The notes beneath the pieces are model-generated. The model did not search any database and was not told the origin of the DNA. It was given only the letters and a program-made list of their open reading frames with translations. Position numbers and translations under genes: made by a program. 64,000 nucleotides of DNA from positions 680,127 to 744,126 of the forward strand of contig NW_027441456.1 of NCBI RefSeq assembly GCF_964195595.1, written 5' to 3'. The stretch comes from Calonectris borealis. Its lineage: Eukaryota. This document shows positions 1 to 64,000 of the stretch, one piece after another. Each line of letters begins with the position of its first letter. Within the stretch, counting starts at the first letter, position 1.

Positions 1-51
1 ATTGGACAAGGGGCACAAGTCCTCAGCCTCTGGAGGCGAATCCTCTCAGGT

Positions 52-792
52 GTGAAGGAAAGGTATCCCTTGAAGGAAGATGTTATATGCCACCCAGGCA
101 AGTGGACCACTATGGAGAGAGGTATCCAGTACCTGAGGGCATTAGCCGTGCTGGAGGTGATTTATGATGACCTGAACAACGAGCAGTTATCCAAAGACCC
201 AGATGAAGTCAAATGCACCCGACCCATGTGGCGGAAGTTTGCACGGAGCGCACCAGCGTCACGTGCCAACTCATTGGCAGTAATGACTTGGAGAGATGGA
301 GAGGAACAAACAGTGGATGAACTGGCTGGCCAACTCCGGCAGTATGAAGAAAGTCTCTCTTCCTCCCTACGGGCCTGTGTCTCTGCTGTGGAGAAACTGT
401 CTCAGGAGGTCCAGCAACTCAAAGAGGATATGTCCTGCTCCCCACCTGCACGGGCCAGTGTCTCAGCCATTAGGAGCAAGCGTCCCTCTGCTCAAGAGAG
501 GACACATCGTGGGTACACACCCTGGGGCACCCTGTGCTTTTACCTGCGTGACCACGGAGAGGACATGAGGCAGTGGAATGGAAAATCTGCCTCAGCCTTA
601 CAGGCACGCGTACATGAGTTGCAAGGAAAAACCACCACAAAAGGGGGTTCTTCCAGGAAAACTGCTGCCCCAGTCTCCAGCAAGCAGTTCCCCAGACAGG
701 GTAGAAGGACTGATTCCACTTCCGACCTTAACAAAGGGACTTCTGATTCACACTTACAAGAAGTGGATAGTGAATATGATGACCAGGACTAG
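52..792 (+). CDS. gag: ERV-A gag (capsid-like C-terminal part; no CCHC zinc knuckle), intact 246-aa ORF ending in TAG
   Basis: The ORF 'MKERYPLKEDVICHPGKWTTMERGIQYLR...DSEYDDQD' lies directly upstream of the protease and is conserved in all three copies. Confidence 0.7.
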   Translation: MKERYPLKEDVICHPGKWTTMERGIQYLRALAVLEVIYDDLNNEQLSKDPDEVKCTRPMWRKFARSAPASRANSLAVMTWRDGEEQTVDELAGQLRQYEESLSSSLRACVSAVEKLSQEVQQLKEDMSCSPPARASVSAIRSKRPSAQERTHRGYTPWGTLCFYLRDHGEDMRQWNGKSASALQARVHELQGKTTTKGGSSRKTAAPVSSKQFPRQGRRTDSTSDLNKGTSDSHLQEVDSEYDDQD

Positions 793-813
793 AGGGGCCC
801 TGCCTCCAGCCAG

Positions 814-1203
814 GTGGAGGAAAGGGACAACCGGGTTTACTGGACTGTGTGGATTCGATGCCCTGGCACATCAGACCCACAGGAGTATAAGGCTCTCGTA
901 GACACCGGTGCACAGTGCACCCTGATGCCATCAGGCTATAAAGGGGCAGAACCCATTTGTATTTCTGGAGTGACAGGGGGATCCCAAGAGTTAACTGTGT
1001 TGGAGGCTGAAGTGAGCCTGACCGGGAAGGAGTGGCAGAAGCACCCCATTGTGACTGGCCCAGGGGCTCCATGCATCCTTGTCATAGACTACCTCAGGAG
1101 AGGGTATTTCAAGGATCCAAAAGTGTACCGGTGGGCTTTTGGTATAGCTGCCCTGGAGACGGAGGAAATCAAACAGCTGTCCACCTTGCCCGGTCTCTCG
1201 TAG
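814..1203 (+). CDS. pro: ERV-A aspartic protease; same frame as gag, separated from it by a single TAG at 790-792 (readthrough configuration)
   Basis: The sequence contains 'ALVDTGAQCTLMP'. The frame stays open from 793 in frame 1, identical to the gag frame. Confidence 0.85.
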   Translation: MEERDNRVYWTVWIRCPGTSDPQEYKALVDTGAQCTLMPSGYKGAEPICISGVTGGSQELTVLEAEVSLTGKEWQKHPIVTGPGAPCILVIDYLRRGYFKDPKVYRWAFGIAALETEEIKQLSTLPGLS

Positions 1204-1215
1204 GATCCTTCTGTT

Positions 1216-3030
1216 GTGGGGTTGTTGAAGGCCAAAGAACAAGTACCAATCGCTACCACAACAGTGCACCGGCGGCAACATCGCATCAACCGAGACTCTC
1301 TGATCCCCATCCATAAGCTGATTCATCGACTGGAGAGCCAAGGAGTGATCAGCAAGACTCGCTCACCCTTTAACAGTCCCATCTGGCCAGTGCGAAAGTC
1401 CGATGGAGAGTGGAGACTAACAGTAGACTACCGTGGCCTGAACGAAGTCACGCCGCCACTGAGTGCTGCCGTGCCGGACATGCTAGAACTTCAATACAAA
1501 CTGGAATCAAAGGCAGCCAAGTGGTACGCCACCATTGATATCGCTAATGCCTACTTCTCCATCCCTTTGGCGGCAGAGTGCAGGCCACAGTTTGCTTTCA
1601 CTTGGAGGGGCATCCAGTACACCTGGAACCGACTGCCCCGGGGGTGGAAACACAGCCCTACCATTTGCCATGGACTGATCCACACCGCACTGGAACAGGG
1701 TGAGGCTCCGGAACACCTGCAATACATTGATGACATCATTGTGTGGGGCAGCACAGCAGAAGAAGTTTTTGAGAAAGGGGAGAGAATAGTCCAAATCCTT
1801 CTGAAGGCCGGCTTTGCCATAAAACAAAGTAAGGTCAAGGGACCTGCACAGGAGATCCAGTTCTTAGGAATAAAATGGCAAGATGGACGTCATCAGATCC
1901 CAATGGATGTGATCAATAAAATAACAGCCATGTCCCCACCAACTAGCAGAAAGGAAACACAAGCTTTCTTAGGCGTGGTGGGATTTTGGAGAATGCATAT
2001 CCCAAATTACAGTCAGATCGTAAGCCCTCTCTATCACGTGACCCGGAAGAAGAACGATTTCAAATGGGGCCCTGAGCAACGACAAGCCTTTGAACAAATT
2101 AAACGGGAGATAGTTCAGGCAGTAGCCCTTGGGCCAGTCCGGGCAGGACAAGATGTAAAGAATGTGCTCTACACCGCAGCCGGGGAGAATGGTCCTACTT
2201 GGAGCCTCTGGCAGAAAGCACCAGGGGAGACTCGAGGTCGACCCTTAGGGTTCTGGAGTCGGGGATACAGAGGATCCGAGGCCCGCTATACTCCAACTGG
2301 GAAGGAGATATTGGCAGCATATGAAGGGGTTCGAGCTGCTTCGGAAGTGGTTGGTACCGAAGCACAGCTCCTCCTGGCACCCCGACTGCCGGTGCTGGGC
2401 TGGATGTTCAAAGGGAGGGTCCCCTCTACACATCATGCAACCGATGCTACGTGGAGTAAGTGGGTCGCACTGATCACACAACGGGCCCGAATAGGAAACC
2501 CCAGTCGCCCAGGAATCTTGGAGGTGATCACGAACTGGCCAGAAGGCAAAGATTTTGGAATATCCCCAGAGGAGGAGGTGATGCGTGCTGAAGAGGCCCC
2601 ACCGTATAACAAACTACCAGAAAATGAGAAGCAATATGCCCTGTTCACTGATGGGTCCTGTCGCCTTGTGGGAAAGCATCAGAGATGGAAGGCTGCGGTA
2701 TGGAGTCCTATACGCCAGGTCGCAGAAACTGCTGAAGGAGAAGGTGAATCGAGTCAGTTTGCAGAGGTGAAAGCCATCCAGCTGGCCTTGGACATTGCTG
2801 AACGAGAAAAATGGCCAGTACTTTATCTCTATACTGCCTCATGGATGGTGGCAAATGCCCTGTGGGGGTGGTTGCAGCAGTGGAAGCAGAACAACTGGCA
2901 GCGCAGAGGTAAACCCATCTGGGCTGCCGCGTTGTGGCAAGATATTGCTGCCCAGGTAGAGAACCTGGTTGTAAAAGTACGTCACGTAGATGCTCATGTA
3001 CCCAAGAGTCAGGCCACTGAAGAACATTAA
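1216..3030 (+). CDS. pol: ERV-A pol: reverse transcriptase + RNase H; same frame as pro after TAG 1201-1203; premature TAA at 3028 relative to copy 2
   Basis: RT motifs 'WRLTVDYRGLN' and 'LQYIDDIIVWG', and RNase H 'ALFTDGSC..TAEGEGESSQFAEVKAIQLAL'. Copy 2 reads through here with 'EHQNNQQVDQAAM'. Confidence 0.9.
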   Translation: MGLLKAKEQVPIATTTVHRRQHRINRDSLIPIHKLIHRLESQGVISKTRSPFNSPIWPVRKSDGEWRLTVDYRGLNEVTPPLSAAVPDMLELQYKLESKAAKWYATIDIANAYFSIPLAAECRPQFAFTWRGIQYTWNRLPRGWKHSPTICHGLIHTALEQGEAPEHLQYIDDIIVWGSTAEEVFEKGERIVQILLKAGFAIKQSKVKGPAQEIQFLGIKWQDGRHQIPMDVINKITAMSPPTSRKETQAFLGVVGFWRMHIPNYSQIVSPLYHVTRKKNDFKWGPEQRQAFEQIKREIVQAVALGPVRAGQDVKNVLYTAAGENGPTWSLWQKAPGETRGRPLGFWSRGYRGSEARYTPTGKEILAAYEGVRAASEVVGTEAQLLLAPRLPVLGWMFKGRVPSTHHATDATWSKWVALITQRARIGNPSRPGILEVITNWPEGKDFGISPEEEVMRAEEAPPYNKLPENEKQYALFTDGSCRLVGKHQRWKAAVWSPIRQVAETAEGEGESSQFAEVKAIQLALDIAEREKWPVLYLYTASWMVANALWGWLQQWKQNNWQRRGKPIWAAALWQDIAAQVENLVVKVRHVDAHVPKSQATEEH

Positions 3031-3042
3031 AACAACAAGGAG

Positions 3043-3678
3043 GTGGACCAGGCTGCTATGATCAAAGTGGCTCAGATAGATCTGGACTGGCAACATAAGG
3101 GTGAATTATTTATAGCTCGGTGGACCCACGACACTTCAGGCCATCAAGGAAGAGACGCAACATATAGATGGGCTCGTGATCGAGGGGTGCACTTGACCAT
3201 GGACACTATTGCACAGGTTATCCATGAATGTGAAACATGCGCTGCAATCAAGCAAGCCAAGCGAGTAAAGCCTCTTTGGTATGGAGGACAATGGTTGAAA
3301 TATAAATATGGGGAGGCTTGGCACATGATTATATCACACTCCCACAAACCCGACAAGGCAAGTGCTATGCTTCTCACACCTGTGGAAGTGACCACAGGAT
3401 GGCTGGAATCATATCCCGTGCCCCATGCCATCGCGTGGAACACCGTCCTGAGCCTTGAAAAGCAAGTCCTATGGCGACATGGCACCCCAGAAAGAATTGA
3501 GTCAGACAACGGGACTCACTTCCGAAACACCCTCATAGACACCTGGGCCAAAGAGCACGGCATTGAGGGGGTCTATCACATCCCCTACCACGCACCAGCC
3601 TCTGGGAAAATCGAACGATACAGCGGGCTGTTAAAGACAACACTGAGAGCAATGGGTGGTGGGACATTCAAGCATTAG
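3043..3678 (+). CDS. pol: ERV-A integrase (HHCC + catalytic core), C-terminus truncated by a stop relative to copy 3
   Basis: Zinc finger 'HDTSGHQGRDATYRW...HECETCAAIK' and core residues '..ESDNGTHF..'. Copy 3 extends to '..QGDLILGENSP'. Confidence 0.85.
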   Translation: MDQAAMIKVAQIDLDWQHKGELFIARWTHDTSGHQGRDATYRWARDRGVHLTMDTIAQVIHECETCAAIKQAKRVKPLWYGGQWLKYKYGEAWHMIISHSHKPDKASAMLLTPVEVTTGWLESYPVPHAIAWNTVLSLEKQVLWRHGTPERIESDNGTHFRNTLIDTWAKEHGIEGVYHIPYHAPASGKIERYSGLLKTTLRAMGGGTFKH

Positions 3679-4401
3679 GACACTCATTTAGCAAAGGCCA
3701 CCTGGTTAGTCAACACCAGGGGATCTTTCAATCGAGCTGGCCCTGCCCAATCAAAACCCTTACGCACTGTAGAGGGGGATAAAGTCCCTGTCGTGCATAA
3801 GAAATATGCTGGGGAAGACAGTCTGGGTTACTCCTGCCTCTGGCAAGGGAAAACCCATCCGTGGGCTTGCTTTTGCTCAAGGACCTGGGTGCGCTTGGTG
3901 GGTGATGCGAAAGGATGGGGAAGTCCGGTGTGTACTTCAAGGGGATTTGATTTTGGGTGAAAATAGCCCATGAACTGGATTGTATGATGTTAGTTACTAT
4001 ATAATACTGTATGTCATCACTTCTATGGTTACTCTATGCCATAGTAACAGTATTACAGTAAGAATCACCCAGGTTAATGTAGGATGAACTCTGATGAAAC
4101 CGAGCAAAGTGCAGCGATGATAGAACCGGACGAGCGCCCAGAACTGGCCTCAGCATGCAAGAGCCCAACACCACACACCATCTCTCCTGCCCTGCAAGAC
4201 TGTTACGACAGGTGGAACCCGAAGTTATGGACTAAATGAACTCAATGGACATTTTAGAGGGATGGCCCATGGATTAAGGTAATAATATCTCTGTGTGTGT
4301 ATATATCAAAAGGCAGGAAAAGTGGTGATGACTAATTGGAATGTATTGGAAAATGTGAGACCTGGGCATGATGTAGATGGTACAGAATAAGGGGTGGATA
4401 T

Positions 4402-4740
4402 TGTCCTGGTTCCAGCTGGGACAGAGTTAACCTTCTTCCCAGTAGCTTGGGGGTGTGCTGTGTTTTGGGTTCGGTGTGAAAGGAGCGTTGATGGCCCATT
4501 GATGCTTTGGCTGTTGCTGGGTGGTGCTTGCACTGGGGGGAGCACAGCCAGGGTGGTGGACCCAGCTGGCCAAGGGGGTATTCTATACCATGTGACATCA
4601 TGCTCAGTATAAAAACCAGGTGTGTGGGGGGGCTCGCCCCCCGTTCGTGACACGCGGTCGGCGAGCAGTTGCATTGTGCATCGCCTGCTTTGTATATTCT
4701 GTTACTGTTGTTGTTCTCATTGCTATTATTACTGTTCTAC
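4402..4740 (+). mobile_element. ERV-A 3' LTR (family LTR-A), ~340 bp; diverges from the 5' LTR after 'ttactgttctac' (truncated or chimeric U5 end)
   Basis: It starts 'tgtcctggttccagctgggacagagttaacc', has TATA 'tataaaaacc' at ~4607, and matches the 5' LTRs at 20135 and 42034 for ~340 bp. Confidence 0.85.
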
Positions 4741-5955
4741 GCCACGCAGACTCCCCCCGATTGGGACTCTTGTGAAGCACCAAGCTTGCTGAATGGGTTC
4801 CTTGTGCCACAGGCCCTGGGCTTATCAGAGATGCTGTGGGGACAAACATCCCTCCTCTTGCCAGGGGAGCTCTGTCCCCACAATTAGAGCCGCGTGGCTG
4901 CCTAGGGACAAGCACCCGCTTCATCGTGTCCCTCTGGACAGCCACATCCTGCTCAGAGACAATGCTGGCCTGGGTCGAGGACGAGGGCATTGAAGGGACA
5001 CTCCATGGGGACAGGGGCCTTTGGTGAGCTGTGGCCAAGTCCCGGGCAGGGGCAGGGCAGGAGCCAGAGCCTTGTTGGGGACGGGGTCACTGGGACCCAC
5101 TGTCTGGGGGCAACTCTGCAGAGTGGGAGCCGTGTTGTCTGGGAGGGCACAGTGGCCCCAGGCAGCGGCAGGGTGAGGGCCGGGGCAGGGGATATTCTGC
5201 TCTGTTCTCTGCTCTGGGGAGGCCATGTCTGGGACTGGACCAGTTTGGGGCCTGCAGTGCAAGGGAAATGGGGTGGGCTGGAGCTGGGCACTGTGACCAC
5301 CCCAGCACTTCCTCCAAGCCGAGCCCTTGTGTCCCAGTGCCCAACATTCACCAGTGCTCCCCATTGCCTCCACTGACTGAAGATCCCAGTCACCCAGCTG
5401 TCCCCATTGCCCATTCCCGAAGTTGTCCTCCTACGTCCCAGTGTTCCCAAATCCCAGGGTCCCAGGGGTCAGTCCCAGCCCCCCATTTACCCAAGGGGCT
5501 GGAGAAGGGCCAGAGACAATTCTACTTAGAAACCCTTGGTTTGAGGCTGGCGTCATCTCTGGGGGAGTCCCAGAGGGAAAGGCTGGCCTGGGAGGTGAGA
5601 GGCACTGCGAGATGGCAGTGCTGGGAGGTGAGGGGCACTGGGAGCTGGGGGGATCTAGCTTTGGGGGGCTGTTGGAGGATGGTTTCATGCTGGAGCAGTG
5701 GGTCATCACCATAGGGTTTCCGGCTGTCAGAGGCGCACTGCCCGTCCCCCTCACCACCCACAGATGCCTGGGCCCTTCCATGTGCAGCTGCCCCTTGCAG
5801 GAAGCTGGACTGATGCCGGGGAAGGTGGCTGGATCAGTGCCGGAGGCTGAGGCGACTCTGTGCCAGCGCTAGGCTTGCTGCCAGGGCTGGTGTCTCTGCC
5901 AAGCCTGGCTTTGCCCTGGGGGCTCTCGGGATGGGCAAGGAGGAGTCCTGGGAGG

Positions 5956-5962
5956 GATAAAT
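5956..5962 (+). promoter_or_regulatory. TATA-like box (GATAAAT) ~55 bp upstream of the candidate gene ATG, copy 1
   Basis: 'gggataaatcggcccc' at 5953-5968, followed by a 5'UTR-like run and the ATG at 6016. Confidence 0.4.
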
Positions 5963-6015
5963 CGGCCCCTCACCTTCTCCAGCTTCACCCAGCACTCACC
6001 ACACTACAGAGAAAG

Positions 6016-7754
6016 ATGAAGGTCGCAGCGCTCAGCGTGGCCCTGCTCTTCACCATCCTGCTCTGCACCCCGGAAGATGCTCAGGTGAGTCCCCACTGCC
6101 ATGGGGAGGGGCTCAAGGCTGGGGATGGGTCTTGGCTGCAGGATGTCAGCTCTCTTGCAGAATGAAATTGCAGTGGTGAGCCTGAAACCCCTTGACATGG
6201 CCTCTCCCTTTCCCAAGCAAGGAGCTCCTCCAGGCTCCCCTGCACCTCCAGCCCTGGGCAATGCAGCTCTCTCCCTCCCTCCCTCCATCTGTTCCCCCCT
6301 TCCCCCGCAATTAAACTTCCAGAGCTAGAGTTCCTCAGAGAGTGGTCAGACCTGTCCCTTCCCTAGGAGGGTCCACTGTAAAATCCTGTGAGGGCTCTTC
6401 TCTTGGTGCCCCCACATCTCTCCCTTTTGGCCATCCCCATCCCATCCTTTTGTCCCCCTCAGACATGCCCTCCCCACGATCTCCTCCATGTCCTATCTAG
6501 GGTCCCCAAATGCCCTCCCACTGATCGTTCCCAATGCCTTTCTTTCAGTCTTCCCCCTCAGTCCTTTGCCTTTCATCCTGTCCACTGTGGTAGTGTCCCC
6601 AGATCCCCTTCCTTGAAGTCCCACTCCCAAACATTCTCCCAGTCCCCTTCATTTTGTCCTCTGCAGTCCTCTTCCTTCTGCCCCCACCAACCACCTCGCT
6701 TGAACTCCCCCTATCTCCTCCACTTGAATTTCTTTACCCCTCACTTGCGTCCCACGCAGTCCTGTCCATTCAACGCCCCCAGCCCAGTCCCTTGGGGTCC
6801 GCTAATTCACCCCAGTGCCCTGTCTTTGGGTGCCTCCCGCCCCCATCAGCTTTGGAGACCCCGAATTCCCCACTCTATCCGTGTCTCCATCCCCACCCCT
6901 GGTCCCTGCATGAACAGGTATCCCCGGTGAAACTTGGAGGAATGGGGCTGGGGGGAGCAGAAGGTTTTTTCCCCCTCAGACCAAGGGGAAGCCATGGGCC
7001 TGGGGGGACTGGGGACACCTATGCCCTACCCACAGCCCCACCAAGGTCCAATCCAGACAACACCTTTCCTCTCCTTCCCTAGGCATTCTTCGAAGCAAGT
7101 GGAAGTTATAGCCGGCAAGTAAGTAGTGGGGTGGACTTGGAGGGCATCCAGTCTGGGGAATGGGAGGGCAATTTGGTCCTCCCATCCCTTGCTGGGACTG
7201 GGGACATCCCAGTGACCAGCGAGGTCTCACGGTCTCTCTACAGCTGAGCTACAGTTTCGGGCGAGTGAAGAGGGCTGAGGTAGGTACGATGAGTTCTGCT
7301 GGCTCCAGACCCTCCCGTTGCATGGCCACGACACTCCAGAGCATCCCAGCATAGGCCCCAATAGACCCCACTGCAACCCCAGAGAACACCCCTGCACCAC
7401 AGTGTTTTCCCAGGGAGGCCCCTTTCCCCAGGGCCCCCATTGCCTTCCCATCCATCCCATTACAACCCACTGCACCCCAGGATGTCCCAGTACACAGCCA
7501 CGCACCCAGGTGGGCCCCTTCCCCAGGACGCCCCCTGCTTTCTGTGCACCATCATGGAAACTCATGTACCCCATTTCTCCCTGGAGGCACCTTCCCCAAG
7601 GACCCCATTGCTTTCCCCTGCCTCCCACTCCACCCCAGTGTACCCAAGCATGTCCCCCCACCACTAACCCTCCCTTTCTCCCCAGCCCCTTCTGGCTGAC
7701 CGGGCGGCGGAGCTTGTGCGCCGTAGACGCGTGGCTGCAGCTGTTCATGGCTAG
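6016..7754 (+). CDS. Candidate small secreted peptide precursor gene, copy 1: 4 exons, all phase 0 (6016-6084, 7083-7118, 7244-7279, 7686-7754), 69 aa
   Basis: - Exon 1 encodes 'MKVAALSVALLFTILLCTPEDAQ' and is followed directly by GTGAGT.
- The 36-nt exons have AG acceptors after pyrimidine tracts and GTAAGT/GTAGGT donors.
- The product is 'MKVAALSVALLFTILLCTPEDAQAFFEASGSYSRQLSYSFGRVKRAEPLLADRAAELVRRRRVAAAVHG'.
- The splice phase is conserved in all three copies. Confidence 0.4.
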
Positions 7755-8351
7755 GTGAGCAGCATCAGCCCCGCAAAGGATCCTGGGCCCCAGGGGATCC
7801 CTGAGCCCTCTCGGGTGGGCAGAACTTGGGTATGGGAGAGGGAAACAGAGGGGACTGTCCATGATCCATGTCTCAGGGTGAGCTGGACAGAGCTGCCCCC
7901 ATGCCTTTCCTGGCACCCAGTGGGGCTCTACAGGCCCAGAGGGTCACCGTGCAGGCCAGGCAAGGGCTCTGGTGCCATACAGACCCCCAGGATCACCTTG
8001 AGGGGTGGGCAGGGCTCTGGGAGCTTTAGGGGCATCCTGGGCTAATGACACACTGGGCAAGGGCCTCTAGGTGCCATATGGACCTCAGGAGAGCCAAGTC
8101 CTGTCCTGGGTATACTGAGGGCTCCAATTCCTGTCTCCTTTCCCAGATCCCTGCAGAGAGAGATGGTGGGGGCGAGGCCCCTCTCATGTCTCAGCAGACA
8201 CTGGGGGTCTCATTTTGGGCTCTGTCTTTCAGGACTGGAACTGATGGTGACACCCCTGTCCCATCCCCCTCCAGCGGCATGAGGAGATGATCATCCCTGG
8301 ATGACCCCACCTGGTCCCCTGGGAGGCCTGGGCCATTTCCCTCTAATGATC

Positions 8352-8357
8352 AATAAA
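8352..8357 (+). terminator. Polyadenylation signal AATAAA, putative 3' end of candidate gene copy 1
   Basis: 'ctctaatgatcaataaaccccttcagcaaagc'; the same motif lies at the same unit position in copies 2 and 3. Confidence 0.45.
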
Positions 8358-9096
8358 CCCCTTCAGCAAAGCTACGCTCTGTGTGTCCGTCGGTGTCCTT
8401 GTCCATGTCCCTGTCCATGTCCCCTCTCCTCTGCCAGCGCCCAGATGCCTGGGTTGTTTCTGGCTGCACCACTGCCATGAGCAGAGTGGCTGAGGGACCC
8501 CGGATGCCAGGGGTGTTTCTGTAAAGGAGATCCCCTTCCCACCCACCGTGTGCCCCCAGATAAGGGCACATTAGGGCAAACTGGGGTGTCCCCCCATGAG
8601 GCTGGGAGAGGTAAGGGGCAGATGGTGCCAACCTCCCAGTGTTTTGGAGGCATAACGGGAAACAGGTTCTTACCGGGGCTCTAGTGAGCACCATCCCCCA
8701 AACAGCACAATTTGGTGTTGGGGCAGGAGAGGAGCGTGGACAGGCAGCCCGGATGCCTGGCTGCTCTGCCCCACTCTGGGAGGGGTGGTGGTTCCCTGCC
8801 CCATGGGTTCACCACTCCTGGGTTCACAGGAGATTTCTGAGCTCCATGTGCCCATGTGCCTTCCTGGACCTCCAGCCCACACCCTTCTCTGGGGTACCCC
8901 CCATCACAGGCCAGGAAGGCAGGTCATGGGCACCAGATGCTGCACAGACCTCTCCCTGTCCCCCGCCATGTGTGGCTCAGCTTTGCGGGACTTTGTGTTC
9001 ATTATCTCTTGGCTGTGGTTTTGTCTCTCCAGGCATGCACTGAATTACCACCGACTTTTACGTTAGGAATTTTTCCCTCGCCCCACTGCATGTGAT

Positions 9097-9151
9097 GGGC
9101 TTATTGGGTCTTTTCCAACCTAAATGATTCTGTGATTCTCTGATTCTATGA
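9097..9151 (+). mobile_element. CR1 LINE 3'-terminal fragment (copy 2 equivalent at 30999-31052)
   Basis: 'gggcttattgggtcttttccaacctaaatgattctgtgattctctgattctatga' matches the CR1 3' UTR with its 8-bp tail repeats. Confidence 0.75.
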
Positions 9152-10937
9152 TTTCATGTCTTCAGCAGGGTCGACTGCAGGGGCATATTTCCCAGGGGGC
9201 TGGGGGTTACCTGAGAGTCTCCAGGGCAGCAGAGTGCAAGCGGGACTGATGGGCAGTTTAGACTCTTTCCAAGCAAGAGGGCTCAAGTGTGGTTAGTGTC
9301 TCACATGTGGAAGCTGGCCCATCCCTTTGATCCCTACCCACGTCCCCTTGTCCCTAATGCTCTTAGTTCTGTGGCTGCAGGTCTATATTCTCGTTTGTCG
9401 TTGGTGTTATCACTAACACCATTATTTTTTGGCCATGAAACAACCCAGATGAGAGTCCTTGAACACCCCAACTCAATGCAGACCCTGGGCTCGTGGCTGC
9501 ACGGCTGCTTTGCTCAAGATGGGCAGTGTTATTACTCTTTCAGTAGTCTTTGCTCTGCTACTTCTACTCACCAGAGACCTTTGCTTGAGTGTTACAGAGA
9601 GGCAGCTTCTTCTCTGAACAGCAGATAGCTTCTTGGCATCATCTCCTGTGTCTTTGTCTCTGTGGCAGAGTCCAGAGATGAGGATGAGGGCATTGGTCAC
9701 ACCAAAGAGAAACTGCGGATCCTCACAGCCCTCCTGGCAATGTTGTCATGTTTCCAAAAGGAGTACCACTGCTCCTCCAGGCCTTTATCGACTGAACTAG
9801 CTGCTTCTCGGCTCAGGCAGTTCTTCAAGACTAGCTCTGTCCAAGAGGTGCTTCACGTTGCACTCCATGCTTGCTCTTCCTGTTATGGGTAAGGGTGCCT
9901 TCACGTGGAGTAACAGGGAACAACGATTGTGTTTAACTTTTGCAAACTCTAGTTGACATACAGAGGAAGAGGCAACAATTTCTATACAATTTTGGCTCTT
10001 CTTTTTTTTTAATGAAACCACAAAATTAAAAAAAAAAAAAGAGAAAGACTGATTCTAATATTTCTTGGGAGTTGATTCTTACACAAAAAGCACCTCTTAG
10101 AACATAGATTCAAATCATGTGCTTGTGACCTTTATGTGTCTTCTATGGGACTCAAGGGACTCAGGTGTCTCCTAAATGACTTCTTCTTGAGCGCAGTGTA
10201 CACAGGAGGGGGCACTTGTTGGCTAAAGAGAAGCCTGTGTTCTGGTGGGGCTCTGCAGAGCCCTGACTTGCATCCAGTGCTTCTAGAGAGTCTCATTAAT
10301 GACTGAAGGGATGGAGGGGGCTCTTTACAGAATGAGTCTGGGCAGGTTTGAAAGCAGTTTGGATGAGAAGCTCAGAATTTGAAATTGTGTTGTAAAATTG
10401 GAGGAAAGAGACTAGTCTGTTCTCCGTGTACACTACGAGTAAGAGGGGCGAGATGGCAGCAAAGAGGACTTGTGTTTGACTACAGTTTCTCCCAGGAAGG
10501 ATGCAGAAACCTTGGAACAGAGTCATGGGATTGCTCGCGCCCCTCCTGGCACTGAAGCTCTCCCATATGCCTCTCCACTGCCTGAGAAAGTCCTTCAGGA
10601 CGAGGAATAGTCTGCTTTGGGGAATAGCAGTAGCAAGACAGGGCTTCCTTCATTTCCCTCCTGTCCTTTACAGGTATCTGACCCAAGGGTTACAATGCCA
10701 CGTGTGGTATAGCATGTGACACTTCTTGTGACTCTCTTTACCCATTATGGTAAACCTGATGGAACAAGGTGTCAGGACAGCTCAACATCAAAAATTGCAG
10801 CTTATACATCTATATTACACTTCCCTGCTACAGCCTTTGCCCTCGTCTGTATTGCAAAGGCCTCTTTAATTTTATGAATTGGTTTGTGCAGAAGGGAGTA
10901 TGAATTTAGGAAAAAAACCCAAACAGTAAGTAATAAA

Positions 10938-11286
10938 GCCATGGAATCACAGAACCATGGAATCACAGAATGGTTTGCATTGGAAGAGACCTTTAAAGAT
11001 CATCTAGTTGCAACCCCGCCCACAGCAGGGACATCTTCCACTAGCTCAGGTTGCTCAACGCCCCGTCCAACCTGACCTTGAACACTTCCAGGAATGGGGC
11101 ATCCACAACTTCTCTGGGCAACCTGTTCCAGTGTCTCAGCACCCTGATCATAAAAAATCTCTTCCTGATGTCAAATCTAAATCTTCCCTCTTATAGTTTA
11201 CAGCCATTACTCCTTGTCCTATCACTACAAGCCCTGGTAAAAAGTCTCTCTCCATCTTTCTTATAAGCCCCCTTTAGGTATTTGTC
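10938..11286 (-). mobile_element. CR1 LINE 3' portion (ORF2 C-terminus + 3'UTR), distal piece of a CR1 split by a nested LTR
   Basis: The reverse complement encodes '..YLKGGYKKDGERLFTRACSDRTRSNG..', and the antisense ORF '[27 protein letters not shown]' is typical of CR1 ends. The 3' end reads 'catggaatcacagaa'. Confidence 0.85.
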
Positions 11287-11863
11287 ATGGTGTAACCCCG
11301 ATGGGCAGCTAAGCACCATACAGCCATTCACTCACTCGCCCCACAATGGGACGGGGGAGAGAATCAGACGGGTAAAAGTGAGAAAACTAATGGGTTGAGA
11401 TATAGACATTTTAATATGCAAAGTAAAAGCTGCACACTTCATTCACTACTTCCCATTGGCAGGCAGGTGTTTAACCATCCCCATGCATAATAACTACTTG
11501 GGAAGACACATGCCGTATCTCTGAATGTGCTACCCTTTCTTCTTATCCCAGCTTTTATTTCTGAGCATGACATCGTATGGTATGGAATACCCCTTTGGTC
11601 ATTTGGGGTCAGCTGTCCCAGCTGTGTCCCCTCCCAAATTCTTGTGCATCCCCAGCCTACTCGCTGGCGGGGCAGTATGAGGAGCAGAAAAGGCCTTGAT
11701 GGTGTGCAAGCACTGTTCAGCAAGAAATAAAAAATCCCTCTGTTACCAACACTGTTTTCATTGCAAATCCAAAACACAAATCCCCACACTAGCGACTATG
11801 AAGAAATTTAACTCTGTCCCACTCAAATCCAGTACAGTATTGAAAGGCCATGATAAGGTGTCC
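11287..11863 (-). mobile_element. Solo LTR, family LTR-B (related to LTR-A), nested in a CR1 ORF2
   Basis: Its reverse complement aligns along its length with the + strand LTR at 13245-13840. It shares terminal motifs with LTR-A ('tgtactgg..tgggacagagttaa', '..atgtcatgctcag.ataaaagc', '..ctcaaccca..ttctctccccc'). Confidence 0.75.
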
Positions 11864-12530
11864 CCAGAGCCTTCTCTTCTCCGGGCTGAACAACCCCAAT
11901 TCTCTCAACCTTTCTTCATAGGAGAGGTATTCCAGCTCTCAGATCGTTTCCGTGGCCCTCCTCTGGACCCACTCCAACAGGTCCATGTCTTTCCTGTGCA
12001 GGGGGCTCCAGAGCTGGACACAGTGCTCCAGGGGGGGTCTCACAAGAGCAGAGTAGAGGGAGAGAATCACCTCCCTCGACCTGCTGGCCATGCTTCTTTT
12101 GATGCAGCCCAGGAAACGGTTGGCCTTCTGGGCTGCGAGCACACATTGCCGGCTCACGTCCAAGTTCTCATCCACCAGTATCCTCAAGTCCTTCTCGGCA
12201 GGGCTGCTCTCAATCCCTTCATCCCCCACACTGTACTGATAGTGAGGATTGCCCCAACCCAGGGGCACTTGGCCTTCTTGAACTTCATGAGGTTTGCATG
12301 GACCACCCCCCCAAGCCTGTTGAGGTCCCTCTGGAGGGCATCCCTTCCCTCCAGCCAATCAACTGCACCACTCAGCTTGGTGTCGTCTGCAATCTTGCTG
12401 AGGGTGCACTCAATCCCACTGTCTATGTCGTTGATGAAGATATAAAATAGTATTGGTCCCAGCACAGACCCATGATGGACATCATTCGTAACTGGCTTCC
12501 ACTTGGACATTGAGCCATTGACTGTAACAC
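11864..12530 (-). mobile_element. CR1 LINE ORF2 (RT C-terminal region), proximal piece of the CR1 split by LTR-B
   Basis: Minus-strand ORFs read '..LGPILFYIFINDIDSGIECTLSKIADDTKL..' and '..[48 protein letters not shown]'. The sequence continues from '..EKRRLWG' to '..YLKGGYKKDGE' across the LTR. Confidence 0.85.
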
Positions 12531-12539
12531 TGTTGAGAG

Positions 12540-13150
12540 ATGCTATTGGTAATGCAGATAGCGCTGCTGATGCCATAGCAGATGCAGATACCATTCCAGA
12601 TGCAGACACCATTGCAAAGGGGGTTGCAGATTCAAATACCACTGCAGAAACCTTTGCATATACCTTTGCAGATGCTCCTACCATTATTGATAATGTTGCC
12701 AATGCAGATACCAAAGCAAATACCTCTGCAGATCAGATGCCATTTCAGATGCTGATTCCATTGCAGCAACCGCTGCAGATACCATTGCTGATGCAAAGTC
12801 AGATGCAAGTACAATGGGAGAAGCAGATGCCATTGCAGATGCAGACATCACTGAAGATGCAGAGGCCATTGCAGATACTCTTACCATTACAAATGCCATT
12901 ACAGCTGCAGGTAGCACTGCAGATGTTGATGCCATTGCAAATGCCATTGCGGATGCAGATACCGTTGCAGATACTGATCCTATTGCAGATATGATAATCT
13001 TACACATATCAATGCAGATACAATTACCATTACAGATGCAATCACCAATACCATTACAGATCCCAATACCAGTACAGAGACAGCGGTACCATTACAGATA
13101 GTCAAACTGATACCGAGACCATCAGTGGTACAGATACCATTAGAGATAGG
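12540..13150. repeat. Degenerate 12-15-bp minisatellite (GCAGATGCCATT-like), ~610 bp; copy 2 at 34434-35044
   Basis: Repeats of 'attgcagatgcc/ attgcagatac' give low-complexity ORFs rich in A-D-A-I on the + strand and M-A-S-A on the - strand. Confidence 0.8.
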
Positions 13151-13244
13151 GTTGCTTATACTATTTCAGCTAGCGAGAGAATTACTCATGCACATACATT
13201 AACCAAATACATGTACACATACGGAAACCATTGCAAGCACATGT

Positions 13245-13840
13245 GCAGATACAGGCTCTGGATGGGATGGCGTTAACTTTCCCCATAGCAGCTCTCATAG
13301 TGCTGTGCTTTGGTTTTGTGTTTAGAATGGTGTTAATAACACAGCAATGTTTTGGCTGCTGCTGAGCAGTGCTCGCACAGCAGCAAGGCTGTCTCTCCAG
13401 CCACCTGCCTCAAAGGCCGGTAGGCTGGGGGTGGGCAAGAGGCTGGGAGGGGACACAGCCAGAACAGCTGACCCAAACTAACCAAAGGGATTTTCTGTAC
13501 CATATGACGTCATGCTCAGCATTAAAAGCTAAGAGAAAGGGGACGGGGGCATTCATTATTAAGGCATTTATCTACTGAAACAACCGCTATGCATACTGAG
13601 GCCCTGCTTCCCAGGAAGTGCTGGACGTGGCCTGCTGATGGGAAGTAGAGAATATTTTTTTTGTTTCCATTGCTTCCACATGCAGCCTTTGCTTTTCTTT
13701 ATTAAACTGCCTTTAGCTCAACCCACAAGTTTTCCATCTTAATTTCTCCCCCAGTCCTGCTGAGGAGGAGGAGTGATAGAGCGGCTTGGTGGGCACTTGG
13801 CAACCAGCCAAGGTCAACCCACCCCACTGATGAACAATAG
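13245..13840 (+). mobile_element. LTR, family LTR-B, + orientation (inverted relative to 11287-11863); possibly the 5' LTR of the adjacent rearranged ERV
   Basis: 'ggatgggatggcgttaactttcccc...accatatgacgtcatgctcagcattaaaagc...agctcaacccacaagttttcc..ttctcccccagtcc'. Confidence 0.7.
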
Positions 13841-13875
13841 CTAGTTTCTTTGGCAATCGTATAGTTTTTAACAGC

Positions 13876-14409
13876 TCAGTACTTACTCTCACTGGAAGTT
13901 ATAAAGCTACGCTGCTTCCATAACTGTCCACTGGTGTGGCATACTTCAAATGCATACCAAGAATCAGTACAAATATTTGCAGTCTTTTCTTTGGACAGCT
14001 GGAAAGTCTTTGTTAATGCAATCAATTCTGCTGCGTGTGCACTCAGCTTCAGACTGAGTGGTGAAGCCCTTACTACTTTATTTTCAGTAGTTTCTGAATA
14101 ACCTCTAACCGAGTTACCGCTCAGATAATGTGTGGACCCATCTACACGTAGTTCAAGACCTGGATGTGGAAATGGTACATCTGTTAAATATTTTAAAGTC
14201 TTTTTGTCTTCACAAGCTGTTACCACACCATTGTGATGTGGAGTTTCTTCCCCAGGAGGAGGAAGTAGACTAGCAGGATTCAGCATGTTACATTGCTTAA
14301 TTGTTATGTTTTCCACCGGTAAGAGAATCAGCTCATAATGATGTATTCGCTGTGGTGACAGTGCCTGGGTAAGGTGCTGTGACAGCAGCATTTCAATTTC
14401 CTTCCCCAA
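13876..14409 (-). pseudogene. Inverted fragment of a retroviral pol (RT connection + RNase H) from a family distinct from ERV-B
   Basis: The minus-strand ORF contains '..SAHAAELIALTKTFQLSKEKTANICTDSWYAFEV..', an RNase H signature. It shows no similarity to the ERV-B RNase H downstream. Confidence 0.7.
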
Positions 14410-16712
14410 AATTTGAGATCAAAAAACAAGTTATGCCAGGATGGCAACCGGGCCTGCCTGTCCAGCAAGTGAAATCCTATCAATGGAAAAATGACAATAG
14501 CCCATATATTTTAATTCCAGTTGGCCCTCAACAACAATTGGTAAAATTTCTAATAGATACAGGAGCACAAATTTCAATATTGACACAACAAGATGCCGAG
14601 AAGCTGGATGTACAACCTGGGGGACAAAGAGTTAAAATCACTGGAGTGAACGGAGCAAGTGTTATGTGCCAAACTGCAAAAGTTAATTTTTGGCTCCCGG
14701 GCAAGAAGCACATGTTGTCTACTCACTTTGCAGTTAAAGATCACAATGAGAATATTTTAGGTTTTGATGTTTTGAATGGCCGAACCTGGCATCTGCCAGA
14801 AGGCAGCCTGTGATCCTTTGCTTCAAATGTCGACCCTAACCCTGATACAAAGCGGAAGGTTTACAGCGCGTTTATGAATGCTGTAGCACTCCGTGCAGCC
14901 CCTGCACTCCCTGATTCAAAAACACCAACGTGCCGCAGTATCCCATTTCTGGTGCTGCACGAGCTGGAATCTCTGAAGTAATAGCAGATTTGCAAAAGTG
15001 GCACATTATCTCCAGAAACCACTCCCCCTATAATTCACCGGTTTGGCCAGTCGGAAAACCGGATGGGAGGTGGCATCTAACAATTGACTATCGGTGCTTA
15101 AATGCCAACACAGCTCCACTAACGGCGGCAGGACCCAATATTGCACCTTTAACAGCCACACTACAAGCAGCCACACCCCCATGGATGGCAGCGCTAGATA
15201 TAAAGGATATGTTCTTTATGGTTCCCTTGCAAGCAAAAGGATAAAGAGAAATTTGCTTTTACTTGGGAAAGTATACAATACCCCACAGGGGTATAAACGT
15301 TCACCCACCATTGCTCATGCTGCGCTTGCTGAACTTTACAAACCGTCTCACTTCCTCAGAATGTGAAACTGTACCAATATATAGATGATATTCTAATTGG
15401 AGGAGATTCCCCTGAAGAGGCAGGGGAAGCCGCAGCAACAGTGTGGCAAGCGCTACATAAAGCACAAGTTGAAATCCCACCTGAGAAATGTCAGGGACCA
15501 AGTAGAGAGGTAAAATTTTTAGGTACTTGGTGGATTGCAGGTGGTGCAACAATTCCACCAGACACCCTAAGTAAAATGGAACAATTGCAGATGCCCCAGT
15601 CGAGGAAAGAATTACAAGAGCTTATGGGTACTTCAGGGTGCTGGAGGAAACATGCACCTGGATTTTCTATCATTGCTTGGCCACTCTACTCACTTTTATG
15701 AAAGGGAAAGCCATGGAAATGGAACCAGAACATGAAGAGGCAGTGAAATCTCTACTACAGGGATTAAAACCACATCAGTCATTGGGACCAGTACAACCCC
15801 ACGACCCTATGGTAAGGATGGGGTTTTGCTGAACATGGTACTTATTGTAACCTGTTCCAAACTGGCCCTGATGGACTGAAAAGACCTTAGATGTTCAGCT
15901 CAACTGCATTGAAAGAGACAGAACAGAGGTATTCCAAGTGGGAAAAGGGACTGTTGTCTTTAGTCCGAGCAGTGAGACAAGCTGAGAAAGTACACCAGGA
16001 ACAACCTGTTCAAACCAGAGGTCCATTTAACTTACTAGAAGCAATCCTAAAGGGGACTGCTCCCCCAGAAGGAGTTGCACAAAACCCCACAGTCAGAAAA
16101 TGGTATGCCTACTTAACAGGAATTACAGAAGAAATGAATTTAACAGAAAGACATACTAAAGCTCCCAAGTTACAGATGCCTATAAACACAGACTCATTAG
16201 CGTTGCAACAACCCTTTAAACCCTCACCAATTTTAAATGCACCTCCCCTCACCGAGGGAACACCAACAGAAGACATTTGGTTTACTGATGCCTCAGCAAG
16301 AAGAATAGATGGCAAATGGCAATACAAGGCTGCTGCATTAAACATTAAACACAACACTGGCAAGCAAATTATAGAAGAAGGTGAAGGTAGTGCACAAATA
16401 GGAGAATTAAGGGCAGTTGTTCTAGCAGCACAAAACGGAGCCAAAGTTATCTATGTCGACTCCTACGCTGTGTGGGCAGGTGCCACACAATGGCTTTGTC
16501 AACGGGAAGCCCCGAACTGGGAAGTAAACAGATCTCCAGTTTGGAGAACTCAAGGTTGGCAACTATTATTAAATATAGCCGGGAAAACTCCATTCAAGAG
16601 GGGATGGGTGAAAGCTCACGCCAAAAATAATAAGCCAGCCACAAACTGGAATCAAAAGGTAGATGAATTGGCAAAGATTAGAAAGATTAAAAATAGGAGA
16701 TTCCTTAAATTC
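14380..16712 (+). mobile_element. ERV-B internal remnant: protease-RT-RNase H, frameshifted, no gag/IN/3' LTR; copy 2 at 36274-38607
   Basis: Protease 'LIDTGAQISILT' (14379-14813), RT 'WPVGKPDGRWHLTIDYRCLN' and 'YQYIDDILIGG' (14930-15701), and RNase H 'FTDASARRIDGKWQYKAAA...' (15891-16715). Confidence 0.85.
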
Positions 16713-16893
16713 TGAGTGGTGGAAGAGATTGCCCAGAGATGCTGTGGATGCCCTGGAAGCGATCAAGGTCAGGCTGGATGGGGCTTTGAGCAACCTGATC
16801 TAGTGGAAGATGTCCCTGCCCATGGCAGGGGGGTTGGACTAGGTGATCCTTAAAGGTCCCTTCCAAACCAAATCATTCTATGATTCTATGACC
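16712..16893 (+). mobile_element. CR1 LINE 3' end (last ~25 codons of ORF2 + 3'UTR) directly abutting the truncated ERV-B
   Basis: 'gtggtggaagagattgcccagagatgctgtggatgcc..ggttggactaggtgatccttaaaggtcccttccaaaccaaatcattctatgattctatga'. Confidence 0.85.
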
Positions 16894-17959
16894 TGGGGGC
16901 ATCTGTGGAGGCTGGTGGGGCATTTGTTTGGCCAACGGAAATGGCAGCAGATGCCCACATTTAGGACGTCAGAACCTGTCCCTGTCTGTTATTTTTTGGG
17001 CAGCCTGTGCAGGGATACCTCTGATCAAATGGTGTCATGTACCACAGCGAGACCTGAGTTTCTGTCTCTCTTTCCCATCAGCTGGGTTTACTAGATCCCC
17101 ATTGACTAGAATGACGGTGGTCTCATGAACATCCCCACATGGCCTGATCAAATTCAGGACAGTTACTTGATTTACTGGCAAAATACAGGCCTGTAATTCT
17201 ACGTGAGATGCCAAGGTTCACAAAAACCTACATGCGGCTGGCAGGTACAGCACAGGAAAGCCATCCACATTCAGAGCGAGAGTGTGTCAGACACCCCAGA
17301 CAGCACTGCAGACAGACTGGGTGCCTTTGTGCAAGCCACTGGTTGCTACCACTGCAGTGCCGCAAGGTCTGTCCCTTCTCTGTCCAGTAGATAGAGGGCA
17401 GTCCAGGAATACAAGGCGCGTCACGCTGGGGTCTCCACTCATGTGCCTACGCTCTCAAACTGCTGCTATTTTCTCTCCCCCATCCTTTACTCACCCACTT
17501 GAAAATACAGTCAAGGAACAGACCAACAATTTTCACAGTGTCCCTGTCAGCAGCACCTTGTCGCTCCTGGAGATGGGCTTCACCTCCACCAAAGACCCGC
17601 AGGGGCAGCAGAGACACCACTGACAGCAAACCCGTTTCTTTCCAGGGCTGCACTTCCCAGCCCTGTTTCTCTCTGTCCTTGGGGACAGCAGGGTTTGCTC
17701 ACTCTCTTGGTGTCCCATTTCATCTTTGTGTTTCCATCTGCCGACCACGCCGTCATGTCTCTGCTCTGAAGCAAAGCCTTTGCACGCTCCGGGACTTGGA
17801 CACGTCGTAGCAGGTTTCCCAAAAACAAGGCAGAATTGGCCTGGAGCCACGCCTGAGGTGCTGCAGCCCAAACGTGCCCTGATGCCCTCAGCCAGGGGCA
17901 CAGCCAGGATGATCTGGAGCCTGTGCTTTTTGACATCGATGGAGTAACTGCCACGGCAT

Positions 17960-19245
17960 GGTGGGACAAGTCACACAGCTTGGGGTGCTGCAGTGGATGG
18001 ATACAGGCTTTTCCGGAGAGACTGGCTGGAAGGATCCAGAGTGGGGTTCCTTCAAAGCGAAGAAGCTGCTTGGATGTATGGAGCTCCTCTATTGGGCGGG
18101 TGACAATTTGGGTGAGCCCTTGTGGGTGAGGGTCAGAGAAGAGGCCAGTAAACGTGGCATCGTGGTGTGACATAACCTGCAGTCAGGGTAAGGAAGCAGG
18201 CATAGTCTTTTCTAAGCCCACCAAGGAAGTCTCTGGATGTATAGGCCTGGGTCTCACTGGGGACTTTAATGACCCTGGCATTTTCTGGAAGGGGAACAAC
18301 AGCAGCATGCAAACAGCCCAGGCACTTTCTTGAAGTGTTTTGGGACAACTTCCTAGCACAGCTGCCAGATGGGCCAAAGAAGGTAATGCAAACCTGGATC
18401 TGATGCTTGCAAGCAAGGCAGAGCTGGCCAGGGATGTCAAGGTCGGTGTAAGCCTTGGCTGTTGCGACCCTGAAATAATGAGGTCCCAGCTCTCGAGGAG
18501 AGTGAGTAAGGAAAGTAGAAGACTGCAGGCGCTGGACATCAGAGGAGCAGACTTTGGCCTATTCTGGGGAGTTTTAGTGGGAATCTCATGGTCAGCAGCA
18601 CTGAAGGGCAGCAGAGCTCAGTACAGCTGGTCTTCAAGGACAGCATCCTCCAAGCACAGCAATGGTCCATATCAAAACTCAGCTGAAACTTGAAAATGAA
18701 TTCAAGGGCACCATAACGAGCTGTTACTCCTTCAGGAACAGTTCAAAAAGAAGCAACTATAACATGGGATCACTGCTAAATTTAGTAGGAGTAGGTATAG
18801 ACAGAGATGAGATATTCTGTGCACTCTTTATCTCAGTTTTCATCACAAGCTTTCCCAGACCTTTGTGCCTCAAGGCAGGACTCTGGAGGAGAACAGCAGT
18901 CAGCAGTGGATGGGAATCAAATCAGGGGCTACTGGAGCAAAGCCAAGCCTTACCAGTCCGTGGGGCGAGAGCGGCTGCATCCAAGGGTGCTGAAAAAGCC
19001 AGACAATGTCCCAGTGAGGCCACTCTGCATCATCTTTCAAAGGTTATCATCACAGGCCCACAGGGAGGAAGTGAGATTCTCTTTCTGGTCCTGGAATTGG
19101 CTGGCCAAACCATCCACAGCTGGTGCCTCCATGTCTGTCCAGCTCTTTAGCACCAGGGTGTTGGCATATGTTAAGCGGCTATCAATTGCCATCCACCTGG
19201 TTTGCATTTATCTCAAAGGCAGCCTTGACCTCTCCTAAGTCAATA
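17960..19245 (+). mobile_element. CR1-like LINE ORF2 fragment (endonuclease C-terminus to RT N-terminus), decayed; copy 2 at 39860-41145
   Basis: It contains '..LDLMLASKAELARDVKVGVSLGCCDPEI..LDIRGADFGLFWGVLVGISW..', matching the CR1 endonuclease end. It also contains '..SEATLHHLSKV..', matching the RT start. Confidence 0.65.
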
Positions 19246-20134
19246 TTCCTCAGTTATGACGGTGCATACAATTCATCAATTCTTTTCAAAATAACTTCAG
19301 AATACAAGTAACATCTCAGCTTATTTAAGTATGATAAATAATTCAACACTGCGTAACTTAGCTATCTAGTAAATAACACACAAAGCAGAAGCAGTCAAAA
19401 TGAAAATCTTCCAGGTGACTGCCTGCTCTTTGGGCAATTTCCAAAGCAAATATTCAAGTCAGTCACCTTAAATCTTTTCACACCCGATCCACAACAGAGC
19501 TCTTATTTATAGTTTGTGTCCCGTAAAGATATAACCATATCCATAACCCTTAAAAAGGACATATAATGTCAATGAAGAAGCTGAGCCATTTATCTCTGAT
19601 AATGAACCACTTATCAGTGTATTTTTATTTCTCTGAAGCCATGACAGGAGTCTCTATCATCATGGGAACAAAACCAGTGACACATTGGTTTCACTGAAAT
19701 TCAGGCAAACCTCCTACTGACTTCAAAACCTAAACCAGATCTTCACCACCAGCCTTTGATTCCCAGCTTGTGTTTCATAAAAATAAATTATCCTCACATC
19801 CTCATAGACAGAGGACTAAAATAAAGCACTATTTTACTTTCAGTAACGGTGATTGGGAAGCACAGCGTGGTAGCTTGAATTACTGTGGCACATAACAAAG
19901 AGAGGATGAGTTTACAGGGGAACGTGCCAGCCTTATGAAGTATTCATGGATCCGGTATGTGCTGCATCTCCTGATTGAGACCTTACTCACCCTGTCTCCT
20001 CCCAGTTCTAGCTCACACCACCAGTAAAAATGCTGGTCTTCTCAAGATGCAGAAATAAATAAATATCTGTCCTGTTATCTATCTCTTCTGATAGTTGTGG
20101 GCGTCTACCGGGAGGCAAAACAGGGGTGCCTGAG

Positions 20135-20634
20135 TGTCCTGGTTCCGGCTGGGACAGAGTTAACCTTCTTCCCAGTAGCTTGGCGGGTGTGCTGTGTTTT
20201 GGGTTTGGTGTGAAAGGAGCGCTGATGGCCCATTGATGCTTTGGCTGTTGCTGGGTGGTGCTTGCACTGGGGGGAGCACAGCCAGAGTGGTGGACCCAGC
20301 TGGCCAATGGGGTATTCTATACCATGTGACATCATGCTCAGTATAAAAACCAGGTGTGTGGGGGGGCTCGCCCCCTCGTTCGTGACACGTGGTTGGCGGT
20401 CGGTGAGCAGTTGCATTGTGCATCGCCTGCTTTGTATATTCTGTTATTGTTGTTGTTCTCAGTGTTATTCTTACTGTTCTACTTCGTTTTATTTCAAGTA
20501 TTAAACTGTTTTTATCTCAACCCAGGAGTTTTCCTACTTGTGCCCTCCCAATTCTCTCCCCCATCCCACTGGAGGACTGGGGGGGAGGTGAGCGAGTGGC
20601 TGCATGTGGTTTATTTGCTGACGACAGTCCTTTT
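20135..20634 (+). mobile_element. ERV-A 5' LTR (LTR-A, 500 bp) copy 2
   Basis: 'tgtcctggttccggctgggacagagttaacc...tataaaaacc...attaaactg...ctcaacccaggagttttcc...gacagtcctttt' lies immediately 5' of the PBS. Confidence 0.85.
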
Positions 20635-20652
20635 TGGCGCCCAACATGGGGC
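20635..20652 (+). other. Primer-binding site, tRNA-Lys1,2 type (17/18 match to TGGCGCCCAACGTGGGGC)
   Basis: 'tggcgcccaacatggggc' lies directly after the LTR end; the same sequence is at 42534-42551. Confidence 0.7.
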
Positions 20653-20972
20653 AGCGAAGGGTTGAGATAACAACAGATTAATTAGAGCATATTAAGGAAT
20701 TTATATCTGGTAACATATTAATTTGTTCTGCACCATGCTCTTGTTTTTACTGTACCTGTTAAAGATTGGAGTTGGGTTTTGTAGTCTGCTGTGCTCTGCA
20801 GTGATTAATGATGTTTTGCCTGGGAGATTTGTTACTAAAACGCTGGCATTGGGGGTTATTTGGTATTTGGGATTTGTAATGAAGCTGTTACTATATTTCA
20901 GGTACCACCTCATGGAGACCGTTAGCAATTATACCTTTTCCTCTGAGAGATTTTTTATGGAGGAAGTAGAGA

Positions 20973-21714
20973 ATGGCACCCTCACTACCTTCCTCTATGA
21001 TGTCGTCTCCTTTTGTTAAAATAACTTGTCAGTACCTTGAACATCCCTGGGTAGTTAAGGTACATCTATTGGTACTCCTTGGGAATATTGTTGTGGTTTT
21101 ATCCAAGGTTAGTAAGCAATTTAAGAATGTCATCCAGAGATCTGCCCCAAGGCTGAATAGTTATGAGTGGCAGGGCGAGTGGGATAGCATGGGCAAATGC
21201 CTGGGACGGTGGGCACCCCCAGTGTTCTGGAACTTCACCCCTGAGCAAGTGCAGAATCCTGAAGAATTAGTAGATTATTTGGAAGAAGTATGCTGTCACC
21301 CTGGCCATCCTAGGGAGACACAAATCACTACAATGTGCTGGGGCCTGGCCCATGCCTACCGAGCCCTGTTTAACACCACTCAGAACCCCCAAGGGGAAGA
21401 AAAGGTCGCTGCAGCTGATGACAAAGCAACAGGCCCTGCGTCTCTACCGCACCCCCCAGGGCAAGCACAGCGGCTCCCCACCCCCCACAGCAGGCACGGC
21501 AGCTACTCCGCCCCCTGCGACAGAGAACCAACCCATGCCGGTATCAGTCGCCCCTATACAAAAAAGAAAATGCACAAGAAAATCAGCTCGTCTAGTAAGG
21601 GATGAAGATGAACCAGGGCCATCACGAGAACAGGAGGAGGAGGAGGAGGCGGAACCTGTAAATGAGATGGTGACCACCCGATCCCTATCCCTGAGTGAGC
21701 TGCAAGATATGTGA
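20973..21714 (+). pseudogene. gag: ERV-A gag N-terminal region copy 2 (frameshifted; continuous in copy 3)
   Basis: ORFs at 20973-21605 and 21352-21714 match the copy-3 ORF at 42622-43422. An extra T near 21015 breaks the frame. Confidence 0.6.
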
Positions 21715-21909
21715 AAAGACTTCAGTTGTCGTCCAGGCGAGCACATTGTCACCTGGCTGCTCCGATGCTGGGATAACGGGGCCAGTAGCCTGGAATTAGA
21801 GGGTAGGGGAGCCAAGCAGCTGGGATCCCTTTCTAGGGAAGGGGGCATTGACAAAGCAATTGGACAAGGGGCACAAGTCCTCAGCCTCTGGAGGCGAATC
21901 CTCTCAGGT

Positions 21910-22649
21910 GTGAAGGAAAGGTATTCCTTCAAGGAAGATGTTATATGCCACCCAGGCAAGTGGACCACTATGGAGAGAGGTATCCAGTACCTGAGGGAAT
22001 TAGCTGTGCTGGAGGTGATTTATGATGACCTGAACAACGAGCAGTTATCCAAAGACCCAGATGAAGTCAAATGCACCCGACCCATGTGGCGGAAGTTTGT
22101 ACGGAGCGCACCAGCGTCACACGCAAACTCATTGGCAGTAATGACCTGGAGAGATGGAGAGGAACAAACAGTGGATGAACTGGCTGGCCAACTCCGGCAA
22201 TATGAAGAAAGTCTCTCTTCCTCCCTACGGGCTGTGTCTCTGCTGTGGAGAAACTGTCTCAGGAGGTCCAGCAACTCAAAGAGGATATGTCCTGCTCCCC
22301 ACCTGCACGGGCCAGCATCTCAGCCATTAGGAGCAAGCGTCCCTCTGCTCAAGAGAGGACACATCGTGGGTACACACCCCGGGGCACCCTGTGCTTTTAC
22401 CTGCGTGACCACGGAGAGGACATGAGGCAGTGGGATGGAAAATCTGCCTCAGCCTTACAGGCACGCGTACATGAGTTGCAAGGAAAAACAACCACAAAAG
22501 GGGGTTCTTCCAGGAAAACTGCTGCCCCAGTCTCCAACGAGCAGTTCCCCAGACAGGGTAGAAGGACTGATTCCACTTCCGACCTTAACAAAGGGACTTC
22601 TGATTCACACTTACAAGAAGTGGATAGTGAATATGATGACCAGGACTAG
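21910..22649 (+). pseudogene. gag: ERV-A gag (capsid-like) copy 2, frameshift at ~22230
   Basis: ORFs at 21910-22425 and 22245-22649 together match the copy-1 gag at 52-792. Confidence 0.8.
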
Positions 22650-22670
22650 AGGGGCCCTGCCTCCAGCCAG

Positions 22671-23030
22671 GTGGAGGAAAGGGACAACCGGGTTTACTGG
22701 ACTGTGTGGATTCAATGCCCTGGCACATCAGACCCACAGGAGTATAAGGCTCTCGTAGACACCGGTGCACAGTGTACCCTGATGCTATCAAGCTATAAAG
22801 GGGCAGAACCCATTTGTATTTCTGGAGTGACAGGGGGATCCCAAGAGTTAACTGTGTTGGAGGCCGAAGGGAGCCTAACCGGGAAGGAGTGGCAGAAGCA
22901 CCCCATTGTGACTGGCCCAGAGGCTCCGTGCATCCTTGTCATAGACTATCTCAGCAGAGGGTATTTCAAGGATCCAAAAGTGTACCAGTGGGCTTTTGGT
23001 ATAGCTGCCCTGGAGACGGAGGAAATTTAA
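22671..23030 (+). CDS. pro: ERV-A protease copy 2 (same frame as gag after TAG; 9-bp insertion creates TAA before pol)
   Basis: 'ALVDTGAQCTLMLSSYKG..'; the insertion 'tttaaacaa' at ~23027 is absent from copies 1 and 3. Confidence 0.8.
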   Translation: MEERDNRVYWTVWIQCPGTSDPQEYKALVDTGAQCTLMLSSYKGAEPICISGVTGGSQELTVLEAEGSLTGKEWQKHPIVTGPEAPCILVIDYLSRGYFKDPKVYQWAFGIAALETEEI

Positions 23031-23081
23031 ACAATTAAACAGCTGTCCACCTTGCCCGGTCTCTCGTAGGATCCTTCTGTT

Positions 23082-25259
23082 GTGGGGTTGTTGAAGGCCA
23101 AAGAACAACAGGTACCAATCGCTACCACAACAGTGCACCGGCGGCAATATCGCATCAACCGAGACTCTCTGATCCCCATCCATGAGCTGATTCGTCGACT
23201 GGAGAGCCAAGGAGTGATCAGCAAGACTCGCTCACCCTTTAACAGTCCCATCTGGCCAGTGCGAAAGTCCAATGGAGAGTGGAGACTAACAGTAGACTAC
23301 CGTGGCCTGAACGAAGTCACGCCGCCACTGAGTGCTGCCGTGCCGGACATGCTGGAACTTCAATACGAACTGGAATCAAAGGCAGCCAAGTGGTACGCCA
23401 CAATTGACATTGCTAATGCCGTCTTCTCCATCCCTTTGGCGGCAGAGTGCAGGCCACACTTTGCTTTCACTTGGAGGGGCATCCAGTACACCTGGAACCG
23501 ACTGCCCCAGGGGTGGAAACACAGCCCTACCATTTGCCATGGACTGATCCACACCGCACTGGAACAGGGTGAGGCTCCCAAACACCTGCAATACATCGAT
23601 GACATCATCGTGTGGGGCAGCACAGCAGAAGAAGTTTTTGAGAAAGGGGAGAGAATAGTCCAAATCCTTCTGAAGGCCGGCTTTGCCATAAAACGAAGTA
23701 AGGTCAAGGGACCTGCACAGGAGATCCAGTTCTTAGGAATAAAATGGCAAGATGGACGTCATCAGATCCCAATGGATGTGATCAATAAAATAACAGCCAT
23801 GTCCCCACCAACTAGCAGAAAGGAAACACAAGCTTTCTTAGGCGTGGTGGGGTTTTGGAGAATGCATATCCCAAATTACAGTCAGATCGTAAGCCCTCTC
23901 TATCACGTGACCAGGAAGAAGAACGACTTCAGATGGGGCCCTGAGCAACGACAAGCCTTTGAACAAATTAAACGGGAGATAGTTCAGGCAGTAGCCCTTG
24001 GGCCAGTCTGGGCAGGACAAGATGTAAAGAATGTGCTCTACACCGCAGCCGGGGAGAATGGTCCTACTTGGAGCCTCTGGCAGAAAGCACCAGGGGAGAC
24101 TCGAGGTCGACCCTTAGGGTTTTGGAGTCGGGGATACAGAGGATCCGAGGCCCGCTATACTCCAACTGGGAAGGAGATATTGGCAGCATATGAAGGGGTT
24201 CAAGCTGCTTCGGAAGTGGTTGGTACTGAAGCACAGCTCCTCCTGGCACCCCGACTGCCGGTGCTGGGCTGGATGTTCAAAGGGAGGGTCCCCTCCACAC
24301 ATCATGCAACCGATGCTAGGTGGAGTAAGTGGGTCGCACTGATCACACAACGGGCCCGAATAGGAAACCCCAGTCGCCCAGGAATCTTGGAGGTGATCAC
24401 GAACTGGCCAGAAGGCAAAGATTTCGGAATATCCCCAGAGGAGGAGGTGATGCGTGCTGAAGAGGCCCCACCGTATAACAAACTACCAGAAAACGAGAAG
24501 CAATATGCCCTGTTCACGGATGGGTCCTGTCGCCTTGTGGGAAAGCATCAGAGATGGAAGGCTGCGGTATGGAGTCCTATACGCCAAGTTGCAGAAACTG
24601 CTGAAGGAGAAGGTGAATCGAGCCAGTTTGCAGAGGTGAAAGCCATCCAGCTGGCCTTGGGCATTGCCGAACGAGGAAAATGGCCAGTACTTTATCTCTA
24701 TACTGCCTCATGGATGGTGGCAAATGCCCTGTGGGGGTGGTTGCAGCAGTGGAAGCAGAACAACTGGCAGCGCAGAGGTAAACCCATCCGGGCTGCCGCA
24801 TTGTGGCAAGATATTGCTGCCCGAGTAGAGAACCTGACTGTAAAAGTACATCACGTAGATGCTCACGTACCCAAGAGTCGGGCCACTGAGGAACATCAAA
24901 ACAACCAGCAGGTGGACCAGGCTGCTATGATCGAAGTAGCTCAGATAGATCTGGACTGGCAACATAAGGGTGAATTATTTATAGCTCGGTGGACCCACGA
25001 CACTTCAGGCCATCAAGGAAGAGACGCAACATATAGATGGGCTCGTGATCGAGGGGTGGACTTGACCATGGACACTATTGCACAGGTTATCCATGAATGT
25101 GAAACATGCGCTGCAATCAAGCAAGCCAAGCGAGTAAAGCCTCTTTGGTATGGAGGACGATGGTTGAAAGATAAATATGGGAGGCTTGGCACATTGATTA
25201 TATCACACTCCCACAAACCCGACAAGGCAAGTGCTATGCTCTCACCGTGGTGGAAGTAA
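23082..25259 (+). CDS. pol: ERV-A pol copy 2: uninterrupted 725-aa ORF covering RT, RNase H and integrase N-terminus/core (most intact pol in window)
   Basis: 'YIDDIIVWG', RNase H and the integrase HHCC finger are all in one frame. A frameshift near 25250 separates the remaining integrase C-terminus (25247-25546). Confidence 0.9.
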   Translation: MGLLKAKEQQVPIATTTVHRRQYRINRDSLIPIHELIRRLESQGVISKTRSPFNSPIWPVRKSNGEWRLTVDYRGLNEVTPPLSAAVPDMLELQYELESKAAKWYATIDIANAVFSIPLAAECRPHFAFTWRGIQYTWNRLPQGWKHSPTICHGLIHTALEQGEAPKHLQYIDDIIVWGSTAEEVFEKGERIVQILLKAGFAIKRSKVKGPAQEIQFLGIKWQDGRHQIPMDVINKITAMSPPTSRKETQAFLGVVGFWRMHIPNYSQIVSPLYHVTRKKNDFRWGPEQRQAFEQIKREIVQAVALGPVWAGQDVKNVLYTAAGENGPTWSLWQKAPGETRGRPLGFWSRGYRGSEARYTPTGKEILAAYEGVQAASEVVGTEAQLLLAPRLPVLGWMFKGRVPSTHHATDARWSKWVALITQRARIGNPSRPGILEVITNWPEGKDFGISPEEEVMRAEEAPPYNKLPENEKQYALFTDGSCRLVGKHQRWKAAVWSPIRQVAETAEGEGESSQFAEVKAIQLALGIAERGKWPVLYLYTASWMVANALWGWLQQWKQNNWQRRGKPIRAAALWQDIAARVENLTVKVHHVDAHVPKSRATEEHQNNQQVDQAAMIEVAQIDLDWQHKGELFIARWTHDTSGHQGRDATYRWARDRGVDLTMDTIAQVIHECETCAAIKQAKRVKPLWYGGRWLKDKYGRLGTLIISHSHKPDKASAMLSPWWK

Positions 25260-26271
25260 CCACAGGATGGCTGGAATCATATCCCGTGCCCCATGCCATC
25301 GCCTGGAACACCGTCCTGAGCCTTGAAAAGCAAGTCCTATGGCGACATGGCACCCCAGAAAGAATTGAGTCAGACAACGGGACTCATTTCCAAAACACCC
25401 TCATAGACACCTGGGCCAAAGAGCACGGCATTGAGTGGGTCTATCACATCCCCTACCATGCACCAGCCTCTGGGAAAATCGAACGATACAACGGGCTGCT
25501 AAAGACAACACTGAGGGCAATGGGCGGTGGGACATTCAAGCATTAGGACACTCATTTAGCAAAGGCCACCTGGTTAGTCAACACCAGGGGATCTTTCAAT
25601 CGAGCTGGCCCTGCCCAATCCAAACTCTTACGCACTGTAGAGGGGGATAAAGTCCCTGTCGTGCACATAAGAAACATGCTGGGGAAGACAGTCTGGGTTA
25701 CTCCTGCCTCTGGCAAGGGAAAACCCATCCGTGGGATTGCTTTTGCTCAAGGACCTGGGTGCGCTTGGTGGGTGATGCGAAAGGATGGGCAAGTCCGGTG
25801 TGTACCTCAAGGGGATTTAATTCTGGGTGAAAATAGCCCATGAACTGGATTGTATGATGTTAGTTACTATATAATACTGTATGTCATCACTTCTATGGTT
25901 ACTCTATGCCATATTAACAGTATTACAGTAAGAATCAGCCAGGTTAATGTAGGATGAACTCTGATGAAACCGAGCAAAGTGCAACGATGATAGAACCGGA
26001 CGAGCGCCCAGAACTGGCCTCAGCATGCAAGAGCCCAACACCACACACCATCTCTCCTGCCCTGAAAGACTGTTATGGCAGATGGAACCCGAACTCATGG
26101 ACTAAATGAACTCAACGGACATTTTAGAGGGATGGCCCGTGGACTAAGGGAATGATATCTCTGTGTGTGTATATATCAAAAGGCAGGAAAAGTGGTGATG
26201 ACTAATTGGAATGTATTGGAAAATGTGAGACCTGGGCATGATGTAGATGGTACAGAATAAGGGGTGGATAT

Positions 26272-26610
26272 TGTCCTGGTTCCAGCTGGGACAGAGTTAG
26301 CTTTCTTCCCAGTAGCTTGGGGGTGTGCTGTGTTTTGGGTTCGGTGTGAAAGGAGCGTTGATGGCCCATTGATGCTTTGGCTGTTGCTGGGTGGTGCTTG
26401 CACTGGGGGGAGCACAGCCAGGGTGGTGGACCCAGCTGGCCAAGGGGGTATTCTATACCATGTGACATCATGCTCAGTATAAAAACCAGGTGTGGGGGGG
26501 GGCTCGCCCCCCGTTCGTGACACGCGGTCGGCGAGCAGTTGCATTGTGCATCGCCTGCTTTGTATATTCTGTTACTGTTGTTGTTCTCATTGCTATTATT
26601 ACTGTTCTAC
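26272..26610 (+). mobile_element. ERV-A 3' LTR copy 2 (truncated at the same point as copy 1)
   Basis: It matches 4402-4740 and differs from the 5' LTR at 20135 at ~17 of 340 positions. Confidence 0.85.
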
Positions 26611-27825
26611 GCCACGCAGACTCCCCCCGATTGGGACTCTCGTGAAGCACCAAGCTTGCTGAATGGGTTCCTTGTGCCACAGGCCCTGGGCTTATCAGAG
26701 ATGCTGTGGGGACAAACATCCCTCCTCTTGCCAGGGGAGCTCTGTCCCCACAATTAGAGCCGCGTGGCTGCCTAGGGACAAGCACCCGCTTCATCGTGTC
26801 CCTCTGGACAGCCACATCCTGCTCAGAGACAATGCTGGCCTGGGTCGAGGACGAGGGCATTGAAGGGACACTCCATGGGGACAGGGGCCTTTGGTGAGCT
26901 GTGGCCAAGTCCCGGGCAGGGGCAGGGCAGGAGCCAGAGCCTTGTTGGGGATGGGGTCACTGGGACCCACTGTCTGGGGGCAACTCTGCAGAGTGGGAGC
27001 CGTGTTGTCTGGGAGGGCACAGTGGCCCCAGGCAGCGGCAGGGTGGGGGCCAGGGCAGGGGATATTCTGCTCTGTTCTCTGCTCTGGGGAGGCCGTGGCT
27101 GGGACTGGACCAGTTTGGGGCCTGCAGTGCAAGGGAAATGGGGTGGGCTGGAGCTGGGCACTGTGACCACCACAGCACTTCCTCCAAGCCGAGCCCTTGT
27201 GTCCCGGTGCCCAACATTCACCAGTGCTCCCCATTGCCTCCACTGACTGAAGATCCCAGTCACCCAGCTGTCCCCATTGCCCATTCCCCAAGTTGTCCTC
27301 CTACGTCCCAGTGTTCCCTAATCCCAGGGTCCCAAGGGTCAGTCCCAGCCCCCCATTTACCCAAGGGGCTGGAGAAGGGCCAGAGACAATTCTACTTAGA
27401 AACCCTTGGTTTGAGGCTGGCGTCATCTCTGGGGGAGTCCCAGAGGGAAAGGCTGGCCTGGGAGGTGAGAGGCACTGCGAGATGGCAGTGCTGGGAGGTG
27501 AGGGGCACTGGGAGCCGGGGGGATCTAGCTTTGGGGGGCTGTTGGAGGATGGTTTCGTGTTGGAGCAGTGGGTCATCACCGTAGGGTTTCCGGCTGTCAG
27601 AGGCGCACTGCCCGTCCCCCTCACCACCCGCAGATGCCTGGGCCCTTCCATGTGCAGCTGCCCCTTGCAGGAAGCTGGACTGATGCCGGGGAAGGTGGCT
27701 GGATCAGTGCCGGAGGCTGAGGCGACTCTGTGCCAGCGCTAGGCTTGCTGCCAGGGCTGGTGTCTCTGCCAAGCCTGGCTTTGCCCTGGGGGCTCTCGGG
27801 ATGGGCAAGGAGGAGTCCTGGGAGG

Positions 27826-27832
27826 GATAAAT
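27826..27832 (+). promoter_or_regulatory. TATA-like box of candidate gene copy 2
   Basis: Same 'gggataaatcgg' context as copy 1. Confidence 0.4.
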
Positions 27833-27885
27833 CGGCCCCTCACCTTCTCCAGCTTCACCCAGCACTCACCACACTACAGAGAAAG

Positions 27886-29630
27886 ATGAAGGTCGCAGCG
27901 CTCAGCGTGGCCCTGCTCTTCACCATCCTGCTCTGCACCCCGGAAGATGCTCAGGTGAGTCCCCACTGCCATGGGGAGGGGCTCAAGGCTGGGGATGGGT
28001 CTTGGCTGCAGGATGTCAGCTCTCTTGCAGAATGAAATTGCAGTGGTGAGCCTGAAACCCCTTGACATGGCCTCTCCCTTTCCCAAGCAAGGAGCTCCTC
28101 CAGGCTCCCCTGCACCTCCAGCCCTGGGCAATGCAGCTTTCTCCCTCCCACAATTCCATGTTCCCCTCTTCCCCCGCAATTAAACTTCTGGTGCCCAGAG
28201 ACAGCGTTCCTCAGAGAGTGGTCAGACCTGTCCCTTCCCTAGGAGGGTCCACTGTAAAATCCTGTGAGGGCTCTTCTCTTGGTGCCCCCACATCTCTCCC
28301 TTTTGGCCATCCCCATCCCATCCTTTTGTCCCCCTCAGACATGCCCTCCCCACGATCTCCTCCGTGTCCTATCTAGGGTCCCCAAATGCCCTCCCACTGA
28401 TCGTTCCCAATGCCTTTCTTTCAGTCTTCCCCCTCAGTCCTTTGCCTTTCATCCTGTCCACTGTGGTAGTGTCCCCGGATCCCCTTCCTTGAACCCCCAC
28501 TCCCAAACATTCTCCCAGTCCCCTTCATTTTGTCCTCTGCAGTCCTCTTCCTTCTGCCCCCACCAACCACCTCGCTTGAACTCCCCCTATCTCCTCCACT
28601 TGAATTTCTTTACCCCTCACTTGCGTCCCACGCAGTCCTGTCCATTCAACGCCCCCAGCCCAGTCCCTTGGGGTCCGCTAATTCACCCCAGTGCCCTGTC
28701 TTTGGGTGCCTCCCACCCCCATTAGCTTTGGAGACCCCGAATTCCCCACGCTATCCGTGTCTCCATCCCCACCCCTGGTCCCTGCATGAACAGGTATCCC
28801 CAGTGAAACTTGGAGGAATGGGGCTGGGGGGAGCAGAAGGTTTTTTCCCCCTCAGACCAAGGGGAAGCCATGGGCCTGGGGGGACATGGGACACCTATGC
28901 CCTACCCACAGCCCCACCAAGGTCCAATCCAGACCACACCTTTGCTCTCCTTCCCTAGGCATTCTTCGAAGCAAGTGGAAGTTATAGCCGGCAAGTAAGT
29001 AGTGGGGTGGACTTGGAGGGCATCCAGTCTGGGGAATGGGAGGGCAATTTGGTCCTCCCATCCCTTGCTGGGACTGGGGACATCCCAGTGACCAGTGAGG
29101 TCTCACGGTCTCTCTACAGCTGAGCTACAGTTTTGGGCGAGTGAAGAGGGCTGAGGTAGGTACGATGAGTTCTGCTGGCCCCAGACCCTCCCGTTGCATG
29201 GCCACGACACTCCAGAGCATCCCAGCATAGGCCCCAATAGACCCCACTGCAACCCCAGAGAACACCCCTGCACCGCAGTGTTTTCCCAGGGAGGTCCCTT
29301 TCCCCAGGGCCCCCATTGCCTTCCCATCCATCCCATTACAACCCACTGCACCCCAGGATGCCCCAGTACACAGCCACCCACCCAGGTGGGCCCCTTCCCC
29401 AGGACGCCCCCTGCTTTCTGTGCACCATCATGGAAACTCATGTACCCCATTTCTCCCTGGAGGCACCTTCCCCAAGGACCCCATTGCTTTCCCCTGCCTC
29501 CCACTCCACCCCAGTGTACCCAAGCATGTCCCCCCACCACTAACCCTCCCTTTCTCCCCAGCCCCTTCTGGCTGACCGGGCGGCGGAGCTTGTGCGCCGT
29601 AGACGCGTGGCTGCAGCTGTTGATGTCTAG
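27886..29630 (+). CDS. Candidate small secreted peptide precursor gene, copy 2: exons 27886-27954, 28959-28994, 29120-29155, 29562-29630
   Basis: The signal-peptide exon is identical to copy 1. The predicted C-terminus is '..VAAAVDV' instead of '..VAAAVHG'. All introns are GT-AG and phase 0. Confidence 0.4.
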
Positions 29631-30238
29631 GTGAGCAGCATCAGGGCGTCTCCAGCCCCGCAAAGGACCCTGGGCGCCAGGGGATTCCTACACCCTCTCG
29701 GGTGGGCAGAACTTGAGTATGGGAGAGGGAAACAGAGGGGACTGTCCATGATCCATGTCTCAGGGTGAGCTGGACAGAGCTGCCCCCATGCCTTTCCTGG
29801 CACCCAGTGGGGCTCTACAGACCCAGAGGGTCACCGTGCAGGCCAGGCAAGGGCTCTGGTGCCATACAGACCCCCAGGATCACCTTGAGGGGTGGGCAGG
29901 GCTCTGGGAGCTTTAGGGGCATCCTGGGCTAATGACACACTGGGCGAGGGGCTCTGGGTGCCATATGGATCTCAGGAGAGCCAAGTCCTATCCTGGGTAT
30001 ATTGAGGGCTCCAATTCCTGTCTCCTTCCCCAGATCCCTGCAGAGAGAGACGGTGGGGGCAAGGCCCCTCTCACGTCCCAGCAGACACTGGGGGGTTCAT
30101 TTTGGGCTCTGTCTTTCAGGACTGGAACTGGTGGTGACACCCCTGTCCCATCCCCCTCCAGCGGCATGAGGAGATGATCATACCTGGATGACCCCACCTG
30201 GTCCCCTGGGAGGCCTCGGCCATTTCCTTCTAATGATC

Positions 30239-30244
30239 AATAAA
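30239..30244 (+). terminator. Polyadenylation signal AATAAA, candidate gene copy 2
   Basis: 'taatgatcaataaaccc'. Confidence 0.45.
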
Positions 30245-32831
30245 CCCCTTCAGCAAAGCTACGCTCTGTGTGTCCGTCGGTGTCCTTGTCCATGTCCCCA
30301 CCCATGTCCCCTCTCCTCTGCCAGCGCCCAGATGCCTGGGTTGTTTCTGGCTGCACCACTGCCATGAGCAGAGTGGCTGAGGGACCCCGGATGCCAGGGG
30401 TGTCTCTGTAAAGGAGATCCCCTTCCCACCCACCGTGTGCCCCCAGATAAGGGCACATTAGGGCAAACTGGGGTGTCCCCCCATGAGGCTGGGAGAGGTA
30501 AGGGGCAGATGGTGCCAACCTCCCAGTGTTTTGGAGGCACAATGGGAAACAGGTTCTTACCGGGGCTCTAGTGAGCACCATCCCCCAAACAGCACAATTT
30601 GGTGTCAGGACAGGAGAGGAGCGTGGACAGGCAGCCTGGACGCCTGGCTGTTCTGTCCCACTCTGGGAGGGGTGGTGGTTCCCTGCCCCATGGGTTCACC
30701 ACTCCCGGGTTCACCACTCGCAGGTTCACAGGAGATTTCTGAGCTCCACGTGCCCATGTGCCTTCCTGGACCTCCAGCCCACACCCTTCTCTGGGGTACC
30801 CCCCATCACAGGCCAGGAAGGCAGGTCATGGGCACCAGATGCTGCACAGACCTCTCCCTGTCCCCCGCCATGTCTGGCTCAGCTTTGCGGGACTTTGTGT
30901 TCATTATCTCTTGGCTGTGGTTTTGTCTCTCCAGGCATGCACTGAATTACCACCGACTTTTATGTTAGGAATTTTTCCCTCGCCCCACTGCATGTGATGG
31001 GCTTATTGGGTCTTTTCCAACCTAAATGATTCTGTGATTCTATGATTCTATGATTTCATGTCTTCAGCAGGGTCGACTGCAGGGGCATATTTCCCAGGGG
31101 GCTGGGGGTTACCTGAGAGTCTCCAGGGCAGCAGAGTGCAAGCGGGACTCTAGACTCTTTCCAAGCAAGAGGGCTCAAGTGTGGTTAGTGTCTCCCATGT
31201 GGAAGCTGGCCCATCCCTTTGATCCCTACCCACATCCCCTTGTCCCTAATGCTCTTAGTTCTGTGGCTGCAGGTCTATATTCTCATTTGTCGTTGGTGTT
31301 ATCACTAACACCATTATTTTTTGGCCATGAAACAACCCAGATGAGAGTCCTTGAACACCCCAACTCAATGCAGACCCTGGGCTTGTGGCTGCACGGCTGC
31401 TTTGCTCAAGATGGGCAGTGTTATTACTCATTCAGTAGTCTTTGCTCTGCTACTTCTACTCACCAGAGACCTTTGCTTGAGTGTTACAGAGAGGTAGCTT
31501 CTTCTCTGAACAGCAGATAGCTTCTTGGCATCATCTCCTGTGTCTTTGTCTCTGTGGCAGAGTCCAGAGATGAGGATGAGGGCATTGGTCACACCAAAGA
31601 GAAACTGCGGATCCTCACAGCCCTCCTGGCAATGTTGTCATGTTTCCAAAAGGAGTACCACTGCTCCTCCAGGCCTTTATCGACTGAACTAGCTGCTTCT
31701 CGGCTCAGGCAGTTCTTCAAGACTAGCTCTGTCCAAGAGGTGCTTCACGTTGCACTCCATGCTTGCTCTTCCTGTTATGGGTAAGGGTGCCTTCACGTGG
31801 AGTAACAGGGAACAACAATTGTGTTTAACTTTTGCAAACTCTAGTTGACATACAGAGGAAGAGGCAACAATTTCTATACAATTTTGGCTCTTCTTTTTTT
31901 TTAATGAAACCACAAAATAAAAAAAAAAAAAAGAGAGAAAGACTGATTCTAATATTTCTTAGGAGTTGATTCTTACACAAAAAGCACCTCTTAGAACATA
32001 GATTCAAGTCATGTGCTTGTGACCTTTATATGTCTTCTATGGGACTCAAGGGACTCAGGTGTCTCCTAAATGACTTCTTCTTGAGCGCAGTGTACACAGG
32101 AGGGGGCACTTGTTGGCTAAAGAGAAGCCTGTGTTCTGGTGGGGCTCTGCAGAGCCCTGACTTGCATCCAGTGCTTCTAGAGAGTCTCATTAATGACTGA
32201 AGGGATGGAGGGGGCTCTTTACAGAATGAGTCTGGGCAGGTTTGAAAGCAGTTTGGATGAGAAGCTCAGAATTTGAAATTGTGTTGTAAAATTGGAGGAA
32301 AGAGACTAGTCTGTTCTCCGTGTACACTACGAGTAAGAGGGGCGAGATGGCAGCAAAGAGGACTTGTGTTTGACTACAGTTTCTCCCAGGAAGGATGCGG
32401 AAACCTTGGAACAGAGTCATGGGATTGCTCGCGCCCCTCCTGGCACTGAAGCTCTCCCATATGCCTCTCCACTGCCTGAGAAAGTCCTTCAGGACGAGGA
32501 ATAGTCTGCTTTGGGGAGTAGCAGTAGCAAGACAGGGCTTCCTTCATTTCCCTCCTGTCCTTTACAGGTATCTGACCCAAGGGTTACAATGCCACGTGTG
32601 GTATAGCATGTGGCACTTCTTATGACTCTCTTTACCCATTATGGTAAACCTGATGGAACAAGGTGTCAGGACAGCTCAACATCAAAAATTGCAGCTTATA
32701 CATCTATATTACACTTCCCTGCTACAGCCTTTGCCCTCGTCTGTATTGCAAAGGCCTCTTTAATTTTATGAATTGGTTTGTGCAGAAGGGAGTATGAATT
32801 TAGGAAAAAAACCCAAACAGTAAGTAATAAA

Positions 32832-34424
32832 GCCATGGAATCACAGAACCATGGAATCACAGAATGGTTTGCATTGGAAGAGACCTTTAAAGATCATCTA
32901 GTTGCAACCCCGCCCACAGCAGGGACATCTTCCACTAGCTCAGGTTGCTCAACGCCCCGTCCAACCTGACCTTGAACACTTCCAGGAATGGGGCATCCAC
33001 AACTTCTCTGGGCAACCTGTTCCAGTGTCTCACCACCCTGATCATAAAAAATCTCTTCCTGATGTCAAATCTAAATCTTCCCTCTTATAGTTTACAGCCA
33101 TTACTCCTTGTCCTATCACTACAAGCCCTGGTAAAAAGTCTCTCTCCATCTTTCTTATAAGCCCCCTTTAGGTATTTGTCATGGTGTAACCCCGATGGGC
33201 AGCTAAGCACCATACAGCCATTCACTCACTCGCCCCACAATGGAACGGGGGAGAGAATCAGACGGGTAAAAGTGAGAAAACTAATGGGTTGAGATATAGA
33301 CATTTTAATATGCAAAGTAAAAGCTGCACACTTCATTCACTACTTCCCATTGGCAGGCAGGTGTTTAACCATCCCCATGCATAATAACTACTTGGGAAGA
33401 CACATGCCGTATCTCTGAATGTGCTACCCTTTCTTCTTATCCCAGCTTTTATTTCTGAGCATGACATCGTATGGTATGGAATACCCCTTTGGTCATTTGG
33501 GGTCAGCTGTCCCAGCTGTGTCCCCTCCCAAATTCTTGTGCATCCCCAGCCTACTCGCTGGCGGGGCAGTATGAGGAGCAGAAAAGGCCTTGATGGTGTG
33601 CAAGCACTGTTCAGCAAGAAATAAAAAATCCCTCTGTTACCAACACTGTTTTCATTGCAAATCCAAAACACAAATCCCCACACTAGCGACTATGAAGAAA
33701 TTTAACTCTGTCCCACTCAAATCCAGTACAGTATTGAAAGGCCATGATAAGGTGTCCCCAGAGCCTTCTCTTCTCCGGGCTGAACAACCCCAATTCTCTC
33801 AACCTTTCTTCATAGGAGAGGTATTCCAGCTCTCAGATCGTTTCCGTGGCCCTCCTCTGGACCCACTCCAACAGGTCCATGTCTTTCCTGTGCAGGGGGC
33901 TCCAGAGCTGGACACAGTGCTCCAGGGGGGGTCTCACAAGAGCGGAGTAGAGGGAGAGAATCACCTCCCTCGACCTGCTGGCCATGCTTCTTTTGATGCA
34001 GCCCAGGAAACGGTTGGCCTTCTGGGCTGCGAGCACACATTGCCGGCTCACGTCCAAGTTCTCATCCACCAGTATCCTCAAGTCCTTCTCGGCAGGGCTG
34101 CTCTCAATCCCTTCATCCCACACACTGTACTGATAGTGAGGATTGCCCCAACCCAGGGGCACTTGGCCTTCTTGAACTTCATGAGGTTTGCATGGACCAC
34201 CCCCCCAAGCCTGTTGAGGTCCCTCTGGAGGGCATCCCTTCCCTCCAGCCAATCAACTGCACCACTCAGCTTGGTGTCGTCTGCAATCTTGCTGAGGGTG
34301 CACTCAATCCCCCTGTTTATGTCGTTGATGAAGATATAAAATAGTATTGGTCCCAGCACAGACCCATGATGGACATCATTCGTAACTGACTTCCACTTGG
34401 ACATTGAGCCATTGACTGTAACAC
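32832..34424 (-). mobile_element. Copy 2 of the CR1(-) element split by nested solo LTR-B (LTR-B at 33181-33757)
   Basis: ORFs 32945-33160, 33833-34252 and 34078-34608 duplicate those of the copy-1 unit at +21,894 bp. Confidence 0.8.
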
Positions 34425-35138
34425 TGTTGAGAGATGCTATTGGTAATGCAGATAGCGCTGCTGATGCCATAGCAGATGCAGATACCATTCCAGATGCAGA
34501 CACCATTGCAAAGGGGGTTGCAGATTCAAATACCACTGCAGAAACCTTTGCATATACCTTTGCAGATGCTCCTACCATTCCTGATAATGTTGCCAATGCA
34601 GATACCAAAGCAAATACCTCTGCAGATCAGATGCCATTTCAGATGCTGATTCCATTGCAGCAACCGCTGCAGATACCATTGCTGATGCAAAGTCAGATGC
34701 AAGTACAATGGGAGAAGCAGATGCCATTGCAGATGCAGACATCACTGAAGATGCAGAGGCCATTGCAGATACTCTTACCATTACAAATGCCATTACAGCT
34801 GCAGGTAGCACTGCAGATGTTGATGCCATTGCAAATGCCATTGCGGATGCAGATACCGTTGCAGATACTGATCCTATTGCAGATATGATAATCTTACACA
34901 TATCAATGCAGATACAATTACCATTACAGATGCAATCACCAATACCATTACAGATCCCAATACCAGTACAGAGACAGCGGTACCATTACAGATAGTCAAA
35001 CTGATACCGAGACCATCAGTGGTACAGATACCATTAGAGATAGGGTTGCTTATACTATTTCAGCTAGCGAGAGAATTACTCATGCACATACATTAACCAA
35101 ATACATGTACACATACGGAAACCATTGCAAGCACATGT

Positions 35139-35734
35139 GCAGATACAGGCTCTGGATGGGATGGCGTTAACTTTCCCCATAGCAGCTCTCATAGTGCTGT
35201 GCTTTGGTTTTGTGTTTAGAATGGTGTTAATAACACAGCAATGTTTTGGCTGCTGCTGAGCAGTGCTCGCACAGCAGCAAGGCTGTCTCTCCAGCCACCT
35301 GCCTCAAAGGCCGGTAGGCTGGGGGTGGGCAAGAGGCTGGGAGGGGACACAGCCAGAACAGCTGACCCAAACTAACCAAAGGGATTTTCTGTACCATATG
35401 ACGTCATGCTCAGCATTAAAAGCTAAGAGAAAGGGGACGGGGGCATTCATTATTAAGGCATTTATCTACTGAAACAACCGCTATGCATACTGAGGCCCTG
35501 CTTCCCAGGAAGTGCTGGACGTGGCCTGCTGATGGGAAGTAGAGAATATTTTTTTTGTTTCCATTGCTTCCACATGCAGCCTTTGCTTTTCTTTATTAAA
35601 CTGCCTTTAGCTCAACCCACAAGTTTTCCATCTTAATTTCTCCCCCAGTCCTGCTGAGGAGGAGGAGTGATAGAGCGGCTTGGTGGGCACTTGGCAACCA
35701 GCCAAGGTCAACCCACCCCACTGATGAACAATAG
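35139..35734 (+). mobile_element. LTR-B (+) copy 2
   Basis: Duplicate of 13245-13840. Confidence 0.7.
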
Positions 35735-35769
35735 CTAGTTTCTTTGGCAATCGTATAGTTTTTAACAGC

Positions 35770-36303
35770 TCAGTACTTACTCTCACTGGAAGTTATAAAG
35801 CTACGCTGCTTCCATAACTGTCCACTGGTGTGGCATACTTCAAATGCATACCAAGAATCAGTACAAATATTTGCAGTCTTTTCTTTGGACAGCTGGAAAG
35901 TCTTTGTTAATGCAATCAATTCTGCTGCGTGTGCACTCAGCTTCAGACTGAGTGGTGAAGCCCTTACTACTTTATTTTCAGTAGTTTCTGAATAACCTCT
36001 AACCGAGTTACCGCTCAGATAATGTGTGGACCCATCTACACGTAGTTCAAGACCTGGATGTGGAAATGGTACATCTGTTAAATATTTTAAAGTCTTTTTG
36101 TCTTCACAAGCTGTTACCACACCATTGTGATGTGGAGTTTCTTCCCCAGGAGGAGGAAGTAGACTAGCAGGATTCAGCATGTTACATTGCTTAATTGTTA
36201 TGTTTTCCACCGGTAAGAGAATCAGCTCATAATGATGTATTCGCTGTGGTGACAGTGCCTGGGTAAGGTGCTGTGACAGCAGCATTTCAATTTCCTTCCC
36301 CAA
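35770..36303 (-). pseudogene. Inverted pol (RT connection/RNase H) fragment, copy 2
   Basis: Identical 177-aa ORF to 13876-14409. Confidence 0.7.
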
Positions 36304-38607
36304 AATTTGAGATCAAAAAACAAGTTATGCCAGGATGGCAACCGGGCCTGCCTGTCCAGCAAGTGAAATCCTATCAATGGAAAAATGACAATAGCCCATA
36401 TATTTTAATTCCAGTTGGCCCTCAACAACAATTGGTAAAATTTCTAATAGATACAGGAGCACAAATTTCAATATTGACACAACAAGATGCCGAGAAGCTG
36501 GATGTACAACCTGGGGGACAAAGAGTTAAAATCACTGGAGTGAACGGAGCAAGTGTTATGTGCCAAACTGCAAAAGTTAATTTTTGGCTCCCGGGCAAGA
36601 AGCACATGTTGTCTACTCACTTTGCAGTTAAAGATCACAATGAGAATATTTTAGGTTTTGATGTTTTGAATGGCCGAACCTGGCATCTGCCAGAAGGCAG
36701 CCTGTGATCCTTTGCTTCAAATGTCGACCCTAACCCTGATACAAAGCGGAAGGTTTACAGCGCGTTTATGAATGCTGTAGCACTCCGTGCAGCCCCTGCA
36801 CTCCCTGATTCAAAAACACCAACGTGCCGCAGTATCCCATTTCTGGTGCTGCACGAGCTGGAATCTCTGAAGTAATAGCAGATTTGCAAAAGTGGCACAT
36901 TATCTCCAGAAACCACTCCCCCTATAATTCACCGGTTTGGCCAGTCGGAAAACCGGATGGGAGGTGGCATCTAACAATTGACTATCGGTGCTTAAATGCC
37001 AACACAGCTCCACTAACGGCGGCAGGACCCAATATTGCACCTTTAACAGCCACACTACAAGCAGCCACACCCCCATGGATGGCAGCGCTAGATATAAAGG
37101 ATATGTTCTTTATGGTTCCCTTGCAAGCAAAAGGATAAAGAGAAATTTGCTTTTACTTGGGAAAGTATACAATACCCCACAGGGGTATAAACGTTCACCC
37201 ACCATTGCTCATGCTGCGCTTGCTGAACTTTACAAACCGTCTCACTTCCTCAGAATGTGAAACTGTACCAATATATAGATGATATTCTAATTGGAGGAGA
37301 TTCCCCTGAAGAGGCAGGGGAAGCCGCAGCAACAGTGTGGCAAGCGCTACATAAAGCACAAGTTGAAATCCCACCTGAGAAATGTCAGGGACCAAGTAGA
37401 GAGGTAAAATTTTTAGGTACTTGGTGGATTGCAGGTGGTGCAACAATTCCACCAGACACCCTAAGTAAAATGGAACAATTGCAGATGCCCCAGTCGAGGA
37501 AAGAATTACAAGAGCTTATGGGTACTTCAGGGTGCTGGAGGAAACATGCACCTGGATTTTCTATCATTGCTTGGCCACTCTACTCACTTTTATGAAAGGG
37601 AAAGCCATGGAAATGGAACCAGAACATGAAGAGGCAGTGAAATCTCTACTACAGGGATTAAAACCACATCAGTCATTGGGACCAGTACAACCCCACGACC
37701 CTATGGTAAGGATGGGGTTTTGCTGAACATGGTACTTATTGTAACCTGTTCCAAACTGGCCCTGATGGACTGAAAAGACCTTAGATGTTCAGCTCAACTG
37801 CATTGAAAGAGACAGAACAGAGGTATTCCAAGTGGGAAAAGGGACTGTTGTCTTTAGTCCGAGCAGTGAGACAAGCTGAGAAAGTACACCAGGAACAACC
37901 TGTTCAAACCAGAGGTCCATTTAACTTACTAGAAGCAATCCTAAAGGGGACTGCTCCCCCAGAAGGAGTTGCACAAAACCCCACAGTCAGAAAATGGTAT
38001 GCCTACTTAACAGGAATTACAGAAGAAATGAATTTAACCGAAGGACATACTAAAGCTCCCAAGTTACAGATGCCTATAAACACAGACTCATTAGCGTTGC
38101 AACAACCCTTTAAACCCTCACCAATTTTAAATGCACCTCCCCTCACCGAGGGAACACCAGCAGAAGACATTTGGTTTACTGATGCCTCAGCAAGAAGAAT
38201 AGATGGCAAATGGCAATACAAGGCTGCTGCATTAAACATTAAACACAACACTGGCAAGCAAATTATAGAAGAAGGTGAAGGTAGTGCACAAATAGGAGAA
38301 TTAAGGGCAGTTGTTCTAGCACCACAAAACGGAGCCAAAGTTATCTATGTCGACTCCTACGCTGTGTGGGCAGGTGCCACACAATGGCTTTGTCAACGGG
38401 AAGCCCCGAACTGGGAAGTAAACAGATCTCCAGTTTGGAGAACTCAAGGTTGGCAACTATTATTAAATATAGCCGGGAAAACTCCATTCAAGATGGGATG
38501 GGTGAAAGCTCACGCCAAAAATAATAAGCCAGCCACAAACTGGAATCAAAAGGTAGATGAATTGGCAAAGATTAGAAAGATTAAAAATAGGAGATTCCTT
38601 AAATTCT
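36274..38607 (+). mobile_element. ERV-B internal remnant copy 2 (pro 36273-36707, RT 36824-37595, RNase H 37785-38609), followed by CR1 tail 38608-38793 and CR1 fragment 39860-41145
   Basis: ORFs are near-identical to copy 1. Confidence 0.85.
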
Positions 38608-41600
38608 GAGTGGTGGAAGAGATTGCCCAGAGATGCTGTGGATGCCCCATCCCTGGAAGCGATCAAGGTCAGGCTGGATGGGGCTTTGAGCAACCTGATC
38701 TAGTGGAAGATGTCCCTGCCCATGGCAGGGGGGTTGGACTAGGTGATCCTTAAAGGTCCCTTCCAAACCAAATCATTCTATGATTCTATGACCTGGGGGC
38801 ATCTGTGGAGGCTGGTGGGGCATTTGTTTGGCCAACGGAAATGGCAGCAGATGCCCACATTTAGGACGTCAGAACCTGTCCCTGTCTGTTATTTTTTGGG
38901 CAGCCTGTGCAGGGATACCTCTGATCAAATGGTGTCATGTACCACAGCGAGACCTGAGTTTCTGTCTCTCTTTCCCATCAGCTGGGTTTACTAGATCCCC
39001 ACTGACTAGAATGACGGTGGTCTCATGAACATCCCCACATGGCCTGATCAAATTCAGGACAGTTACTTGATTTACTGGCAAAATACAGGCCTGTAATTCT
39101 ACGTGAGATGCCAAGGTTCACAAAAACCTACATGCGGCTGGCAGGTACAGCACAGGAAAGCCATCCACATTCAGAGCGAGAGTGTGTCAGACACCCCAGA
39201 CAGCACTGCAGACAGACTGGGTGCCTTTGTGCAAGCCACTGATTGCTACCACTGCAGTGCCGCAAGGTCTGTCCCTTCTCTGTCCAGTAGATAGAGGGCA
39301 GTCCAGGAATACAAGGCGCGTCACGCTGGGGTCTCCACTCATGTGCCTACGCTCTCAAACTGCTGCTATTTTCTCTCCCCCATCCTTTACTCACCCACTT
39401 GAAAATACAGTCAAGGAACAGACCAACAATTTTCACAGTGTCCCTGTCAGCAGCACCTTGTCGCTCCTGGAGATGGGCTTCACCTCCACCAAAGACCCGC
39501 AGGGGCAGCAGAGACACCACTGACAGCAAACCCGTTTCTTTCCAGGGCTGCACTTCCCAGCCCTGTTTCTCTCTGTCCTTGGGGACAGCAGGGTTTGCTC
39601 ACTCTCTTGGTGTCCCATTTCATCTTTGTGTTTCCATCTGCCGACCACGCCGTCATGTCTCTGCTCTGAAGCAAAGCCTTTGCGCGCTCCGGGACTTGGA
39701 CACGTCGTAGCAGGTTTCCCAAAAACAAGGCAGAATTGGCCTGGAGCCACGCCTGAGGTGCTGCAGCCCAAACGTGCCCTGATGCCCTCAGCCAGGGGCA
39801 CAGCCAGGATGATCTGGAGCCTGTGCTTTTTGACATCGATGGAGTAACTGCCACGGCATGGTGGAACAAGTCACACAGCTTGGGGTGCTGCAGTGGATGG
39901 ATACAGGCTTTTCAGGAGAGACTGGCTGGAAGGATCCAGAGTGGGGTTCCTTCAAAGCGAAGAAGCTGCTTGGATGTGTGGAGCTCCTCTATTGGGCGGG
40001 TGACAATTTGGGTGAGCCCTTGTGGGTGAGGGTCAGAGAAGAGGCCAGTAAACGTGGCATCGTGGTGTGACATAACCTGCAGTCAGGGTAAGGAAGCAGG
40101 CATAGTCTTTTCTAAGCCCACCAAGGAAGTCTCTGGATGTATAGGCCTGGGTCTCACTGGGGACTTTAATGACCCTGGCATTTTCTGGAAGGGGAACAAC
40201 AGCAGCATGCAAACAGCCCAGGCACTTTCTTGAAGTGTTTTGGGACAACTTCCTAGCACAGCTGCCAGATGGGCCAAAGAAGGTAATGCAAACCTGGATC
40301 TGATACTTGCAAGCAAGGCAGAGCTGGCCAGGGATGTCAAGGTCGGTGTAAGCCTTGGCTGTTGCCACCCTGAAATAATGGGGTCCCAGCTCTCGAGGAG
40401 AGTGAGTAAGGAAAGTAGAAGACTGCAGGCGCTGGACATCAGAGGAGCAGACTTTGGCCTATTCTGGGGAGTTTTAGTGGGAATCTCATGGTCAGCAGCA
40501 CTGAAGGGCAGCAGAGCTCAGTACAGCTGGTCTTCAAGGACAGCATCCTCCAAGCACAGCAATGGTCCATATCAAAACTCAGCTGAAACTTGAAAATGAA
40601 TTCAAGGGCACCATAACGAGCTGTTACTCCTTCAGGAACAGTTCAAAAAGAAGCAACTATAACATGGGATCACTGCTAAATTTAGTAGGAGTAGGTATAG
40701 ACAGAGATGAGATATTCTGTGCACTCTTTATCTCAGTTTTCATCACAAGCTTTCCCAGACCTTTGTGCCTCAAGGCAGGGCTCTGGAGGAGAACAGCAGT
40801 CAGCAGTGGATGGGAATCAAATCAGGGGCTACTGGAGCAAAGCCAAGCCTTACCAGTCCGTGGGGCGAGAGCGGCTGCATCCAAGGGTGCTGAAAAAGCC
40901 AGACAATGTCCCAGTGAGGCCACTCTGCATCATCTTTCAAAGGTTATCATCACAGGCCCACAGGGAGGAAGTGAGATTCTCTTTCTGGTCCTGGAATTGG
41001 CTGGCCAAACCATCCACAGCTGGTGCCTCCATGTCTGTCCAGCTCTTTAGCACCAGGGTGTTGGCATATGTTAAGCGGCTATCAATTGCCATCCACCTGG
41101 TTTGCATTTATCTCAAAGGCAGCCTTGACCTCTCCTAAGTCAATATTCCTCAGTTATGACGGTGCATACAATTCATCAATTCTTTTCAAAATAACTTCAG
41201 AATACAAGTAACATCTCAGCTTATTTAAGTATGATAAATAATTCAACACTGCGTAACTTAGCTATCTAGTAAATAACACACAAAGCAGAAGCAGTCAAAA
41301 TGAAAATCTTCCAGGTGACTGCCTGCTCTTTGGGCAATTTCCAAAGCAAATATTCAAGTCAGTCACCTTAAATCTTTTCACACCCGATCCACAACAGAGC
41401 TCTTATTTATAGTTTGTGTCCCGTAAAGATATAACCATATCCATAACCCTTAAAAAGGACATATAATGTCAATGAAGAAGCTGAGCCATTTACAGTTCTC
41501 CTGAACCACTTATCAGTGTATTTTTATTTCTCTGAAGCCATGACAGGAGTCTCTATCATCATGGGAACAAAACCAGTGACACCTCGGTTTCACTGAAACT

Positions 41601-42621
41601 CAGGCAAACCTCCCACTGACTTCAAAACCTAAACCAGATCTTCACCACCAGCCTTTGATTCCCAGCTTGTGTTTCATAAAAATAAATTATCCTCACATCC
41701 TCATAGACAGAGGACTAAAATAAAGCACTATTTTACTTTCAGTAACGGTGATTGGGAAGCACAGCGTGGTAGCTTGAATTACTGTGGCACATAACAAAGA
41801 GAGGATGAGTTTACAGGGGAACGTGCCAGCCTTATGAAGTATTCATGGATCCGGTATGTGCTGCATCTCCTGATTGAGACCTTACTCACCCTGTCTCCTC
41901 CCAGTTCTAGCTCACACCACCAGTAAAAATGCTGGTCTTCTCAAGATGCAGAAATAAATAAATATCTGTCCTGTTATCTATCTCTTCTGATAGTTGTGGG
42001 CGTCTACCGGGAGGCAAAACAGGGGTGCCTGAGTGTCCTGGTTCCGGCTGGGACAGAGTTAACCTTCTTCCCAGTAGCTTGGCGGGTGTGCTGTGTTTTG
42101 GGTTTGGTGTGAAAGGAGCGCTGATGGCCCATTGATGCTTTGGCTGTTGCTGGGTGGTGCTTGCACTGGGGGGAGCACAGCCAGAGTGGTGGACCCAGCT
42201 GGCCAATGGGGTATTCTATACCATGTGACATCATGCTCAGTATAAAAACCAGGTGTGTGGGGGGGCTCGCCCCCTCGTTCGTGACACGTGGTTGGCGGTC
42301 GGTGAGCAGTTGCATTGTGCATCGCCTGCTTTGTATATTCTGTTATTGTTGTTGTTCTCAGTGTTATTCTTACTGTTCTACTTCGTTTTATTTCAATTAT
42401 TAAACTGTTTTTATCTCAACCCAGGAGTTTTCCTACTTGTGCCCTCCCAATTCTCTCCCCCATCCCACTGGAGGAGGGGGGGGGAGGTGAGCGAGTGGCT
42501 GCATGTGGTTTATTTGCTGACGACAGTCCTTTTTGGCGCCCAACATGGGGCAGCGAAGGGTTGAGATAACAACAGATTAATTAGAGCATATTAAGGAATT
42601 TATATCTGGTAACATATTAAT

Positions 42622-43422
42622 TTGTTCTGCACCATGCTCTTGTTTTTACTGTACCTGTTAAAGATTGGAGTTGGGTTTTGTAGTCTGCTGTGCTCTGCAG
42701 TGATTAATGATGTTTTGCCTGGGAGATTTGTTACTAAAACGCTGGCATTGGGGGTTATTTGGTATTTGGGATTTGTAATGAAGCTGTTACTATATTTCAG
42801 GTACCACCTCATGGAGACCGTTAGCAATTATACCTTTTCCTCTGAGAGATTTTTTATGGAGGAAGTAGAGAATGGCACCCTCACTACCTTCCTCTATGAT
42901 GTCGTCTCCTTTGTTAAAATAACTTGTCAGTACCTTGAACATCCCTGGGTAGTTAAGGTACATCTATTGGTACTCCTTGGGAATATTGTTATGGTTTTAT
43001 CCAAGGTTAGTAAGCAATTTAAGAACGTCATCCAGAGATCTGCCCCAAGGCTGGATAGTTATGAGTGGCAGGGCGAGTGGGATAGCATGGGCAAATGCCT
43101 AGGGCGATGGGCACCCCCAGTGTTCTGGAACTTCACCCCTGAACAAGTGCAGAATCCTGAAAAATTAGTAGAATATTTGGAAGAAGTATGCTGTCACCCT
43201 GGCCATCCTAGGGAGACGCAAATCACTGCAATGTGCTGGGGCCTGGCCCATGCCTACCGAGCCCTGTTTAACACCACTCAGAACCCCCAAGGGGAAGGAA
43301 AGGTCGCTGCAGCTGATGACAAAGCAACAGGCCCTGCGTCTCTACCGCACCCCCCACGGCAAGCACAGCAGCCCCCCCACCCCCCACAGCAGGCACGGCA
43401 GCTACTCCGCCCCCTGCGATAG
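42622..43422 (+). CDS. gag: ERV-A gag N-terminal (matrix-like / Pro-rich) region, 266-aa open frame in copy 3
   Basis: ORF '..METVSNYTFSSERFFMEEVENGTL...QNPQGEGKVAAADDKATGPASLPHPP..'; the same sequence is frameshifted in copy 2. Confidence 0.55.
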   Translation: MFCTMLLFLLYLLKIGVGFCSLLCSAVINDVLPGRFVTKTLALGVIWYLGFVMKLLLYFRYHLMETVSNYTFSSERFFMEEVENGTLTTFLYDVVSFVKITCQYLEHPWVVKVHLLVLLGNIVMVLSKVSKQFKNVIQRSAPRLDSYEWQGEWDSMGKCLGRWAPPVFWNFTPEQVQNPEKLVEYLEEVCCHPGHPRETQITAMCWGLAHAYRALFNTTQNPQGEGKVAAADDKATGPASLPHPPRQAQQPPHPPQQARQLLRPLR

Positions 43423-43808
43423 AGAACCAACCCATGCCGGTATCAGTCGCCCCTATACAAAAAAGAAAATGCACAAGAAAATCAGCTCGTCTAGTAAGGG
43501 ATGAAGATGAACCAGGGCCATCACGAGAACAGGAGGAGGAGGAGGAGGCGGAACCTGTAAATGAGATGGTGACCACCCGATCCCTATCCCTGGGTGAGCT
43601 GCAAGATATGTGAAAAGACTTCAGTTGTCGTCCAGGCGAGCACATTGTCACCTGGCTGCTCCGATGCTGGGATAACGGGGCCAGTAGCCTGGAATTAGAG
43701 GGTAGGGGAGCCAAGCAGCTGGGATCCCTTTCTAGGGAAGGGGGCATTGACAAAGCAATTGGACAAGGGGCACAAGTCCTCAGCCTCTGGAGGCGAATCC
43801 TCTCAGGT

Positions 43809-44549
43809 GTGAAGGAAAGGTATCCCTTCAAGGAAGATGTTATATGCCACCCAGGCAACTGGACCACCATGGAGAGAGGTATCCAGTACCTGAGGGAATT
43901 AGCCGTGCTGGAAGTGATTTATGATGACCTGAACAACAAGCAGTTATCCAAAGACCCAGATGAAGTCAAATGCACCCGACCCATGTGGCGGAAGTTTGTA
44001 CGGAGGGCACCAGCGTCACGTGCCAACTCATTGGCCATAATGACCTGGAGAGATGGAGAGGAACAAACAGTGGATGAACTGGCTGGCCAACTCCGGCAGT
44101 ATGAAGAAAGTCTCTCTTCCTCCCTACGGGCCTGTGTCTCTGCTGTGGAGAAACTGTCTCAGGAGGTCCAGCAACTCAAAGAGGATATGTCCTGCTCCCC
44201 ACCTGCACGGGCCAGTGTCTCAGCCATTAGGAGCAAGCGGCCCTCTGCTCAAGAGAGGACACATCGTGGGTACACACCCCGGGGCACCCTGTGCTTTTAC
44301 CTGCGTGACCACGGAGAGGACATGAGGCAGTGGGATGGAAAATCTGCCTCAGCCTTACAGGCACGCGTACATGAGTTGCAAGGAAAAACAACCACAAAAG
44401 GGGGTTCTTCCGGGAAAACTGCTGCCCCAGTCTCCAGCGAGCAGTTCCCCAGACAGGGTAGAAGGACTGATTCCACTTCCGACCTTAACAAAGGGACTTC
44501 TGATTCACACTTACAAGAAGTGGATAGTGAATATGATGACCAGGACTAG
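43809..44549 (+). CDS. gag: ERV-A gag (capsid-like) copy 3, intact 246 aa, terminated by TAG followed in-frame by protease
   Basis: 'MKERYPFKEDVICHPGNWTTMERGIQYLRELAVLEV..DSEYDDQD'. Confidence 0.7.
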   Translation: MKERYPFKEDVICHPGNWTTMERGIQYLRELAVLEVIYDDLNNKQLSKDPDEVKCTRPMWRKFVRRAPASRANSLAIMTWRDGEEQTVDELAGQLRQYEESLSSSLRACVSAVEKLSQEVQQLKEDMSCSPPARASVSAIRSKRPSAQERTHRGYTPRGTLCFYLRDHGEDMRQWDGKSASALQARVHELQGKTTTKGGSSGKTAAPVSSEQFPRQGRRTDSTSDLNKGTSDSHLQEVDSEYDDQD

Positions 44550-44570
44550 AGGGGCCCTGCCTCCAGCCAG

Positions 44571-44960
44571 GTGGAGGAAAGGGACAACCGGGTTTACTGG
44601 ACTGTGTGGATTCAATGGCCTGGCACATCAGACCCACAGGAATATAAGGCTCTCGTAGACACCGGAGCACAGTGTACCCTGATGCCACCAGGCTATAAAG
44701 GGGCAGAACCCATTTGTATTTCTGGAGTGACAGGGGGATCCCAAGAGTTAACTGTATTGGAGGCCGAAGGGAGCCTGACCGGGAATGAGTGGCAGAAGCA
44801 CCCCATTGTGACTGGCCCAGGGGCTCCGTGCATCCTTGTCATAGACTACCTCAGGAGAGGGTATTTCAAGGATCCAAAAGTGTACCAGTGGGCTTTTGGT
44901 ATAGCTGCCCTGGAGACGGAGGAAATCAAACAGCTGTCCACCTTGCCCGGTCTCTCGTAG
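44571..44960 (+). CDS. pro: ERV-A protease copy 3
   Basis: 'ALVDTGAQCTLMPPGYKG'; same frame as gag and pol. Confidence 0.85.
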   Translation: MEERDNRVYWTVWIQWPGTSDPQEYKALVDTGAQCTLMPPGYKGAEPICISGVTGGSQELTVLEAEGSLTGNEWQKHPIVTGPGAPCILVIDYLRRGYFKDPKVYQWAFGIAALETEEIKQLSTLPGLS

Positions 44961-44972
44961 GATCCTTCTGTT

Positions 44973-47732
44973 GTGGGGTTGTTGAAGGCCAAAGAACAAG
45001 TACCAATCGCTACCACAACAGTGCACCGGCGGCAATACCGCACCAACCGAGACTCCCTGATCCCCATCCATGAGCTGATTCATCGACTGGAGAGCCAAGG
45101 AGTGATCAGCAAGACTCGCTCACCCTTTAACAGTCCCATCTGGCCAGTGCGAAAGTCCAATGGAGAGTGGAGACTAACAGTAGACTACCGTGGCCTGAAC
45201 AAAGTCACGCCGCCACTGAGTGCTGCCGTGCCGGACATGCTGGAACTTCAATACGAACTGGAATCAAAGGCAGCCAAGTGGTACGCCACAATTGACATTG
45301 CTAATGCGTTCTTCTCCAACCCTTTGGCGGCAGAGTGCAGGCCACACTTTGCTTTCACTTGGAGGGGCGTCCGGTACACCTGGAACCGACTGCCCCAGGG
45401 GTGGAAACACAGCCCTACCATTTGCCATGGACTGATCCACACCGCACTGGAACAGGGTGAGGCTCCCAAACACCTGCAATACATTGATGACATCATCGTG
45501 TGGGGCAGCACAGCAGAAGAAGTTTTTGAGAAAGGGGAGAGAATAGTCCAAATCCTTCTGAAGGCCGGCTTTGCCATAAAACGAAGTAAGGTCAAGGGAC
45601 CTGCACAGGAGATCCAGTTCTTAGGAATAAAATGGCAAGATGGACGTCATCAGATCCCAACGGATGTGATCAACAAAACAACAGCCATGTCCCCACCAAC
45701 TAGCAGAAAGGAAACACAAGCCTTCTTAGGCGTGGTGGGGTTTTGGAGAATGCATATCCCAAATTACAGTCAGATCGTAAGCCCTCTCTATCAAGTGACC
45801 CGGAAGAAGAACGATTTCAAATGGGGCCCTGAGCAACGACAAGCCTTTGAACAAATTAAACGGGAGATAGTTCAGGCAGTAGCCCTTGGGCCAGTCCGGG
45901 CAGGACAAGATGTAAAGAATGTGCTCTACACCGCAGCCGGGGAGAATGGTCCTACTTGGAGCCTCTGGCAGAAAGCACCAGGGGAGACTTGAGGTCGACC
46001 CTTAGGGTTTTGGAGTCGGGGATACAGAGGATCCGAGGCCCGCTATACTCCAACTGGGAAGGAGATATTGGCAGCATATGAAGGGGTTCGAGCTGCTTCG
46101 GAAGTGGTTGGTACTGAAGCACAGCTCCTCCTGGCACCCCGACTGCCGGTGCTGGGCTGGATGTTCAAAGGGAAGGTCCCCTCTACACATCATGCAACCG
46201 ATGCTACGTGGAGTAAGTGGGTCGCACTGATCACACAACGGGCCCGAATAGGAAACCCCAGTCGCCCAGGAATCTTGGAGGTGATCACGAACTGGCCAGA
46301 AGGCAAAGATTTTGGAATATCCCCAGAGGAGGAGGTGACACGTGCTGAAGAAGCCCCACTGTATAATAAACTACCAGAAAACGAGAAGCAATATGCCCTG
46401 TTCACTGATGGGTCCTGTCGCCTTGTGGGAAAGCATCAGAGATGGAAGGCTGCGGTATGGAGTCCTATACACCAAGTCGCAGAAACTGCTGAAGGAGAAG
46501 GTGAATCGAGCCAGTTTGCAGAGGTAAAAGTCATCCAGCTGGCCTTGGACATTGCCGAACGAGAAAAATGGCCAGTGCTTTATCTCTATACTGCCTCATG
46601 GATGGTGGCAAATGCCCTGTGGGGGTGGCTGCAGCAGTGGAAGCAGAACAACTGGCAGCGCAGAGGTAAACCCATCTGGGCTGCCGCACTGTGGCAAGAT
46701 ATTGCTGCCCGAGTAGAGAACCTGGTTGTAAAAGTACGTCACGTAGATGCTCACGTACCCAAGAGTCGGGCCACTGAGGAACATCAAAACAATCAGCAGG
46801 TGGACCAGGCTGCTATGATCGAAGTAGCTCAGATAGATCTGGACTGGCAACATAAGGGTGAATTATTTATATCTTGGTGGACCCACGACACTTCAGGCCA
46901 TCAAGGAAGAGACGCAACATACAGATGGGCTCGTGATCGAGGGGTGCACTTGACCATGGACACTATTGCACAGGTTATCCATGAATGTGAAACATGCGCT
47001 GCAATCAAGCAAGCCAAGCGAGTAAAGCCTCTTTGGTATGGAGGACGATGGTTGAAATATAAATATGGGGAGGCTTGGCACATTGATTATATCACACTCC
47101 CACAAACCCGACAAGGCAAGTGCTATGCTCTCACCGTGGTGGAAGTAACCACAGGATGGCTGGAATTATATCCCGTGCCCCATGCCATCGCCTGGAACAC
47201 CGTCCTGAGCCTTGAAAAGCAAGTCCTATGGCGACATGGCACCCCAGAAAGAATTGAGTCAGACAACGGGACTCACTTCCGAAACACCCTCATAGACACC
47301 TGGGCCAAAGAGCATGGCATTGAGGGGGTCTATCACATCCCCTACCATGCACCAGCCTCCGGGAAAATCGAACGATACAACGGGCTGCTAAAGACAACAC
47401 TGAGAGCAATGGGTGGTGGGACATTCAAGCATTGGGACACACATTTAGCAAAAGCCACCTGGTTAGTCAACACCAGGGGATCTGTCACTCGAGCTGGCCC
47501 TGCCCAATCCAAACTCTTACGCACTGTAGAGGGGGATAAAGTCCCTGTTGTGCATATGAGAAACATGCTGGGGAAGACAGTCTGGGTTACTCCTGCCTCT
47601 GGCAAGGGAAAACCCATTCGTGGGATTGCTTTTGCTCAAGGACCTGGGTGCGCTTGGTGGGTGATGCGAAAGGATGGGCAAGTCCGGTGTGTACCTCAAG
47701 GGGATTTAATTCTGGGTGAAAATAGCCCATGA
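44973..47732 (+). pseudogene. pol: ERV-A pol copy 3 (RT-RNase H-IN) interrupted by TGA at ~45990 (ORFs 44973-45992 and 46068-47732); integrase C-terminus complete
   Basis: 'YIDDIIVWG'; the integrase ends '..WWVMRKDGQVRCVPQGDLILGENSP*'. Confidence 0.85.
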
Positions 47733-49722
47733 ACTGGATTGTATGATATTAGTTACTATATAATACTGTATGTCATCACTTCTATGGTTACTCTATGCCA
47801 TATTAACAGTATTACAGTAAGAATCACCCAGGTTAATGTAGGATGAACTCTGATGAAACCAAGCAAAGTGCAACGATGATAGAACCGGACGAGCGCCCAG
47901 AACTGGCCTCAGCATGCAAGAGCCCAACACCACACACCATCTCTCCTGCCCTGAAAGACTGTTATGGCAGATGGAACCCGAACTCATGGACTAAATGAAC
48001 TCAACGGACATTTTAGAGGGATGGCCCATGGACTAAGGTAATAATATCTCTGTGTGTGTATATATCAAAAGGCAGGAAAAGTGGTGATGACTAATTGGAA
48101 TGTATTGGAAAATGTGAGACCTGGGCATGATGTAGATGGTACAGAATAAGGGGTGGATATTGTCCTGGTTCCAGCTGGGACAGAGTTAGCTTTCTTCCCA
48201 GTAGCTTGGGGGGTGTGCTGTGTTTTGGGTTCGGTGTGAAAGGAGCGTTGATGGCCCATTGATGCTTTGGCTGTTGCTGGGTGGTGCTTGCACTGGGGGG
48301 AGCACAGCCAGGGTGGTGGACCCAGCTGGCCAAGGGGGTATTCTATACCATGTGACATCATGTTCAGTATAAAAACCAGGTGTGTGGGGGGGCTCGCCCC
48401 CCGTTCGTGACACGCGGTCGGCGGTCGGTGAGCAGTTGCATTGTGCATCGCCTGCTTTGTATATTCTGTTACTGTTGTTGTTCTCATTGCTATTATTACT
48501 GTTCTACGCCACGCAGACTCCCCCCGATTGGGACTCTCGTGAAGCACCAAGCTTGCTGAATGGGTTCCTTGTGCCACAGGCCCTGGGCTTATCAGAGATG
48601 CTGTGGGGACAAACATCCCTCCTCTTGCCAGGGGAGCTCTGTCCCCACAATTAGAGCCGCGTGGCTGCCTAGGGACAAGCACCCGCTTCATCGTGTCCCT
48701 CTGGACAGCCACATCCTGCTCAGAGACAATGCTGGCCTGGGTCGAGGACGAGGGCATTGAAGGGACACTCCATGGGGACAGGGGCCTTTGGTGAGCTGTG
48801 GCCAAGTCCCGGGCAGGGGCAGGGCAGGAGCCAGAGCCTTGTTGGGGACGGGGTCACTGGGACCCACTGTCTGGGGGCAACTCTGCAGAGTGGGAGCCGT
48901 GTTGTCTGGGAGGGCACAGTGGCCCCAGGCAGCGGCAGGGTGAGGGCCGGGGCAGGGGATATTCTGCTCTGTTCTCTGCTCTGGGGAGGCCATGTCTGGG
49001 ACTGGACCAGTTTGGGGCCTGCAGTGCAAGGGAAATGGGGTGGGCTGGAGCTGGGCACTGTGACCACCCCAGCACTTCCTCCAAGCCGAGCCCTTGTCTC
49101 CCGGTGCCCAACATTCACCAGTGCTCCCCATTGCCTCCACGGACTGAAGATCCCAGTCACCCAGCTGTCCCCATTGCCCATTCCCCGAGTTGTCCTCCTA
49201 CGTCCCAGTGTTCCCTAATCCCAGGGTCCCAGGGGTCAGTCCCAGCCCCCCATTTACCCAAGGGGCTGGAGAAGGGCCAGAGACAATTCTACTTAGAAAC
49301 CCTTGGTTTGAGGCTGGCGTCATCTCTGGGGGAGTCCCAGAGGGAAAGGCTGGCCTGGGAGGTGAGAGGCACTGCGAGATGGCAGTGCTGGGAGGTGAGG
49401 GGCACTGGGAGCTGGGGGGATCTAGCTTTGGGGGGCTGTTGGAGGATGGTTTCATGCTGGAGCAGTGGGTCATCACCGTAGGGTTTCCAGCTGTCAGAGG
49501 CGCACTGCCCGTCCCCCTCACCACCCGCAGATGCCTGGGCCCTTCCATGTGCAGCTGCCCCTTGCAGGAAGCTGGACTGATGCCGGGGAAGGTGGCTGGA
49601 TCAGTGCCGGAGGCTGAGGCGACTCTGTGCCAGCGCTAGGCTTGCTGCCAGGGCTGGTGTCTCTGCCAAGCCTGGCTTTGCCCTGGGGGCTCTCGGGGTG
49701 GGCAAGGAGGAGTCCTGGGAGG

Positions 49723-49729
49723 GATAAAT
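49723..49729 (+). promoter_or_regulatory. TATA-like box of candidate gene copy 3
   Basis: 'gggataaatcggcccc'. Confidence 0.4.
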
Positions 49730-49782
49730 CGGCCCCTCGCCTTCTCCAGCTTCACCCAGCACTCGCCACACTGCAGAGGAAG

Positions 49783-51520
49783 ATGAAGGTCGCAGCGCTC
49801 AGCATGGCCCTGCTCTTCACCATCCTGCTGTGCACCCCGGAAGATGCTCAGGTGAGTCCCCACTGCCATGGGGAGGGCCTCAAGGCTGGGGATGGGTCTT
49901 GGCTGCAGGATGTCAGCTCTCTTGCAGAATGAAATTGCAGTGGTGAGCATGAAACCTCTTGACATGGCCTCTCCCTTTCTCAAGCAAGGAGCTCCTCTAG
50001 GCTCCCCTGCACCTCCAGCCCTGGGCAATGCAGCTTTCTCCCTCCCACAATTCCATGTTCCCCTCTTCCCCCGCAATTAAACTTCTGGTGCCCAGAGACA
50101 GCGTTCCTCAGAGAGTGGTCAGACCTGTCCCTTCCCTAGTAGGGTTCACTGTAAAATCCTGTGAGGGCTCTTCTCTTGGTGCCCCCACATCTCTCCCTTT
50201 TGGCCTTCCACATCCCATCCTTTTGTCCCCCTCAGACATGCTCTCCCCACGATCTCCTCCTATCTAGGGTCCCCAAATGCCCTCCCACTGATCGTTCCCA
50301 ATGCCTTTCTTTCAGTCTTCCCCCTCAGTCCTTTGCCTTTCATCCTGTCCTCTGCGGTAGTGTCCCCGGATCCCCTTCCTTGAAGTCCCACTCCCAAACA
50401 TTCTCCCAGTCCCCTTCATTTTGTCCTCTGCAGTCCTCTTCCTTCTGCCCCCACCAACCACCTCGCTTGAACTCCCCCTATCTTCTCCACTTGAATTTCT
50501 TTACGCCTCACTTGCGTCCCACGCAGTCCTGTCCATTCAACGCCCCCAGCCCAGTCCCTTGGGGTCCGCTAATTCACCCCAGTGCCCTGTCTTTGGGTGC
50601 CCCCCACCCCCATCGGCTTTGGAGACCCCGAATTCCCCACTCTATCCGTGTCTCCATCCCCACCCCTGGTCCCTGCCTGAACAGGTATCCCCAGTGAAAC
50701 TTGGAGGAATGGGGCTTCGGGGAGCAGAAGGTTTTTTCCCCCTCAGACCAAGGGGAAGCCATGGGCCTGGGGGGACATGGGACACCTATGCCCCACCCAC
50801 AGCCCCACCAAGGTCCAATCCAGACCACACCTTTGCTCTCCTTCCCTAGGCATTCTTCGAAGCAAGTGGAAGTTATAGCCTGGACGTAAGTAGTCGGGTG
50901 GACTTGGAGGGCATCCAGTCTGGGGAATGGGAGGGCAATTTGGTCCTCCCATCCCTTGCTGGGACTGGGGACATCCCAGTGACCAGTGAGGTCTCATGGT
51001 CTCTCTACAGTTCGGGTACAGTTTCGGGCGAGTGAAGAGGGCTGAGGTAGGTACGATGAGTTCTGCTGGCTCCAGACCCTCCCGTTGCATGGCCACAACA
51101 CTCCAGAGCATCCCAGCATAGGCCCCAATAGACCCCACTGCAACCCCAGAGAACACCCTTGCACCACAGTGTTTTCCCAGGGAGGCCCCTTTCCCCAGGG
51201 CCCCCATTGCGTTCTCATTCATCCCATTACAAGCCACTACACCCCAGGATGCCCCAGTACACAGCCACCCACCCAGGTGGGCCCCTTCCCCAGGACGCCC
51301 CTGCTTTCTGTGCACCATCATGGAAACTCAGGTACCCCATTTCTCCCTGGAGGCACCTTCCCCAAGGACCCCATTGCTTTCCCCTGCCTCCTACTCCACC
51401 CCAGTGTACCCAAGCATGTCCCCCCACCACTAACCCTCCCTTTCTCCCCAGCCCCTTCTGGCTGACCAGGCGGCGGAGCTTGTGCGCCGTAGACGCGTGG
51501 CTGCAGCTGTTGATGTCTAG
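49783..51520 (+). CDS. Candidate small secreted peptide precursor gene, copy 3: exons 49783-49851, 50850-50885, 51011-51046, 51452-51520
   Basis: Signal peptide 'MKVAALSMALLFTILLCTPEDAQ'. Exon 2 encodes '..SYSLD', exon 3 'FGYSFGRVKRAE' and exon 4 'PLLADQAAELVRRRRVAAAVDV*'. Indels of 1 bp at both exon-2/3 edges compensate so that phase 0 is kept. Confidence 0.4.
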
Positions 51521-52138
51521 GTGAGCAGCATCAGGGCGTCTCCAGCCCCGCAAAGGACCCTGGGCGCCAAGGGATTCCTACACCCTCTCGGGTGGGCAGA
51601 ACTTGGGTATGGGAGAGGGAAACAGAGGGGACTGTCCATGATCCATGTCTCAGGGTGAGCTGGACAGAGCTGCCCCCATGCCTTTCCTGGCACCCAGTGG
51701 GGCTCTACAGACCCAGAGGGTCACCGTGCAGGCCAGGCAAGGGCTCTGGTGCCATACAGACCCCCAGGATCACCTTGAGGGGTGGGCAGGGCTCTGGGAG
51801 CTTTAGGGGCATCCTGGGCTAATGACACACTGGGCGAGGGGCTCTGGGTGCCATATGGATTTCAGGAGAGCCGAGTCCTGTCCTGGGTATACTGAGGGCT
51901 CCAATTCCTGTCCCCTTCCCCAGATCCCTGCAGAGAGAGATGGTGGGGGCGAGGCCCCTCTCACGTCCCAGCAGACACTGGGGGGTTCATTTTGGGCTCT
52001 GTCTTTCAGGACTGGAACTGGTGGTGACACCCTTGTCCCGTCCCCCTCCAGCGGCATGAGGAGATGATCATACCTGGATGACCCCACCTGGTCCCCTGGG
52101 AGGCCTGGGCCATTTCCCTCTAATGATCAATAAACCCC

Positions 52139-52144
52139 TTCAGC
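52139..52144 (+). terminator. Polyadenylation signal AATAAA, candidate gene copy 3
   Basis: 'taatgatcaataaaccc'. Confidence 0.45.
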
Positions 52145-52949
52145 AAAGCTACGCTCTGTGTGTCCGTCGGTGTCCTTGTCCATGTCCCTGTCCATGTCCC
52201 CTCTCCTCTGCCAGCACCCAGATGCCTGGGTTGTTTCTGGCTGCACCACTGCCATGAGCAGAGTGGCTGAGGGACCCCGGATGCCAGGGGTGTCTCTGTA
52301 AAGGAGATCCCCTTCCCACCCACCGTGTGCCTCCAGATAAGGGCACATTAGGGCAAACTGGGGTGTCCCCCCATGAGGCTGGGAGAGGTAAGGGGCAGAC
52401 AGTGCCAGCCCTTAGGGCACCCAGTCTTTTGGAGGCACAGCAGGAAACAGGTTCTTACCGGGACTCTATTGAGCACCATCCCCCAATTTGGTGTCAGGGC
52501 AGGAAAGGAGTGCAGACAGGCATCCCAGATCCCTGGGTGTTCTGCCCCGCTCTGGGAGTGGTGGTGGTTCCCTGCCCCATGGACTCACCACTCCCAGGAG
52601 ATTTCAGAGCCCCATGCTGGGCCTCCCTGGACCCCCAGCCCACACCCTTCTCTGGGGCACCCCCCATCATAGGCCAGGAAGGCATTTTGGGGCCACTGGA
52701 CACTGCAGAGAATCCCCCAGGGATGTGCGGTCCATCTCCATCACCATGAGAGTGGGAGAAGATGGTTCTGTGGCACTGAGCCTCTGTGGGTCTTCTCTGG
52801 TGTCTAGGAGTGAAGTTCAGCCACCAGCTGCAGTTGGTATCTCCACAAAAAGGCACAGGCAGGGCTGCTCCCTCTAGCCCAGAGGCCTGCTCTGACAATT
52901 TGGGGACTGGAAGTGGCCAACAGGGCCAGTCCTTATTAGGGGAGGAGGA

Positions 52950-55900
52950 CGTCTGGGGAAAGACAGGGGCACATGTTGAAAATGTTGTCGTTATGAATCG
53001 TTATGGCCTCACCTTGAGAGGAGACAGACGAAATATTCTACCAGAGGCTGGCAGATGTCTCACACTCGCTAGCCCTTTTTCTCGTGGGGGGCTTCAACTT
53101 TCCGGACGTCTGCTGGAAATACCACACGGCAGAGAGGAAACAGTCGAGGAGGTTCCTGGAGTGTGTGGAAGATAACTTCCTGACGCAGCTGGTAAGCGAG
53201 CCCACTAGGGGAGGTGCCTCGCTTGACCTCCTGTTTACAAACAGAGAAGGGCTGGTGGGAGATGTGGTGGTCGGAGGCCGGCTTGGGCTTAGCGACCATG
53301 AAATGGTAGAATTCTCGATACTTAGTGAAGTAAAGAGGGGGGCCAGCAAAACCGCTACCATGGACTTCCGGAGGGCGGACTTTGGCCTGCTGTACTGGTT
53401 CCGGCTGGGACAGGGTTAACTTTCTTCCCAGTAGCTTGGCGGGTGTGCTGTGTTTTGGGTTCGGTGTGAAAGGAGCGTTGATGGCCCATTGATGCTTTGG
53501 CTGTTGCTGGGTGGTGCTTGCACCGGGAGGGGGGAGCACAGCCAGGGTGGTGAACCCAGCTGGCCAAGGGGGTATTCTATACCATGTGACATCATGTTCA
53601 GTATAAAAACCAGGTGTGTGAGGGGGCTCGCCCTCCCGTTCGTGACACGTGGTCGGCGGTCGGTGAGCAGTTGCATTGTGCATCGCCTGCTTTGTATATT
53701 CTGTAATTGTTGTTGTTCTCAGTGTTATTCTTACTGTTCTACTTCGTTTTATTTCAATTATTAAACTGTTTTTATCTCAACCCGGGAGCTTTCCTACTTG
53801 TGCCCTCCCGATTCTCTCCCCCATCCCACCGGCGGGGGAGTGATCGAGCGGCTGCGTGGGGTTTATTTTTGCTGGCTGGGGTTAAACCACGATACCTGCT
53901 CAGGACACTGGTCGAGAGGGTCCCTTGGGAGACAGTCCTGAAGGGCAAAGGGGTCCAGGAAGGCTGGACGTTCTTCAAGAAGGAAGTCTTAAAGGCGCAG
54001 GAGCGGGCTGTCCCCATGTGCCGCAAGAAGAACGGGCGGGGAAGACGACCGGCCTGGCTGAACGGGGAGCTCTGGCTGGGACTCAGGAAAAAAGGAGAGT
54101 TTATCACCTTTGGAAGAAGGGGCAGGCAACTCAGGAAGAGTACAGGGATCGCGTTAGGTCGTGCAGAGAGGAAATTAGAAAGGCAAAAGCCCAGCTAGAA
54201 CTCAACCTGGCCACTGTTGTGAGAGACAACAAAAAATGCTTTTATAAGTATGTTAATGACAAAAGGAGAGCCAAGGAGAATCTCCATCCTCTATTGGATG
54301 CAGGGGGGAACGTTGCCACCAAGGACGAGGATAAGGCTGAGGTACTCAATGCCTTCTTTGCCTCAGTCTTTAATAATCAGAGCAGTTATCCTCAGGGTAC
54401 TCAGCCCCCTGAGCTGGAAGACAGGGACGGCGAGCAGGACAAACCCCCCATAATCCAAGAGGAAGCAGTTAACGACCTGCTACGCCACCTGGACGCTCAC
54501 AAGTCTGTGGGGCCGGATGGGATCCACCTGAGGGTACTGAGGGAGCTGGCGGAGGAGCTTGCCGAGCCGCTCTCCATCATTTACCAGCAGTCCTGGTTAA
54601 CTGGGGAGGTCCCGGACGACTGGAGGCTCGCCAATGTGACGCCTATCTACAAGAAGGGCCGGAAGGAGGATCCAGGGAACTACAGGCCGGTCAGCCTGAC
54701 CTCGGTGCCGGGGAAGATCATGGAGCGGTTGGTTTTGAGGGCGCTCACGAGCCATGTCCAGGACAACCAGGGGATCAGGCCCAGCCAGCACGGGTTCATG
54801 GAAGGCAGGTCCTGCTTGACCAACCTGATCTCCTTCTATGACCAGGTGACCCGCCTAGTGGATGAGGGAAAGGCTGTGGATGTGGTCTACTTGGACTTCA
54901 GTAAGGCCTTTGACACTGTCTCCCACAGCATTCTCCTAGAGAAGCTGGCGGCTCACGGCCTAGACAGGTACACTCTTTGCTGGGTAAAAAACTGGCTGGA
55001 CGGCCGAGCCCAGAGAGTTGTGGTCAACGGAGTTAAACCCAGTTGGCGGCCGGTCACGAGCGGTGTTCCCCAGGGCTCAGTGCTGGGGCCGGTCCCGTTC
55101 AATATCTTTATCAATGATCTGGACGAGGGGATCGAGTGCTCCCTCAGTAAGTTTGCAGATGACACCAAGTTGGGTGGGAGTGTTGATCTGCTGGAGGGTA
55201 GAAGGCTCTGCAGGGGGACCTGGACAGGCTGGATCGATGGGCTGAGGCCAACTGTATGAGATTCAACAAGGCCAAGTGCCGGGTCCTGCACTTCGGCCAC
55301 AACAACCCCAGGCAACTCTACAGGCTTGGGGAAGAGTGGCTGGAAAGCTGCCCAGAGGAAAAGGACCTGGGGGTGCTGATTGACAGCCGGCTGAACATGA
55401 GCCGGCAGTGTGCCCAGGTGGCCAAGAAGGCCAACGGCATCCTGGCCTGTATCAGAAATAGTGTGGCCAGCAGGAATAGGGAGGTGATCGTGCCCCTGTA
55501 CTCGGCACTGGTGAGGCCGCACCTCGAATCCTGTGTTCAGTTTTGGGCCCCTCACTACAAGAAGGACATGGAGGTGCTGGAGCGTGTCCAGAGAAGGGCA
55601 ACGAAGCTGGTGAAGGGCCTGGAGAACAAGTTTTGTAAGGAGCGGCTGAGGGATCTGGGGTTGTTTAGTCTGGAGAAGAGGAGGCTGAGGGGAGACTTCA
55701 TCGTGCTCTACAACTACCTGAAAGGCGGTTGTTGTGAGGTGGGTGTTGGTCTCTTCTCCCAAGTAACAGCGATAGGACGAGAGGAAATGGCCTCAAGTTG
55801 TGCCAAGGGAGGTTTAGACTGGACATTAGGAGAAATTTCTTTACTGAAAGAGTGGTCAGGCCTTGGAACAGGCTGCCCAGGGAAGTGGTTGAGTCACCAT

Positions 55901-56036
55901 CCCTGGAAGTATTTAAAAGACATGTAGATGAGGCGCTTAGGGACATGGTGTAGTGGGTATGGTAGTGTTGGGTTGATGGTTGGACTTGATGATCTTAGAG
56001 GTTTTTTCCAACCTTAATGATTCTATGATTCTATGA
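52950..56036 (+). mobile_element. CR1 LINE (endonuclease C-terminus through RT to 3' tail, ~2.6 kb of CR1) interrupted by a nested solo LTR at 53390-53890
   Basis: - Pre-LTR: '..LDLLFTNREGLVGDVVVGGRLGLSDHEMVEF..MDFRRADFGLL'.
- Post-LTR: '[22 protein letters not shown]..'.
- ORF2 RT at 53925-55259 and 55256-55927, with 'FADDTKL' and '..[39 protein letters not shown]'.
- The element ends 'ggttggacttgatgatcttagaggttttttccaaccttaatgattctatgattctatga'. Confidence 0.9.
53390..53890 (+). mobile_element. Solo LTR of family LTR-A inserted into CR1 ORF2 (outside the tandem array)
   Basis: 'tgtactggttccggctgggacagggttaac...tataaaaacc...ctcaacccgggagctttcc..'. It includes the U5-end segment missing from the ERV-A 3' LTRs. 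Flanking 'cctgc' may be the target-site duplication. Confidence 0.8.
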
Positions 56037-56184
56037 AAGGTCCATGGCAGCTGGGCTAAAACTCAGTCCTTGTCTCTGTGCTGTGTGTCTCCTGCCTCTC
56101 CAAAGCCCTCACACTGATAATGGCTGATCTCACAACCTCTCATGGAAAGTCCACACCAGTCTGCAAAGCTCATTGCTGTCCACA

Positions 56185-56302
56185 GGGAAGGGAAGGGAAG
56201 GGAAGGGAAGGGAAGGGAAGGGAAGGGAAGGGAAGGGAAGGGAAGGGAAGGGAAGGGAAGGGAAGGGAAGGGAAGGGAAGGGAAGGGAAGGGAAGGGAAG
56301 GG
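56185..56302. repeat. (GGGAA)n microsatellite, ~23 units, pure purine/pyrimidine strand asymmetry
   Basis: Uninterrupted 'gggaagggaagggaag...' run. Confidence 0.95.
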
Positions 56303-57289
56303 GTTGTGTGTCCTGTCAGGGCTGACACTCACTGGGTCTCTCCGTCCAGTCCCAGAGGCAGCTCTTCTCCCAGGGTTATGGTGTTCACAAGCTCTTCGGC
56401 TTTACATGCAGGGAGAAGGCAGACAGATTCCGCAGGGCCTTCAGTCTTGCAGCTGCTGCTGCTGGAGATTCAGAGCTGTCTGTGCTGGGACACTGGCCTG
56501 GGACATGTGCCCAAGCCCATGGCACGTTCCCAGTGCTGCTGATCAGCCACGCCTAGCTGAGGGATGGGACCTTGGCCTCAACATGCATTGACCTTCAGGG
56601 AAAAGTGTCTTGGTGTTTACATGCCATGAGAGGCAGGAGAGTCTCTTGCATTTGAAGAGAGAGACAAACATTGGAGGAGTCCTTTCTTCTTCAGCCAACC
56701 TCATCCCATCTTGAAACACTTTCCCAGGGGCCAGTCCTGCCCCTTTTGGGCAGGGCCCCGACTCCAGAGGTTGCTGCTCTCCATCCCGCAAGGGCGGCCA
56801 GGAAAACCCTACTTCCCAGGTGCTGGTGGGAGTGGGAGGACAGGCAAAGCTGGGGAGGGGAACCACCCTCCTGCCTGGCCGGCGTCCACTGCAGAAACAG
56901 CTTCTTTTGTCTCTTCTTCCTCCTTCCCAGATGGACCCTTTACAATGCTGTCAGCCTGACCCTTCCTTCTTCTCAGTCTGAACGGAGCATCGTGCCCTGC
57001 ATCTGCAGCCGTGTTCCCCCTCTGGCTGAGCCTCTCCTGCCTCCCACCTCCCCCTGCTCCAGCACGCATAGCCCCAGCTGTGCCCTCAGTGCCTCCAGCT
57101 AAGGACAGGTTTCAGTCTTTGGCCTAGGCATGCAGAGAGTTCCTTGGTGTCAGGATTGAGCATCGACACTGGTCCTCAGCCTGTCTCCTGCTCCTGTTGC
57201 ACAAGAGCAGCTCTCCTGAGTCAGACAGAAGCTGGTGCCCTGTCATCAGCAGTGCCACATATAGCCAGTGGCAAGGGAAAGTGTTTAAG

Positions 57290-57650
57290 AAACAAGGAAG
57301 GTGAAGAAGGATTTTTATTTCCCCCTCTGTCAGTGTGGTGGGTAGACCTTGGCTGGCTGCCAGATCTCAGCCTCCCTCCTCAACAAGACAGGGGGAGAAA
57401 ATCAGATTAAAAAGCTCATGGGTCGAGATAAGGACAGGGAGTTGCTTACCAATTACCACCGTGGGCAAAACAGACTCAACTCGGGGAAGATTAATTGCCA
57501 GTTAAAAATATAGTAGGATAGTGAGAAACAAAAGCAAAACTAAAAATACCTTTGCCCCACCGCCCCTTCTTCTTAGGCTCAGCTTCACTCCTGATCTTCT
57601 ACCTTCTCCCCCCAAGCAGTACAGGGGTATGAGGAATGGGGGTTGCGGTC
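57290..57650 (-). mobile_element. Fragment of an LTR related to LTR-B (U5-proximal part), minus orientation
   Basis: 'gggggagaaaatcagattaaaaagctcatgggtcgagataaggacagg' aligns with LTR-B(-) 11340-11410 'gggggagagaatcagacgggtaaaagtgagaaaactaatgggttgagatatagac'. Confidence 0.45.
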
Positions 57651-57689
57651 AGTCCATAACACTTTGTCTCTGCTTCTCCTTCCTCCTCA

Positions 57690-58110
57690 CTCTCCTCCTG
57701 CTCCAGCGCGGGGTCCTACCCATGGGATACAAGCCCTTCACAAACTACTCCAGCATGGGTCTTTTCCACAGGATACAGTCCTTCACGAATGGACTGCTCC
57801 AGTATGGGTTCCCCACAAGGTACAGTCCACAGTGCTTTAGTGTGGGTCCCCCATGGGCCACAGTGTCTGCCAGAAAACCTGTTCCTGCATGGGCTCCTCT
57901 CCACAGGCCACAGGTCCTGCCAGAAAACCTGCTCCAGCGCGGGCTTTCCACTGGCTGCAGCTTCCTTCAGGGCACATCCCCTTGCTCTGGCATGGGGTCC
58001 TCCACAGGCTGCAGGTGGATATCTGCTCTACCATGGACCTCCATGGGCTGCAGGGGGACAACCTGCCTCACCATGGTCTTCACCACGGACTGCAGAGGAC
58101 TCTGGAGCAC
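57690..58110. repeat. Degenerate tandem repeat, ~55-60-bp periodicity (ctgctccag..ggg..ccacagg..cag motif), open in two + frames
   Basis: Repeating 'cttcacaaactactccagcatgggtcttttccacaggatacagtc / cttcacgaatggactgctccagtatgggttccccacaaggtacagtc / ..cctgctccagcgcgggctttccactggctgcagc..'. Confidence 0.6.
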
Positions 58111-58649
58111 CTCCTCCCCCTCCTTCTTCACTGACCTTGGTGTCTGCAGGGCTGTTTCTCTCACATTTTCTCACTCCTGTCTCCCAGCTTTTGCTGCATG
58201 GCATTTTTTTAACCTTTCTTAAATATGTTATTATGAAGGCACCACCAGCTTTGCTGATGGGTTCAGTTTTGGCCAGCGATGGGTCCGTCTTGGAGCTGGC
58301 TGGAACTGGCTCTGTCCGACACAGGGGAGCCCCTGGTCTCTTCTCACAGAAGCCACCCCTGCAGCCCCTTCCCCCCTCCAAACTTTGCTATGTAAACCCA
58401 ATGCAGTCAGCCTTTCCCTGTTTTGCAACAGCTGGAGGTTACAGGACTTGTGGCCTAGAAGTGTCTGTACCACTGCACTAAGGAGCTGGTGAATCTTTTG
58501 CTGTCAATTTGTTTAACTTTCTTTGGACCCATTTGCATGTTTGTCACCACCAAAAACTCAGAGGACTGGTGAAGTTGTGTGAAGGAGGACTTAAGGACAT
58601 GTGCTAGCATCGAGCCTCGTGGGACTTTGCTGATAATTTCCCTCCAGGA

Positions 58650-58835
58650 TGAACAGTGTTCATTATCTCTTGGCTGTGGTTTCATCCCTCCAGACATGCA
58701 CTGAATGACCACCAACATTTATGTTGGGAATTTTTCCCTCACCCCACTGCATTTCATGTCTTCAGTGGGGTCAACTGCAGGAGAATATTTCCCAGGGGGC
58801 TGGAGTGGACCCGAGAGTCCCCAGGACCAGTAGGA
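58650..58835 (+). repeat. Diverged (~80%) paralog of unit coordinates ~8990-9230, lacking the CR1 tail present at 9097-9151
   Basis: 'gttcattatctcttggctgtggttt..tccagacatgcactgaatgaccaccaacatttatgttgggaatttttccctcaccccactgcat|ttcatgtcttcagtggggtcaactgcaggagaatatttcccagggggctgg' aligns with 8996-9230 minus the CR1 fragment. Confidence 0.75.
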
Positions 58836-59339
58836 TGTGGGCAGGGCTGATGGGCTTGAGGGCAGGAACTGGCGGCTGACCAAACTCACCCAGAAGCACC
58901 TGGGAGGTTTGGTTGTGAGGTACACCCAGCTGTCATGTCCTGGGACTGCCTGGCAAGGGGCAGGTGATCACCTCTGCCCCAGCCCAGACTTTGTTCTGTT
59001 TCCTCCTACAGTTCTTGGTCACATTTTAACAACAGCAACAAAAAAAAAGAAAACAAAACCAAACACCCCCTTCCAACCCAGCCTTTGTGCAAGAGTTTCC
59101 CAGTGCAGAGTGATTTCAGGGCAGAGGGCATTGAATTTAAATCTCTAAAGCCCTTTTGAACATCTTCACAGGCTTTGGCAGCATTTAGACAGAGTCATGA
59201 TGGTTTTACCTTAAATAGTTTCACGGTATCAATGGTGAAAGAAAGAAGACGCTTCCCAGGGGAGAGAGGAAACCTCTCCGTTTCTCCCATGGGCTCTGCT
59301 ATCTCCACACTTTTGGCCCAATGAAAACTTAATGATGCC

Positions 59340-60485
59340 CAGGCCTCCCTTCTCAGAGGCTGAAGGAGGAAACTACCCAGGAAACTACAGATCTGTTAGT
59401 CTAACCTCAGCACCTGAAAAAATTATAGAGGAGATCACACTGGGTGCTACTGAAAGGCATTTAAAGAACAATGCAATCATCAGGCACAGAAACACGGGTT
59501 CACAAAGGGAAAGTCCTGTTTAACTAATTTGATATCTTTCTACAATAAGATCACCTGCCTAGTGGGGGAAGGGAAGGTGGTGGATATAGTTTTTCTGGAT
59601 TCTAGTAAGGCTTTTGATACTGTCCCTCACAGCATCCTTCTGGACAAGTTGTCCAACTGTGAGATGAGCAGCTTCACGGTGCGCTGGGTGAAGAACTGGC
59701 TGAACGGCAGGACTCAAAGGGTGCTGGCGAATGAGGCTACATCTGGCTGGCAACCAGTCACCAGCCCTGTTCCTCAGGGCTCAATCCTAGGGCCAGTTCT
59801 ATTCAATGTTTTTATCAACAATCTGGATGCAGGAGTTGAATGCGCCATTAGCAAGCTTGCTGACCATACTACACGGGGAGGTGCTTTTGACAAGAGGGAC
59901 AAGAGGACACAGTAGAACCAGTCAGTCAAAAGAGGTGATTAACCCACTGTATTCAGTGTTGGTGTGGCCTCACCTTGAGTACTGTGTGCAGTTCTGGCCC
60001 CCACCATTTAAAAAGGATGCTAAGGTCCTTGAATGTGTCCAGAGAAGGGCAACAAAGCTGGTGAAAGGGCTGGAAGGAATGTCCTATGAGGAGCGGCTAA
60101 GGACTCTGGGTTTGTCTAGTTTGGAGACCAGGAGGCTGAGGGGTGACCTCATTGCTCTCTACAGCTTCCTGAGGAGGGGATGTGGAGAGGGAGGTGCTGA
60201 TCTCTTCTCCCTGGAATCCAGCGCTAGGATGCATGAGAGTGTCTCAAAGCTGCACCAGGGGAGGTTCAGACTGGACATGAGGAAGCATTTCTTTACTGAG
60301 AGGGTGGTCAAACCCTGGCACAGGCTTCCTAGAGAGGTGGTTGATGCCCCATGCCTGTCAGTGTTTAAGAGGCGTTTGGACAATGCCCTTCTTAATAACA
60401 TGCTTTAACTCTTGGTCAGCCCTGAAGTGGTCAGGCAGTTGGACCAGATGATTGTTGTAGATCCCTTCCAACTGAACTATTCTGT
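59340..60485 (+). mobile_element. CR1 LINE ORF2 RT fragment ending in an expanded (TTCTA)n tail
   Basis: '..GNYRSVSLTSAPEKIIEE..', '..VDIVFLDSSKAFDTVPHSILLDKL..', and '..[44 protein letters not shown]..'. The 3'UTR reads 'ggttggaccagatgattgttgtagatcccttccaactgaactattct'. Confidence 0.85.
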
Positions 60486-60560
60486 TCCGTTCCGTTCCAT
60501 TCTATTCTATTCTATTCTATTCTATTCTATTCTATTCTATTCTATTCTATTCTATTCTAT
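60485..60560. repeat. (TTCTA)n microsatellite (~12 units) derived from the CR1 3' tail repeat
   Basis: 'ttccgttccgttccattctattctattctattct...'. Confidence 0.9.
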
Positions 60561-60699
60561 TTACCCCTCCATGCCTTTAGGTGAAGGGAGGCCACAGGGC
60601 AGCACTCAGGTGGTGGGTGAAGCGAGGAAGAGGAAGAGGAGGAGAGAGGTGAGGCGGACACTTCCCACAGGAAACCAGAAGAGCCTTTCTGCCCAGGCG

Positions 60700-61100
60700 C
60701 TGCAGGTGTTGACCTTGAGCCAGTGGGAATAAAGAGGGAAATCTCACCTGCTAAAACTGGTGGGCTCCTTGCTTACTGCTGTTCATAAGGAGCCCTCCTG
60801 CGTCCAGCTCATACCAGACAGCTAAGTTTCTCCCTTGCAGTGCTCTCAACTTCTTCCATCAACCTTTCCAAGAAAGGTTCTCAGCAAATTACAAGCTTGC
60901 TCTTTCTGTTTTGGGATAAGGGTGCCCTCCTGTGCGGTAATATGGAACAATGAATGTGTTTGACATCCCTTAATTCTCTATGGAATAACATATTGAGGAA
61001 CTGAGGCAACAACTTCCATAAAGTTGTCCCTGATTATTCTTTATTTTGAGTGAAACTGCAAAAGAAAATAATTACAAGAGAGAGTCTAATGTTGCTTAGG
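60700..61100 (+). repeat. Diverged (~75%) paralog of unit coordinates ~9600-10060
   Basis: 'gcttgctctttctgttttgggataagggtgccctcctgtgcggtaatatggaacaatgaatgtgtttgac..gaggaactgaggcaacaacttccataaagttgtcc' aligns with 'gcttgctcttcctgttatgggtaagggtgccttcacgtggagtaacagggaacaacgattgtgtttaac..gaggaagaggcaacaatttctatacaattttggc'. Confidence 0.65.
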
Positions 61101-61149
61101 CAGTGATATTTAGGAAAAAAAAACAACCCCACACCTCTTAAAAGATAGG

Positions 61150-63075
61150 TTATATCACAAAATCACAGAATCATGGAATAGTTGAGGTTGGAAAAGACGT
61201 CTGGAGGTCACCTAGTTCAACTCCCTGCTTAAGCAGGGCCACCTACAGCCAGTTGCCCAGGACTGTGTCCAGGCGGCTTTTGACTGTCTCCAAGGATGGA
61301 GACTCCACCACCTCCCTGGGCAACTTGTGCCAGTGCTTGGTCACTCTCATCTAGTGGAAGATGTTCCTGATGTTCAGAGGGAACCTCCTGTCTCTCAGCT
61401 TGTGCCCATTGCCTCTGGTCTTGTCACTGGGCACCACTGAGAAGAGCTTGGCTCCGACTTCTCCGCACCCTCCCTTCAGATATTTATATATAGTGATGAG
61501 ATTCCCCTGAGCCTTCTCTTCTCCAGGTTCAACAGTCCCAGCTCTCTCAGCCTTTCCTCATAGGAGAGATGCTCCAATCCCTTCATCAGCTTCGTGGCCC
61601 TTCATTGGACTCTCCAGTATGTCCATGAGAGCCCAGCACCAGACACAACACCCATGCTGAATAGAGGGGAAGGATCACCTCCCCCACCTACTGGCAACAC
61701 TCCTAATGCAGCCCAGGACACCATTCACCACCTTTGCCACAAGGGCACACTGCTGGCTCATGGTCAACTTGGTGTCCATCAGGACCCCCGGGTCCTTTTC
61801 TGCTGAGCTGCTTTCCAGCTGTTCAGCCCCCAGCATATCTTGGTGCCTGGGGTTGTCCCTCCAGGGGCGGGACTTTGCACTTCCCCTTGTTGATCTTCAT
61901 GAGATTCCTGGCAGCCCATTTCTCCAGCCTGTTGAGGTCTCTCGGGATGGCAGCTTGACTCTCCAACATATCAGCCACTCCTCCCAGTTTGGTGTCCTCT
62001 GCAAACTTGCTGAGGGTACACTCTGCCCCATCAATCAGATCATTGATGAAGATGTTAAACAGCACAGTATTGATCCCTGGGGTACACTACTCGTTAGTGG
62101 CTTCCAACTACACTTTGTGCTACTGATCACCACATTCTGGGCCCAGTTCTTCAGCCAGTTTTCAATCCACCTCACTGTTGGCTCCTCTAGATCAGACTTC
62201 ATCAGCTTCTCTATGAGGATCTTATGGGAGACATTGCCAAAGGCCTTCCTGAAGTCCAGGTAGACAATACCCACTGCTCTCCCCTCATCTACCAGGCCAG
62301 TCATTTCATCAGAGACATTTATCAAGTTGATCAAGTCTGAATTCCCCTTGGTGGAGCTATGTTGACTACTTCTGATGATTTTCTTGTCCTTCATGTGCCT
62401 AGAAATCCTTTCCAGGATTAGCTGCTTCATTGCTGGGTCCTCCTTGACCTTCTTGAAGGTAGGAGTAACATTTGCTTCTCTCCAGCCTTTGGGCACTTCT
62501 CCCAGTTGCCGTGGTCAATCAAAGATTATCAAGCGTGGCCTCACAATGACATCAGCCAGTTCCCTCAGCCCTCATGGGTGCATCCCTTCTGGGCCCATGG
62601 ACTTACGTATGTCCCATTTGCTTAAGTATTCCCTGGCCTGATCCTCTTCCACCAAGGGTATGTCTGCCTTGCTCCAGACTTTCCCCCTGCTGTCTGGGGC
62701 CTGGGACTCCTGAAGGCCAGTCTTGCCTGCTGAGGCAAAGAAGGCATTCAGTGCCTCAGCCTTTTCCATGCCCTGTGTAACCAAGTCCTCTGCCTCATTC
62801 AGCAGTGGGCGGACACTTTCCCTAGCTTCCCTTTTGTCAGCCTTTGTACTTAGAGCAGTACATCCTTTTTGCACTTATAGAAGCCCTTTTTGGTGTCTTT
62901 GACATCCCTGGTCAGATTCAATCAGATTCAGCTTTCCTAACCTCATCCCTAGATGCTCAGACAACATCTCTGTATTCCTCCCAGGTTACCCGTCTTTGCT
63001 TTCACTGTCTGCTTCCTTTTTGTGTCTGAGTTTGGCCAGGAGCTCCTCTTCCTTCATGCAGGCCTCCTGGCATTA
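61150..63075 (-). mobile_element. CR1 LINE (~1.9 kb, ORF2 RT through 3' end), minus strand, different subfamily from the array CR1s
   Basis: - The 3' end reads 'acaaaatcacagaatcatggaatagttgaggttggaaaagac'.
- Minus-strand ORFs include '..KAFGNVSHKILIEKL..', '..[29 protein letters not shown]..' and '..EKAEALNAFFASA..IRKSMGPEGMHP'. Confidence 0.85.
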
Positions 63076-63189
63076 ACGTTTTATTTTCTTCCTCCCTCAC
63101 TTCCCCCTTCCAGATCATCCTCATACCTGTGATGGATGCACTTGACCCCTTAACCAAACGAGCGGTACTTTGGCACAGGCTCCAAAGGA

Positions 63190-63531
63190 GATAAATGTTG
63201 GAGAAAATTAGCCAGACTAGGCCGCGGTGGGAAAATTCTGAGTCATGCTGAGAAGGGAGAAAAGAAAGTTATGCTGACCTTGCTCTGTGCAGATAAGCAA
63301 CTTTGAGAAAGTACAGTATAAGGAAAACAGGATGGAACCCGGACCACGTAGCAGTAACCGAAAGTAGGAGGAATATGATAATGTAATTTTTAGAGCTAAG
63401 CCAATGATTGTGAGACAAGTGTGCATAAGGTAGAACTTAGTGTATAAATATGTGTAGGGTTTTACAATAAAGTTGAAGCTGGCCTTATCACTCACATTGA
63501 GTCGACTGCCTGCCTTCCCTCGCTCGTCGCA
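63190..63531 (+). mobile_element. 5' LTR (approximate start) of a third ERV lineage (ERV-C)
   Basis: TATA 'tgtataaatatg' at ~63443, 'caataaagttgaagctgg' at ~63466, and the LTR ends '..cgctcgtcgca' just before the PBS. Confidence 0.5.
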
Positions 63532-63533
63532 AG

Positions 63534-63551
63534 TGGCGCCCGAACAGGGAC
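63534..63551 (+). other. Primer-binding site, tRNA-Lys3 type (exact TGGCGCCCGAACAGGGAC)
   Basis: 'tggcgcccgaacagggac' lies 2 nt after the LTR terminal CA. Confidence 0.75.
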
Positions 63552-63762
63552 CCCCCATCCCTGTTTTCCACCGGACAGCGAGATCGGAGAAGCACTGGTA
63601 GCAGCGACCAGGGAGCAGAAGATCAGTAGACGCTGTCGCGGCGTGCCTGATCCGTGCTTGAACCCAGGATAATAAAGAAGGGGTTCGCCGTCCGATAGAA
63701 GGCTACCCGTGGGAAAAGGCTGCAAACGACCGGATAATTAAGAGGGTCAGGAGAAGCGCGCA

Positions 63763-64000
63763 ATGGAAGTAGAGGTAGCCTTCGATATTTTAAAACGCTT
63801 TTTAGAAGAGCGGGGAGTAAGCCAATTAAAAGACCTGGCTGGTTTAATTGCGTTAGGGAAAACGAAAGGGTTTTTTAAAAACCCTGAAAGTATGTTTGAA
63901 GTAGACGAGTGGCGTTCTTATGGAGATTGTTTGTGGGATCTAGTAATTGATGATGATAAATCAGCAAGAAAATTAATGAAATCTTGGAGAGAAGTTATTA
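63763..64000 (+). CDS. gag: ERV-C gag N-terminus (matrix-like), ORF runs off the window end
   Basis: An ATG ~210 nt after the PBS opens 'MEVEVAFDILKRFLEERGVSQLKDLAGLIALGKTKGFFKNPESMFEVDEWRSYGDCLWDLVIDDDKSARKLMKSWREVI' with no stop. Confidence 0.55.
   Translation, partial: MEVEVAFDILKRFLEERGVSQLKDLAGLIALGKTKGFFKNPESMFEVDEWRSYGDCLWDLVIDDDKSARKLMKSWREVI

Follow-up and report, generated by a model that had tools for sequence, protein, structure and literature searches.

Organization of the locus

The 64-kb stretch of Calonectris borealis DNA analysed here (hereafter the window) carries a head-to-tail array of a 21.9-kb unit, in which a small gene for a secreted-peptide precursor lies downstream of a gamma-like provirus, ERV-A, and beyond which a tail of foreign and degenerate sequence begins (Table 1). 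Self-BLASTN of the window returned a single collinear, same-orientation match between 1-30823 and 21859-52684 (97.9% over 30.9 kb) and a further same-orientation match between 1-8921 and 43758-52684 (96.2%), giving head-to-tail periods of 21,858 and 21,899 bp. These are exactly the periods given in the initial annotation, whose description of a head-to-tail array is borne out by the shared orientation of the self-alignments and their constant period. As it had also stated, the content of 1-8921 recurs in the same order at both periods, in the self-alignments at 21859-30823 and 43758-52684, and the two units whose pairwise alignment it had proposed (8922-30823 and 30824-52684) do align. At least two head-to-tail copies in one orientation and at a constant period make this a tandem array, and substitution-only identities of 98.7% (A versus B), 97.5% (B versus C) and 97.0% (A versus C) over 8.9-21.9 kb place the copies among segmental duplications (at least 1 kb at 90% identity or more).

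Comparisons of full units rest on BLAST-based alignments. The earlier count of at least three copies holds for the 8.9-kb part of the unit and fails for the remaining 12.9 kb, of which the window contains two; together they amount to 2.41 unit lengths, a copy number that describes the assembled sequence of one 64-kb window, off whose left end the array runs. Indels between copies are all 12 bp or shorter, and no copy-private transposon insertion was seen in the inter-copy alignments, in agreement with the earlier claim that the whole retroelement set was copied with the unit and that amplification therefore followed the insertions. Smaller differences were recovered as well: the 9-bp insertion reported near 23027 was found, in the form of TTAAA and AATT, and the gag-like reading frames, said to differ at about 5 of 107 residues, differ between copies at 11 of 246 and 6 of 145.

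Table 1. Features of the window, with positions counted from its first nucleotide.
Feature	Position	Strand	Remarks
Copy A, partial unit	1-8921	+	ERV-A 3' 4.7 kb, gene copy A, R block; aligns to 21859-30823 and 43758-52684
Copy B, full unit	8922-30823	+	21,902 bp; aligns to 30824-52684
Copy C, full unit	30824-52399	+	right limit is where young (97-98%) identity stops
Low-divergence block	8972-21010	+	0.45%; pairs with 30874-42909
CR1 LINE fragment	10956-12537	-	split by diverged solo LTR, 11285-11837
ERV-B fragment, older, frameshifted	14373-16712	+	protease, RT and RNase H Pfam matches; second copy 36267-38606
ERV-A provirus, copy B	20135-26610	+	gamma-like, 6.5 kb; LTR pair, Pol domains
ERV-A copy B, 5' LTR	20135 to ~20632
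ERV-A copy B, 3' LTR	26260-26610		truncated
ERV-A, other copies	1-4740; 42034-48507		first one partial
Gene copy A	5954-8357	+	exons 6016-6084, 7083-7118, 7244-7279, 7686-7754; TATA-like box 5954; AATAAA 8352
Gene copy B	27824-30244	+	exons 27886-27954, 28959-28994, 29120-29155, 29562-29630
Gene copy C	49721-52134	+	exons 49783-49851, 50850-50885, 51011-51046, 51452-51520
R_end	52400-52711	+	old paralogue of R blocks 8623-8948 and 30510-30850; 78% identity, 13% substitutions
Foreign sequence interrupting old copy	52712-58627		~5.9 kb; ERV-A-type solo LTR, CR1, (AGGGA)24
ERV-A-type solo LTR in foreign insert	53385-53892
CR1 in foreign insert	53908-56036	+
Degenerate older continuation of unit	58656-63074	+	S block, then collinear weak matches
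CR1 in degenerate continuation	61154-63074	-

A small secreted-peptide gene in every copy

The sole host gene of the unit has four exons and encodes a 69-amino-acid secreted precursor with a predicted furin site, and each of the three copies keeps an intact 69-codon reading frame with AG/GT splice sites. Evidence for the gene comes from protein homology with pigeon and owl, both of which have the identical four-exon layout; the peptide gene regions of these birds are 77-85% identical to that of the window. For two pigeon isoforms, an exact protein look-up found no record. The signal exon is 91-96% conserved, the dibasic processing site is conserved too, and the mature exons, which encode a region without cysteines, outpace the introns in divergence.

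No Pfam family matched the precursor proteins of the window, owl, pigeon or hawfinch at E≤1, and none matched the three plus-strand frames of 4741-9300. Two candidate identities were tried and set aside. A CC chemokine had been suggested by the signal peptide and TATA box, but there is no CC/cysteine pattern in any frame and no Pfam match; a leukocyte-receptor-complex Ig-like receptor had been suggested by the 36-nt second exon, but the plus-strand frames contain no Ig domain and the protein has only 69 amino acids. By profiles, cysteines and Ig domain the gene falls outside the named secreted-peptide, chemokine, defensin and Ig-receptor families and, judged on sequence comparison, it probably belongs to an unnamed neoavian family.

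ERV-A and the ancestral state of the locus

ERV-A consists of an LTR pair flanking gag-pro-pol coding capacity, as a provirus does, and its Pol reading frame (23082-25259) contains RVT_1, RNase_H and integrase domains. The solved structures nearest to its RT are those of foamy virus and MLV/XMRV, and at the amino-acid level its pol shares 83-92% identity with ERV pol proteins that are widespread in birds. Some of these proteins carry gamma-type Gag_p30 or TLV_coat domains, and the closest (92% at most) come from storks, ibises and cranes. Between 5' and 3' LTRs there are 3.7-5.0% substitutions, more than separate the units from each other (0.45-3.0%), as the initial annotation had observed. 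The two 5' LTRs are identical to each other because they were copied together with the unit. Because the end of the 3' LTR is deleted, along with 350 bp or more of the host DNA next to it, the target-site duplication is unreadable.

The owl loci L003-L005 lack the provirus. To either side of it, and likewise across 30823|30824, they are collinear with the window at 81-85% identity; the orthologous owl site has 617 bp where the window has 6.5 kb. The ERV-B, CR1 fragments and solo LTRs of the units are likewise absent from alignable owl sequence. Upstream of the peptide gene, owl and pigeon have common sequence that is missing from the window, and a comparison of the ERV-A LTR with the region upstream of the pigeon gene found no homology. 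An Rfam search gave no match for the window. As for the peptide locus itself, in the band-tailed pigeon it occurs in segmental duplicates that are 99% identical and lie on separate scaffolds, and the owl carries older traces of its duplication.

The owl sequence also bears on where the first duplication was joined. The position 8921|8922, where copy A meets copy B, is not the join made by the duplication, because the snowy-owl locus, which has the same flanks as the unit and no ERV-A, is contiguous across it. A chimeric CR1 at 11.1-11.8 kb was considered as a candidate for the original join; a solo LTR inserted in one CR1 explains the gap there. The RT part of this CR1 is nearest to the CR1 of the owl left flank, at 72% only. 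The original join must lie between ~12.5 and 19.2 kb, a stretch made up wholly of retroelement debris.

Divergence between copies is mosaic

The inter-copy identity of ~98% in the initial annotation stands as an average, but it pools two very different divergence classes: 2.3-3.0% over ERV-A and the gene versus 0.45% over a 12-kb block. The core of that block, 12688-16144, is identical to 34582-38038, an exact match of 3,457 bp, whereas uniform divergence would give a longest run of 452 bp on average and 853 bp at most. The return to high divergence at ~21011, ~400 bp inside ERV-A, is abrupt. Within the 8.9-kb part, private substitutions number 130 in copy A, 81 in copy B and 159 in copy C, and are interspersed with runs.

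One recent tandem duplication combined with regional differences in mutation rate, involving neither an older duplication nor gene conversion, might be proposed from base composition, as the more diverged part is richer in GC (55.8% versus 46.7%) and 37% of its differences lie at CpG sites. CpG hypermutability is nonetheless excluded as the source of the uneven divergence, since non-CpG sites keep a roughly fourfold contrast (1.45-1.65% versus 0.36%, compared with 2.3-2.4% versus 0.45% at all sites). The 3.46-kb stretch with zero differences and the abruptness of the transition also argue against an effect of rate, as do the terminal 310 bp and the tail, which are at least 13% diverged yet collinear with the unit and the owl. 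We consider a single duplication of this kind highly improbable; the mosaic, which mutation rate does not explain, is the pattern of recombination or concerted evolution. A single non-allelic homologous recombination (NAHR) event that made the middle copy a simple hybrid of its neighbours is excluded as well, as all three copies have many private sites in most 500-bp bins, and the history therefore needs several events or unseen copies. A conversion tract of ~12 kb is long for one event, which counts against the explanation that we prefer.

The near-identity of the 12-kb block could also be ascribed to the assembly, through haplotype stitching, false duplication or a polished collapsed repeat affecting the copies or at least this block. 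A divergence of 0.45% with 3,457 identical bases is of an order that allelic variation or polishing artefacts can produce, and the related owl loci lie 2-9 kb from contig ends, marking the region as of a type that is hard to assemble. However, the 8.9-kb copies are 2.3-3.0% apart from one another, each with its own substitutions and indels, and two haplotypes cannot yield three versions. Furthermore, the window is written in A, C, G and T only, with zero Ns, a single unbroken alignment shows the near-identical blocks with clearly distinct paralogous sequence on either side, and the edge of the array is a breakpoint that is old and makes biological sense. An artefact is, in our assessment, improbable.

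The young array ends within an older paralogous block

The initial annotation had placed the end of the array at 52684, but this is no clean end: young identity is already over at ~52399, where 97-98% gives way sharply to ~78% in an R block shared with owl, and an older, degenerate copy runs on into the tail. Measured in 60-bp windows, identity falls from 0.95-1.00 to ~0.8 at 30480-30510 in copy B and 52370-52400 in copy C. The right-hand edge of the array thus lies within pre-existing homologous sequence, as an edge produced by NAHR would. A three-way comparison over 270 R sites counted 18 unique to B, 17 unique to C_end and 24 unique to owl. Beyond the foreign insert, the S block at 58656-58855 matches 8995-9254 at 80-88%, and past it the homology of the tail is weak, at 65-70%, and partly CR1, for which family similarity could mimic collinearity. 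The young array thus halts at ~52399 within an older paralogous block, and degenerate homology appears to resume past the foreign insert.

The position of this edge also bears on whether the retrovirus caused the amplification, by recombination between ERV-A-type LTRs that would have produced a tandem provirus. Suitable partners exist, in that the 5', 3' and solo LTR classes belong to one family and are 3.7-5.5% apart, and the divergence jump at ~21011 is only ~400 bp into ERV-A. Yet the young edge lies in host-derived R sequence common to owl and outside any LTR, the nearest being 0.7 kb past the end of homology at 52684 and ~1 kb past 52399; the unit boundaries of a tandem provirus fall at LTRs, and this one does not. 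In addition, successive proviruses lie ~15 kb apart, with sequence other than ERV-A between them, and the 5' and 3' LTRs are not mutual hybrids. We give a retrovirus-mediated array very little credence.

A model for the history of the array

We consider it likely that the locus is a real but ordinary tandem segmental duplication, in which an old duplication was re-amplified after the retroelement insertions by unequal homologous recombination and later modified by gene conversion. From the array architecture, its divergence mosaic, the collinearity with owl and pigeon and the intact genes, we infer the following order of events, with recombination as their mechanism. The ancestral layout, kept in the snowy owl, would have been a left flank, the small peptide gene and a right flank in which the R block, the S block and a CR1 lie. 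This region would have been duplicated early, in tandem, which produced the diverged paralogous blocks, and one unit would then have gained ERV-A, losing the end of its 3' LTR and 350 bp or more of host DNA. Unequal homologous recombination, with copies paired out of register, may subsequently have re-amplified the loaded 21.9-kb unit, with the right-hand crossover at ~52399 within an old R block. Exchange among the copies probably continued, by gene conversion or further unequal crossovers, and it would be because of this continued exchange that the 12-kb block is near-identical in neighbouring units while ERV-A and the gene are 2.3-3% apart. The two alternatives that the initial annotation had offered, later amplification and continued homogenisation, would thus both apply, the second in view of the mosaic divergence, and the retroelements would be passengers of the duplication.

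Discussion

The human RCCX module can carry a ~6.4-kb HERV-K(C4) as a passenger. Unequal crossover and gene conversion shape the number as well as the sequence of the RCCX modules (RP-C4-CYP21-TNX, MHC class III; PMC3595039). Like RCCX, the array described here is built of tandem gene-bearing modules of tens of kilobases with a passenger ERV, and the same two processes have probably shaped it; unlike it, the organism and genes are different, the ERV lies upstream of the gene and not within an intron, and the array is known from one assembled sequence, whereas copy-number polymorphism of RCCX is documented. Human TSPY (DYZ5), a 20.4-kb gene-containing tandem array (PMC3924835), resembles it, as do macrosatellites in general, in its ~20-kb unit, with one small gene each, head to tail and at high identity, but the TSPY copies number in the tens, are >99% identical and lie on a chromosome that does not recombine, compared with 2.4 visible units at 97-99.5% here. 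Among birds, newly expanded genes and LTR elements of the tree sparrow occur together in segmental duplications, which multiply the LTR elements (10.1101/2023.02.19.529176). An expanded gene and LTR elements are co-amplified in our array too, but this peptide gene is not among the tree sparrow families (ZNF, OR, PIM and others), and unit-level history was not resolved there.

The hypervariable mature region of the peptide gene is the best lead from the array. Amphibian skin peptides and conotoxins have fast-evolving precursors in which a conserved signal peptide precedes a hypervariable mature peptide. In its sequence our gene appears to resemble them, with a conserved signal, a variable mature part, a dibasic site and apparent repeated duplication, but it has no sequence or Pfam tie to named peptide families and no cysteines. 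Taken jointly, the proposal that the cargo is the founding member of an undescribed, Neoaves-wide precursor family, hypervariable, repeatedly duplicated and arms-race-like, is a possibility that we put forward tentatively. Under it, small secreted precursors would be cut at a predicted R-V-K-R site, the mature peptide would change faster than neutral sequence, and the peptide locus would have duplicated independently in several bird lineages. The product would be, for example, a peptide of host defence or reproduction, with selection acting on both the number of its copies and their diversity; added gene copies might bring a selective benefit, and the truncated LTR of ERV-A, 1.3 kb upstream of the gene, might contribute to its transcription.

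The array provides one well-resolved example of gene-bearing tandem arrays and passive ERV multiplication in birds. Such arrays confound both LTR-divergence dating and the counting of ERV copies, and assemblies are likely to collapse this array or mis-count its units. A further use of the array is that it points to a family of secreted peptides, unannotated and fast-evolving, that is conserved from pigeons to owls to finches and has apparently never been named.

Structure of the tandem array

Self-comparison of the window bore out the head-to-tail array at ~21.9-kb spacing proposed in the initial annotation: 1-30823 aligns with 21859-52684 in a single collinear alignment (97.9% over 30.9 kb), and a second alignment joins 1-8921 to 43758-52684 at 96.2%. 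The array repeats with periods of 21,858 and 21,899 bp, and all copies, referred to as A (1-8921, a partial unit), B (8922-30823) and C (30824-52399), share one orientation. Counting substitutions only, identity is 98.7% for A-B, 97.5% for B-C and 97.0% for A-C; comparing gag-like ORFs between copies gives 11 differences in 246 residues and 6 in 145. The longest inter-copy indel is 12 bp and thus no copy carries a private transposon, while the 9-bp insertion reported near 23027 is real. The window has no ambiguous bases. The proposed minimum of three copies holds only for an 8.9-kb part of the unit; the other 12.9 kb is visible twice, giving 2.41 unit lengths within the window, and the array continues off its left edge. 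Overall, the original finding is genuine and was correctly interpreted. Feature coordinates are collected in the table.

Coordinates of features in the array and in the tail to its right
Feature	Position	Details
Secreted-peptide (cargo) gene, copy A (+ strand)	exons 6016-6084, 7083-7118, 7244-7279, 7686-7754	TATA-like box 5954; AATAAA 8352
Cargo gene, other copies	27886-29630; 49783-51520	
B/C coding-difference cluster	B 28990-28994, 29120-29125; C 50881-50885, 51011-51016	
ERV-A provirus, complete middle copy	20135-26610	LTR pair; RT, RNase H, integrase (Pfam scans of long ORFs)
ERV-A 3' LTR	26260-26610; 4390-4740; 48149-48507	versus 5' LTR 20135-~20632
ERV-B (older ERV fragment)	14373-16712	protease-RT-RNase H, frameshifted
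Minisatellite (18-48 bp), each unit	12579-13075; 34473-34969	
Foreign sequence, 5.9 kb	after terminal R block	ERV-A-type solo LTR, CR1, (AGGGA)24
Solo LTR, ERV-A family	53385-53892	just outside array, within the 5.9-kb insert breaking the old copy
(AGGGA)24 microsatellite, perfect	56184-56302	tail
(CTATT)17 microsatellite	60477-60561	tail

Mosaic divergence between units

Between neighbouring units, the ERV-A provirus and the gene differ by 2.3-2.4%, compared with only 0.45% for block 8972-21010, in which 12688-16144 is identical to 34582-38038. Under uniform divergence the longest exact run expected is ~450 bp (853 bp being the most reached in any of 2,000 simulations), as against this 3.46-kb exact match, and non-CpG divergence is 1.45-1.65% in ERV-A and the gene versus 0.36% in the block. 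Both the exact match and the non-CpG contrast contradict the idea of one recent duplication whose uneven divergence reflects rate heterogeneity. High divergence returns sharply at ~21011, within ERV-A, and rises gradually on the opposite side of the block. An assembly artefact, with which the near-identical block taken alone is compatible, could not yield three versions mutually diverged by 2.3-3% and is an improbable explanation.

Within the 8.9-kb part, the three copies have 130, 81 and 159 private sites, with runs of one type; since all three have such sites, the middle copy is not a simple hybrid of the others. Read from sequence, the mosaic is a presumptive signature of repeated exchange after amplification, whether by gene conversion or unequal crossover. 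A cluster of six substitutions and a 1-bp deletion in 10 bp (19593-19602 versus 41493-41501) stands out from the near-identity of the surrounding block and resembles a small complex mutation.

Comparison with owl and pigeon loci

We compared the window with two pigeon loci (L001 and L002) and three snowy-owl loci (L003-L005), in none of which the 21.9-kb tandem repeat is present. The window's gene region is 77-82% identical to pigeon and 81-85% to owl, which places the window in a neoavian lineage other than these two. Owl L003 6970-8099 corresponds to window 19168-20134, the match stopping exactly at the start of the ERV-A 5' LTR, and L003 8717-13001 corresponds to window 26633-30935, from just past the truncated 3' LTR, through the gene and across 30823/30824. 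Further matches join L003 13004-13067 and 13265-14423 to window 31087-31149 and 31882-32997. This collinearity on either side of ERV-A indicates that the provirus is absent from owl. Moreover, because owl sequence matches across 30823/30824, the boundary at 8921/8922 is ancestral contiguity and not a duplication join; the join must lie between ~12.5 and 19.2 kb, a stretch of retroelement debris only. Owl and pigeon also have in common ≥350 bp of sequence upstream of the gene that the window lacks, and thus the 3' end of ERV-A and the adjoining host DNA were deleted together.

Pigeon L001 13850-34325 and L002 13234-29052, which lie on different scaffolds and each carry a copy of the gene, are 99% identical over >16 kb; in pigeon, then, the locus has undergone its own segmental duplication, independent of the array and not in tandem. 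The snowy-owl copies are 99.9% identical over 13.5 kb apart from one insertion: L004 (13883-19736) and L005 (13884-19737), but not L003, carry a 5.85-kb LTR element, whose LTRs are 96.7% identical, a short way downstream of the gene region. Contig ends lie 2-9 kb from all three loci. Two segments of L003 (1295-1789 and 2656-2806) are weak paralogues (61-82%) of owl sequence ~6 kb rightward, at the start of the gene and immediately to its left, and look like the trace of an older duplication in owl too.

The right edge and origin of the array

In 60-bp windows, identity between copies B and C stays at 95-100% as far as B 30479/C 52369, past which it drops abruptly to ~78% over ~310 bp, with noise beyond ~52711. 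This terminal segment (52400-52711) is a copy of R, a host-derived right-flank block also found in owl. Of 270 sites compared in R, 18 are private to the array copies, 17 to the terminal copy and 24 to owl, and this near equidistance identifies the terminal copy as an old paralogue. Beyond the 5.9-kb insert that follows it, 58656-58855 matches the unit start (8995-9254) at 80-88%, without a 61-bp CR1-tail insert, and weaker collinear matches continue from there to a minus-strand CR1. Given the old R paralogue and the resumed homology in the tail, the young array sits on an older, decayed duplication, and its right border resembles the site of a crossover, or the end of a conversion tract, within old homology. 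This old edge also contradicts a single recent duplication, which we regard as very unlikely. Equally hard to credit is an LTR-mediated array, as the edge sits in host-derived sequence.

The history that very probably accounts for the locus would begin with an old tandem duplication, after which one unit would have been loaded with ERV-A, the loaded unit re-amplified via unequal homologous recombination, and the copies partially homogenised. ERV-B and other retroelement pieces are also carried by the units, and may have inserted either before or after the old duplication. The retroelements are passengers.

The ERV-A provirus and other repeats

Among solved structures, the enzymes closest to ERV-A pol are those of foamy virus and MLV/XMRV. 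Hundreds of unnamed pol proteins from cranes, storks, ibises, parrots and songbirds share 83-92% identity with it, which makes ERV-A a common avian ERV lineage; some of these relatives carry gamma-type Gag or Env domains. The pol frame is interrupted differently in each copy (604+211, 725 and 339+554 aa at 1216-3678, 23082-25259 and 44973-47732), so the provirus copies decay independently. Divergence within the LTR pair is 3.7-5.0%; between units, the two 5' LTRs do not differ at all and the three 3' LTRs are 0.6-0.9% apart. The 3' LTR ends ~135 bp short of the point (20616) at which the 5' LTR stops matching the tail solo LTR, and the shortfall is greater still given the estimated 5' LTR end near 20632. 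It is cut just before the position of an ATTAAA present in the 5' LTR. With this end and the host DNA gone, ERV-A transcripts might read through into the gene 1.3 kb downstream.

Apart from ERV-A, ERV-B and the gene, the unit has CR1 fragments on the minus strand, solo LTRs that have diverged, and one minisatellite. The tail solo LTR is 4.5-5.5% from the proviral LTRs and directly adjoins a 5'-truncated CR1 (53908-56036). An Rfam search of the window returned no match.

A fast-evolving secreted-peptide gene

The cargo gene is the only host gene in the unit. Its exons, all phase 0 with AG/GT borders, encode MKVAALSVALLFTILLCTPEDAQ/AFFEASGSYSRQ/LSYSFGRVKRAE/PLLADRAAELVRRRRVAAAVHG, and the ORF, splice sites, TATA box and poly(A) signal are kept in all three copies. 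An exon-translation search matched only 'uncharacterized protein' entries of band-tailed pigeon (Patagioenas fasciata), whose homologues are spread over at least five contigs, and one Columba livia entry; an exhaustive HMMER search extended the set to one protein each from snowy owl and hawfinch, plus unnamed ORFs from metagenomic assemblies. The window, owl, pigeon and hawfinch proteins matched no Pfam family. On sequence grounds, the gene can be placed in a neoavian family, as yet unnamed, of predicted secreted precursors ~70-86 aa long. For the pigeon homologue, RefSeq models open with part of an ERV pol (MVVKVHHGDAH), which resembles window 2965-3012. The hawfinch homologue (CAN8175062) carries two tandem copies of its signal-peptide sequence (MKVAVLSVALLFSILLCPSAQAK), which may be either an exon-1 duplication or a gene-model artefact.

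The four exons and their splice sites are conserved in owl and pigeon (L003 10001-11727; L001 25250-26747). In these comparisons the signal-peptide exon is 91-96% identical, and exons 2-4 are ~72% identical versus ~84% for introns (binomial p ~1e-4 in both); exon 3 ends, in the relatives too, with a predicted R/K-V-K-R processing site. Copies B and C show 11 coding differences, 7 of which are packed into the final 5 nt of exon 2 plus the initial 6 nt of exon 3, stretches adjacent in the mRNA and 125 bp apart in DNA, with only two changes in the intervening intron; the peptide changes from RQLS to LDFG. The conserved signal-peptide exon, later exons that outpace introns, the kept processing site, this cluster and the independent pigeon duplications together suggest diversifying selection on the secreted peptide, as a lead and not a demonstration.

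Relation to known arrays

The array structure is ordinary, and the human RCCX module, too, can carry an ERV. RCCX (PMC3595039) and the 20.4-kb TSPY array (PMC3924835) are both examples of a classical type, the gene-bearing tandem module moulded by unequal crossover and conversion. Avian segmental duplications in which genes and LTR elements are amplified together are also on record (10.1101/2023.02.19.529176). The present array belongs among such modules and avian duplications, and the interest of the locus rests mainly on its resolved layered history and on an unnamed, fast-evolving peptide gene.

What the first reader, a model, noticed from the sequence alone, without database searches (positions are those of the whole stretch)
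52..3678. ERV-A encodes gag, pro and pol in one reading frame separated by two in-frame UAG codons; Lys1,2 PBS, no gag zinc knuckle, no env
In all three copies gag, protease and pol sit in the same frame (frame 1 in copy 1, frame 0 in copies 2 and 3). They are separated only by TAG at 790-792 ('gaccaggacTAGaggggccctgcc') and TAG at 1201-1203 ('ctctcgTAGgatcc').

This implies translational readthrough rather than frameshifting, a strategy typical of gamma/epsilon-like retroviruses. The first context ends in the GAC-UAG arrangement recalled from MLV. However, the PBS is the Lys1,2 type ('tggcgcccaacatggggc') and the gag C-terminus has no CCHC motif, features more usual in class III/spuma-like elements. 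Only ~430 bp separate the integrase from the 3' LTR, so env is absent. This combination is unusual and the family may be poorly described.
Basis: partly seen in the sequence, partly recalled or inferred. Interest (0 to 1): 0.6.

Follow-up and report, generated by a model that had tools for sequence, protein, structure and literature searches.

The report
Bird retrovirus fossil, one real stop
This is a decayed copy of a widespread bird endogenous retrovirus in which only the first UAG (between gag and protease) is a genuine, conserved read-through stop, while the second UAG is an ordinary inactivating mutation.

Summary
However, the three copies are units of one 21.9-kb tandem duplication, so they count as one witness.

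I compared 89 other loci of the same family from many birds.
- **First stop:** the codon is TAG in 66 of 76 loci. At least five proviruses are fully open, with gag of about 650 codons, UAG, then pro-pol of about 1,060 codons in the same frame.
- **Downstream RNA:** a conserved stem-loop follows the stop. It shows compensatory base changes and suppressed synonymous variation, and its loop can pair 50 nt downstream, giving an MLV-like pseudoknot.
- **Second stop:** none of the 89 loci has a stop there (GAG 65, GAA 15). It is a private GAG>TAG mutation that predates the duplication, alongside other shared lesions.

[quoted passage not shown] An in-frame gag stop with no zinc knuckle is already described for class III (XtERV-S, Ovex1). 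"Double readthrough" is refuted and single readthrough is supported. Interest is modest. The candidate pseudoknot and a conserved membrane-like N-terminal Gag domain are the new points.

The parts
1..789 (+). Copy 1: C-terminal 263 codons of gag (the 5' part lies beyond the window start)
   Evidence: tblastn of the Grus gag, residues 389-648, matches 1-789 at 68% identity. No CCHC motif.
790..792 (+). Copy 1: UAG-1, the ancestral gag/pro boundary stop and inferred readthrough site
   Evidence: TAG in 66 of 76 related loci, always in frame with pro-pol.
798..826 (+). Copy 1: conserved stem-loop S1 after UAG-1. CCCU/AGGG pairs with CCUCC/GGAGG around the loop A-GCCAGG-U.
   Evidence: RNAalifold. 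Compensatory changes at three pairs and 96.9% of cells paired. It is the MFE structure. Synonymous variation is 0.10-0.16 against a 0.38 mean.
862..867 (+). Copy 1: CCUGGC, complementary to the S1 loop GCCAGG (809-814). This is the candidate pseudoknot or kissing stem S2.
   Evidence: 95.2% of cells paired and one compensatory G-C>A-U change (L007). Synonymous sites of the Pro codon are invariant. Inferred, not proven.
793..1200 (+). Copy 1: protease (LVDTGA), with a damaging Gly>Val change in ILGIDYL
   Evidence: Relatives read ILGIDYL.
1201..1203 (+). Copy 1: UAG-2, a private nonsense mutation (GAG>TAG) inside the continuous pro-pol ORF
   Evidence: 0 of 89 related loci have a stop here; relatives read LSEDPS.
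1204..3973 (+). Copy 1: RT (DYRGLN, YIDD), tether, RNase H and integrase. Carries TAA 3028, TAG 3676, integrase-core indels and a frameshift near 3800. The true pol stop is TGA 3971-3973.
4402..4740 (+). Copy 1: 3' LTR, truncated after 339 bp. The polypurine tract lies at about 4384-4400.
20135..20626 (+). Copy 2: 5' LTR (TGTCC...CGACA, 492 bp)
   Evidence: The ends were fixed using the solo LTR and the Grus LTRs.
20635..20652 (+). Copy 2: tRNA-Lys1,2 primer binding site (one CpG>CpA change), 8 nt after the LTR
20735..22649 (+). Copy 2: gag (start ATG 20735; frameshifts and TGA at 21712), ending in UAG-1 at 22647-22649
22650..25843 (+). Copy 2: pro-pol with TAA 23028, UAG-2 at 23067-23069 and a frameshift near 25181
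26272..26610 (+). Copy 2: truncated 3' LTR
42034..42525 (+). Copy 3: 5' LTR
   Evidence: offset 21899 from copy 2.
42534..42551 (+). Copy 3: Lys1,2 PBS
42634..44549 (+). Copy 3: gag. The N-terminal hydrophobic domain is open for 200 codons and stops follow later. Ends in UAG-1 at 44547-44549.
44550..47732 (+). Copy 3: pro-pol in a single frame, 1,060 codons, interrupted only by UAG-2 (44958-44960) and TGA 45990
48161..48507 (+). Copy 3: truncated 3' LTR
53391..53894 (+). Solo LTR of the same family, flanked by the 5-bp target-site duplication CCTGC

Best explanation
ERV-A is an old, inactivated provirus that was later copied three times by a 21.9-kb tandem segmental duplication. [quoted passage not shown]

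In functional members the genome is:
- LTR (TGT...ACA, 5-bp target duplication), a 6-8 nt spacer, then a tRNA-Lys1,2 PBS.
- gag of about 650 codons, with a hydrophobic N-terminal domain and no zinc knuckle.
- A single UAG.
- pro-pol of about 1,060 codons in the same frame (PR, RT, RNase H, IN; no dUTPase).
- About 400 nt, the polypurine tract, then the LTR.

Gag is made by termination at the UAG. Gag-Pro-Pol is made when a fraction of ribosomes decode the UAG as a sense codon. This is inferred to be stimulated by the purine-rich spacer and a conserved GC-rich stem-loop that begins 5-10 nt downstream. The stem-loop's 6-nt loop probably pairs with CCUGGC about 50 nt further on. That gives an H-type pseudoknot or kissing complex with a single-A first loop, as in the MLV signal.

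The second UAG in the window is not part of this strategy. It is a GAG>TAG nonsense mutation fixed in this one insertion before the duplication. Other shared lesions arose in the same period: protease G>V, RNase H catalytic D>A, and a gag TGA.
For: **Shown**
- *Duplication.* Self-alignment gives 97.9% and 96.2% identity between the units. 5' and 3' LTRs are 92.8-94.5% identical, so the insertion is older than the duplication.
- *Relatives.* Homologous pol ORFs at 80-91% identity come from Grus, Anas, Corvus, Manacus, Hirundo, Amazona, owls and others. They read LSEDPS, LSQDPS or LSDDPS through the UAG-2 position.
- *Intact reference.* The Grus provirus L001 has 100% identical LTRs, an exact Lys1,2 PBS, a 648-codon gag, TAG, a 1,061-codon pro-pol in frame, and 394 nt from the pol stop to the LTR.
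- *Family-wide counts.* The UAG-1 codon is TAG in 66, TAA in 2 and other in 8 of 76 loci. The UAG-2 codon is never a stop in 89 loci.
- *Openness.* Five proviruses (L001, L002, L004, L005, L007) are open for 600 or more codons upstream and about 1,060 codons downstream of UAG-1, in the same frame. The other two frames upstream are closed.
- *No separate start for Pol.* The first in-frame ATG after UAG-1 (MPS...) lies downstream of the protease DTG. Independent initiation could not make an active protease.
- *RNA element S1.* Nine pairs, 96.9% of cells paired, with compensatory changes at 16:29 (UA>CG, 3 sequences), 17:28 (CG>UA, 2) and 18:27 (CG>UA, 3).
- *RNA element S2.* Six pairs, 95.2% of cells paired, with one GC>AU change.
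- *Controls for S1 plus S2.* 0 of 500 shuffles reach the covariation score of 0.094. Slid controls score 0.028-0.061.
- *Synonymous sites.* The synonymous-difference fraction is 0.10-0.16 in codons 1-11 after the stop, against a 0.38 mean. It is 0.00 at the Pro codon in the S2 3' arm.
- *Where conservation starts.* The gag C-terminus upstream of the stop is highly divergent. Conservation begins at the stop.
- *Shared lesions.* All three window copies carry ILVIDYL, YTASW and UAG-2; the gag TGA is seen in copies 2 and 3 (that part of gag lies outside the window in copy 1).
- *Class III traits.* RT motifs DYRGLN and YIDD (said to be typical of ERV-L in PMC8278194). The best solved integrase match is PFV (62.9 bits, against about 31 for HIV/HTLV). 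RT matches foamy PR-RT at 172 bits and XMRV/MLV at 165, against HIV at 63. LTR ends are TGT...ACA with 5-bp TSDs. There is no dUTPase and no Pfam gag or zinc-finger domain.

**Inferred**
- That readthrough actually occurs.
- That the structure stimulates it.
Against: - No experiment shows readthrough.
- The thermodynamic z-scores of the region are unremarkable (-0.73 and -1.24), as expected for GC-rich coding sequence.
- S2 rests on one compensatory change (L007) plus conservation.
- A second hairpin at alignment columns 59-92 shows only wobble-compatible changes.
- With the lower stem formed, the spacer is 5 nt, shorter than the 8 nt of MLV.
- No Rfam family matches, including the gammaretroviral gag/pol knots.
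- One fetched relative (L003, duck-like) has TGG at the stop position, though it also has a frameshift in protease.
- Placement in class III rests on motifs, pairwise scores and source-given names (ENS-3, Fv1-like). I could not build a tree with reference ERV-L or ENS-3 sequences.
Confidence: 0.85

Rival explanations
1. Double programmed readthrough. The family expresses Gag, Gag-Pro and Gag-Pro-Pol by suppressing two successive in-frame UAG codons, a readthrough analogue of the betaretroviral double frameshift.
For: Both TAGs are present in all three window copies. The second lies near the protease/RT boundary. Its hexanucleotide UAGGAU is among the leaky "type III" contexts listed in PMC13517186.
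Against: The three copies descend from one insertion. None of 89 independent loci has a stop at that codon. All intact relatives have one continuous pro-pol ORF. There is no structure signal downstream of UAG-2 (z = -0.03). The window copies share several other lethal lesions.
Confidence: 0.02
2. UAG-1 really terminates Gag, and Pro-Pol is made by another route. Candidates are a spliced pol mRNA as in foamy viruses, internal or non-AUG initiation, or termination-reinitiation. The conserved sequence after the stop would then serve another purpose, such as a splice acceptor, a packaging signal or the protease N-terminus.
For: pol and integrase are most similar to foamy viruses, and foamy viruses express Pol from its own mRNA. 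Gag lacks the MHR and zinc knuckle, as foamy Gag does. Readthrough has not been measured.
Against: gag and pro-pol are always in the same frame, separated by exactly one stop with no overlap. The stop is UAG in 66 of the 68 loci that have a stop at that position, and never UGA. No ATG lies between the stop and the protease active site; the first is after DTG. Synonymous-site suppression and paired synonymous changes fit an RNA helix 5-10 nt after the stop, which is the geometry of known readthrough stimulators (PMC13517186).
Confidence: 0.1
3. Both stops are chance nonsense mutations in a dead element, and the apparent conservation of UAG-1 reflects copying of a defective master.
For: The window copies carry many random stops. 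Most metagenome copies are decayed.
Against: UAG-1 is present in lineages whose gag proteins are only 36-50% identical and whose pol is 58-91% identical. These include proviruses that are otherwise completely open and have identical LTRs. A defective master could not have sustained transposition across bird orders.
Confidence: 0.03

Closest known systems
ERV-L (class III: MuERV-L / HERV-L) and the chicken ENS-3/Soprano family that the literature places as its sister
   Same: - Env-less LTR-gag-pro-pol-LTR layout, with pro and pol in one frame.
- Gag without a Cys-His box.
- RT motifs DYRxLN and YIDD.
- LTR ends TGT...ACA with a 5-bp target duplication.
- One family member's pol is named "pol-like protein ENS-3" and one gag "Fv1-like" by their sources. 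Fv1 derives from an ERV-L gag (own knowledge).
- ENS-3 is placed next to ERV-L in PMC12067270, and in the aviervIII clade in PMC3482500.
   Different: - No dUTPase after integrase.
- The PBS is Lys1,2, not Leu.
- No recognisable MHR.
- Gag carries an N-terminal hydrophobic domain.
- ENS-1/3 is described as Galliformes-specific, whereas this family is in Neoaves and Anseriformes.
- I could not align it directly with ENS-3 or MuERV-L sequences.
XtERV-S, class III ERV of Xenopus (PMC8278194)
   Same: gag and pro-pol are in the same frame, separated by one in-frame stop that is interpreted as readthrough. Gag has no zinc knuckle. The RT motifs DYRGLN and YIDD are identical. LTR ends are TGT/ACA.
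   Different: XtERV-S uses UGA, has an env, a dUTPase, a tRNA-Ser PBS and an MHR. No downstream RNA structure was described for it.
Gammaretroviral gag-pol readthrough signal (MoMLV UAG plus H-type pseudoknot)
   Same: - The stop is UAG and lies upstream of the protease DTG, in the same frame.
- A purine-rich spacer follows the stop.
- A GC-rich stem 1 is followed by a loop that pairs downstream.
- The first loop is a single A.
- A long second loop connects the two stems.
- Some lineages have the exact UAGGGA hexanucleotide (L005).
   Different: - No sequence similarity and no match to Rfam knots.
- The spacer is 5 or 10 nt, not 8.
- The connecting loop is 35 nt, not 18.
- Stem 2 may be a loop-loop kiss with a second hairpin.
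- Gag lacks a nucleocapsid knuckle.
- pol is not gammaretroviral.
Spumaretroviruses (foamy viruses)
   Same: tRNA-Lys1,2 PBS. Gag without a zinc knuckle and without an MHR. The closest solved integrase and PR-RT structures are foamy.
   Different: Foamy Pol is translated from its own spliced mRNA in a different frame, the RT motif is YVDD, and they have env and accessory genes. Here gag and pol are collinear with a single UAG and there is no env.
Ovex1 (chicken/zebra finch, PMC2717909)
   Same: An avian retroviral locus with gag-pro-pol in one frame, presumed stop-codon suppression, and no zinc finger in Gag.
   Different: Ovex1 is a single-copy domesticated locus with a third ORF, degenerate LTRs and no PBS. 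That paper states it is not similar to ENS-3 or GGERV-L.

Membership tests
Class III ERV (ERV-L-like / ERV3) | RT and IN group with ERV-L and spumaviruses rather than with class I or class II | tested here: inconclusive
   For RT, the foamy PR-RT match (172 bits) is about equal to XMRV/MLV (165), and both far exceed HIV (63). For IN, PFV scores 62.9 bits against about 31 for others. No tree with ERV-L references could be built. The nearest non-avian relatives (caecilian, bichir, turtles; 33-41% identity) carry no family names.
Class III ERV (ERV-L-like / ERV3) | RT motifs DYRxLN and YIDD (given as ERV-L-typical in PMC8278194) | tested here: met
   LTVDYRGLNEV and LQYIDDIIVWG are present in the window and in relatives.
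Class III ERV (ERV-L-like / ERV3) | LTR termini TGT...ACA and a 5-bp target-site duplication | tested here: met
   The solo LTR 53391-53894 reads TGTAC...CGATA and is flanked by CCTGC/CCTGC. The Grus provirus reads TGTCC...CGACA and is flanked by AAGGC/AAGGC. The 5-bp rule for ERV3 comes from my own knowledge of Repbase conventions.
Class III ERV (ERV-L-like / ERV3) | Gag without a Cys-His zinc knuckle | tested here: met
   No CX2CX4HX4C motif in the Grus gag or in seven full-length relatives. No zf-CCHC hit in Pfam.
ERV-L sensu stricto (MuERV-L/HERV-L) | dUTPase domain after integrase | tested here: not met
   Pfam scan of the intact 1,061-aa pro-pol finds only RVP, RVT_1, RT_RNaseH, RNase_H, Integrase_H2C2 and rve. 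pol ends about 130 aa after the integrase core.
ERV-L sensu stricto (MuERV-L/HERV-L) | tRNA-Leu primer binding site | tested here: not met
   The PBS is an exact 18-nt tRNA-Lys1,2 complement in L001, L003, L006, L007 and L009. CpG-decayed versions occur elsewhere, including the window.
ERV-L sensu stricto (MuERV-L/HERV-L) | Absence of env | tested here: met
   394-428 nt without an ORF lie between the pol stop and the 3' LTR, both in the intact Grus copy and in the window.
ENS-3/Soprano (chicken) | Sequence similarity of pol and gag (ERNI) to the chicken reference | not testable with these tools
   No chicken ENS-3 or ERNI sequence could be retrieved. The only link is a source-given name, "pol-like protein ENS-3 [Grus japonensis]", for hit P0086. 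ERNI did not appear among the top 120 gag hits.
Retroviruses with gag-pol stop-codon readthrough (gamma/epsilon type strategy) | gag and pro-pol in the same frame, separated by a single conserved stop | tested here: met
   TAG in 66 of 76 loci. Five or more proviruses are open on both sides in one frame.
Retroviruses with gag-pol stop-codon readthrough (gamma/epsilon type strategy) | Conserved stimulatory RNA structure a few nucleotides downstream | tested here: met
   S1 is supported by three covarying pairs and by synonymous-site suppression. The pseudoknot stem S2 is only suggestive, with one covarying pair.
Retroviruses with gag-pol stop-codon readthrough (gamma/epsilon type strategy) | Measured readthrough producing a Gag-Pol fusion | not testable with these tools
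   This needs a reporter assay or proteomics.
Gammaretrovirus gag/pol pseudoknot (Rfam GP_knot families) | Match to the covariance model | tested here: not met
   cmscan of 700-1300 at E<=10 gives no hit to any Rfam family.
Betaretrovirus-like three-ORF layout (gag / pro / pol as separate units) | A conserved second recoding site between pro and pol | tested here: not met
   None of 89 loci has a stop or frame change at the pro/RT junction.

The most novel reading that the evidence does not exclude
This bird class III ERV family would be the first class III lineage with a defined recoding signal. The signal would be a UAG followed by an MLV-like stem-loop and pseudoknot (or a loop-loop kiss between two hairpins). 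That would show that structure-stimulated gag-pol readthrough is not confined to gamma- and epsilon-like retroviruses.

In addition, its Gag is anchored by a conserved N-terminal polytopic membrane domain of about 190 aa. This could be an adaptation of an env-less element to intracellular, membrane-associated assembly, analogous to the ER-targeted Gag of mouse IAP elements but built differently. Copies with identical LTRs and fully open frames (Grus japonensis) suggest the family may still be active.
Probability: 0.4. Interest if true: 0.5.

Novelty: new member of a known kind. Interest (0 to 1): 0.3.

Why it matters
- **For genome annotation.** A stop shared by several nearby ERV copies is not evidence of a coding strategy when the copies come from a segmental duplication. 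Independent insertions settle the question at once.
- **For retrovirology.** A large, partly intact bird family with a class III pol, a foamy-type PBS and a gammaretrovirus-type gag-UAG-pol junction is useful material. Its covarying downstream helix helps in tracing how recoding signals evolve across retroviral classes. The 2026 review of animal-virus readthrough (PMC13517186) lists no class III example.
- **For cell biology.** If the membrane-like N-terminal Gag domain is real, it bears on how env-less elements assemble inside cells.
- **For databases.** Gag ORFs of this family are widely mislabelled "ubiquitin carboxyl-terminal hydrolase 4".

Tried and rejected
- AlphaFold2 of a full-length Gag with a 12-sequence alignment gave mean pLDDT 37. 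It was unusable, so no fold search was run and no claim about a capsid fold is made.
- A profile search of Gag against PDB sequences found 0 hits at E<=10. Pfam found only noise. Gag therefore remains an orphan by sequence.
- A regex search found no MHR, late domain, GQR box or Gly2.
- Rfam found nothing at the junction.
- The IMG/VR viral contigs hold no relative.
- The exhaustive HMMER search with pol, followed by cluster name look-up, was meant to recover named ERV-L/ENS-3 references. It returned only fragments of the same family and unnamed ERVs from a caecilian, a bichir and turtles.
- The last homology search, seeded with a goose gag to reach chicken ERNI, found no ERNI in the top 120.
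- The supplement of Bolisetty et al. that gives the aviervIII frameshift pattern is not held.
- I considered and rejected a compact pseudoknot formed by CCUG/CAGG plus CCUCC/GGAGG. Its loops would be 0-1 nt, and the extended S1 explains the covariation better.
- I considered that the similarity of "aacaggggtg" upstream of the 5' LTR to the polypurine tract might indicate tandem proviruses. The flanks do not otherwise match, so I dropped this.

Full report
**1. What is in the window**

The window is a tandem segmental duplication with a period of about 21.9 kb. Region 1-30823 aligns with 21859-52684 at 97.9% identity. Region 1-8921 aligns with 43758-52684 at 96.2%.

- Copy 1 is cut by the window start.
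- Copy 2 spans 5' LTR 20135-20626, PBS 20635-20652, gag from ATG 20735, TAG 22647, pro-pol to 25843, and a truncated 3' LTR at 26272-26610.
- Copy 3 is offset from copy 2 by 21,899 bp.
- The 5' and 3' LTRs are only 92.8-94.5% identical, while the duplicated units are 96-98% identical. The provirus therefore inserted first and the block was duplicated later.

The three copies are one witness, not three.

**2. Check of the observation**

Both TAG codons sit where stated, in the stated contexts, in all three copies. Translation in one frame gives the gag C-terminus, a stop, protease (LVDTGA), a stop, then RT (DYRGLN, YIDD), RNase H and integrase.

- The PBS is the tRNA-Lys1,2 complement with one CpG>CpA change.
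- gag has no CCHC motif.
- pol ends at TGA 3971-3973 and the 3' LTR begins at 4402, leaving 428 nt and no env.

- Copy-specific lesions are TAA 3028, TAA 23028, TGA 45990 and several frameshifts. TAG 3676 is shared by copies 1 and 2 but not copy 3.
- Lesions shared by all three copies are UAG-2, Gly>Val in the protease ILGIDYL motif, and Asp>Ala in the RNase H YTDSW motif. A gag CGA>TGA change at 21712 is seen in copies 2 and 3; that part of gag lies outside the window in copy 1.

**3. Independent copies**

A protein search with the RT-RNase H ORF found hundreds of bird proteins at 70-91% identity. Hosts include cranes, ducks, crows, manakins, swallows, parrots, owls, storks and auks. The long hits are about 1,017-aa ORFs that start at the first Met after the protease active site. 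They read ...STLPGLSEDPSVVGLL... straight through the position of the second TAG.

I fetched the DNA of nine such loci and a further 80 from metagenome contigs that are largely bird host DNA.

- At the UAG-2 position, none of the 89 loci has a stop: GAG 65, GAA 15, GAT 3, AAG 3, and GTG, TTT and GCG once each.
- At the UAG-1 position, of 76 loci, 66 have TAG, 2 have TAA and 8 have another codon, mostly in decayed or misregistered copies.

The Grus japonensis locus L001 is an intact, evidently young provirus. It has:
- identical LTRs, with a 139-bp internal duplication in the 3' one;
- a 5-bp target duplication (AAGGC) and an exact Lys1,2 PBS;
- a gag of 648 codons, then TAG, then a pro-pol of 1,061 codons in the same frame;
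- 394 nt between the pol stop and the 3' LTR.

Four more proviruses (Manacus L002, metagenome contig L004, Oenanthe L005, Patagioenas L007) are likewise open for 600-671 codons before the TAG and 1,059-1,064 codons after it, in one frame. The other two frames upstream are closed within a few codons.

**4. The two stops are different things**

UAG-2 is a private GAG>TAG mutation of this one insertion. It was inherited by the duplicated copies together with other lethal changes.

UAG-1 is ancestral and universal in the family. It persists although the gag C-terminus just upstream has diverged beyond recognition between lineages. It persists although gag as a whole is only 36-68% identical, where pol is 80-91%. 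The codon before it varies among GAC, GAT, AAA, GCT, CAT, AAT and GAA, so the "GAC-UAG" resemblance to MLV has no significance.

**5. How Pro-Pol is most likely made**

Several facts leave stop-codon readthrough as the simplest mechanism:
- gag and pro-pol are collinear, in frame and separated by one UAG.
- There is no overlap that would allow a frameshift.
- The first in-frame ATG after the stop lies beyond the protease DTG.

Directly after the stop the nucleotide sequence is far more conserved than coding alone requires. In the alignment, columns 1-3 are the UAG.

- RNAalifold predicts a bipartite helix. Columns 9-12 (CCCU) pair with 34-37 (AGGG), and columns 14-18 (CCUCC) pair with 27-31 (GGAGG), around an 8-nt loop A-GCCAGG-U.
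- On 69 sequences, three of the nine pairs show compensatory double changes: U-A>C-G, C-G>U-A and C-G>U-A. The latter fall partly at paired synonymous sites (TCC>TCT with GTG>GTA).
- C>U changes opposite G keep wobble pairs. Overall 96.9% of cells pair.
- The loop GCCAGG is complementary to an invariant CCUGGC at columns 73-78. One lineage (L007) changes both G20>A and C78>U.
- For S1 plus S2, none of 500 shuffles reaches the observed covariation score of 0.094. Shifting the partners gives 0.028-0.061.
- The fraction of synonymous differences among 16 diverse copies is 0.10-0.16 over codons 1-11 after the stop, against a 0.38 average. It is 0.00 at the Pro codon in the downstream arm.

The geometry parallels the MoMLV signal as summarised in PMC13517186: a purine-rich spacer, a GC-rich stem 1, a single-A first loop, stem 2 formed by the hairpin loop, and a long connecting loop. 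The details differ. The spacer is 5 or 10 nt rather than 8, and the connecting loop is 35 nt. The downstream arm may itself sit in the loop of a second hairpin, which would make the contact a loop-loop kiss. That second hairpin shows no compensatory change.

No Rfam family matches, and the folding energies are not exceptional. S1 is well supported. S2 is suggestive. Actual readthrough is inferred.

**6. What family it is**

Several features place the family in class III, near ERV-L:
- The pol carries the RT motifs DYRGLN and YIDD. PMC8278194 gives these as typical of class III ERV-L, in contrast to foamy viruses and MLV.
- The closest solved integrase is PFV (62.9 bits, against about 31 for lentiviral and deltaretroviral integrases).
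- RT matches foamy PR-RT and XMRV/MLV RT about equally (172 and 165 bits), far above HIV (63 bits).
- LTRs end TGT...ACA, and two insertions show 5-bp target duplications.
- Gag has no zinc knuckle and there is no env.

Names given by sources point the same way. One family pol is called "pol-like protein ENS-3" and one gag "Friend virus susceptibility protein 1-like". The literature places chicken ENS-3/Soprano as sister to ERV-L (PMC12067270) and within the avian class III clade aviervIII together with Birddawg (PMC3482500).

It is not ERV-L in the strict sense. It has no dUTPase, the PBS is Lys1,2 rather than Leu, and no MHR is recognisable. I could not obtain reference ERV-L or ENS-3 sequences, so no tree was built. 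The nearest non-avian pol proteins (33-41% identity) come from a caecilian, a bichir and turtles, and carry no family names.

**7. How unusual it is**

An in-frame stop between gag and pro-pol, together with a knuckle-less Gag, has been published for the class III frog element XtERV-S (UGA; PMC8278194). It has also been published for chicken Ovex1 (PMC2717909). Lack of env is the norm for ERV-L. The Lys1,2 PBS is the foamy-virus primer.

The combination is thus a new member of a known kind, not a new strategy. What I did not find described:
- a conserved, covarying RNA element after the stop in a class III ERV; the 2026 readthrough review lists only gamma, epsilon, SnRV, SSSV, ZFERV and RMEV;
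- the Gag N-terminal domain described in section 8.

**8. Seen in passing**

Gag in all full-length family members begins with about 190 residues that contain three or more hydrophobic segments of transmembrane strength. After these come a conserved FENFEYPW...GWHGVW...FTPEQ block, a Pro/Thr/Ala-rich linker, and the conserved core. Window copy 3 keeps this domain open for 200 codons. It has no Pfam or PDB relative, and structure prediction failed. Its function is unknown. Membrane anchoring of an env-less element's Gag is my speculation.

**9. Verdict**

This is one decayed provirus copied three times. It has one genuine readthrough stop of a known type and one ordinary nonsense mutation.

Noticed in passing
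window 42634-43233 (copy 3) and 20735-21015 (copy 2); L001 2922-3480: Gag begins with a conserved hydrophobic domain of about 190 aa. It has three or more Kyte-Doolittle segments above 1.6 and occurs in all full-length family members (45-70% identical). It has no Pfam or PDB relative. Gag has no Gly2 and no MHR.
   Followed up: partly
window 1-52684: The ERV sits in a tandem segmental duplication of at least three 21.9-kb units, 96-98% identical. The array starts beyond the window and ends at 52684. Each unit also holds a second, unrelated ERV pol (27-41% identity) at 14936-16679 and 36830-38573.
   Followed up: partly
window 53386-53899: A solo LTR of the same family (53391-53894, 92% identical to the 5' LTRs), flanked by a perfect 5-bp target-site duplication CCTGC.
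   Followed up: yes
window 20627-20634 and 42526-42533; 16 related loci: The PBS does not follow the LTR after the usual 2 nt. A 6-8 nt A/T-rich spacer (GTCCTTTT here) separates ...ACA from TGGCGCCC in every copy examined.
   Followed up: partly
window 4740-8000 (and 26610-30000, 48507-52000): The 3' LTR breaks off after about 340 bp. A GC-rich stretch (59-60% GC) follows, with strongly negative GC skew at 6000-8000. I did not determine what interrupted the LTR.
   Followed up: no
L001 (Grus japonensis BAAFJT010000040.1, 64.64 Mb): A fully intact provirus with 100% identical LTRs apart from a 139-bp tandem duplication in the 3' LTR. Its 8-nt LTR-PBS spacer AAGGCTTT equals the 3' flank (TSD AAGGC plus TTT), an unexplained coincidence. 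The family may still be active in cranes.
   Followed up: partly
proteins P0139, P0152, P0156, P0231, P0422 and many Grus/Mycteria/Limosa gag ORFs: Chimeric gene models fuse USP4 (in hawks and barn owl) or AMFR (in parrots) exons to this ERV's gag. The name "ubiquitin carboxyl-terminal hydrolase 4" has since spread to plain gag ORFs in other bird annotations.
   Followed up: no
loci L010-L089 (JGI Ga0065711); protein P0419: A JGI "metagenome" contains hundreds of copies of this bird ERV, so it is largely host DNA. A gag fragment is also deposited under Klebsiella pneumoniae, which is presumably contamination.
   Followed up: no
window 1201-1206: The private second stop happens to sit in the hexanucleotide UAGGAU, one of the leaky "type III" contexts listed in PMC13517186. 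There is no structure downstream (z = -0.03) and no conservation.
   Followed up: yes
L003 37-39 (ENA ERZ27259979): A duck-like copy has TGG instead of the gag stop, which would fuse gag to pro-pol. The same copy has a 2-nt insertion in protease, so it is probably just decayed.
   Followed up: partly

Follow-up and report, generated by a model that had tools for sequence, protein, structure and literature searches.

The window, i.e., the whole 64,000-nt stretch of Calonectris borealis DNA analyzed here, contains a compact gene with a predicted secreted product. Copy 1 of this gene, whose ATG start codon was located at position 6016 by inspection of the sequence, comprises the following features (a slash marks an exon boundary, an arrow a potential cleavage site):

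5954-5963, + strand: TATA-like box GGGATAAATC, exact motif match
6016-6084, + strand: coding part of exon 1, signal peptide MKVAALSVALLFTILLCTPEDAQ, ending CAG/GTGAGT
7083-7118, + strand: exon 2, 36 nt, phase 0-0, peptide AFFEASGSYSRQ, boundaries ccctag/GCA...CAA/gtaagt
7244-7279, + strand: exon 3, 36 nt, phase 0-0, peptide LSYSFGRVKRAE with the furin-type site RVKR↓AE, boundaries ctacag/CTG...GAG/gtaggt
7686-7754, + strand: exon 4, peptide PLLADRAAELVRRRRVAAAVHG followed by a TAG stop, boundaries ccccag/CCC...GGCTAG/gtgagc
8233-~8375, + strand: exon 5, untranslated, with AATAAA at 8352-8357 and, 3′ of it, a GT-rich element

All exon, splice-site and poly(A)-signal coordinates given in the initial annotation of this stretch hold in the sequence, and translation of the spliced exons agrees with the 69-aa product it had predicted. 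Exons 1-4 (69, 36, 36, and 69 nt) all end at a codon boundary (phase 0). The TATA-like GATAAAT, placed about 55 bp upstream of exon 1, was found within GGGATAAATC at 5956-5962, i.e., 54-60 nt 5′ of the ATG, and the transcript would start near 5985-5995. The gene had been described as consisting of four exons; this is correct for exons 1-4, but a fifth, untranslated exon follows from position 8233. A last untranslated exon is also part of the pigeon RefSeq model, and the window acceptor tttcag/GACTGG is the counterpart of the pigeon acceptor tttcag/AACTGA, which supplies the final ‘N*’ of the RefSeq models P0001 and P0003. The presence of exon 5 accounts for the ‘tag/gt’ previously remarked on, where the TAG stop forms the final three nucleotides of exon 4 and directly abuts the GTGAGC donor. 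Two further pigeon isoforms (P0004 and P0009) use an alternative acceptor, splicing in 23 nt 5′ of the ATG; the matching position in the window lies between 5992 and 5993.

Two further copies of the gene are found within a tandem duplication:

1-52684, no strand assigned: tandem segmental duplication, unit ~21.86 kb, ~2.4 units in the window, right-hand end of the array at 52684
27886-30262, + strand: copy 2, exons 27886-27954, 28959-28994, 29120-29155, 29562-29630, and 30120-~30262; TATA-like box 27824-27833, AATAAA at 30239-30244
49783-52152, + strand: copy 3, exons 49783-49851, 50850-50885, 51011-51046, 51452-51520, and 52010-~52152; TATA-like box 49721-49730, AATAAA at 52129-52134

Comparing the window with itself by BLAST, positions 1-30823 matched 21859-52684 with 97.9% and positions 1-8921 matched 43758-52684 with 96.2% identity. 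The 2.7-kb gene region at 5800-8500 accordingly recurs at 27670-30387 (97.1% identical) and 49567-52277 (95.6%). None of the three copies has a disrupted exon, splice site or stop codon, which bears out the earlier suggestion of three near-identical copies. The differences proposed for their products (V8M, SRQ-LS vs. SLD-FG, and HG vs. DV) are real as well, and R53Q has to be added to them: the product of copy 2 ends in ...AAAVDV, while that of copy 3 carries V8M, SLD-FG, R53Q, and DV. Compensating 1-bp indels in exons 2 and 3, as had been invoked, are not required because the differences in these exons align without gaps as three plus four substitutions. The three copies originated when a 21.9-kb block, in which a retrovirus upstream of the gene was already present, recently underwent tandem segmental duplication.

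Promoter and exon 1 of the gene are kept at orthologous loci of snowy owl, two pigeons, white wagtail, macaw and hawfinch, and most of these loci also share GT/AG sites, frame and terminal exon with the window. In a multi-species alignment, owl, the two pigeons and the two wagtail copies all retain the TATA box (motif GGGATAAA) together with exons 1 and 5. Splice sites, frame and stop position are retained in owl, pigeons and one of the two wagtail copies (the + copy), among them the AG and GT sites of exon 2, and GTGAAGAGGGCTG in exon 3 does not vary between window, owl and pigeons. The owl locus agrees with the window in exon boundaries, frame and stop position, its exon 4 having equal length and the same TAG/GTGAG. 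Birds with a disrupted exon 1 or with different splice sites had been named in the initial annotation as evidence that would speak against the gene; owl and pigeons display neither. Since boundaries, frame and stop are the same in owl, pigeons and one wagtail copy, the gene model is more than a chance arrangement. At other loci the structure has been rearranged: in macaw the module of exon 2, intron and exon 3 is repeated five times, and in hawfinch promoter and exon 1 are duplicated. The one informative neighbor seen in wagtail is a CYP4F-like P450.

Between window and owl, promoter, exon 1 and exon 5 together differ at 6.5% of positions compared with 16.0% for the introns (Fisher p ~1e-6), whereas exons 2-4 differ at 28.4% (p = 4e-4 against introns), with exon 2 alone reaching 33%. 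Promoter and 5′UTR (5877-6015) as well as exon 5 are 93% identical to owl, the introns 84%. In the coding part of exon 1, 66 of 69 nt match (dN 0.02, dS 0.12, dN/dS 0.17). Judged by these alignments, the 5′ and 3′ ‘bookends’ of the gene are under purifying selection. For exons 2-4, dN/dS is ~2.6, the codon-based excess of dN over dS being borderline (Fisher p = 0.058), and part of their fast change could be due to relaxed constraint or to conversion by paralogs that were not seen.

Relatives of the gene were obtained by profile searches only from Neoaves (passerines, pigeons, owls, parrots, and cranes), and all of them are annotated as ‘uncharacterized’. Proteins with the same exon joins, all of them computational models, are annotated in Patagioenas fasciata, Columba livia, Haemorhous mexicanus and Acridotheres tristis, and spliced proteins of this kind also in macaw and other birds; for the house finch (H. 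mexicanus), at least 21 isoforms per locus are listed. XP_071669462.1 (P. fasciata), LOC132334783/803/821 (H. mexicanus), KAM7020903.1 (A. tristis) and CAM9105608.1 (Bubo scandiacus) are true homologs, sharing with the window copies a near-identical signal peptide, the same joins, RVKR and an ELxRQKRxAA tail. They differ from them by 40-60% in the mature regions and in the number of cassettes, and no name, described function or publication was found for any of these homologs. The homology searches proposed earlier lead to Neoaves and exclusively to unnamed proteins. Pfam, PDB and the literature yielded no match for the peptide and two large profile searches yielded no named one, in line with the earlier remark that the gene cannot be placed in a known family. 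The protein collection searched contains no entry for the window copies. The family signal peptide MKVA(V/A)LSVALLF(T/S)ILLC, encoded by a TATA-proximal exon ending in phase 0, occurs in all three window copies, and the columns M1, K2, L6, A9, L10, L11, F12, L15, L16, and C17 are invariant across 10 members. The C-terminal exon has the family motif P..x..ELxR(Q/R)KRxAAxxxx, with PLLADRAAELVRRRRVAAAVHG as its counterpart in the window, and is followed by an exon 5 conserved in owl, pigeons and wagtail. The window copies are apparently intact members of an unnamed gene family restricted to Neoaves.

The signal peptide recognized in exon 1 by the initial annotation is strongly conserved across bird orders and consists of the n-region MK, a hydrophobic core of 15 aa (residues 3-17; Kyte-Doolittle 9-mer mean up to 3.1), and the polar c-region TPEDAQ. 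Cleavage probably takes place after ...DA, as far as can be predicted from the residues, leaving an N-terminal Gln; the residue at -3 is an atypical Glu in the window species and Ala in several relatives. The convertase site noted as FGRVKR↓AE was confirmed as an element conserved in five orders, R-V-K-R being present in the window, pigeons, Acridotheres (myna) and Willisornis (antbird) and R-K-V-K-R in owl, so that the motif is kept across Strigiformes, Columbiformes, oscine and suboscine Passeriformes and the window species; the macaw repeats keep a basic site. The other proposed site, VRRRR↓V, matches the family-wide R/Q-Q/R-K-R motif and has counterparts in most members (RRRR, RQKR, QQKR, or RLKR), but is absent in owl (LPPKS) and in one further member (RQKL). 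Apart from the tail motif and a C-terminal heptapeptide (VAAAVHG, LAASLDA, or QAAALYV), which are semi-conserved, the remainder of the sequence is hypervariable. No fold was predicted for the peptide (pLDDT 64), and a bioactive core kept strictly in all members compared is not apparent, so that the data do not point to a defined receptor ligand.

Taken together, the gene is probably an unnamed gene of Neoaves, coding for a prohormone-like secreted precursor with a signal peptide and fast-evolving cassettes under diversifying selection, that was copied by segmental duplication. The compact gene model proposed earlier is supported by the conservation of promoter, splice sites and frame and by the independently annotated proteins. 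A TATA-driven promoter would give rise to a five-exon mRNA, with a cleavable signal peptide specified by its first exon. Exons 2 and 3, as symmetrical phase-0 cassettes of 36 nt, encode a variable pro-region ending in RVKR, exon 4 adds a tail of ~22 residues containing the second basic site (RRRR in the window, RQKR in the majority of relatives) and then the semi-conserved C-terminal heptapeptide, and exon 5 provides a conserved 3′ UTR. The precursor would enter the secretory pathway and lose its signal peptide, and furin-like proprotein convertases would cut it after RVKR and at the other basic site to set short peptides free. Structure, conservation, family distribution and duplication history of the gene can be read from the sequences themselves; that the product is translated, secreted and cleaved by convertases and has a biological role is what we infer from this arrangement. 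The peptide cassettes appear to change faster than neutral, to be duplicated or shuffled between species and to be alternatively spliced, a pattern that would be the signature of a ligand or effector in an evolutionary chase, e.g., in immunity, reproduction or social signaling.

The position of the gene next to a retrovirus raises the question of whether it belongs to this element:

20122-26610, + strand: env-less endogenous retrovirus 5′ of copy 2, 5′ LTR 20122-20616, truncated 3′ LTR 26260-26610
1-4740 (partial) and 42021-48507: the same retrovirus in the other units

The LTR pairs of this retrovirus are 92.8-94.5% identical, and Pfam domains RVT_1, RNase_H, and rve were found. As an env-less provirus lies ~1.3 kb upstream of the gene in the same orientation in every unit, the gene might be part of the element or have been carried in by it (as an env remnant, an accessory or a transduced gene) and amplified together with it. 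ERV pol fragments are likewise located upstream of the pigeon copies, which are spread over at least five scaffolds, and a pol-derived exon forms the start of some pigeon isoforms. However, the gene lies 1.28 kb 3′ of the 3′ LTR and thus outside the LTR pair, is interrupted by four introns and has a conserved TATA promoter of its own, and in pigeon the ERV fragment meets the host sequence at another point. At the orthologous locus of owl, the sequence corresponding to 19168-20134 directly adjoins that corresponding to 4763 onwards, and macaw and one rock-pigeon copy also contain gene and flanks in this pre-insertion arrangement without the ERV. Because the owl ortholog exists without it, the gene is independent of the retrovirus, and we regard an origin from the mobile element as highly improbable. 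A retroviral env or accessory gene in particular is largely refuted, given that the gene is not located between the LTRs and is present where the provirus is absent.

Three other readings appear improbable to differing degrees. The locus could be a non-coding or regulatory transcription unit, in which selection acts on the promoter and on the first and last exons, with a short ORF that is not translated or has no function. Promoter, 5′UTR and the untranslated exon 5 are indeed the most conserved parts, intron 1 is 88.5% identical to owl over its first 200 nt, and the middle exons show no purifying selection. Still, most exon 1 changes among window, owl and wagtail either are synonymous or preserve the character of the hydrophobic core, frame, uniform phase 0, exon lengths in multiples of three and stop position survive 28% divergence, RVKR is kept across orders, and neither an Rfam family nor a stable conserved RNA structure was found, which makes this reading unlikely. 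About equally unlikely is an antimicrobial precursor comparable to those of frog-skin peptides, myticalins or cathelicidins, from which cleavage at RVKR would free a C-terminal cationic helix. Myticalins and frog peptides have the same layout of conserved signal, hypervariable peptide and dibasic site (PMC5577615); the gene occurs in several copies and evolves fast, and some members are cationic, e.g., P0027 (IPLKLLLRLKRLAVGLHA, net +4). The net charge of the C-terminal peptide ranges from -4 (owl) to +4, however, in no member did the helical hydrophobic moment exceed shuffled controls, and the basic run is a likely cleavage site and not a cationic face; the antimicrobial-propeptide-like alternative of the initial annotation is therefore supported neither by charge nor by amphipathicity. 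Slightly less plausible still is membership in a named family after strong divergence, the candidates being an SCPP-type gene and a CC-chemokine gene that has kept the signal exon and lost the chemokine domain. Introns all in phase 0, tiny exons and an untranslated last exon are as in the P/Q-rich SCPP subclass, in one flycatcher paralog the same signal peptide is followed by SSESxESSEW repeats, and this signal peptide presumably resembles those of CC-chemokines (MKVS..AL..LL...LC). Against this, neither SCPP genes nor chemokines nor any other named family came up in two exhaustive profile searches, Pfam gave no hit (no IL8), and the mature part has no cysteine. The signal peptide is encoded in the TATA-proximal first exon and not in exon 2, the SxE motif is absent from the window copies (exons 2 and 3), and the one informative neighbor is the P450 gene and not SPARCL1 or the SCPP cluster.

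The preferred reading, a prohormone-like precursor with fast-evolving cassettes, has parallels in other peptide systems. Rodent ESP genes are clustered and multi-copy and encode small secreted peptides, with a signal exon under purifying selection, a secreted part evolving much faster (Ka/Ks >1 in some pairs) and the last codon of the signal exon specifying the first secreted residue (PMC3477143). The window gene exhibits the same pattern of conserved signal and fast peptide, yet in birds instead of rodents and without sequence similarity to ESP in profile searches. Whereas the mature ESP peptide (5-15 kDa) is encoded in one exon, the mature part of the window gene is split into 36-nt phase-0 cassettes, with convertase sites and an untranslated terminal exon. 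Precursors of frog-skin peptides and mussel myticalins combine a conserved signal, a hypervariable center and a conserved Lys/Arg convertase site (PMC5577615). They form, as here, taxonomically restricted multigenic families, but the peptides of the window family are not consistently cationic or amphipathic, and its five exons with mini-cassettes have no homology to them. Rat VCS/SMR1 (opiorphin-sialorphin) and SCPP genes in general resemble the window gene in layout: a hypervariable middle lies between conserved ends, basic cleavage sites are of the prohormone-like kind, introns are in phase 0 and the last exon is untranslated. The window gene differs from both in its signal within the first, TATA-proximal exon, the lack of SxE and its CYP4F-like neighbor, and profile searches revealed no sequence link.

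To our knowledge, the recognized small secreted effector peptides of birds form a narrow set, namely beta-defensins, cathelicidins, LEAP2 and NK-lysin in addition to the classical hormones. The present family would add a widespread multi-copy group with a conserved export signal, a furin site and positively selected cassettes, for which databases state only ‘uncharacterized’, and represents a concrete and testable candidate source of new avian signaling or defense peptides. It is conceivable, albeit rather unlikely, that Neoaves possess a hitherto undescribed, hypervariable secreted-peptide system, in which a fixed holder (promoter, signal, tail, and 3′ UTR exons) frames duplicated, swapped and alternatively spliced mini-exons, so that convertases release species- and individual-specific peptides for immunity or for reproductive or social signaling, with the copy number tuned by segmental duplication. 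Such a system would be an avian counterpart of the rodent ESP/VCS or the frog-skin peptides and a clean example of exon-cassette diversification combined with copy-number evolution. For genome annotation, the locus illustrates that genes with 36-nt micro-exons in retrovirus-rich tandem repeats can be real and are readily overlooked. Besides the env-less endogenous retrovirus, the duplicated unit also holds CR1 debris.

The exon, splice-site, TATA-like and AATAAA layout that the initial annotation had proposed for a small secreted-peptide precursor gene at 5950-8380 is present in the sequence as described. The finding is real and its first reading essentially right, with corrections concerning a fifth exon, the differences between copies, for which no indels are needed, and an antimicrobial-like role, which is unsupported. 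The gene model of copy 1 comprises the following features (slashes mark exon borders):

5956-5962: TATA-like GATAAAT
6016-6084: coding part of exon 1, ATG at 6016, 23 codons, ending CAG/GTGAGT
7083-7118 and 7244-7279: exons 2 and 3, 36 nt each, with pyrimidine-rich AG acceptors and GTAAGT or GTAGGT donors
7686-7754: exon 4, 69 nt, with TAG as its final triplet
8233-~8375: exon 5, predicted untranslated, acceptor tttcag/GACTGG at 8232/8233; counterparts at 30120-30262 (copy 2) and 52010-52152 (copy 3)
8352-8357: AATAAA

The four exons described initially were thus confirmed, but the gene does not end with them. The pigeon RefSeq models terminate in PLFP/N plus stop, with N and the stop codon coming from an exon whose acceptor, tttcag/AACTGA, aligns with that of the window at 8232/8233, which places a fifth exon at 8233-~8375. 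Judged from the sequence, this exon is untranslated in the window and in the owl. The tag/gt noticed previously is explained by the position of the stop codon at the very end of exon 4, and a stop so near the final junction would, by established rules, be expected to escape nonsense-mediated decay.

Self-BLAST found the 2.7-kb gene region at 5800-8500 and again at 27670-30387 and 49567-52277 (95.6-97.1% identity), in agreement with the three near-identical copies reported before, and showed these to belong to a head-to-tail repeat whose unit measures ~21.86 kb (1-30823 versus 21859-52684, 97.9% identical). None of the three copies has a damaged exon, splice site or stop codon. The amino-acid differences listed between the copies are correct; the compensating 1-bp indels assumed for exons 2 and 3 are needless, as the differences align as substitutions. 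ORF and Pfam scanning showed no other non-transposon gene candidate in the unit, as had been supposed, although small genes could escape such scans.

A search with the 69-aa product yielded small "uncharacterized" proteins with an almost identical signal peptide in band-tailed pigeon and snowy owl. The owl locus is orthologous (window 4763-9033 versus owl 8717-13001, 80% identity), and at base level the TATA box, the ATG, every GT/AG, the frame and the TAG/GTGAG are all conserved; so are the exon lengths in this alignment (36, 39 and 69 nt). The same conservation was found in Patagioenas, in two inverted Columba livia copies and in one of two head-to-head Motacilla copies; homologous loci in these birds retain an open exon 1 and the same splice sites. 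Local duplications of the gene or its first exon were seen in every species examined. In the hawfinch (Coccothraustes), promoter and exon 1 are duplicated, with exon 1 in tandem at 10001 and 11227 of its locus; the rock pigeon carries a head-to-head gene pair at 2117(-) and 9059(+), and the wagtail (Motacilla) one at 8127(-) and 10001(+), of which the minus-strand copy has no recognisable exons 2-4 left.

Two profile searches, an exhaustive one with HMMER over 1.84 billion representative proteins and another over a 5.8-billion-protein set, agreed in recovering homologs from Neoaves only. These belong to Passeriformes (Haemorhous, Acridotheres, Coccothraustes, Ammospiza, Motacilla, Zosterops and Hirundo, as well as the suboscines Willisornis, Pitangus and Myiozetetes), Columbiformes, Strigiformes, Psittaciformes (Ara) and Gruiformes (Grus). 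Haemorhous has three LOCs with isoforms up to X21. Every homolog is labelled "uncharacterized" or "hypothetical" or bears a spurious automatic name; the window copies themselves are absent from the protein collection, and their homologs elsewhere exist only as unnamed predictions. Among annotated proteins neither profile search returned a homolog from Galloanserae, palaeognaths or non-avian species, whose genomes could still hold them. Long repetitive matches (P0011, P0013 and P0016) were dismissed as chance, as they align only via repeats resembling G(T/A)LL(D/E)A(S/T)G; the sequence of P0013 carries no matching signal peptide. Exact-sequence look-ups of the unspliced exon 1 ORF and of the proteins P0001 and P0006 found no record of them. 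The statement that the gene belongs to no known family holds: Pfam has no match at E <= 10 for the products from window, owl or pigeon, the hits of a PDB profile search were all at noise level (E > 0.6), and no paper was found by signal-peptide strings, LOC/XP identifiers or descriptive terms.

In the family alignment, the signal-peptide core is invariant, exon 2 carries a short E-x-S/G-G motif, and the tail follows the pattern P..x..ELxR(Q/R)KRxAAxxxx. RVKR, encoded in exon 3, is found in the window species, pigeons, myna and antbird, the owl version being RKVKR. Between window and owl, divergence is distributed very unevenly:

Promoter plus 5'UTR, exon 1 and exon 5: 6.5% divergence, Fisher p about 1e-6 against introns
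Four introns pooled: 16.0% divergence, the reference
Exons 2-4: 28.4% divergence, p = 4e-4 against introns

The Nei-Gojobori dN/dS for the same pair is 0.17 in exon 1 (dN 0.02, dS 0.12) and about 2.6 in exons 2-4 (dN 0.46, dS 0.18), the codon-level Fisher test being borderline (p = 0.058). When copies 1 and 3 are compared, 8.5 of the 10 changes in exons 2-4 prove to be non-synonymous. A group of seven substitutions lies within 12 nt across the exon 2/3 mRNA junction (7110-7118 plus 7244-7249 in copy 1, 50877-50885 plus 51011-51016 in copy 3), changing RQ/LS to LD/FG, and the 125-nt intron in between differs at just 3 sites. This cluster may mark a hot spot of selection or stem from conversion by an unseen paralog. 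The overall evolutionary pattern is one of fixed ends and a diversifying middle. Exon 5 is 93% identical between window and owl, with 74 of 150 columns invariant across window, owl, pigeons and wagtail; folding showed no convincing conserved RNA structure in it, and Rfam gave no match within 4000-26000.

The signal-peptide layout is canonical, and the convertase motifs pointed out in the initial annotation recur across birds, the furin-type R-x-K-R site being conserved and the second basic site mostly so. Going by what is established about the secretory pathway and about proprotein convertases, the precursor would be translocated and the signal cut most likely after Ala22, leaving an N-terminal Gln; several relatives show A-D-A/Q at this proposed cleavage point. 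Furin/PC-type enzymes would then cleave after RVKR and after RRRR or RQKR, and carboxypeptidase trimming would leave a variable N-terminal piece, a middle peptide of ~13 residues (AEPLLADRAAELV) and a C-terminal heptapeptide, VAAAVHG or VAAAVDV. AlphaFold2 gave only low-confidence, generic helices, and with pLDDT below 70 the structure model was regarded as meaningless.

As to the general kind of product, a specifically antimicrobial model fails when tested, with charges spanning -4 to +4 and amphipathicity not exceeding that of shuffled sequences. The signal peptide has some resemblance to those of CC chemokines, which is a lead only; the bird gene has no chemokine cysteines and no profile match to this family. 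Phase-0 mini-exons and an untranslated last exon are shared with SCPP genes. These differ, however, in having a non-coding exon 1, the SxE motif and a genomic neighbourhood of their own, and neither profile search gave a sequence link. In rodent ESP pheromone peptides, the signal exon is under purifying selection while the secreted part evolves fast (PMC3477143), and the bird gene bears a similar evolutionary signature, which is also like that of defence families with conserved signals and hypervariable peptides (PMC5577615). The most apt classification is an unnamed family within a known general class, that of prohormone-like, fast-evolving secreted peptide precursors. The gene is a promising place to look for new bioactive peptides of birds and illustrates cassette diversification neatly.

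Cassette structure is labile as well. In Ara ararauna (11530-13050 of its locus), a module of exon 2, intron 2 and exon 3, homologous to window 7030-7332, is repeated five times in tandem with a ~305-bp period; its exon-2-like donors are GC, not GT (GAG/GCAAGT), and the exon-3-like copies each end in a basic motif, KRGKRPE or LGQRPE. In Haemorhous, additional phase-0 exons are combined across many isoforms.

Each gene copy lies close to an endogenous retrovirus (ERV):

1-4740, 20122-26610 and 42021-48507: env-less ERV with gag, pro, RT-RNaseH and integrase
20122-20616 and 26260-26610: its LTRs, with equivalents in the other repeat units

Truncation has left the 3' LTR with 351-361 of at least 495 bp; the start of the gene lies 1.28 kb downstream of this LTR. 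The gene itself is not retroviral. The ERV is missing from the owl and macaw loci and from one rock-pigeon copy, where block 19168-20134 immediately precedes the block from 4763 onwards; in the window the ERV stands in place of about 600 bp kept by the owl. Comparison of these loci therefore indicates a lineage-specific ERV inserted next to a host gene. As LTR pairs differ by 5.5-7.2% and repeat units by 2-4%, the insertion is older than the tandem duplication. Pigeon copies have a related ERV fragment joined at a different point, which is why an orthologous insertion shared with pigeons was rejected. In the Patagioenas fasciata locus (23246-25323), the RefSeq isoforms P0004, P0009 and P0018 begin in an ERV pol-derived exon (MVVKVHHGDAH...) that is spliced to an acceptor located 23 nt before the ATG and matching window 5992/5993. 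This suggests that in pigeons the ERV drives an alternative transcription of the gene. The best matches to the ERV pol are 91% identical, with copies in parrot, ibis, crane and stork.

The neighbours of the gene vary by species. In the wagtail, a CYP4F-like cytochrome P450 is found 9 kb downstream (21237-21900 of the wagtail locus), and ORFs resembling maestro heat-like repeat (MROH) proteins, judged by eye, lie downstream in the band-tailed pigeon (31900-34200, minus strand); the window contains neither. Its repeat unit also carries CR1 fragments (one at about 11840-12520) and, within 10956-17000, pieces of a second ERV (RNase H, minus strand, 13876-14409; protease and RNase H, plus strand, 14379-16715), bracketed by inverted repeats (10956-11130 / 16720-16890 and 11550-11722 / 13360-13530). 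Just past the right end of the tandem array at 52684, a solo LTR of the env-less ERV family (53385-53868, 92% identical to the 5' LTR) sits inside a CR1 element (53084-55927). Further on, a minisatellite (56184-56302) with a 30-bp period (100% self-match at an offset of 30 bp) reads as (GKGRE)n in two forward frames.

Follow-up and report, generated by a model that had tools for sequence, protein, structure and literature searches.

Repeats at the ends of tandem arrays have been described as being homogenized less efficiently than central ones (Garrido-Ramos 2017, PMC5615363, citing McAllister & Werren 1999). In this array-end effect under unequal exchange, interior copies are alike and the terminal copy is much more diverged towards its outer side, because exchange cannot pass the end of homology. 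Related signatures accompany segmental duplication by NAHR between older paralogues and the boundaries of gene-conversion tracts, where identity switches abruptly inside continuous homology and older paralogy survives outside the converted or crossed-over segment. A third point of comparison is the dating of events in birds by the presence or absence of CR1 retroposons. Both the 5′ truncation of bird CR1 copies and their conserved 3′ hairpin and octamer have been described (Suh et al. 2014, PMC4316615).

The right edge of a tandem array in Calonectris borealis, which we examined in a 64-kb window (the whole stretch of DNA that was analysed), resembles each of these systems and also departs from each. 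It shares with the array-end effect its like interior copies and diverged terminal copy. However, this is a 21.9-kb transposon-rich segmental duplication with ~2.4 copies visible and not a short satellite, divergence jumps from 2% to 11% in one sharp step and does not grade over many units, and the interior is itself tiered (0.3% versus 2%). The abrupt switch within continuous homology, with probable older paralogy surviving beyond it, is as in NAHR and conversion-tract cases, although the founding event and the left breakpoint cannot be seen here and no recognizable gene is involved. As in CR1 dating, one of two putative paralogues carries a heavily 5′-truncated 3′ fragment that is cleanly missing from the other, which orders the insertion relative to two duplications; unlike in orthologue-based retroposon dating, the comparison is between paralogues within one genome, where gene conversion could have erased or copied the marker.

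The tandem array and the identity step at its right edge

Self-BLAST of the window revealed a head-to-tail array with a constant period of 21,858 bp, given by a single self-alignment of positions 1–30823 with 21859–52684 at 97.9% identity. Copy 1 occupies positions 1–21858 and copy 2 positions 21859–43757, and a partial copy 3 begins at 43758; the array runs past the left end of the window, which therefore shows its right edge but not its left one, where a mirror image of the structure described here would be expected. By self-BLAST, copies 1 and 2 are 97.9% identical and copies 1 and 3 are 96.2% identical. The recent layer of copy 3 (43758–52399, plus strand, unit positions 1–8619) contains ERV pro/pol, a truncated 3′ LTR, a GC-rich non-transposon block and an AATAAA at 52130. 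As far as 52400 it is 97.1–97.7% identical to copies 1 and 2, with a sliding identity of 93–100% and K2P values of 0.023–0.029.

Divergence between copies 1 and 2 is tiered, being ~2% across half of the unit and ~0.3% across the other half, with the low tier at unit positions 10137–21093. The boundaries, at 21093 and ~10137, are sharp and one of them falls inside retroviral gag. In addition, sites that vary among the three copies, 317 in all, cluster by differing copy (162 runs compared with 208±8 expected, z=−5.5, runs test). These tiers and clusters directly indicate exchange among the copies. One unequal crossover as the source of the 0.3%/2% tiers was rejected because copy 2, with its 75 private sites, cannot be described as a plain hybrid of copies 1 and 3. 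Selection was likewise rejected as an explanation for the high identity to the left of 52400, since that stretch includes a decayed provirus. No remnants of the older layer described below were found within copy 3, where the densest private clusters (9–11 differences per 150 bp) look like small complex events.

The right edge itself was located from the substitutions private to copy 3, for which the maximum-likelihood change point is 52400 (2-lnL support 52377–52401, 2ΔlnL=43). The private substitution rate is 2.0% to the left of this position and 10.5% to the right, and copy 3 differs from copies 1 and 2 by a K2P of 0.027–0.036 on the left and 0.13–0.14 on the right. Within unit positions 8620–8921, copies 1 and 2 differ by a K2P of 0.038 and copy 3 differs from either by 0.13–0.14; divergence at the outer end of the terminal copy exceeds that between the interior copies. 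Homology nonetheless stays in register for 285 bp beyond the step and then stops at 52684. This stretch, zone A′ (52400–52684, plus strand), continues copy 3 in register with unit positions 8620–8921 (zone A, plus strand; 30507–30823 in copy 2), with ~11% substitutions and a K2P of 0.12–0.14. It is 88–89% identical by substitutions and ~82% identical with gaps, its main indels being an 8-bp insertion and deletions of 9, 8 (23 relative to copy 2) and 5 bp.

A first-pass annotation, made from the letters of the window alone, had described a fall from ~98% to lower identity at ~52405, a stretch at 80–85% identity with several indels over 52405–52684, and an end of homology at 52684. The abrupt step was borne out, with ~97% identity to its left, the range given for the stretch is right if gaps are counted, and our alignments end at the same position. 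Next to this end lie 333 bp of unannotated sequence (52685–53017) that have no homology to the unit, are not CR1 and match nothing in the other bird loci sampled. Insertion of a CR1 as the reason why homology ends at 52684 was rejected: judged by a longer CR1 in a Mycteria locus (L005), the CR1 of the window begins at 53018, and 52685–53017 do not match the 5′ continuation of that longer element (z=0.3).

Older, probably paralogous patches and transposons in the right flank

Beyond the edge, two islands of unit-like sequence were recovered. Island 1 (58656–58855, plus strand, z=50) is probably an old paralogue of unit positions 8995–9089 and 9151–9254, and lacks the 61-bp CR1 tail that is included in its counterpart in the unit (8995–9254, plus strand; 30897–31149 in copy 2). 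Its identity to the unit is 85–88% in the first half and 78–80% in the second half, and its first 27 bp are identical between the flank and unit copies; a leftward extension to 58598 (unit 8967) over a 26-bp insertion is possible, with a borderline score. Island 2 (60864–61157, plus strand, z=45) is probably an old paralogue of unit positions 9837–10117 (plus strand; 31729–32011 in copy 2). It is AT-rich, with ~20% substitutions, many small indels and a ts/tv ratio below 1, and is 67% identical to the unit with gaps and 74–80% identical by substitutions only. This patch had been reported at 60700–61100, against unit positions 9600–10060; the patch exists, but its alignable block is the narrower one given here, and a control segment just to its left (60560–60860) has no homology to the unit (z=0.7).

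Both islands score z ~45–50 against dinucleotide shuffles, compared with z<2 for five control segments of the flank, and zone A′ and the two islands are colinear with the unit and on the same strand. The array edge with older matching patches beyond it is thus real, as first proposed. Substitutions amount to ~11% in zone A′ and the first half of island 1 and to ~20% in the second half of island 1 and island 2, giving an overall K2P range for the old layer of ~0.12–0.24. Between zone A′ and island 1, the flank holds ~1.75 kb of unannotated non-transposon sequence (52685–53017, 56037–57329 and 58481–58597) compared with 45–73 bp in the unit, and the inter-island stretch (582 bp in the unit versus 801 bp in the flank) is unalignable. 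A resumption of homology after the first CR1 tail (56037 onward against unit 8922 onward) was not significant.

The 61-bp block (unit positions 9090–9150, plus strand) is a CR1 3′-terminal fragment, consisting of the 3′-UTR end and ATTCTRTG-type octamers, and is found in both full units. It ends in TTCCAACCTAAATGATTCTGTGATTCTCTGATTCTATGA and can be aligned with five other CR1 3′ ends in the window, which belong to elements carrying RVT_1; CR1 tails in L005 match it as well. The empty site in the flank reads CCCCACTGC followed directly by ATTTCATGTC, and the unit is identical there but for the 61 bp in between, indicating a clean insertion. The absence of a CR1 tail from island 1 had already been noticed, and it stands, with the block at 9090–9150 instead of 9097–9151. 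The timing drawn from it, that the insertion post-dates the old duplication and pre-dates the recent amplification, also holds, because the block is a CR1 3′ end that is present in both units and cleanly missing from the flank patch.

Apart from the CR1 tails that match this 61-bp insert, no further copies of the patches were found in the window outside the array positions. Nor were any found in 151 kb from six other birds, a sample that detects high-copy, widely shared repeats only. These six loci were fetched via retroviral pol homologues, the closest of which have at most 91% amino acid identity (Amazona, Theristicus and Grus); they are not orthologous to the window and share only transposon sequence with it. 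All five transposon-annotated segments of the flank match copies in this sample. Nothing in it matches zone A, the GC-rich block of the unit or the islands (leaving aside the CR1 tail), the sole exception being 48 bp of A-rich sequence that weakly match island 2 in its unit copy. Two metagenome scans had low power and returned nothing; one used a 24-mer of island 1 and the other a pseudo-protein running from zone A to island 1. Exact-product look-ups of two flank ORFs, seeking the orthologous locus, gave no match.

The first transposon of the flank is a 5′-truncated CR1 (53018–56036, plus strand), which is split by a solo LTR and comprises the C-terminal part of the endonuclease, the reverse transcriptase and a 3′ octamer tail, (ATGATTCT)2.5, at 56017–56036. 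Pfam returned RVT_1 at 1.8e-30 and a weak Exo_endo_phos match under the Pfam cut-off (17.6 versus 27.4 bits); at the DNA level, the endonuclease segment matches that of the longer L005 CR1 with 82% identity, and the element is 82–87% identical to the CR1 in that locus, which is contiguous across the LTR site. Its predicted endonuclease and reverse-transcriptase coding capacity, together with the octamer tail, identifies it as a CR1 LINE. The nested solo LTR (53395–53893, plus strand) belongs to the LTR family of the unit ERV, has a 6-bp target-site duplication (CCTGCT) and is 92% identical to 20128–20616, the unit 5′ LTR of the gag-pro-pol provirus (K2P 0.04–0.06); the L005 CR1 represents its empty site.

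Further right lie a perfect (AGGGA)23.8 microsatellite (56184–56302) and a dispersed avian LTR-like repeat (57330–58480), which has nine DNA matches in two of the six sampled bird loci (up to 72% over 1.1 kb) and an ORF (57789–58478) matching 832 representative clusters at E≤1e-3. A second CR1 (59355–60485, plus strand), comprising the C-terminal part of the reverse transcriptase and the 3′ end (RVT_1, 8e-14), is followed by (CTATT)17 at 60477–60561. Apart from the (CTATT)17 repeat, the elements named so far had been placed between the two islands in the first-pass annotation. They do exist, but only the second CR1 is inter-island, the CR1 with its solo LTR, the (AGGGA)24 microsatellite and the LTR-like repeat all lying between 52684 and island 1. 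A third CR1 (61154–63064, minus strand, with RVT_1) is an independent insertion. We rejected it as a paralogue of the unit CR1 at 10945–12714, which would have taken the old layer to unit 12.5 kb, because at 61–65% identity it is less similar to the unit CR1 than unrelated CR1 copies are (68% for CR1a and 80–83% for CR1 copies in other birds).

Within the unit, the GC-rich block (4.7–9.6 kb) has a signal-peptide-like first exon at 6016 with a GT donor, and an AATAAA at 8353; the exon-like start with its donor and the polyadenylation signal are conserved in all three copies. Pfam found nothing in three plus-strand frames of 5950–8400 or three minus-strand frames of 4750–9650, neither the concatenated frames nor the ORFs of the block matched anything in a set of 5.8 billion proteins, and Rfam and tRNA scans were empty.

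Origin of the edge

The right end of the array probably overlies an older paralogue of unit ~8.6–10.1 kb, the left part of which would have been overwritten by non-allelic homologous exchange. An ancient terminal copy or flank that escaped homogenization had been suggested from the outset, and this is the best-supported reading, given the colinear, significant patches and the lack of copies in the window or the bird sample; it needs amending in that the old layer is not uniform and the interior is not uniformly homogenized. An old duplication (K2P ~0.12–0.24) would have left copy A in the unit and copy A′ in the flank, after which a 5′-truncated CR1 fragment would have inserted into A and other transposons (CR1s and LTRs) into the A′ region. 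An endogenous retrovirus would then have inserted upstream (LTR–LTR K2P ~0.05), and the 21.9-kb unit carrying it would have been amplified and homogenized by non-allelic homologous exchange, through unequal crossing-over and/or gene conversion (K2P ~0.023–0.029). The rightmost exchange would have had its end-point at 52400 inside A′, the left side being replaced by array-type sequence and the right side keeping its old state. The age order is self-consistent, as the K2P of the LTR pair (0.047–0.052) exceeds that between copies (0.023–0.029) and both are below that of the old layer (0.12–0.24). Exchange requires homology on either side of its end-point, and because of this the last stretch before 52684 and the patches beyond it would be out of reach and keep diverging. 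Seen in a single haplotype, the step at 52400 may represent either a single founding crossover or the farthest reach of repeated conversion.

Unequal crossing-over between repeats is a well-established route to tandem duplication, and the old layer might instead consist of an interspersed repeat, low in copy number or specific to the lineage, that is present twice, at unit 8.6–10.1 kb and again in the flank, with the array formed by unequal crossing-over between these two copies, ~21.9 kb apart, and 52400 as the crossover point. Short patches separated by unalignable sequence are what element fragments would show, and the rest of the locus is saturated with transposons. We consider this unlikely, however, as each transposon recognized here has several copies, whereas the patches have no further copy in the 64-kb window or the 151 kb from six birds (bar the weak A-rich match), carry no coding or Pfam signal, display no terminal-repeat or tail structure, and in all three cases keep their order and strand. 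Less likely still is a much older duplication in which the patches are conserved non-coding elements held at 80–90% identity by selection, for example regulatory sequences lying 3′ of an unannotated transcript whose end is marked by the AATAAA of unit 8353, with the neutral sequence between them beyond alignment. The alternation of alignable patches with unalignable stretches of roughly similar length (the 582 and 801 bp between the islands), the 27 identical bp that open island 1, and the signal-peptide-like exon with its GT donor and polyadenylation signal just upstream in all three copies would suit such an explanation; against it, no frame of the GC-rich block has a homologue or domain, constraint is not apparent in the AT-rich, indel-riddled island 2 (ts/tv<1), and the patches are absent from the six sampled bird loci, which are non-orthologous.

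That the assembly joined the array to a diverged paralogue from elsewhere, making 52400 a chimeric junction, is very improbable. Repeats of ~22 kb at 97–99.7% identity are hard to assemble, and the tiers in which copies 1 and 2 differ by 0% and 0.3% could partly reflect collapse or polishing, but the junction is perfectly in register in continuous homology without a breakpoint signature, two more colinear patches follow in the flank, and a real old paralogue would still be required somewhere. A more speculative version of the exchange model, to which we give little credence, makes the edge a staircase in which each exchange stopped at heterology created by transposons. Divergence would then climb outward from 0.3% to 2%, 11% and 20%, the rise from 11% to 20% coinciding exactly with the 61-bp CR1 tail, and the GC-rich core would be an unannotated lineage-specific transcript expanding in copy number. 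If this were true, the locus would be a natural record of small insertions ending conversion tracts in a bird genome.

On the preferred reading, that of an older paralogue whose left part was overwritten by the array, the edge is what an old duplicate ordinarily looks like once later inter-copy exchange has replaced part of it, i.e. the classical array-end effect, and it leaves existing knowledge of concerted evolution and array edges unchanged. Its use would lie in annotating and dating the locus and in judging the assembly. It would provide a clean, datable case of a large bird tandem duplication growing over an older paralogue, in which a single haplotype records the order of events: the old duplication came first, followed by insertion of the CR1 and then of the retrovirus, by amplification and, very recently, by a long exchange.

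Layout of the array and its units

Self-comparison of the window revealed a tandem array that repeats every 21,858 bp. It is made up of copy 1 (1–21858, which supplies the unit coordinates), copy 2 (21859–43757) and a partial copy 3 (from 43758), and extends beyond the left end of the window. In this comparison copy 1 is 97.9% identical with copy 2 and 96.2% identical with copy 3. Most of the unit is transposon sequence. Each unit carries one provirus, which occupies 20122–21858 and 1–4740 and recurs likewise in the next unit, with a 5′ LTR (20122–20616), gag (from 20973), pro/pol (814–3678 of the next unit, with the Pfam domains RVT_1, RNase_H and rve) and a truncated 3′ LTR (4390–4740) that is shorter by approximately 134 bp than the 5′ LTR and a solo LTR in the right flank. 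The two LTRs of the provirus differ by a K2P of 0.047–0.052. Its pol reaches no more than 91% identity with proteins of parrot, ibis and crane (Amazona, Theristicus and Grus) and its DNA is 85–88% identical to the ibis and crane copies; the provirus belongs to a family widespread in birds.

Also in the unit are a further retroviral fragment and several CR1 LINEs; one of the latter, on the minus strand at 10945–12714 (32839–34610 in copy 2), is interrupted by a nested LTR-like insert (11285–11849). The same site is uninterrupted in CR1 elements of ibis (L001, 3809–4319) and crane (L002, 6044–6694), at 80–83% identity. The GC-rich block at ~4.7–9.6 kb of the unit contains no recognizable gene, with no Pfam domain or homologue in any frame. 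Within it we observed a signal-peptide-like ORF start, MKVAALSVALLFTILLCTPEDAQ, at 6016–6084, 27886–27954 and 49783–49851, followed by a consensus GT donor (CAG/GTGAGT), and an AATAAA polyadenylation signal 2.3 kb downstream (8353, 30240 and 52130). ORF start and signal are kept in all three copies, with a single V>M change in copy 3, and may mark, as far as sequence can tell, an unannotated lineage-specific transcript, or nothing.

The identity step and a probable older paralogy in the right flank

A three-way alignment shows copy 3 to be close to copies 1 and 2 through 52399, rich in substitutions and indels over 52400–52684 (zone A′, the old flank counterpart of segment A in the unit, 8620–8921), and devoid of homology with them past 52684. 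Maximum-likelihood analysis of the copy-3-private substitutions placed the change point at 52400 (2-lnL support 52377–52401), with private rates of 2.0% to its left and 10.5% to its right; the K2P values of copy 3 against copies 1 and 2 are 0.027–0.036 and 0.13–0.14 respectively. Zone A′ is 88–89% identical with the unit by substitutions and ~82% when gaps are counted, in agreement with the first-pass annotation, which had put the edge at ~52405 and the end of homology at 52684, with 80–85% identity between them. A sharp identity switch inside continuous homology is the usual mark of a crossover or conversion end-point in duplicated sequence, and the 52400 step could be one founding crossover or, read as it is from one haplotype, the outer limit of repeated conversion. 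The stretch to the left of 52400 contains a decayed provirus, and selection was therefore rejected as the cause of its high identity. A CR1 insertion was likewise ruled out as the cause of the homology stop at 52684: the CR1 begins at 53018, as established with a longer CR1 from wood stork (L005), to whose 5′ continuation 52685–53017 has no match.

Transposons apart, a search of 52300–64000 against the unit at sensitive settings returned just three matches, each on the plus strand and all following the order of the unit: zone A′, island 1 (58656–58855, unit 8995–9254) and island 2 (60864–61157, unit 9837–10117). Island 1 is 85–88% identical in its first half and 78–80% in its second, and may begin as far left as 58598 (unit 8967) if a 26-bp insertion is allowed for, although this extension is borderline; island 2 is 67% identical with gaps and 74–80% without. 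Against dinucleotide shuffles the islands gave z scores of 50 and 45, and five of five control flank segments gave z<2; because one of these is 60560–60860, the second patch as first drawn, 60700–61100 against unit 9600–10060, proved only partly right. Within this old layer K2P is 0.12 for zone A and for island 1 in its first half, and 0.23–0.24 for the remainder of island 1 and for island 2, and the layer may itself be two-tiered, on small numbers and with a ts/tv below 1 in island 2.

Approximately 1.75 kb (52685–53017, 56037–57329 and 58481–58597) lies between zone A′ and island 1 besides the annotated elements, the unit equivalent being 45–73 bp. These three segments, 58856–59354 and 60562–60863 are the stretches without annotation, and for 52685–53017 and 56037–57329, which flank the first CR1, the window, the unit and the six bird loci described below gave no match. 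The first CR1 (53018–56036) is 5′-truncated, with an RVT_1 match of 1.8e-30 and an octamer tail, and is split by the solo LTR (53395–53893), flanked by the 6-bp target duplication CCTGCT; a related CR1 of the wood stork Mycteria americana (L005, 22467–20066) is uninterrupted there. Further right lie a perfect (AGGGA)24 microsatellite (56184–56302), a dispersed avian LTR-like repeat (57330–58480) whose ORF has 832 protein clusters and which has several DNA copies in the ibis and crane loci, a second CR1 (59355–60485) and a minus-strand third CR1 (61154–63064). A (CTATT)17 microsatellite (60477–60561) directly extends the 3′ end of the second CR1, replacing the usual octamer repeats. We rejected the third CR1 as a paralogue of the unit's CR1, their mutual identity of 61–65% being below that to unrelated copies.

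Whether a retroposon is present or absent is routinely used as a marker of relative age. Unit 9090–9150 comprises 61 bases absent from the exact corresponding site in island 1, where the flank reads CCCCACTGC/ATTTCATGTC. This block matches the final 55–60 bases at the 3′ ends of five further CR1 elements of the window, ATTCTRTG-type octamers included, and these five elements bear reverse-transcriptase ORFs; CR1 copies are usually heavily 5′-truncated, with a conserved hairpin and octamer motif at their end (PMC4316615). As had been noted at first pass, the array units carry the CR1 tail and the first island does not. The tail is found in both full units and not in island 1, and was therefore inserted after the old split and before the recent amplification, so that the timing originally proposed holds. 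Substitutions number 41/371 (11%) to the left of the tail site (unit 8620–9089, flank 52400–58750) and 73/366 (20%) to its right (unit 9151–10117, flank 58751–61157).

Nature of the old layer and exchange among copies

In the window, zone A and the islands are confined to array positions, and each recognized transposon has several copies. For comparison we sampled, in six other birds (ibis, crane, pigeon, manakin, stork and razorbill), 151 kb round homologues of the retroviral pol, none of these loci being orthologous to the window. All five transposon-annotated flank segments matched, each in two to four of the six loci, whereas zone A, the islands apart from the CR1 tail, the GC-rich block and all unannotated segments had no match in these 151 kb, the sole exception being a weak, A-rich hit of 48 bp to island 2's counterpart in the unit. 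On this sequence comparison, the sample excludes a high-copy, widely shared repeat as the source of the old layer. It is compatible with a low-copy or lineage-specific repeat, and a duplication mediated by a low-copy repeat is an unlikely but not negligible alternative; metagenome scans for the old-layer sequence gave no matches and have little power. We consider it somewhat less probable again that the three matches are constrained non-coding patches remaining from a much older duplication, and an assembly mis-join appears highly improbable.

The three copies differ at 317 variable sites over unit 1–8619 (window 1–8619, 21859–30506 and 43758–52399), of which 125 set copy 1 apart from the other two, 75 copy 2 and 117 copy 3. 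These sites are clustered by odd copy (162 runs against 208±8 expected, z=−5.5), and the copies therefore appear to be mosaics of tracts; on sequence grounds, this points to exchange tracts or to imports from unseen paralogues. In addition, copies 1 and 2 differ by ~2.0–2.3% from unit 21093 through the wrap to ~10137 (~97.8% identical), but by only 0.27–0.38% over ~10137–21093 (~99.7% identical), with zero differences at 12688–15000. The boundary at 21093 (support 20975–21128) falls within gag, and that at 10137 (support 9394–10749) coincides with the right-hand end of the old paralogy (10117). A single unequal crossover was rejected, as copy 2 does not read as a simple hybrid of the other two copies; the simplest reading of the two tiers is that copies 1 and 2 recently underwent a long exchange.

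Proposed history of the array edge

The most likely account is a five-step history. An old duplication would have produced A in the unit and A′ in the flank, whose divergence is observed directly; the CR1 tail would then have entered A, and transposons the A′ region. The retrovirus would have inserted upstream (LTR–LTR K2P 0.047–0.052), after which the 21.9-kb unit was probably amplified and homogenized by non-allelic homologous exchange (K2P 0.023–0.029), with its rightmost end-point at 52400, within A′ and 285 bp before the homology break. Very recently, a long exchange between copies 1 and 2 would have completed the sequence. If an avian neutral rate of about 2e-9 per site per year is assumed, the steps would date, very roughly, to 30–60, 12, 6 and under 1 million years ago. 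The initial observation is confirmed, with a corrected second island. Its interpretation, an ancient terminal copy or ancestral flank that escaped homogenization, is partly supported: the core idea and the CR1 timing stand, but the old layer proved patchy and uneven.

According to a passage of PMC5615363 citing McAllister & Werren 1999, homogenization is less efficient for repeats at the ends of an array than for central ones; in contrast with that known effect, the unit here is large and transposon-rich rather than a satellite. The locus is a new instance of known phenomena, namely array-end divergence, an identity switch and a retroposon age marker.
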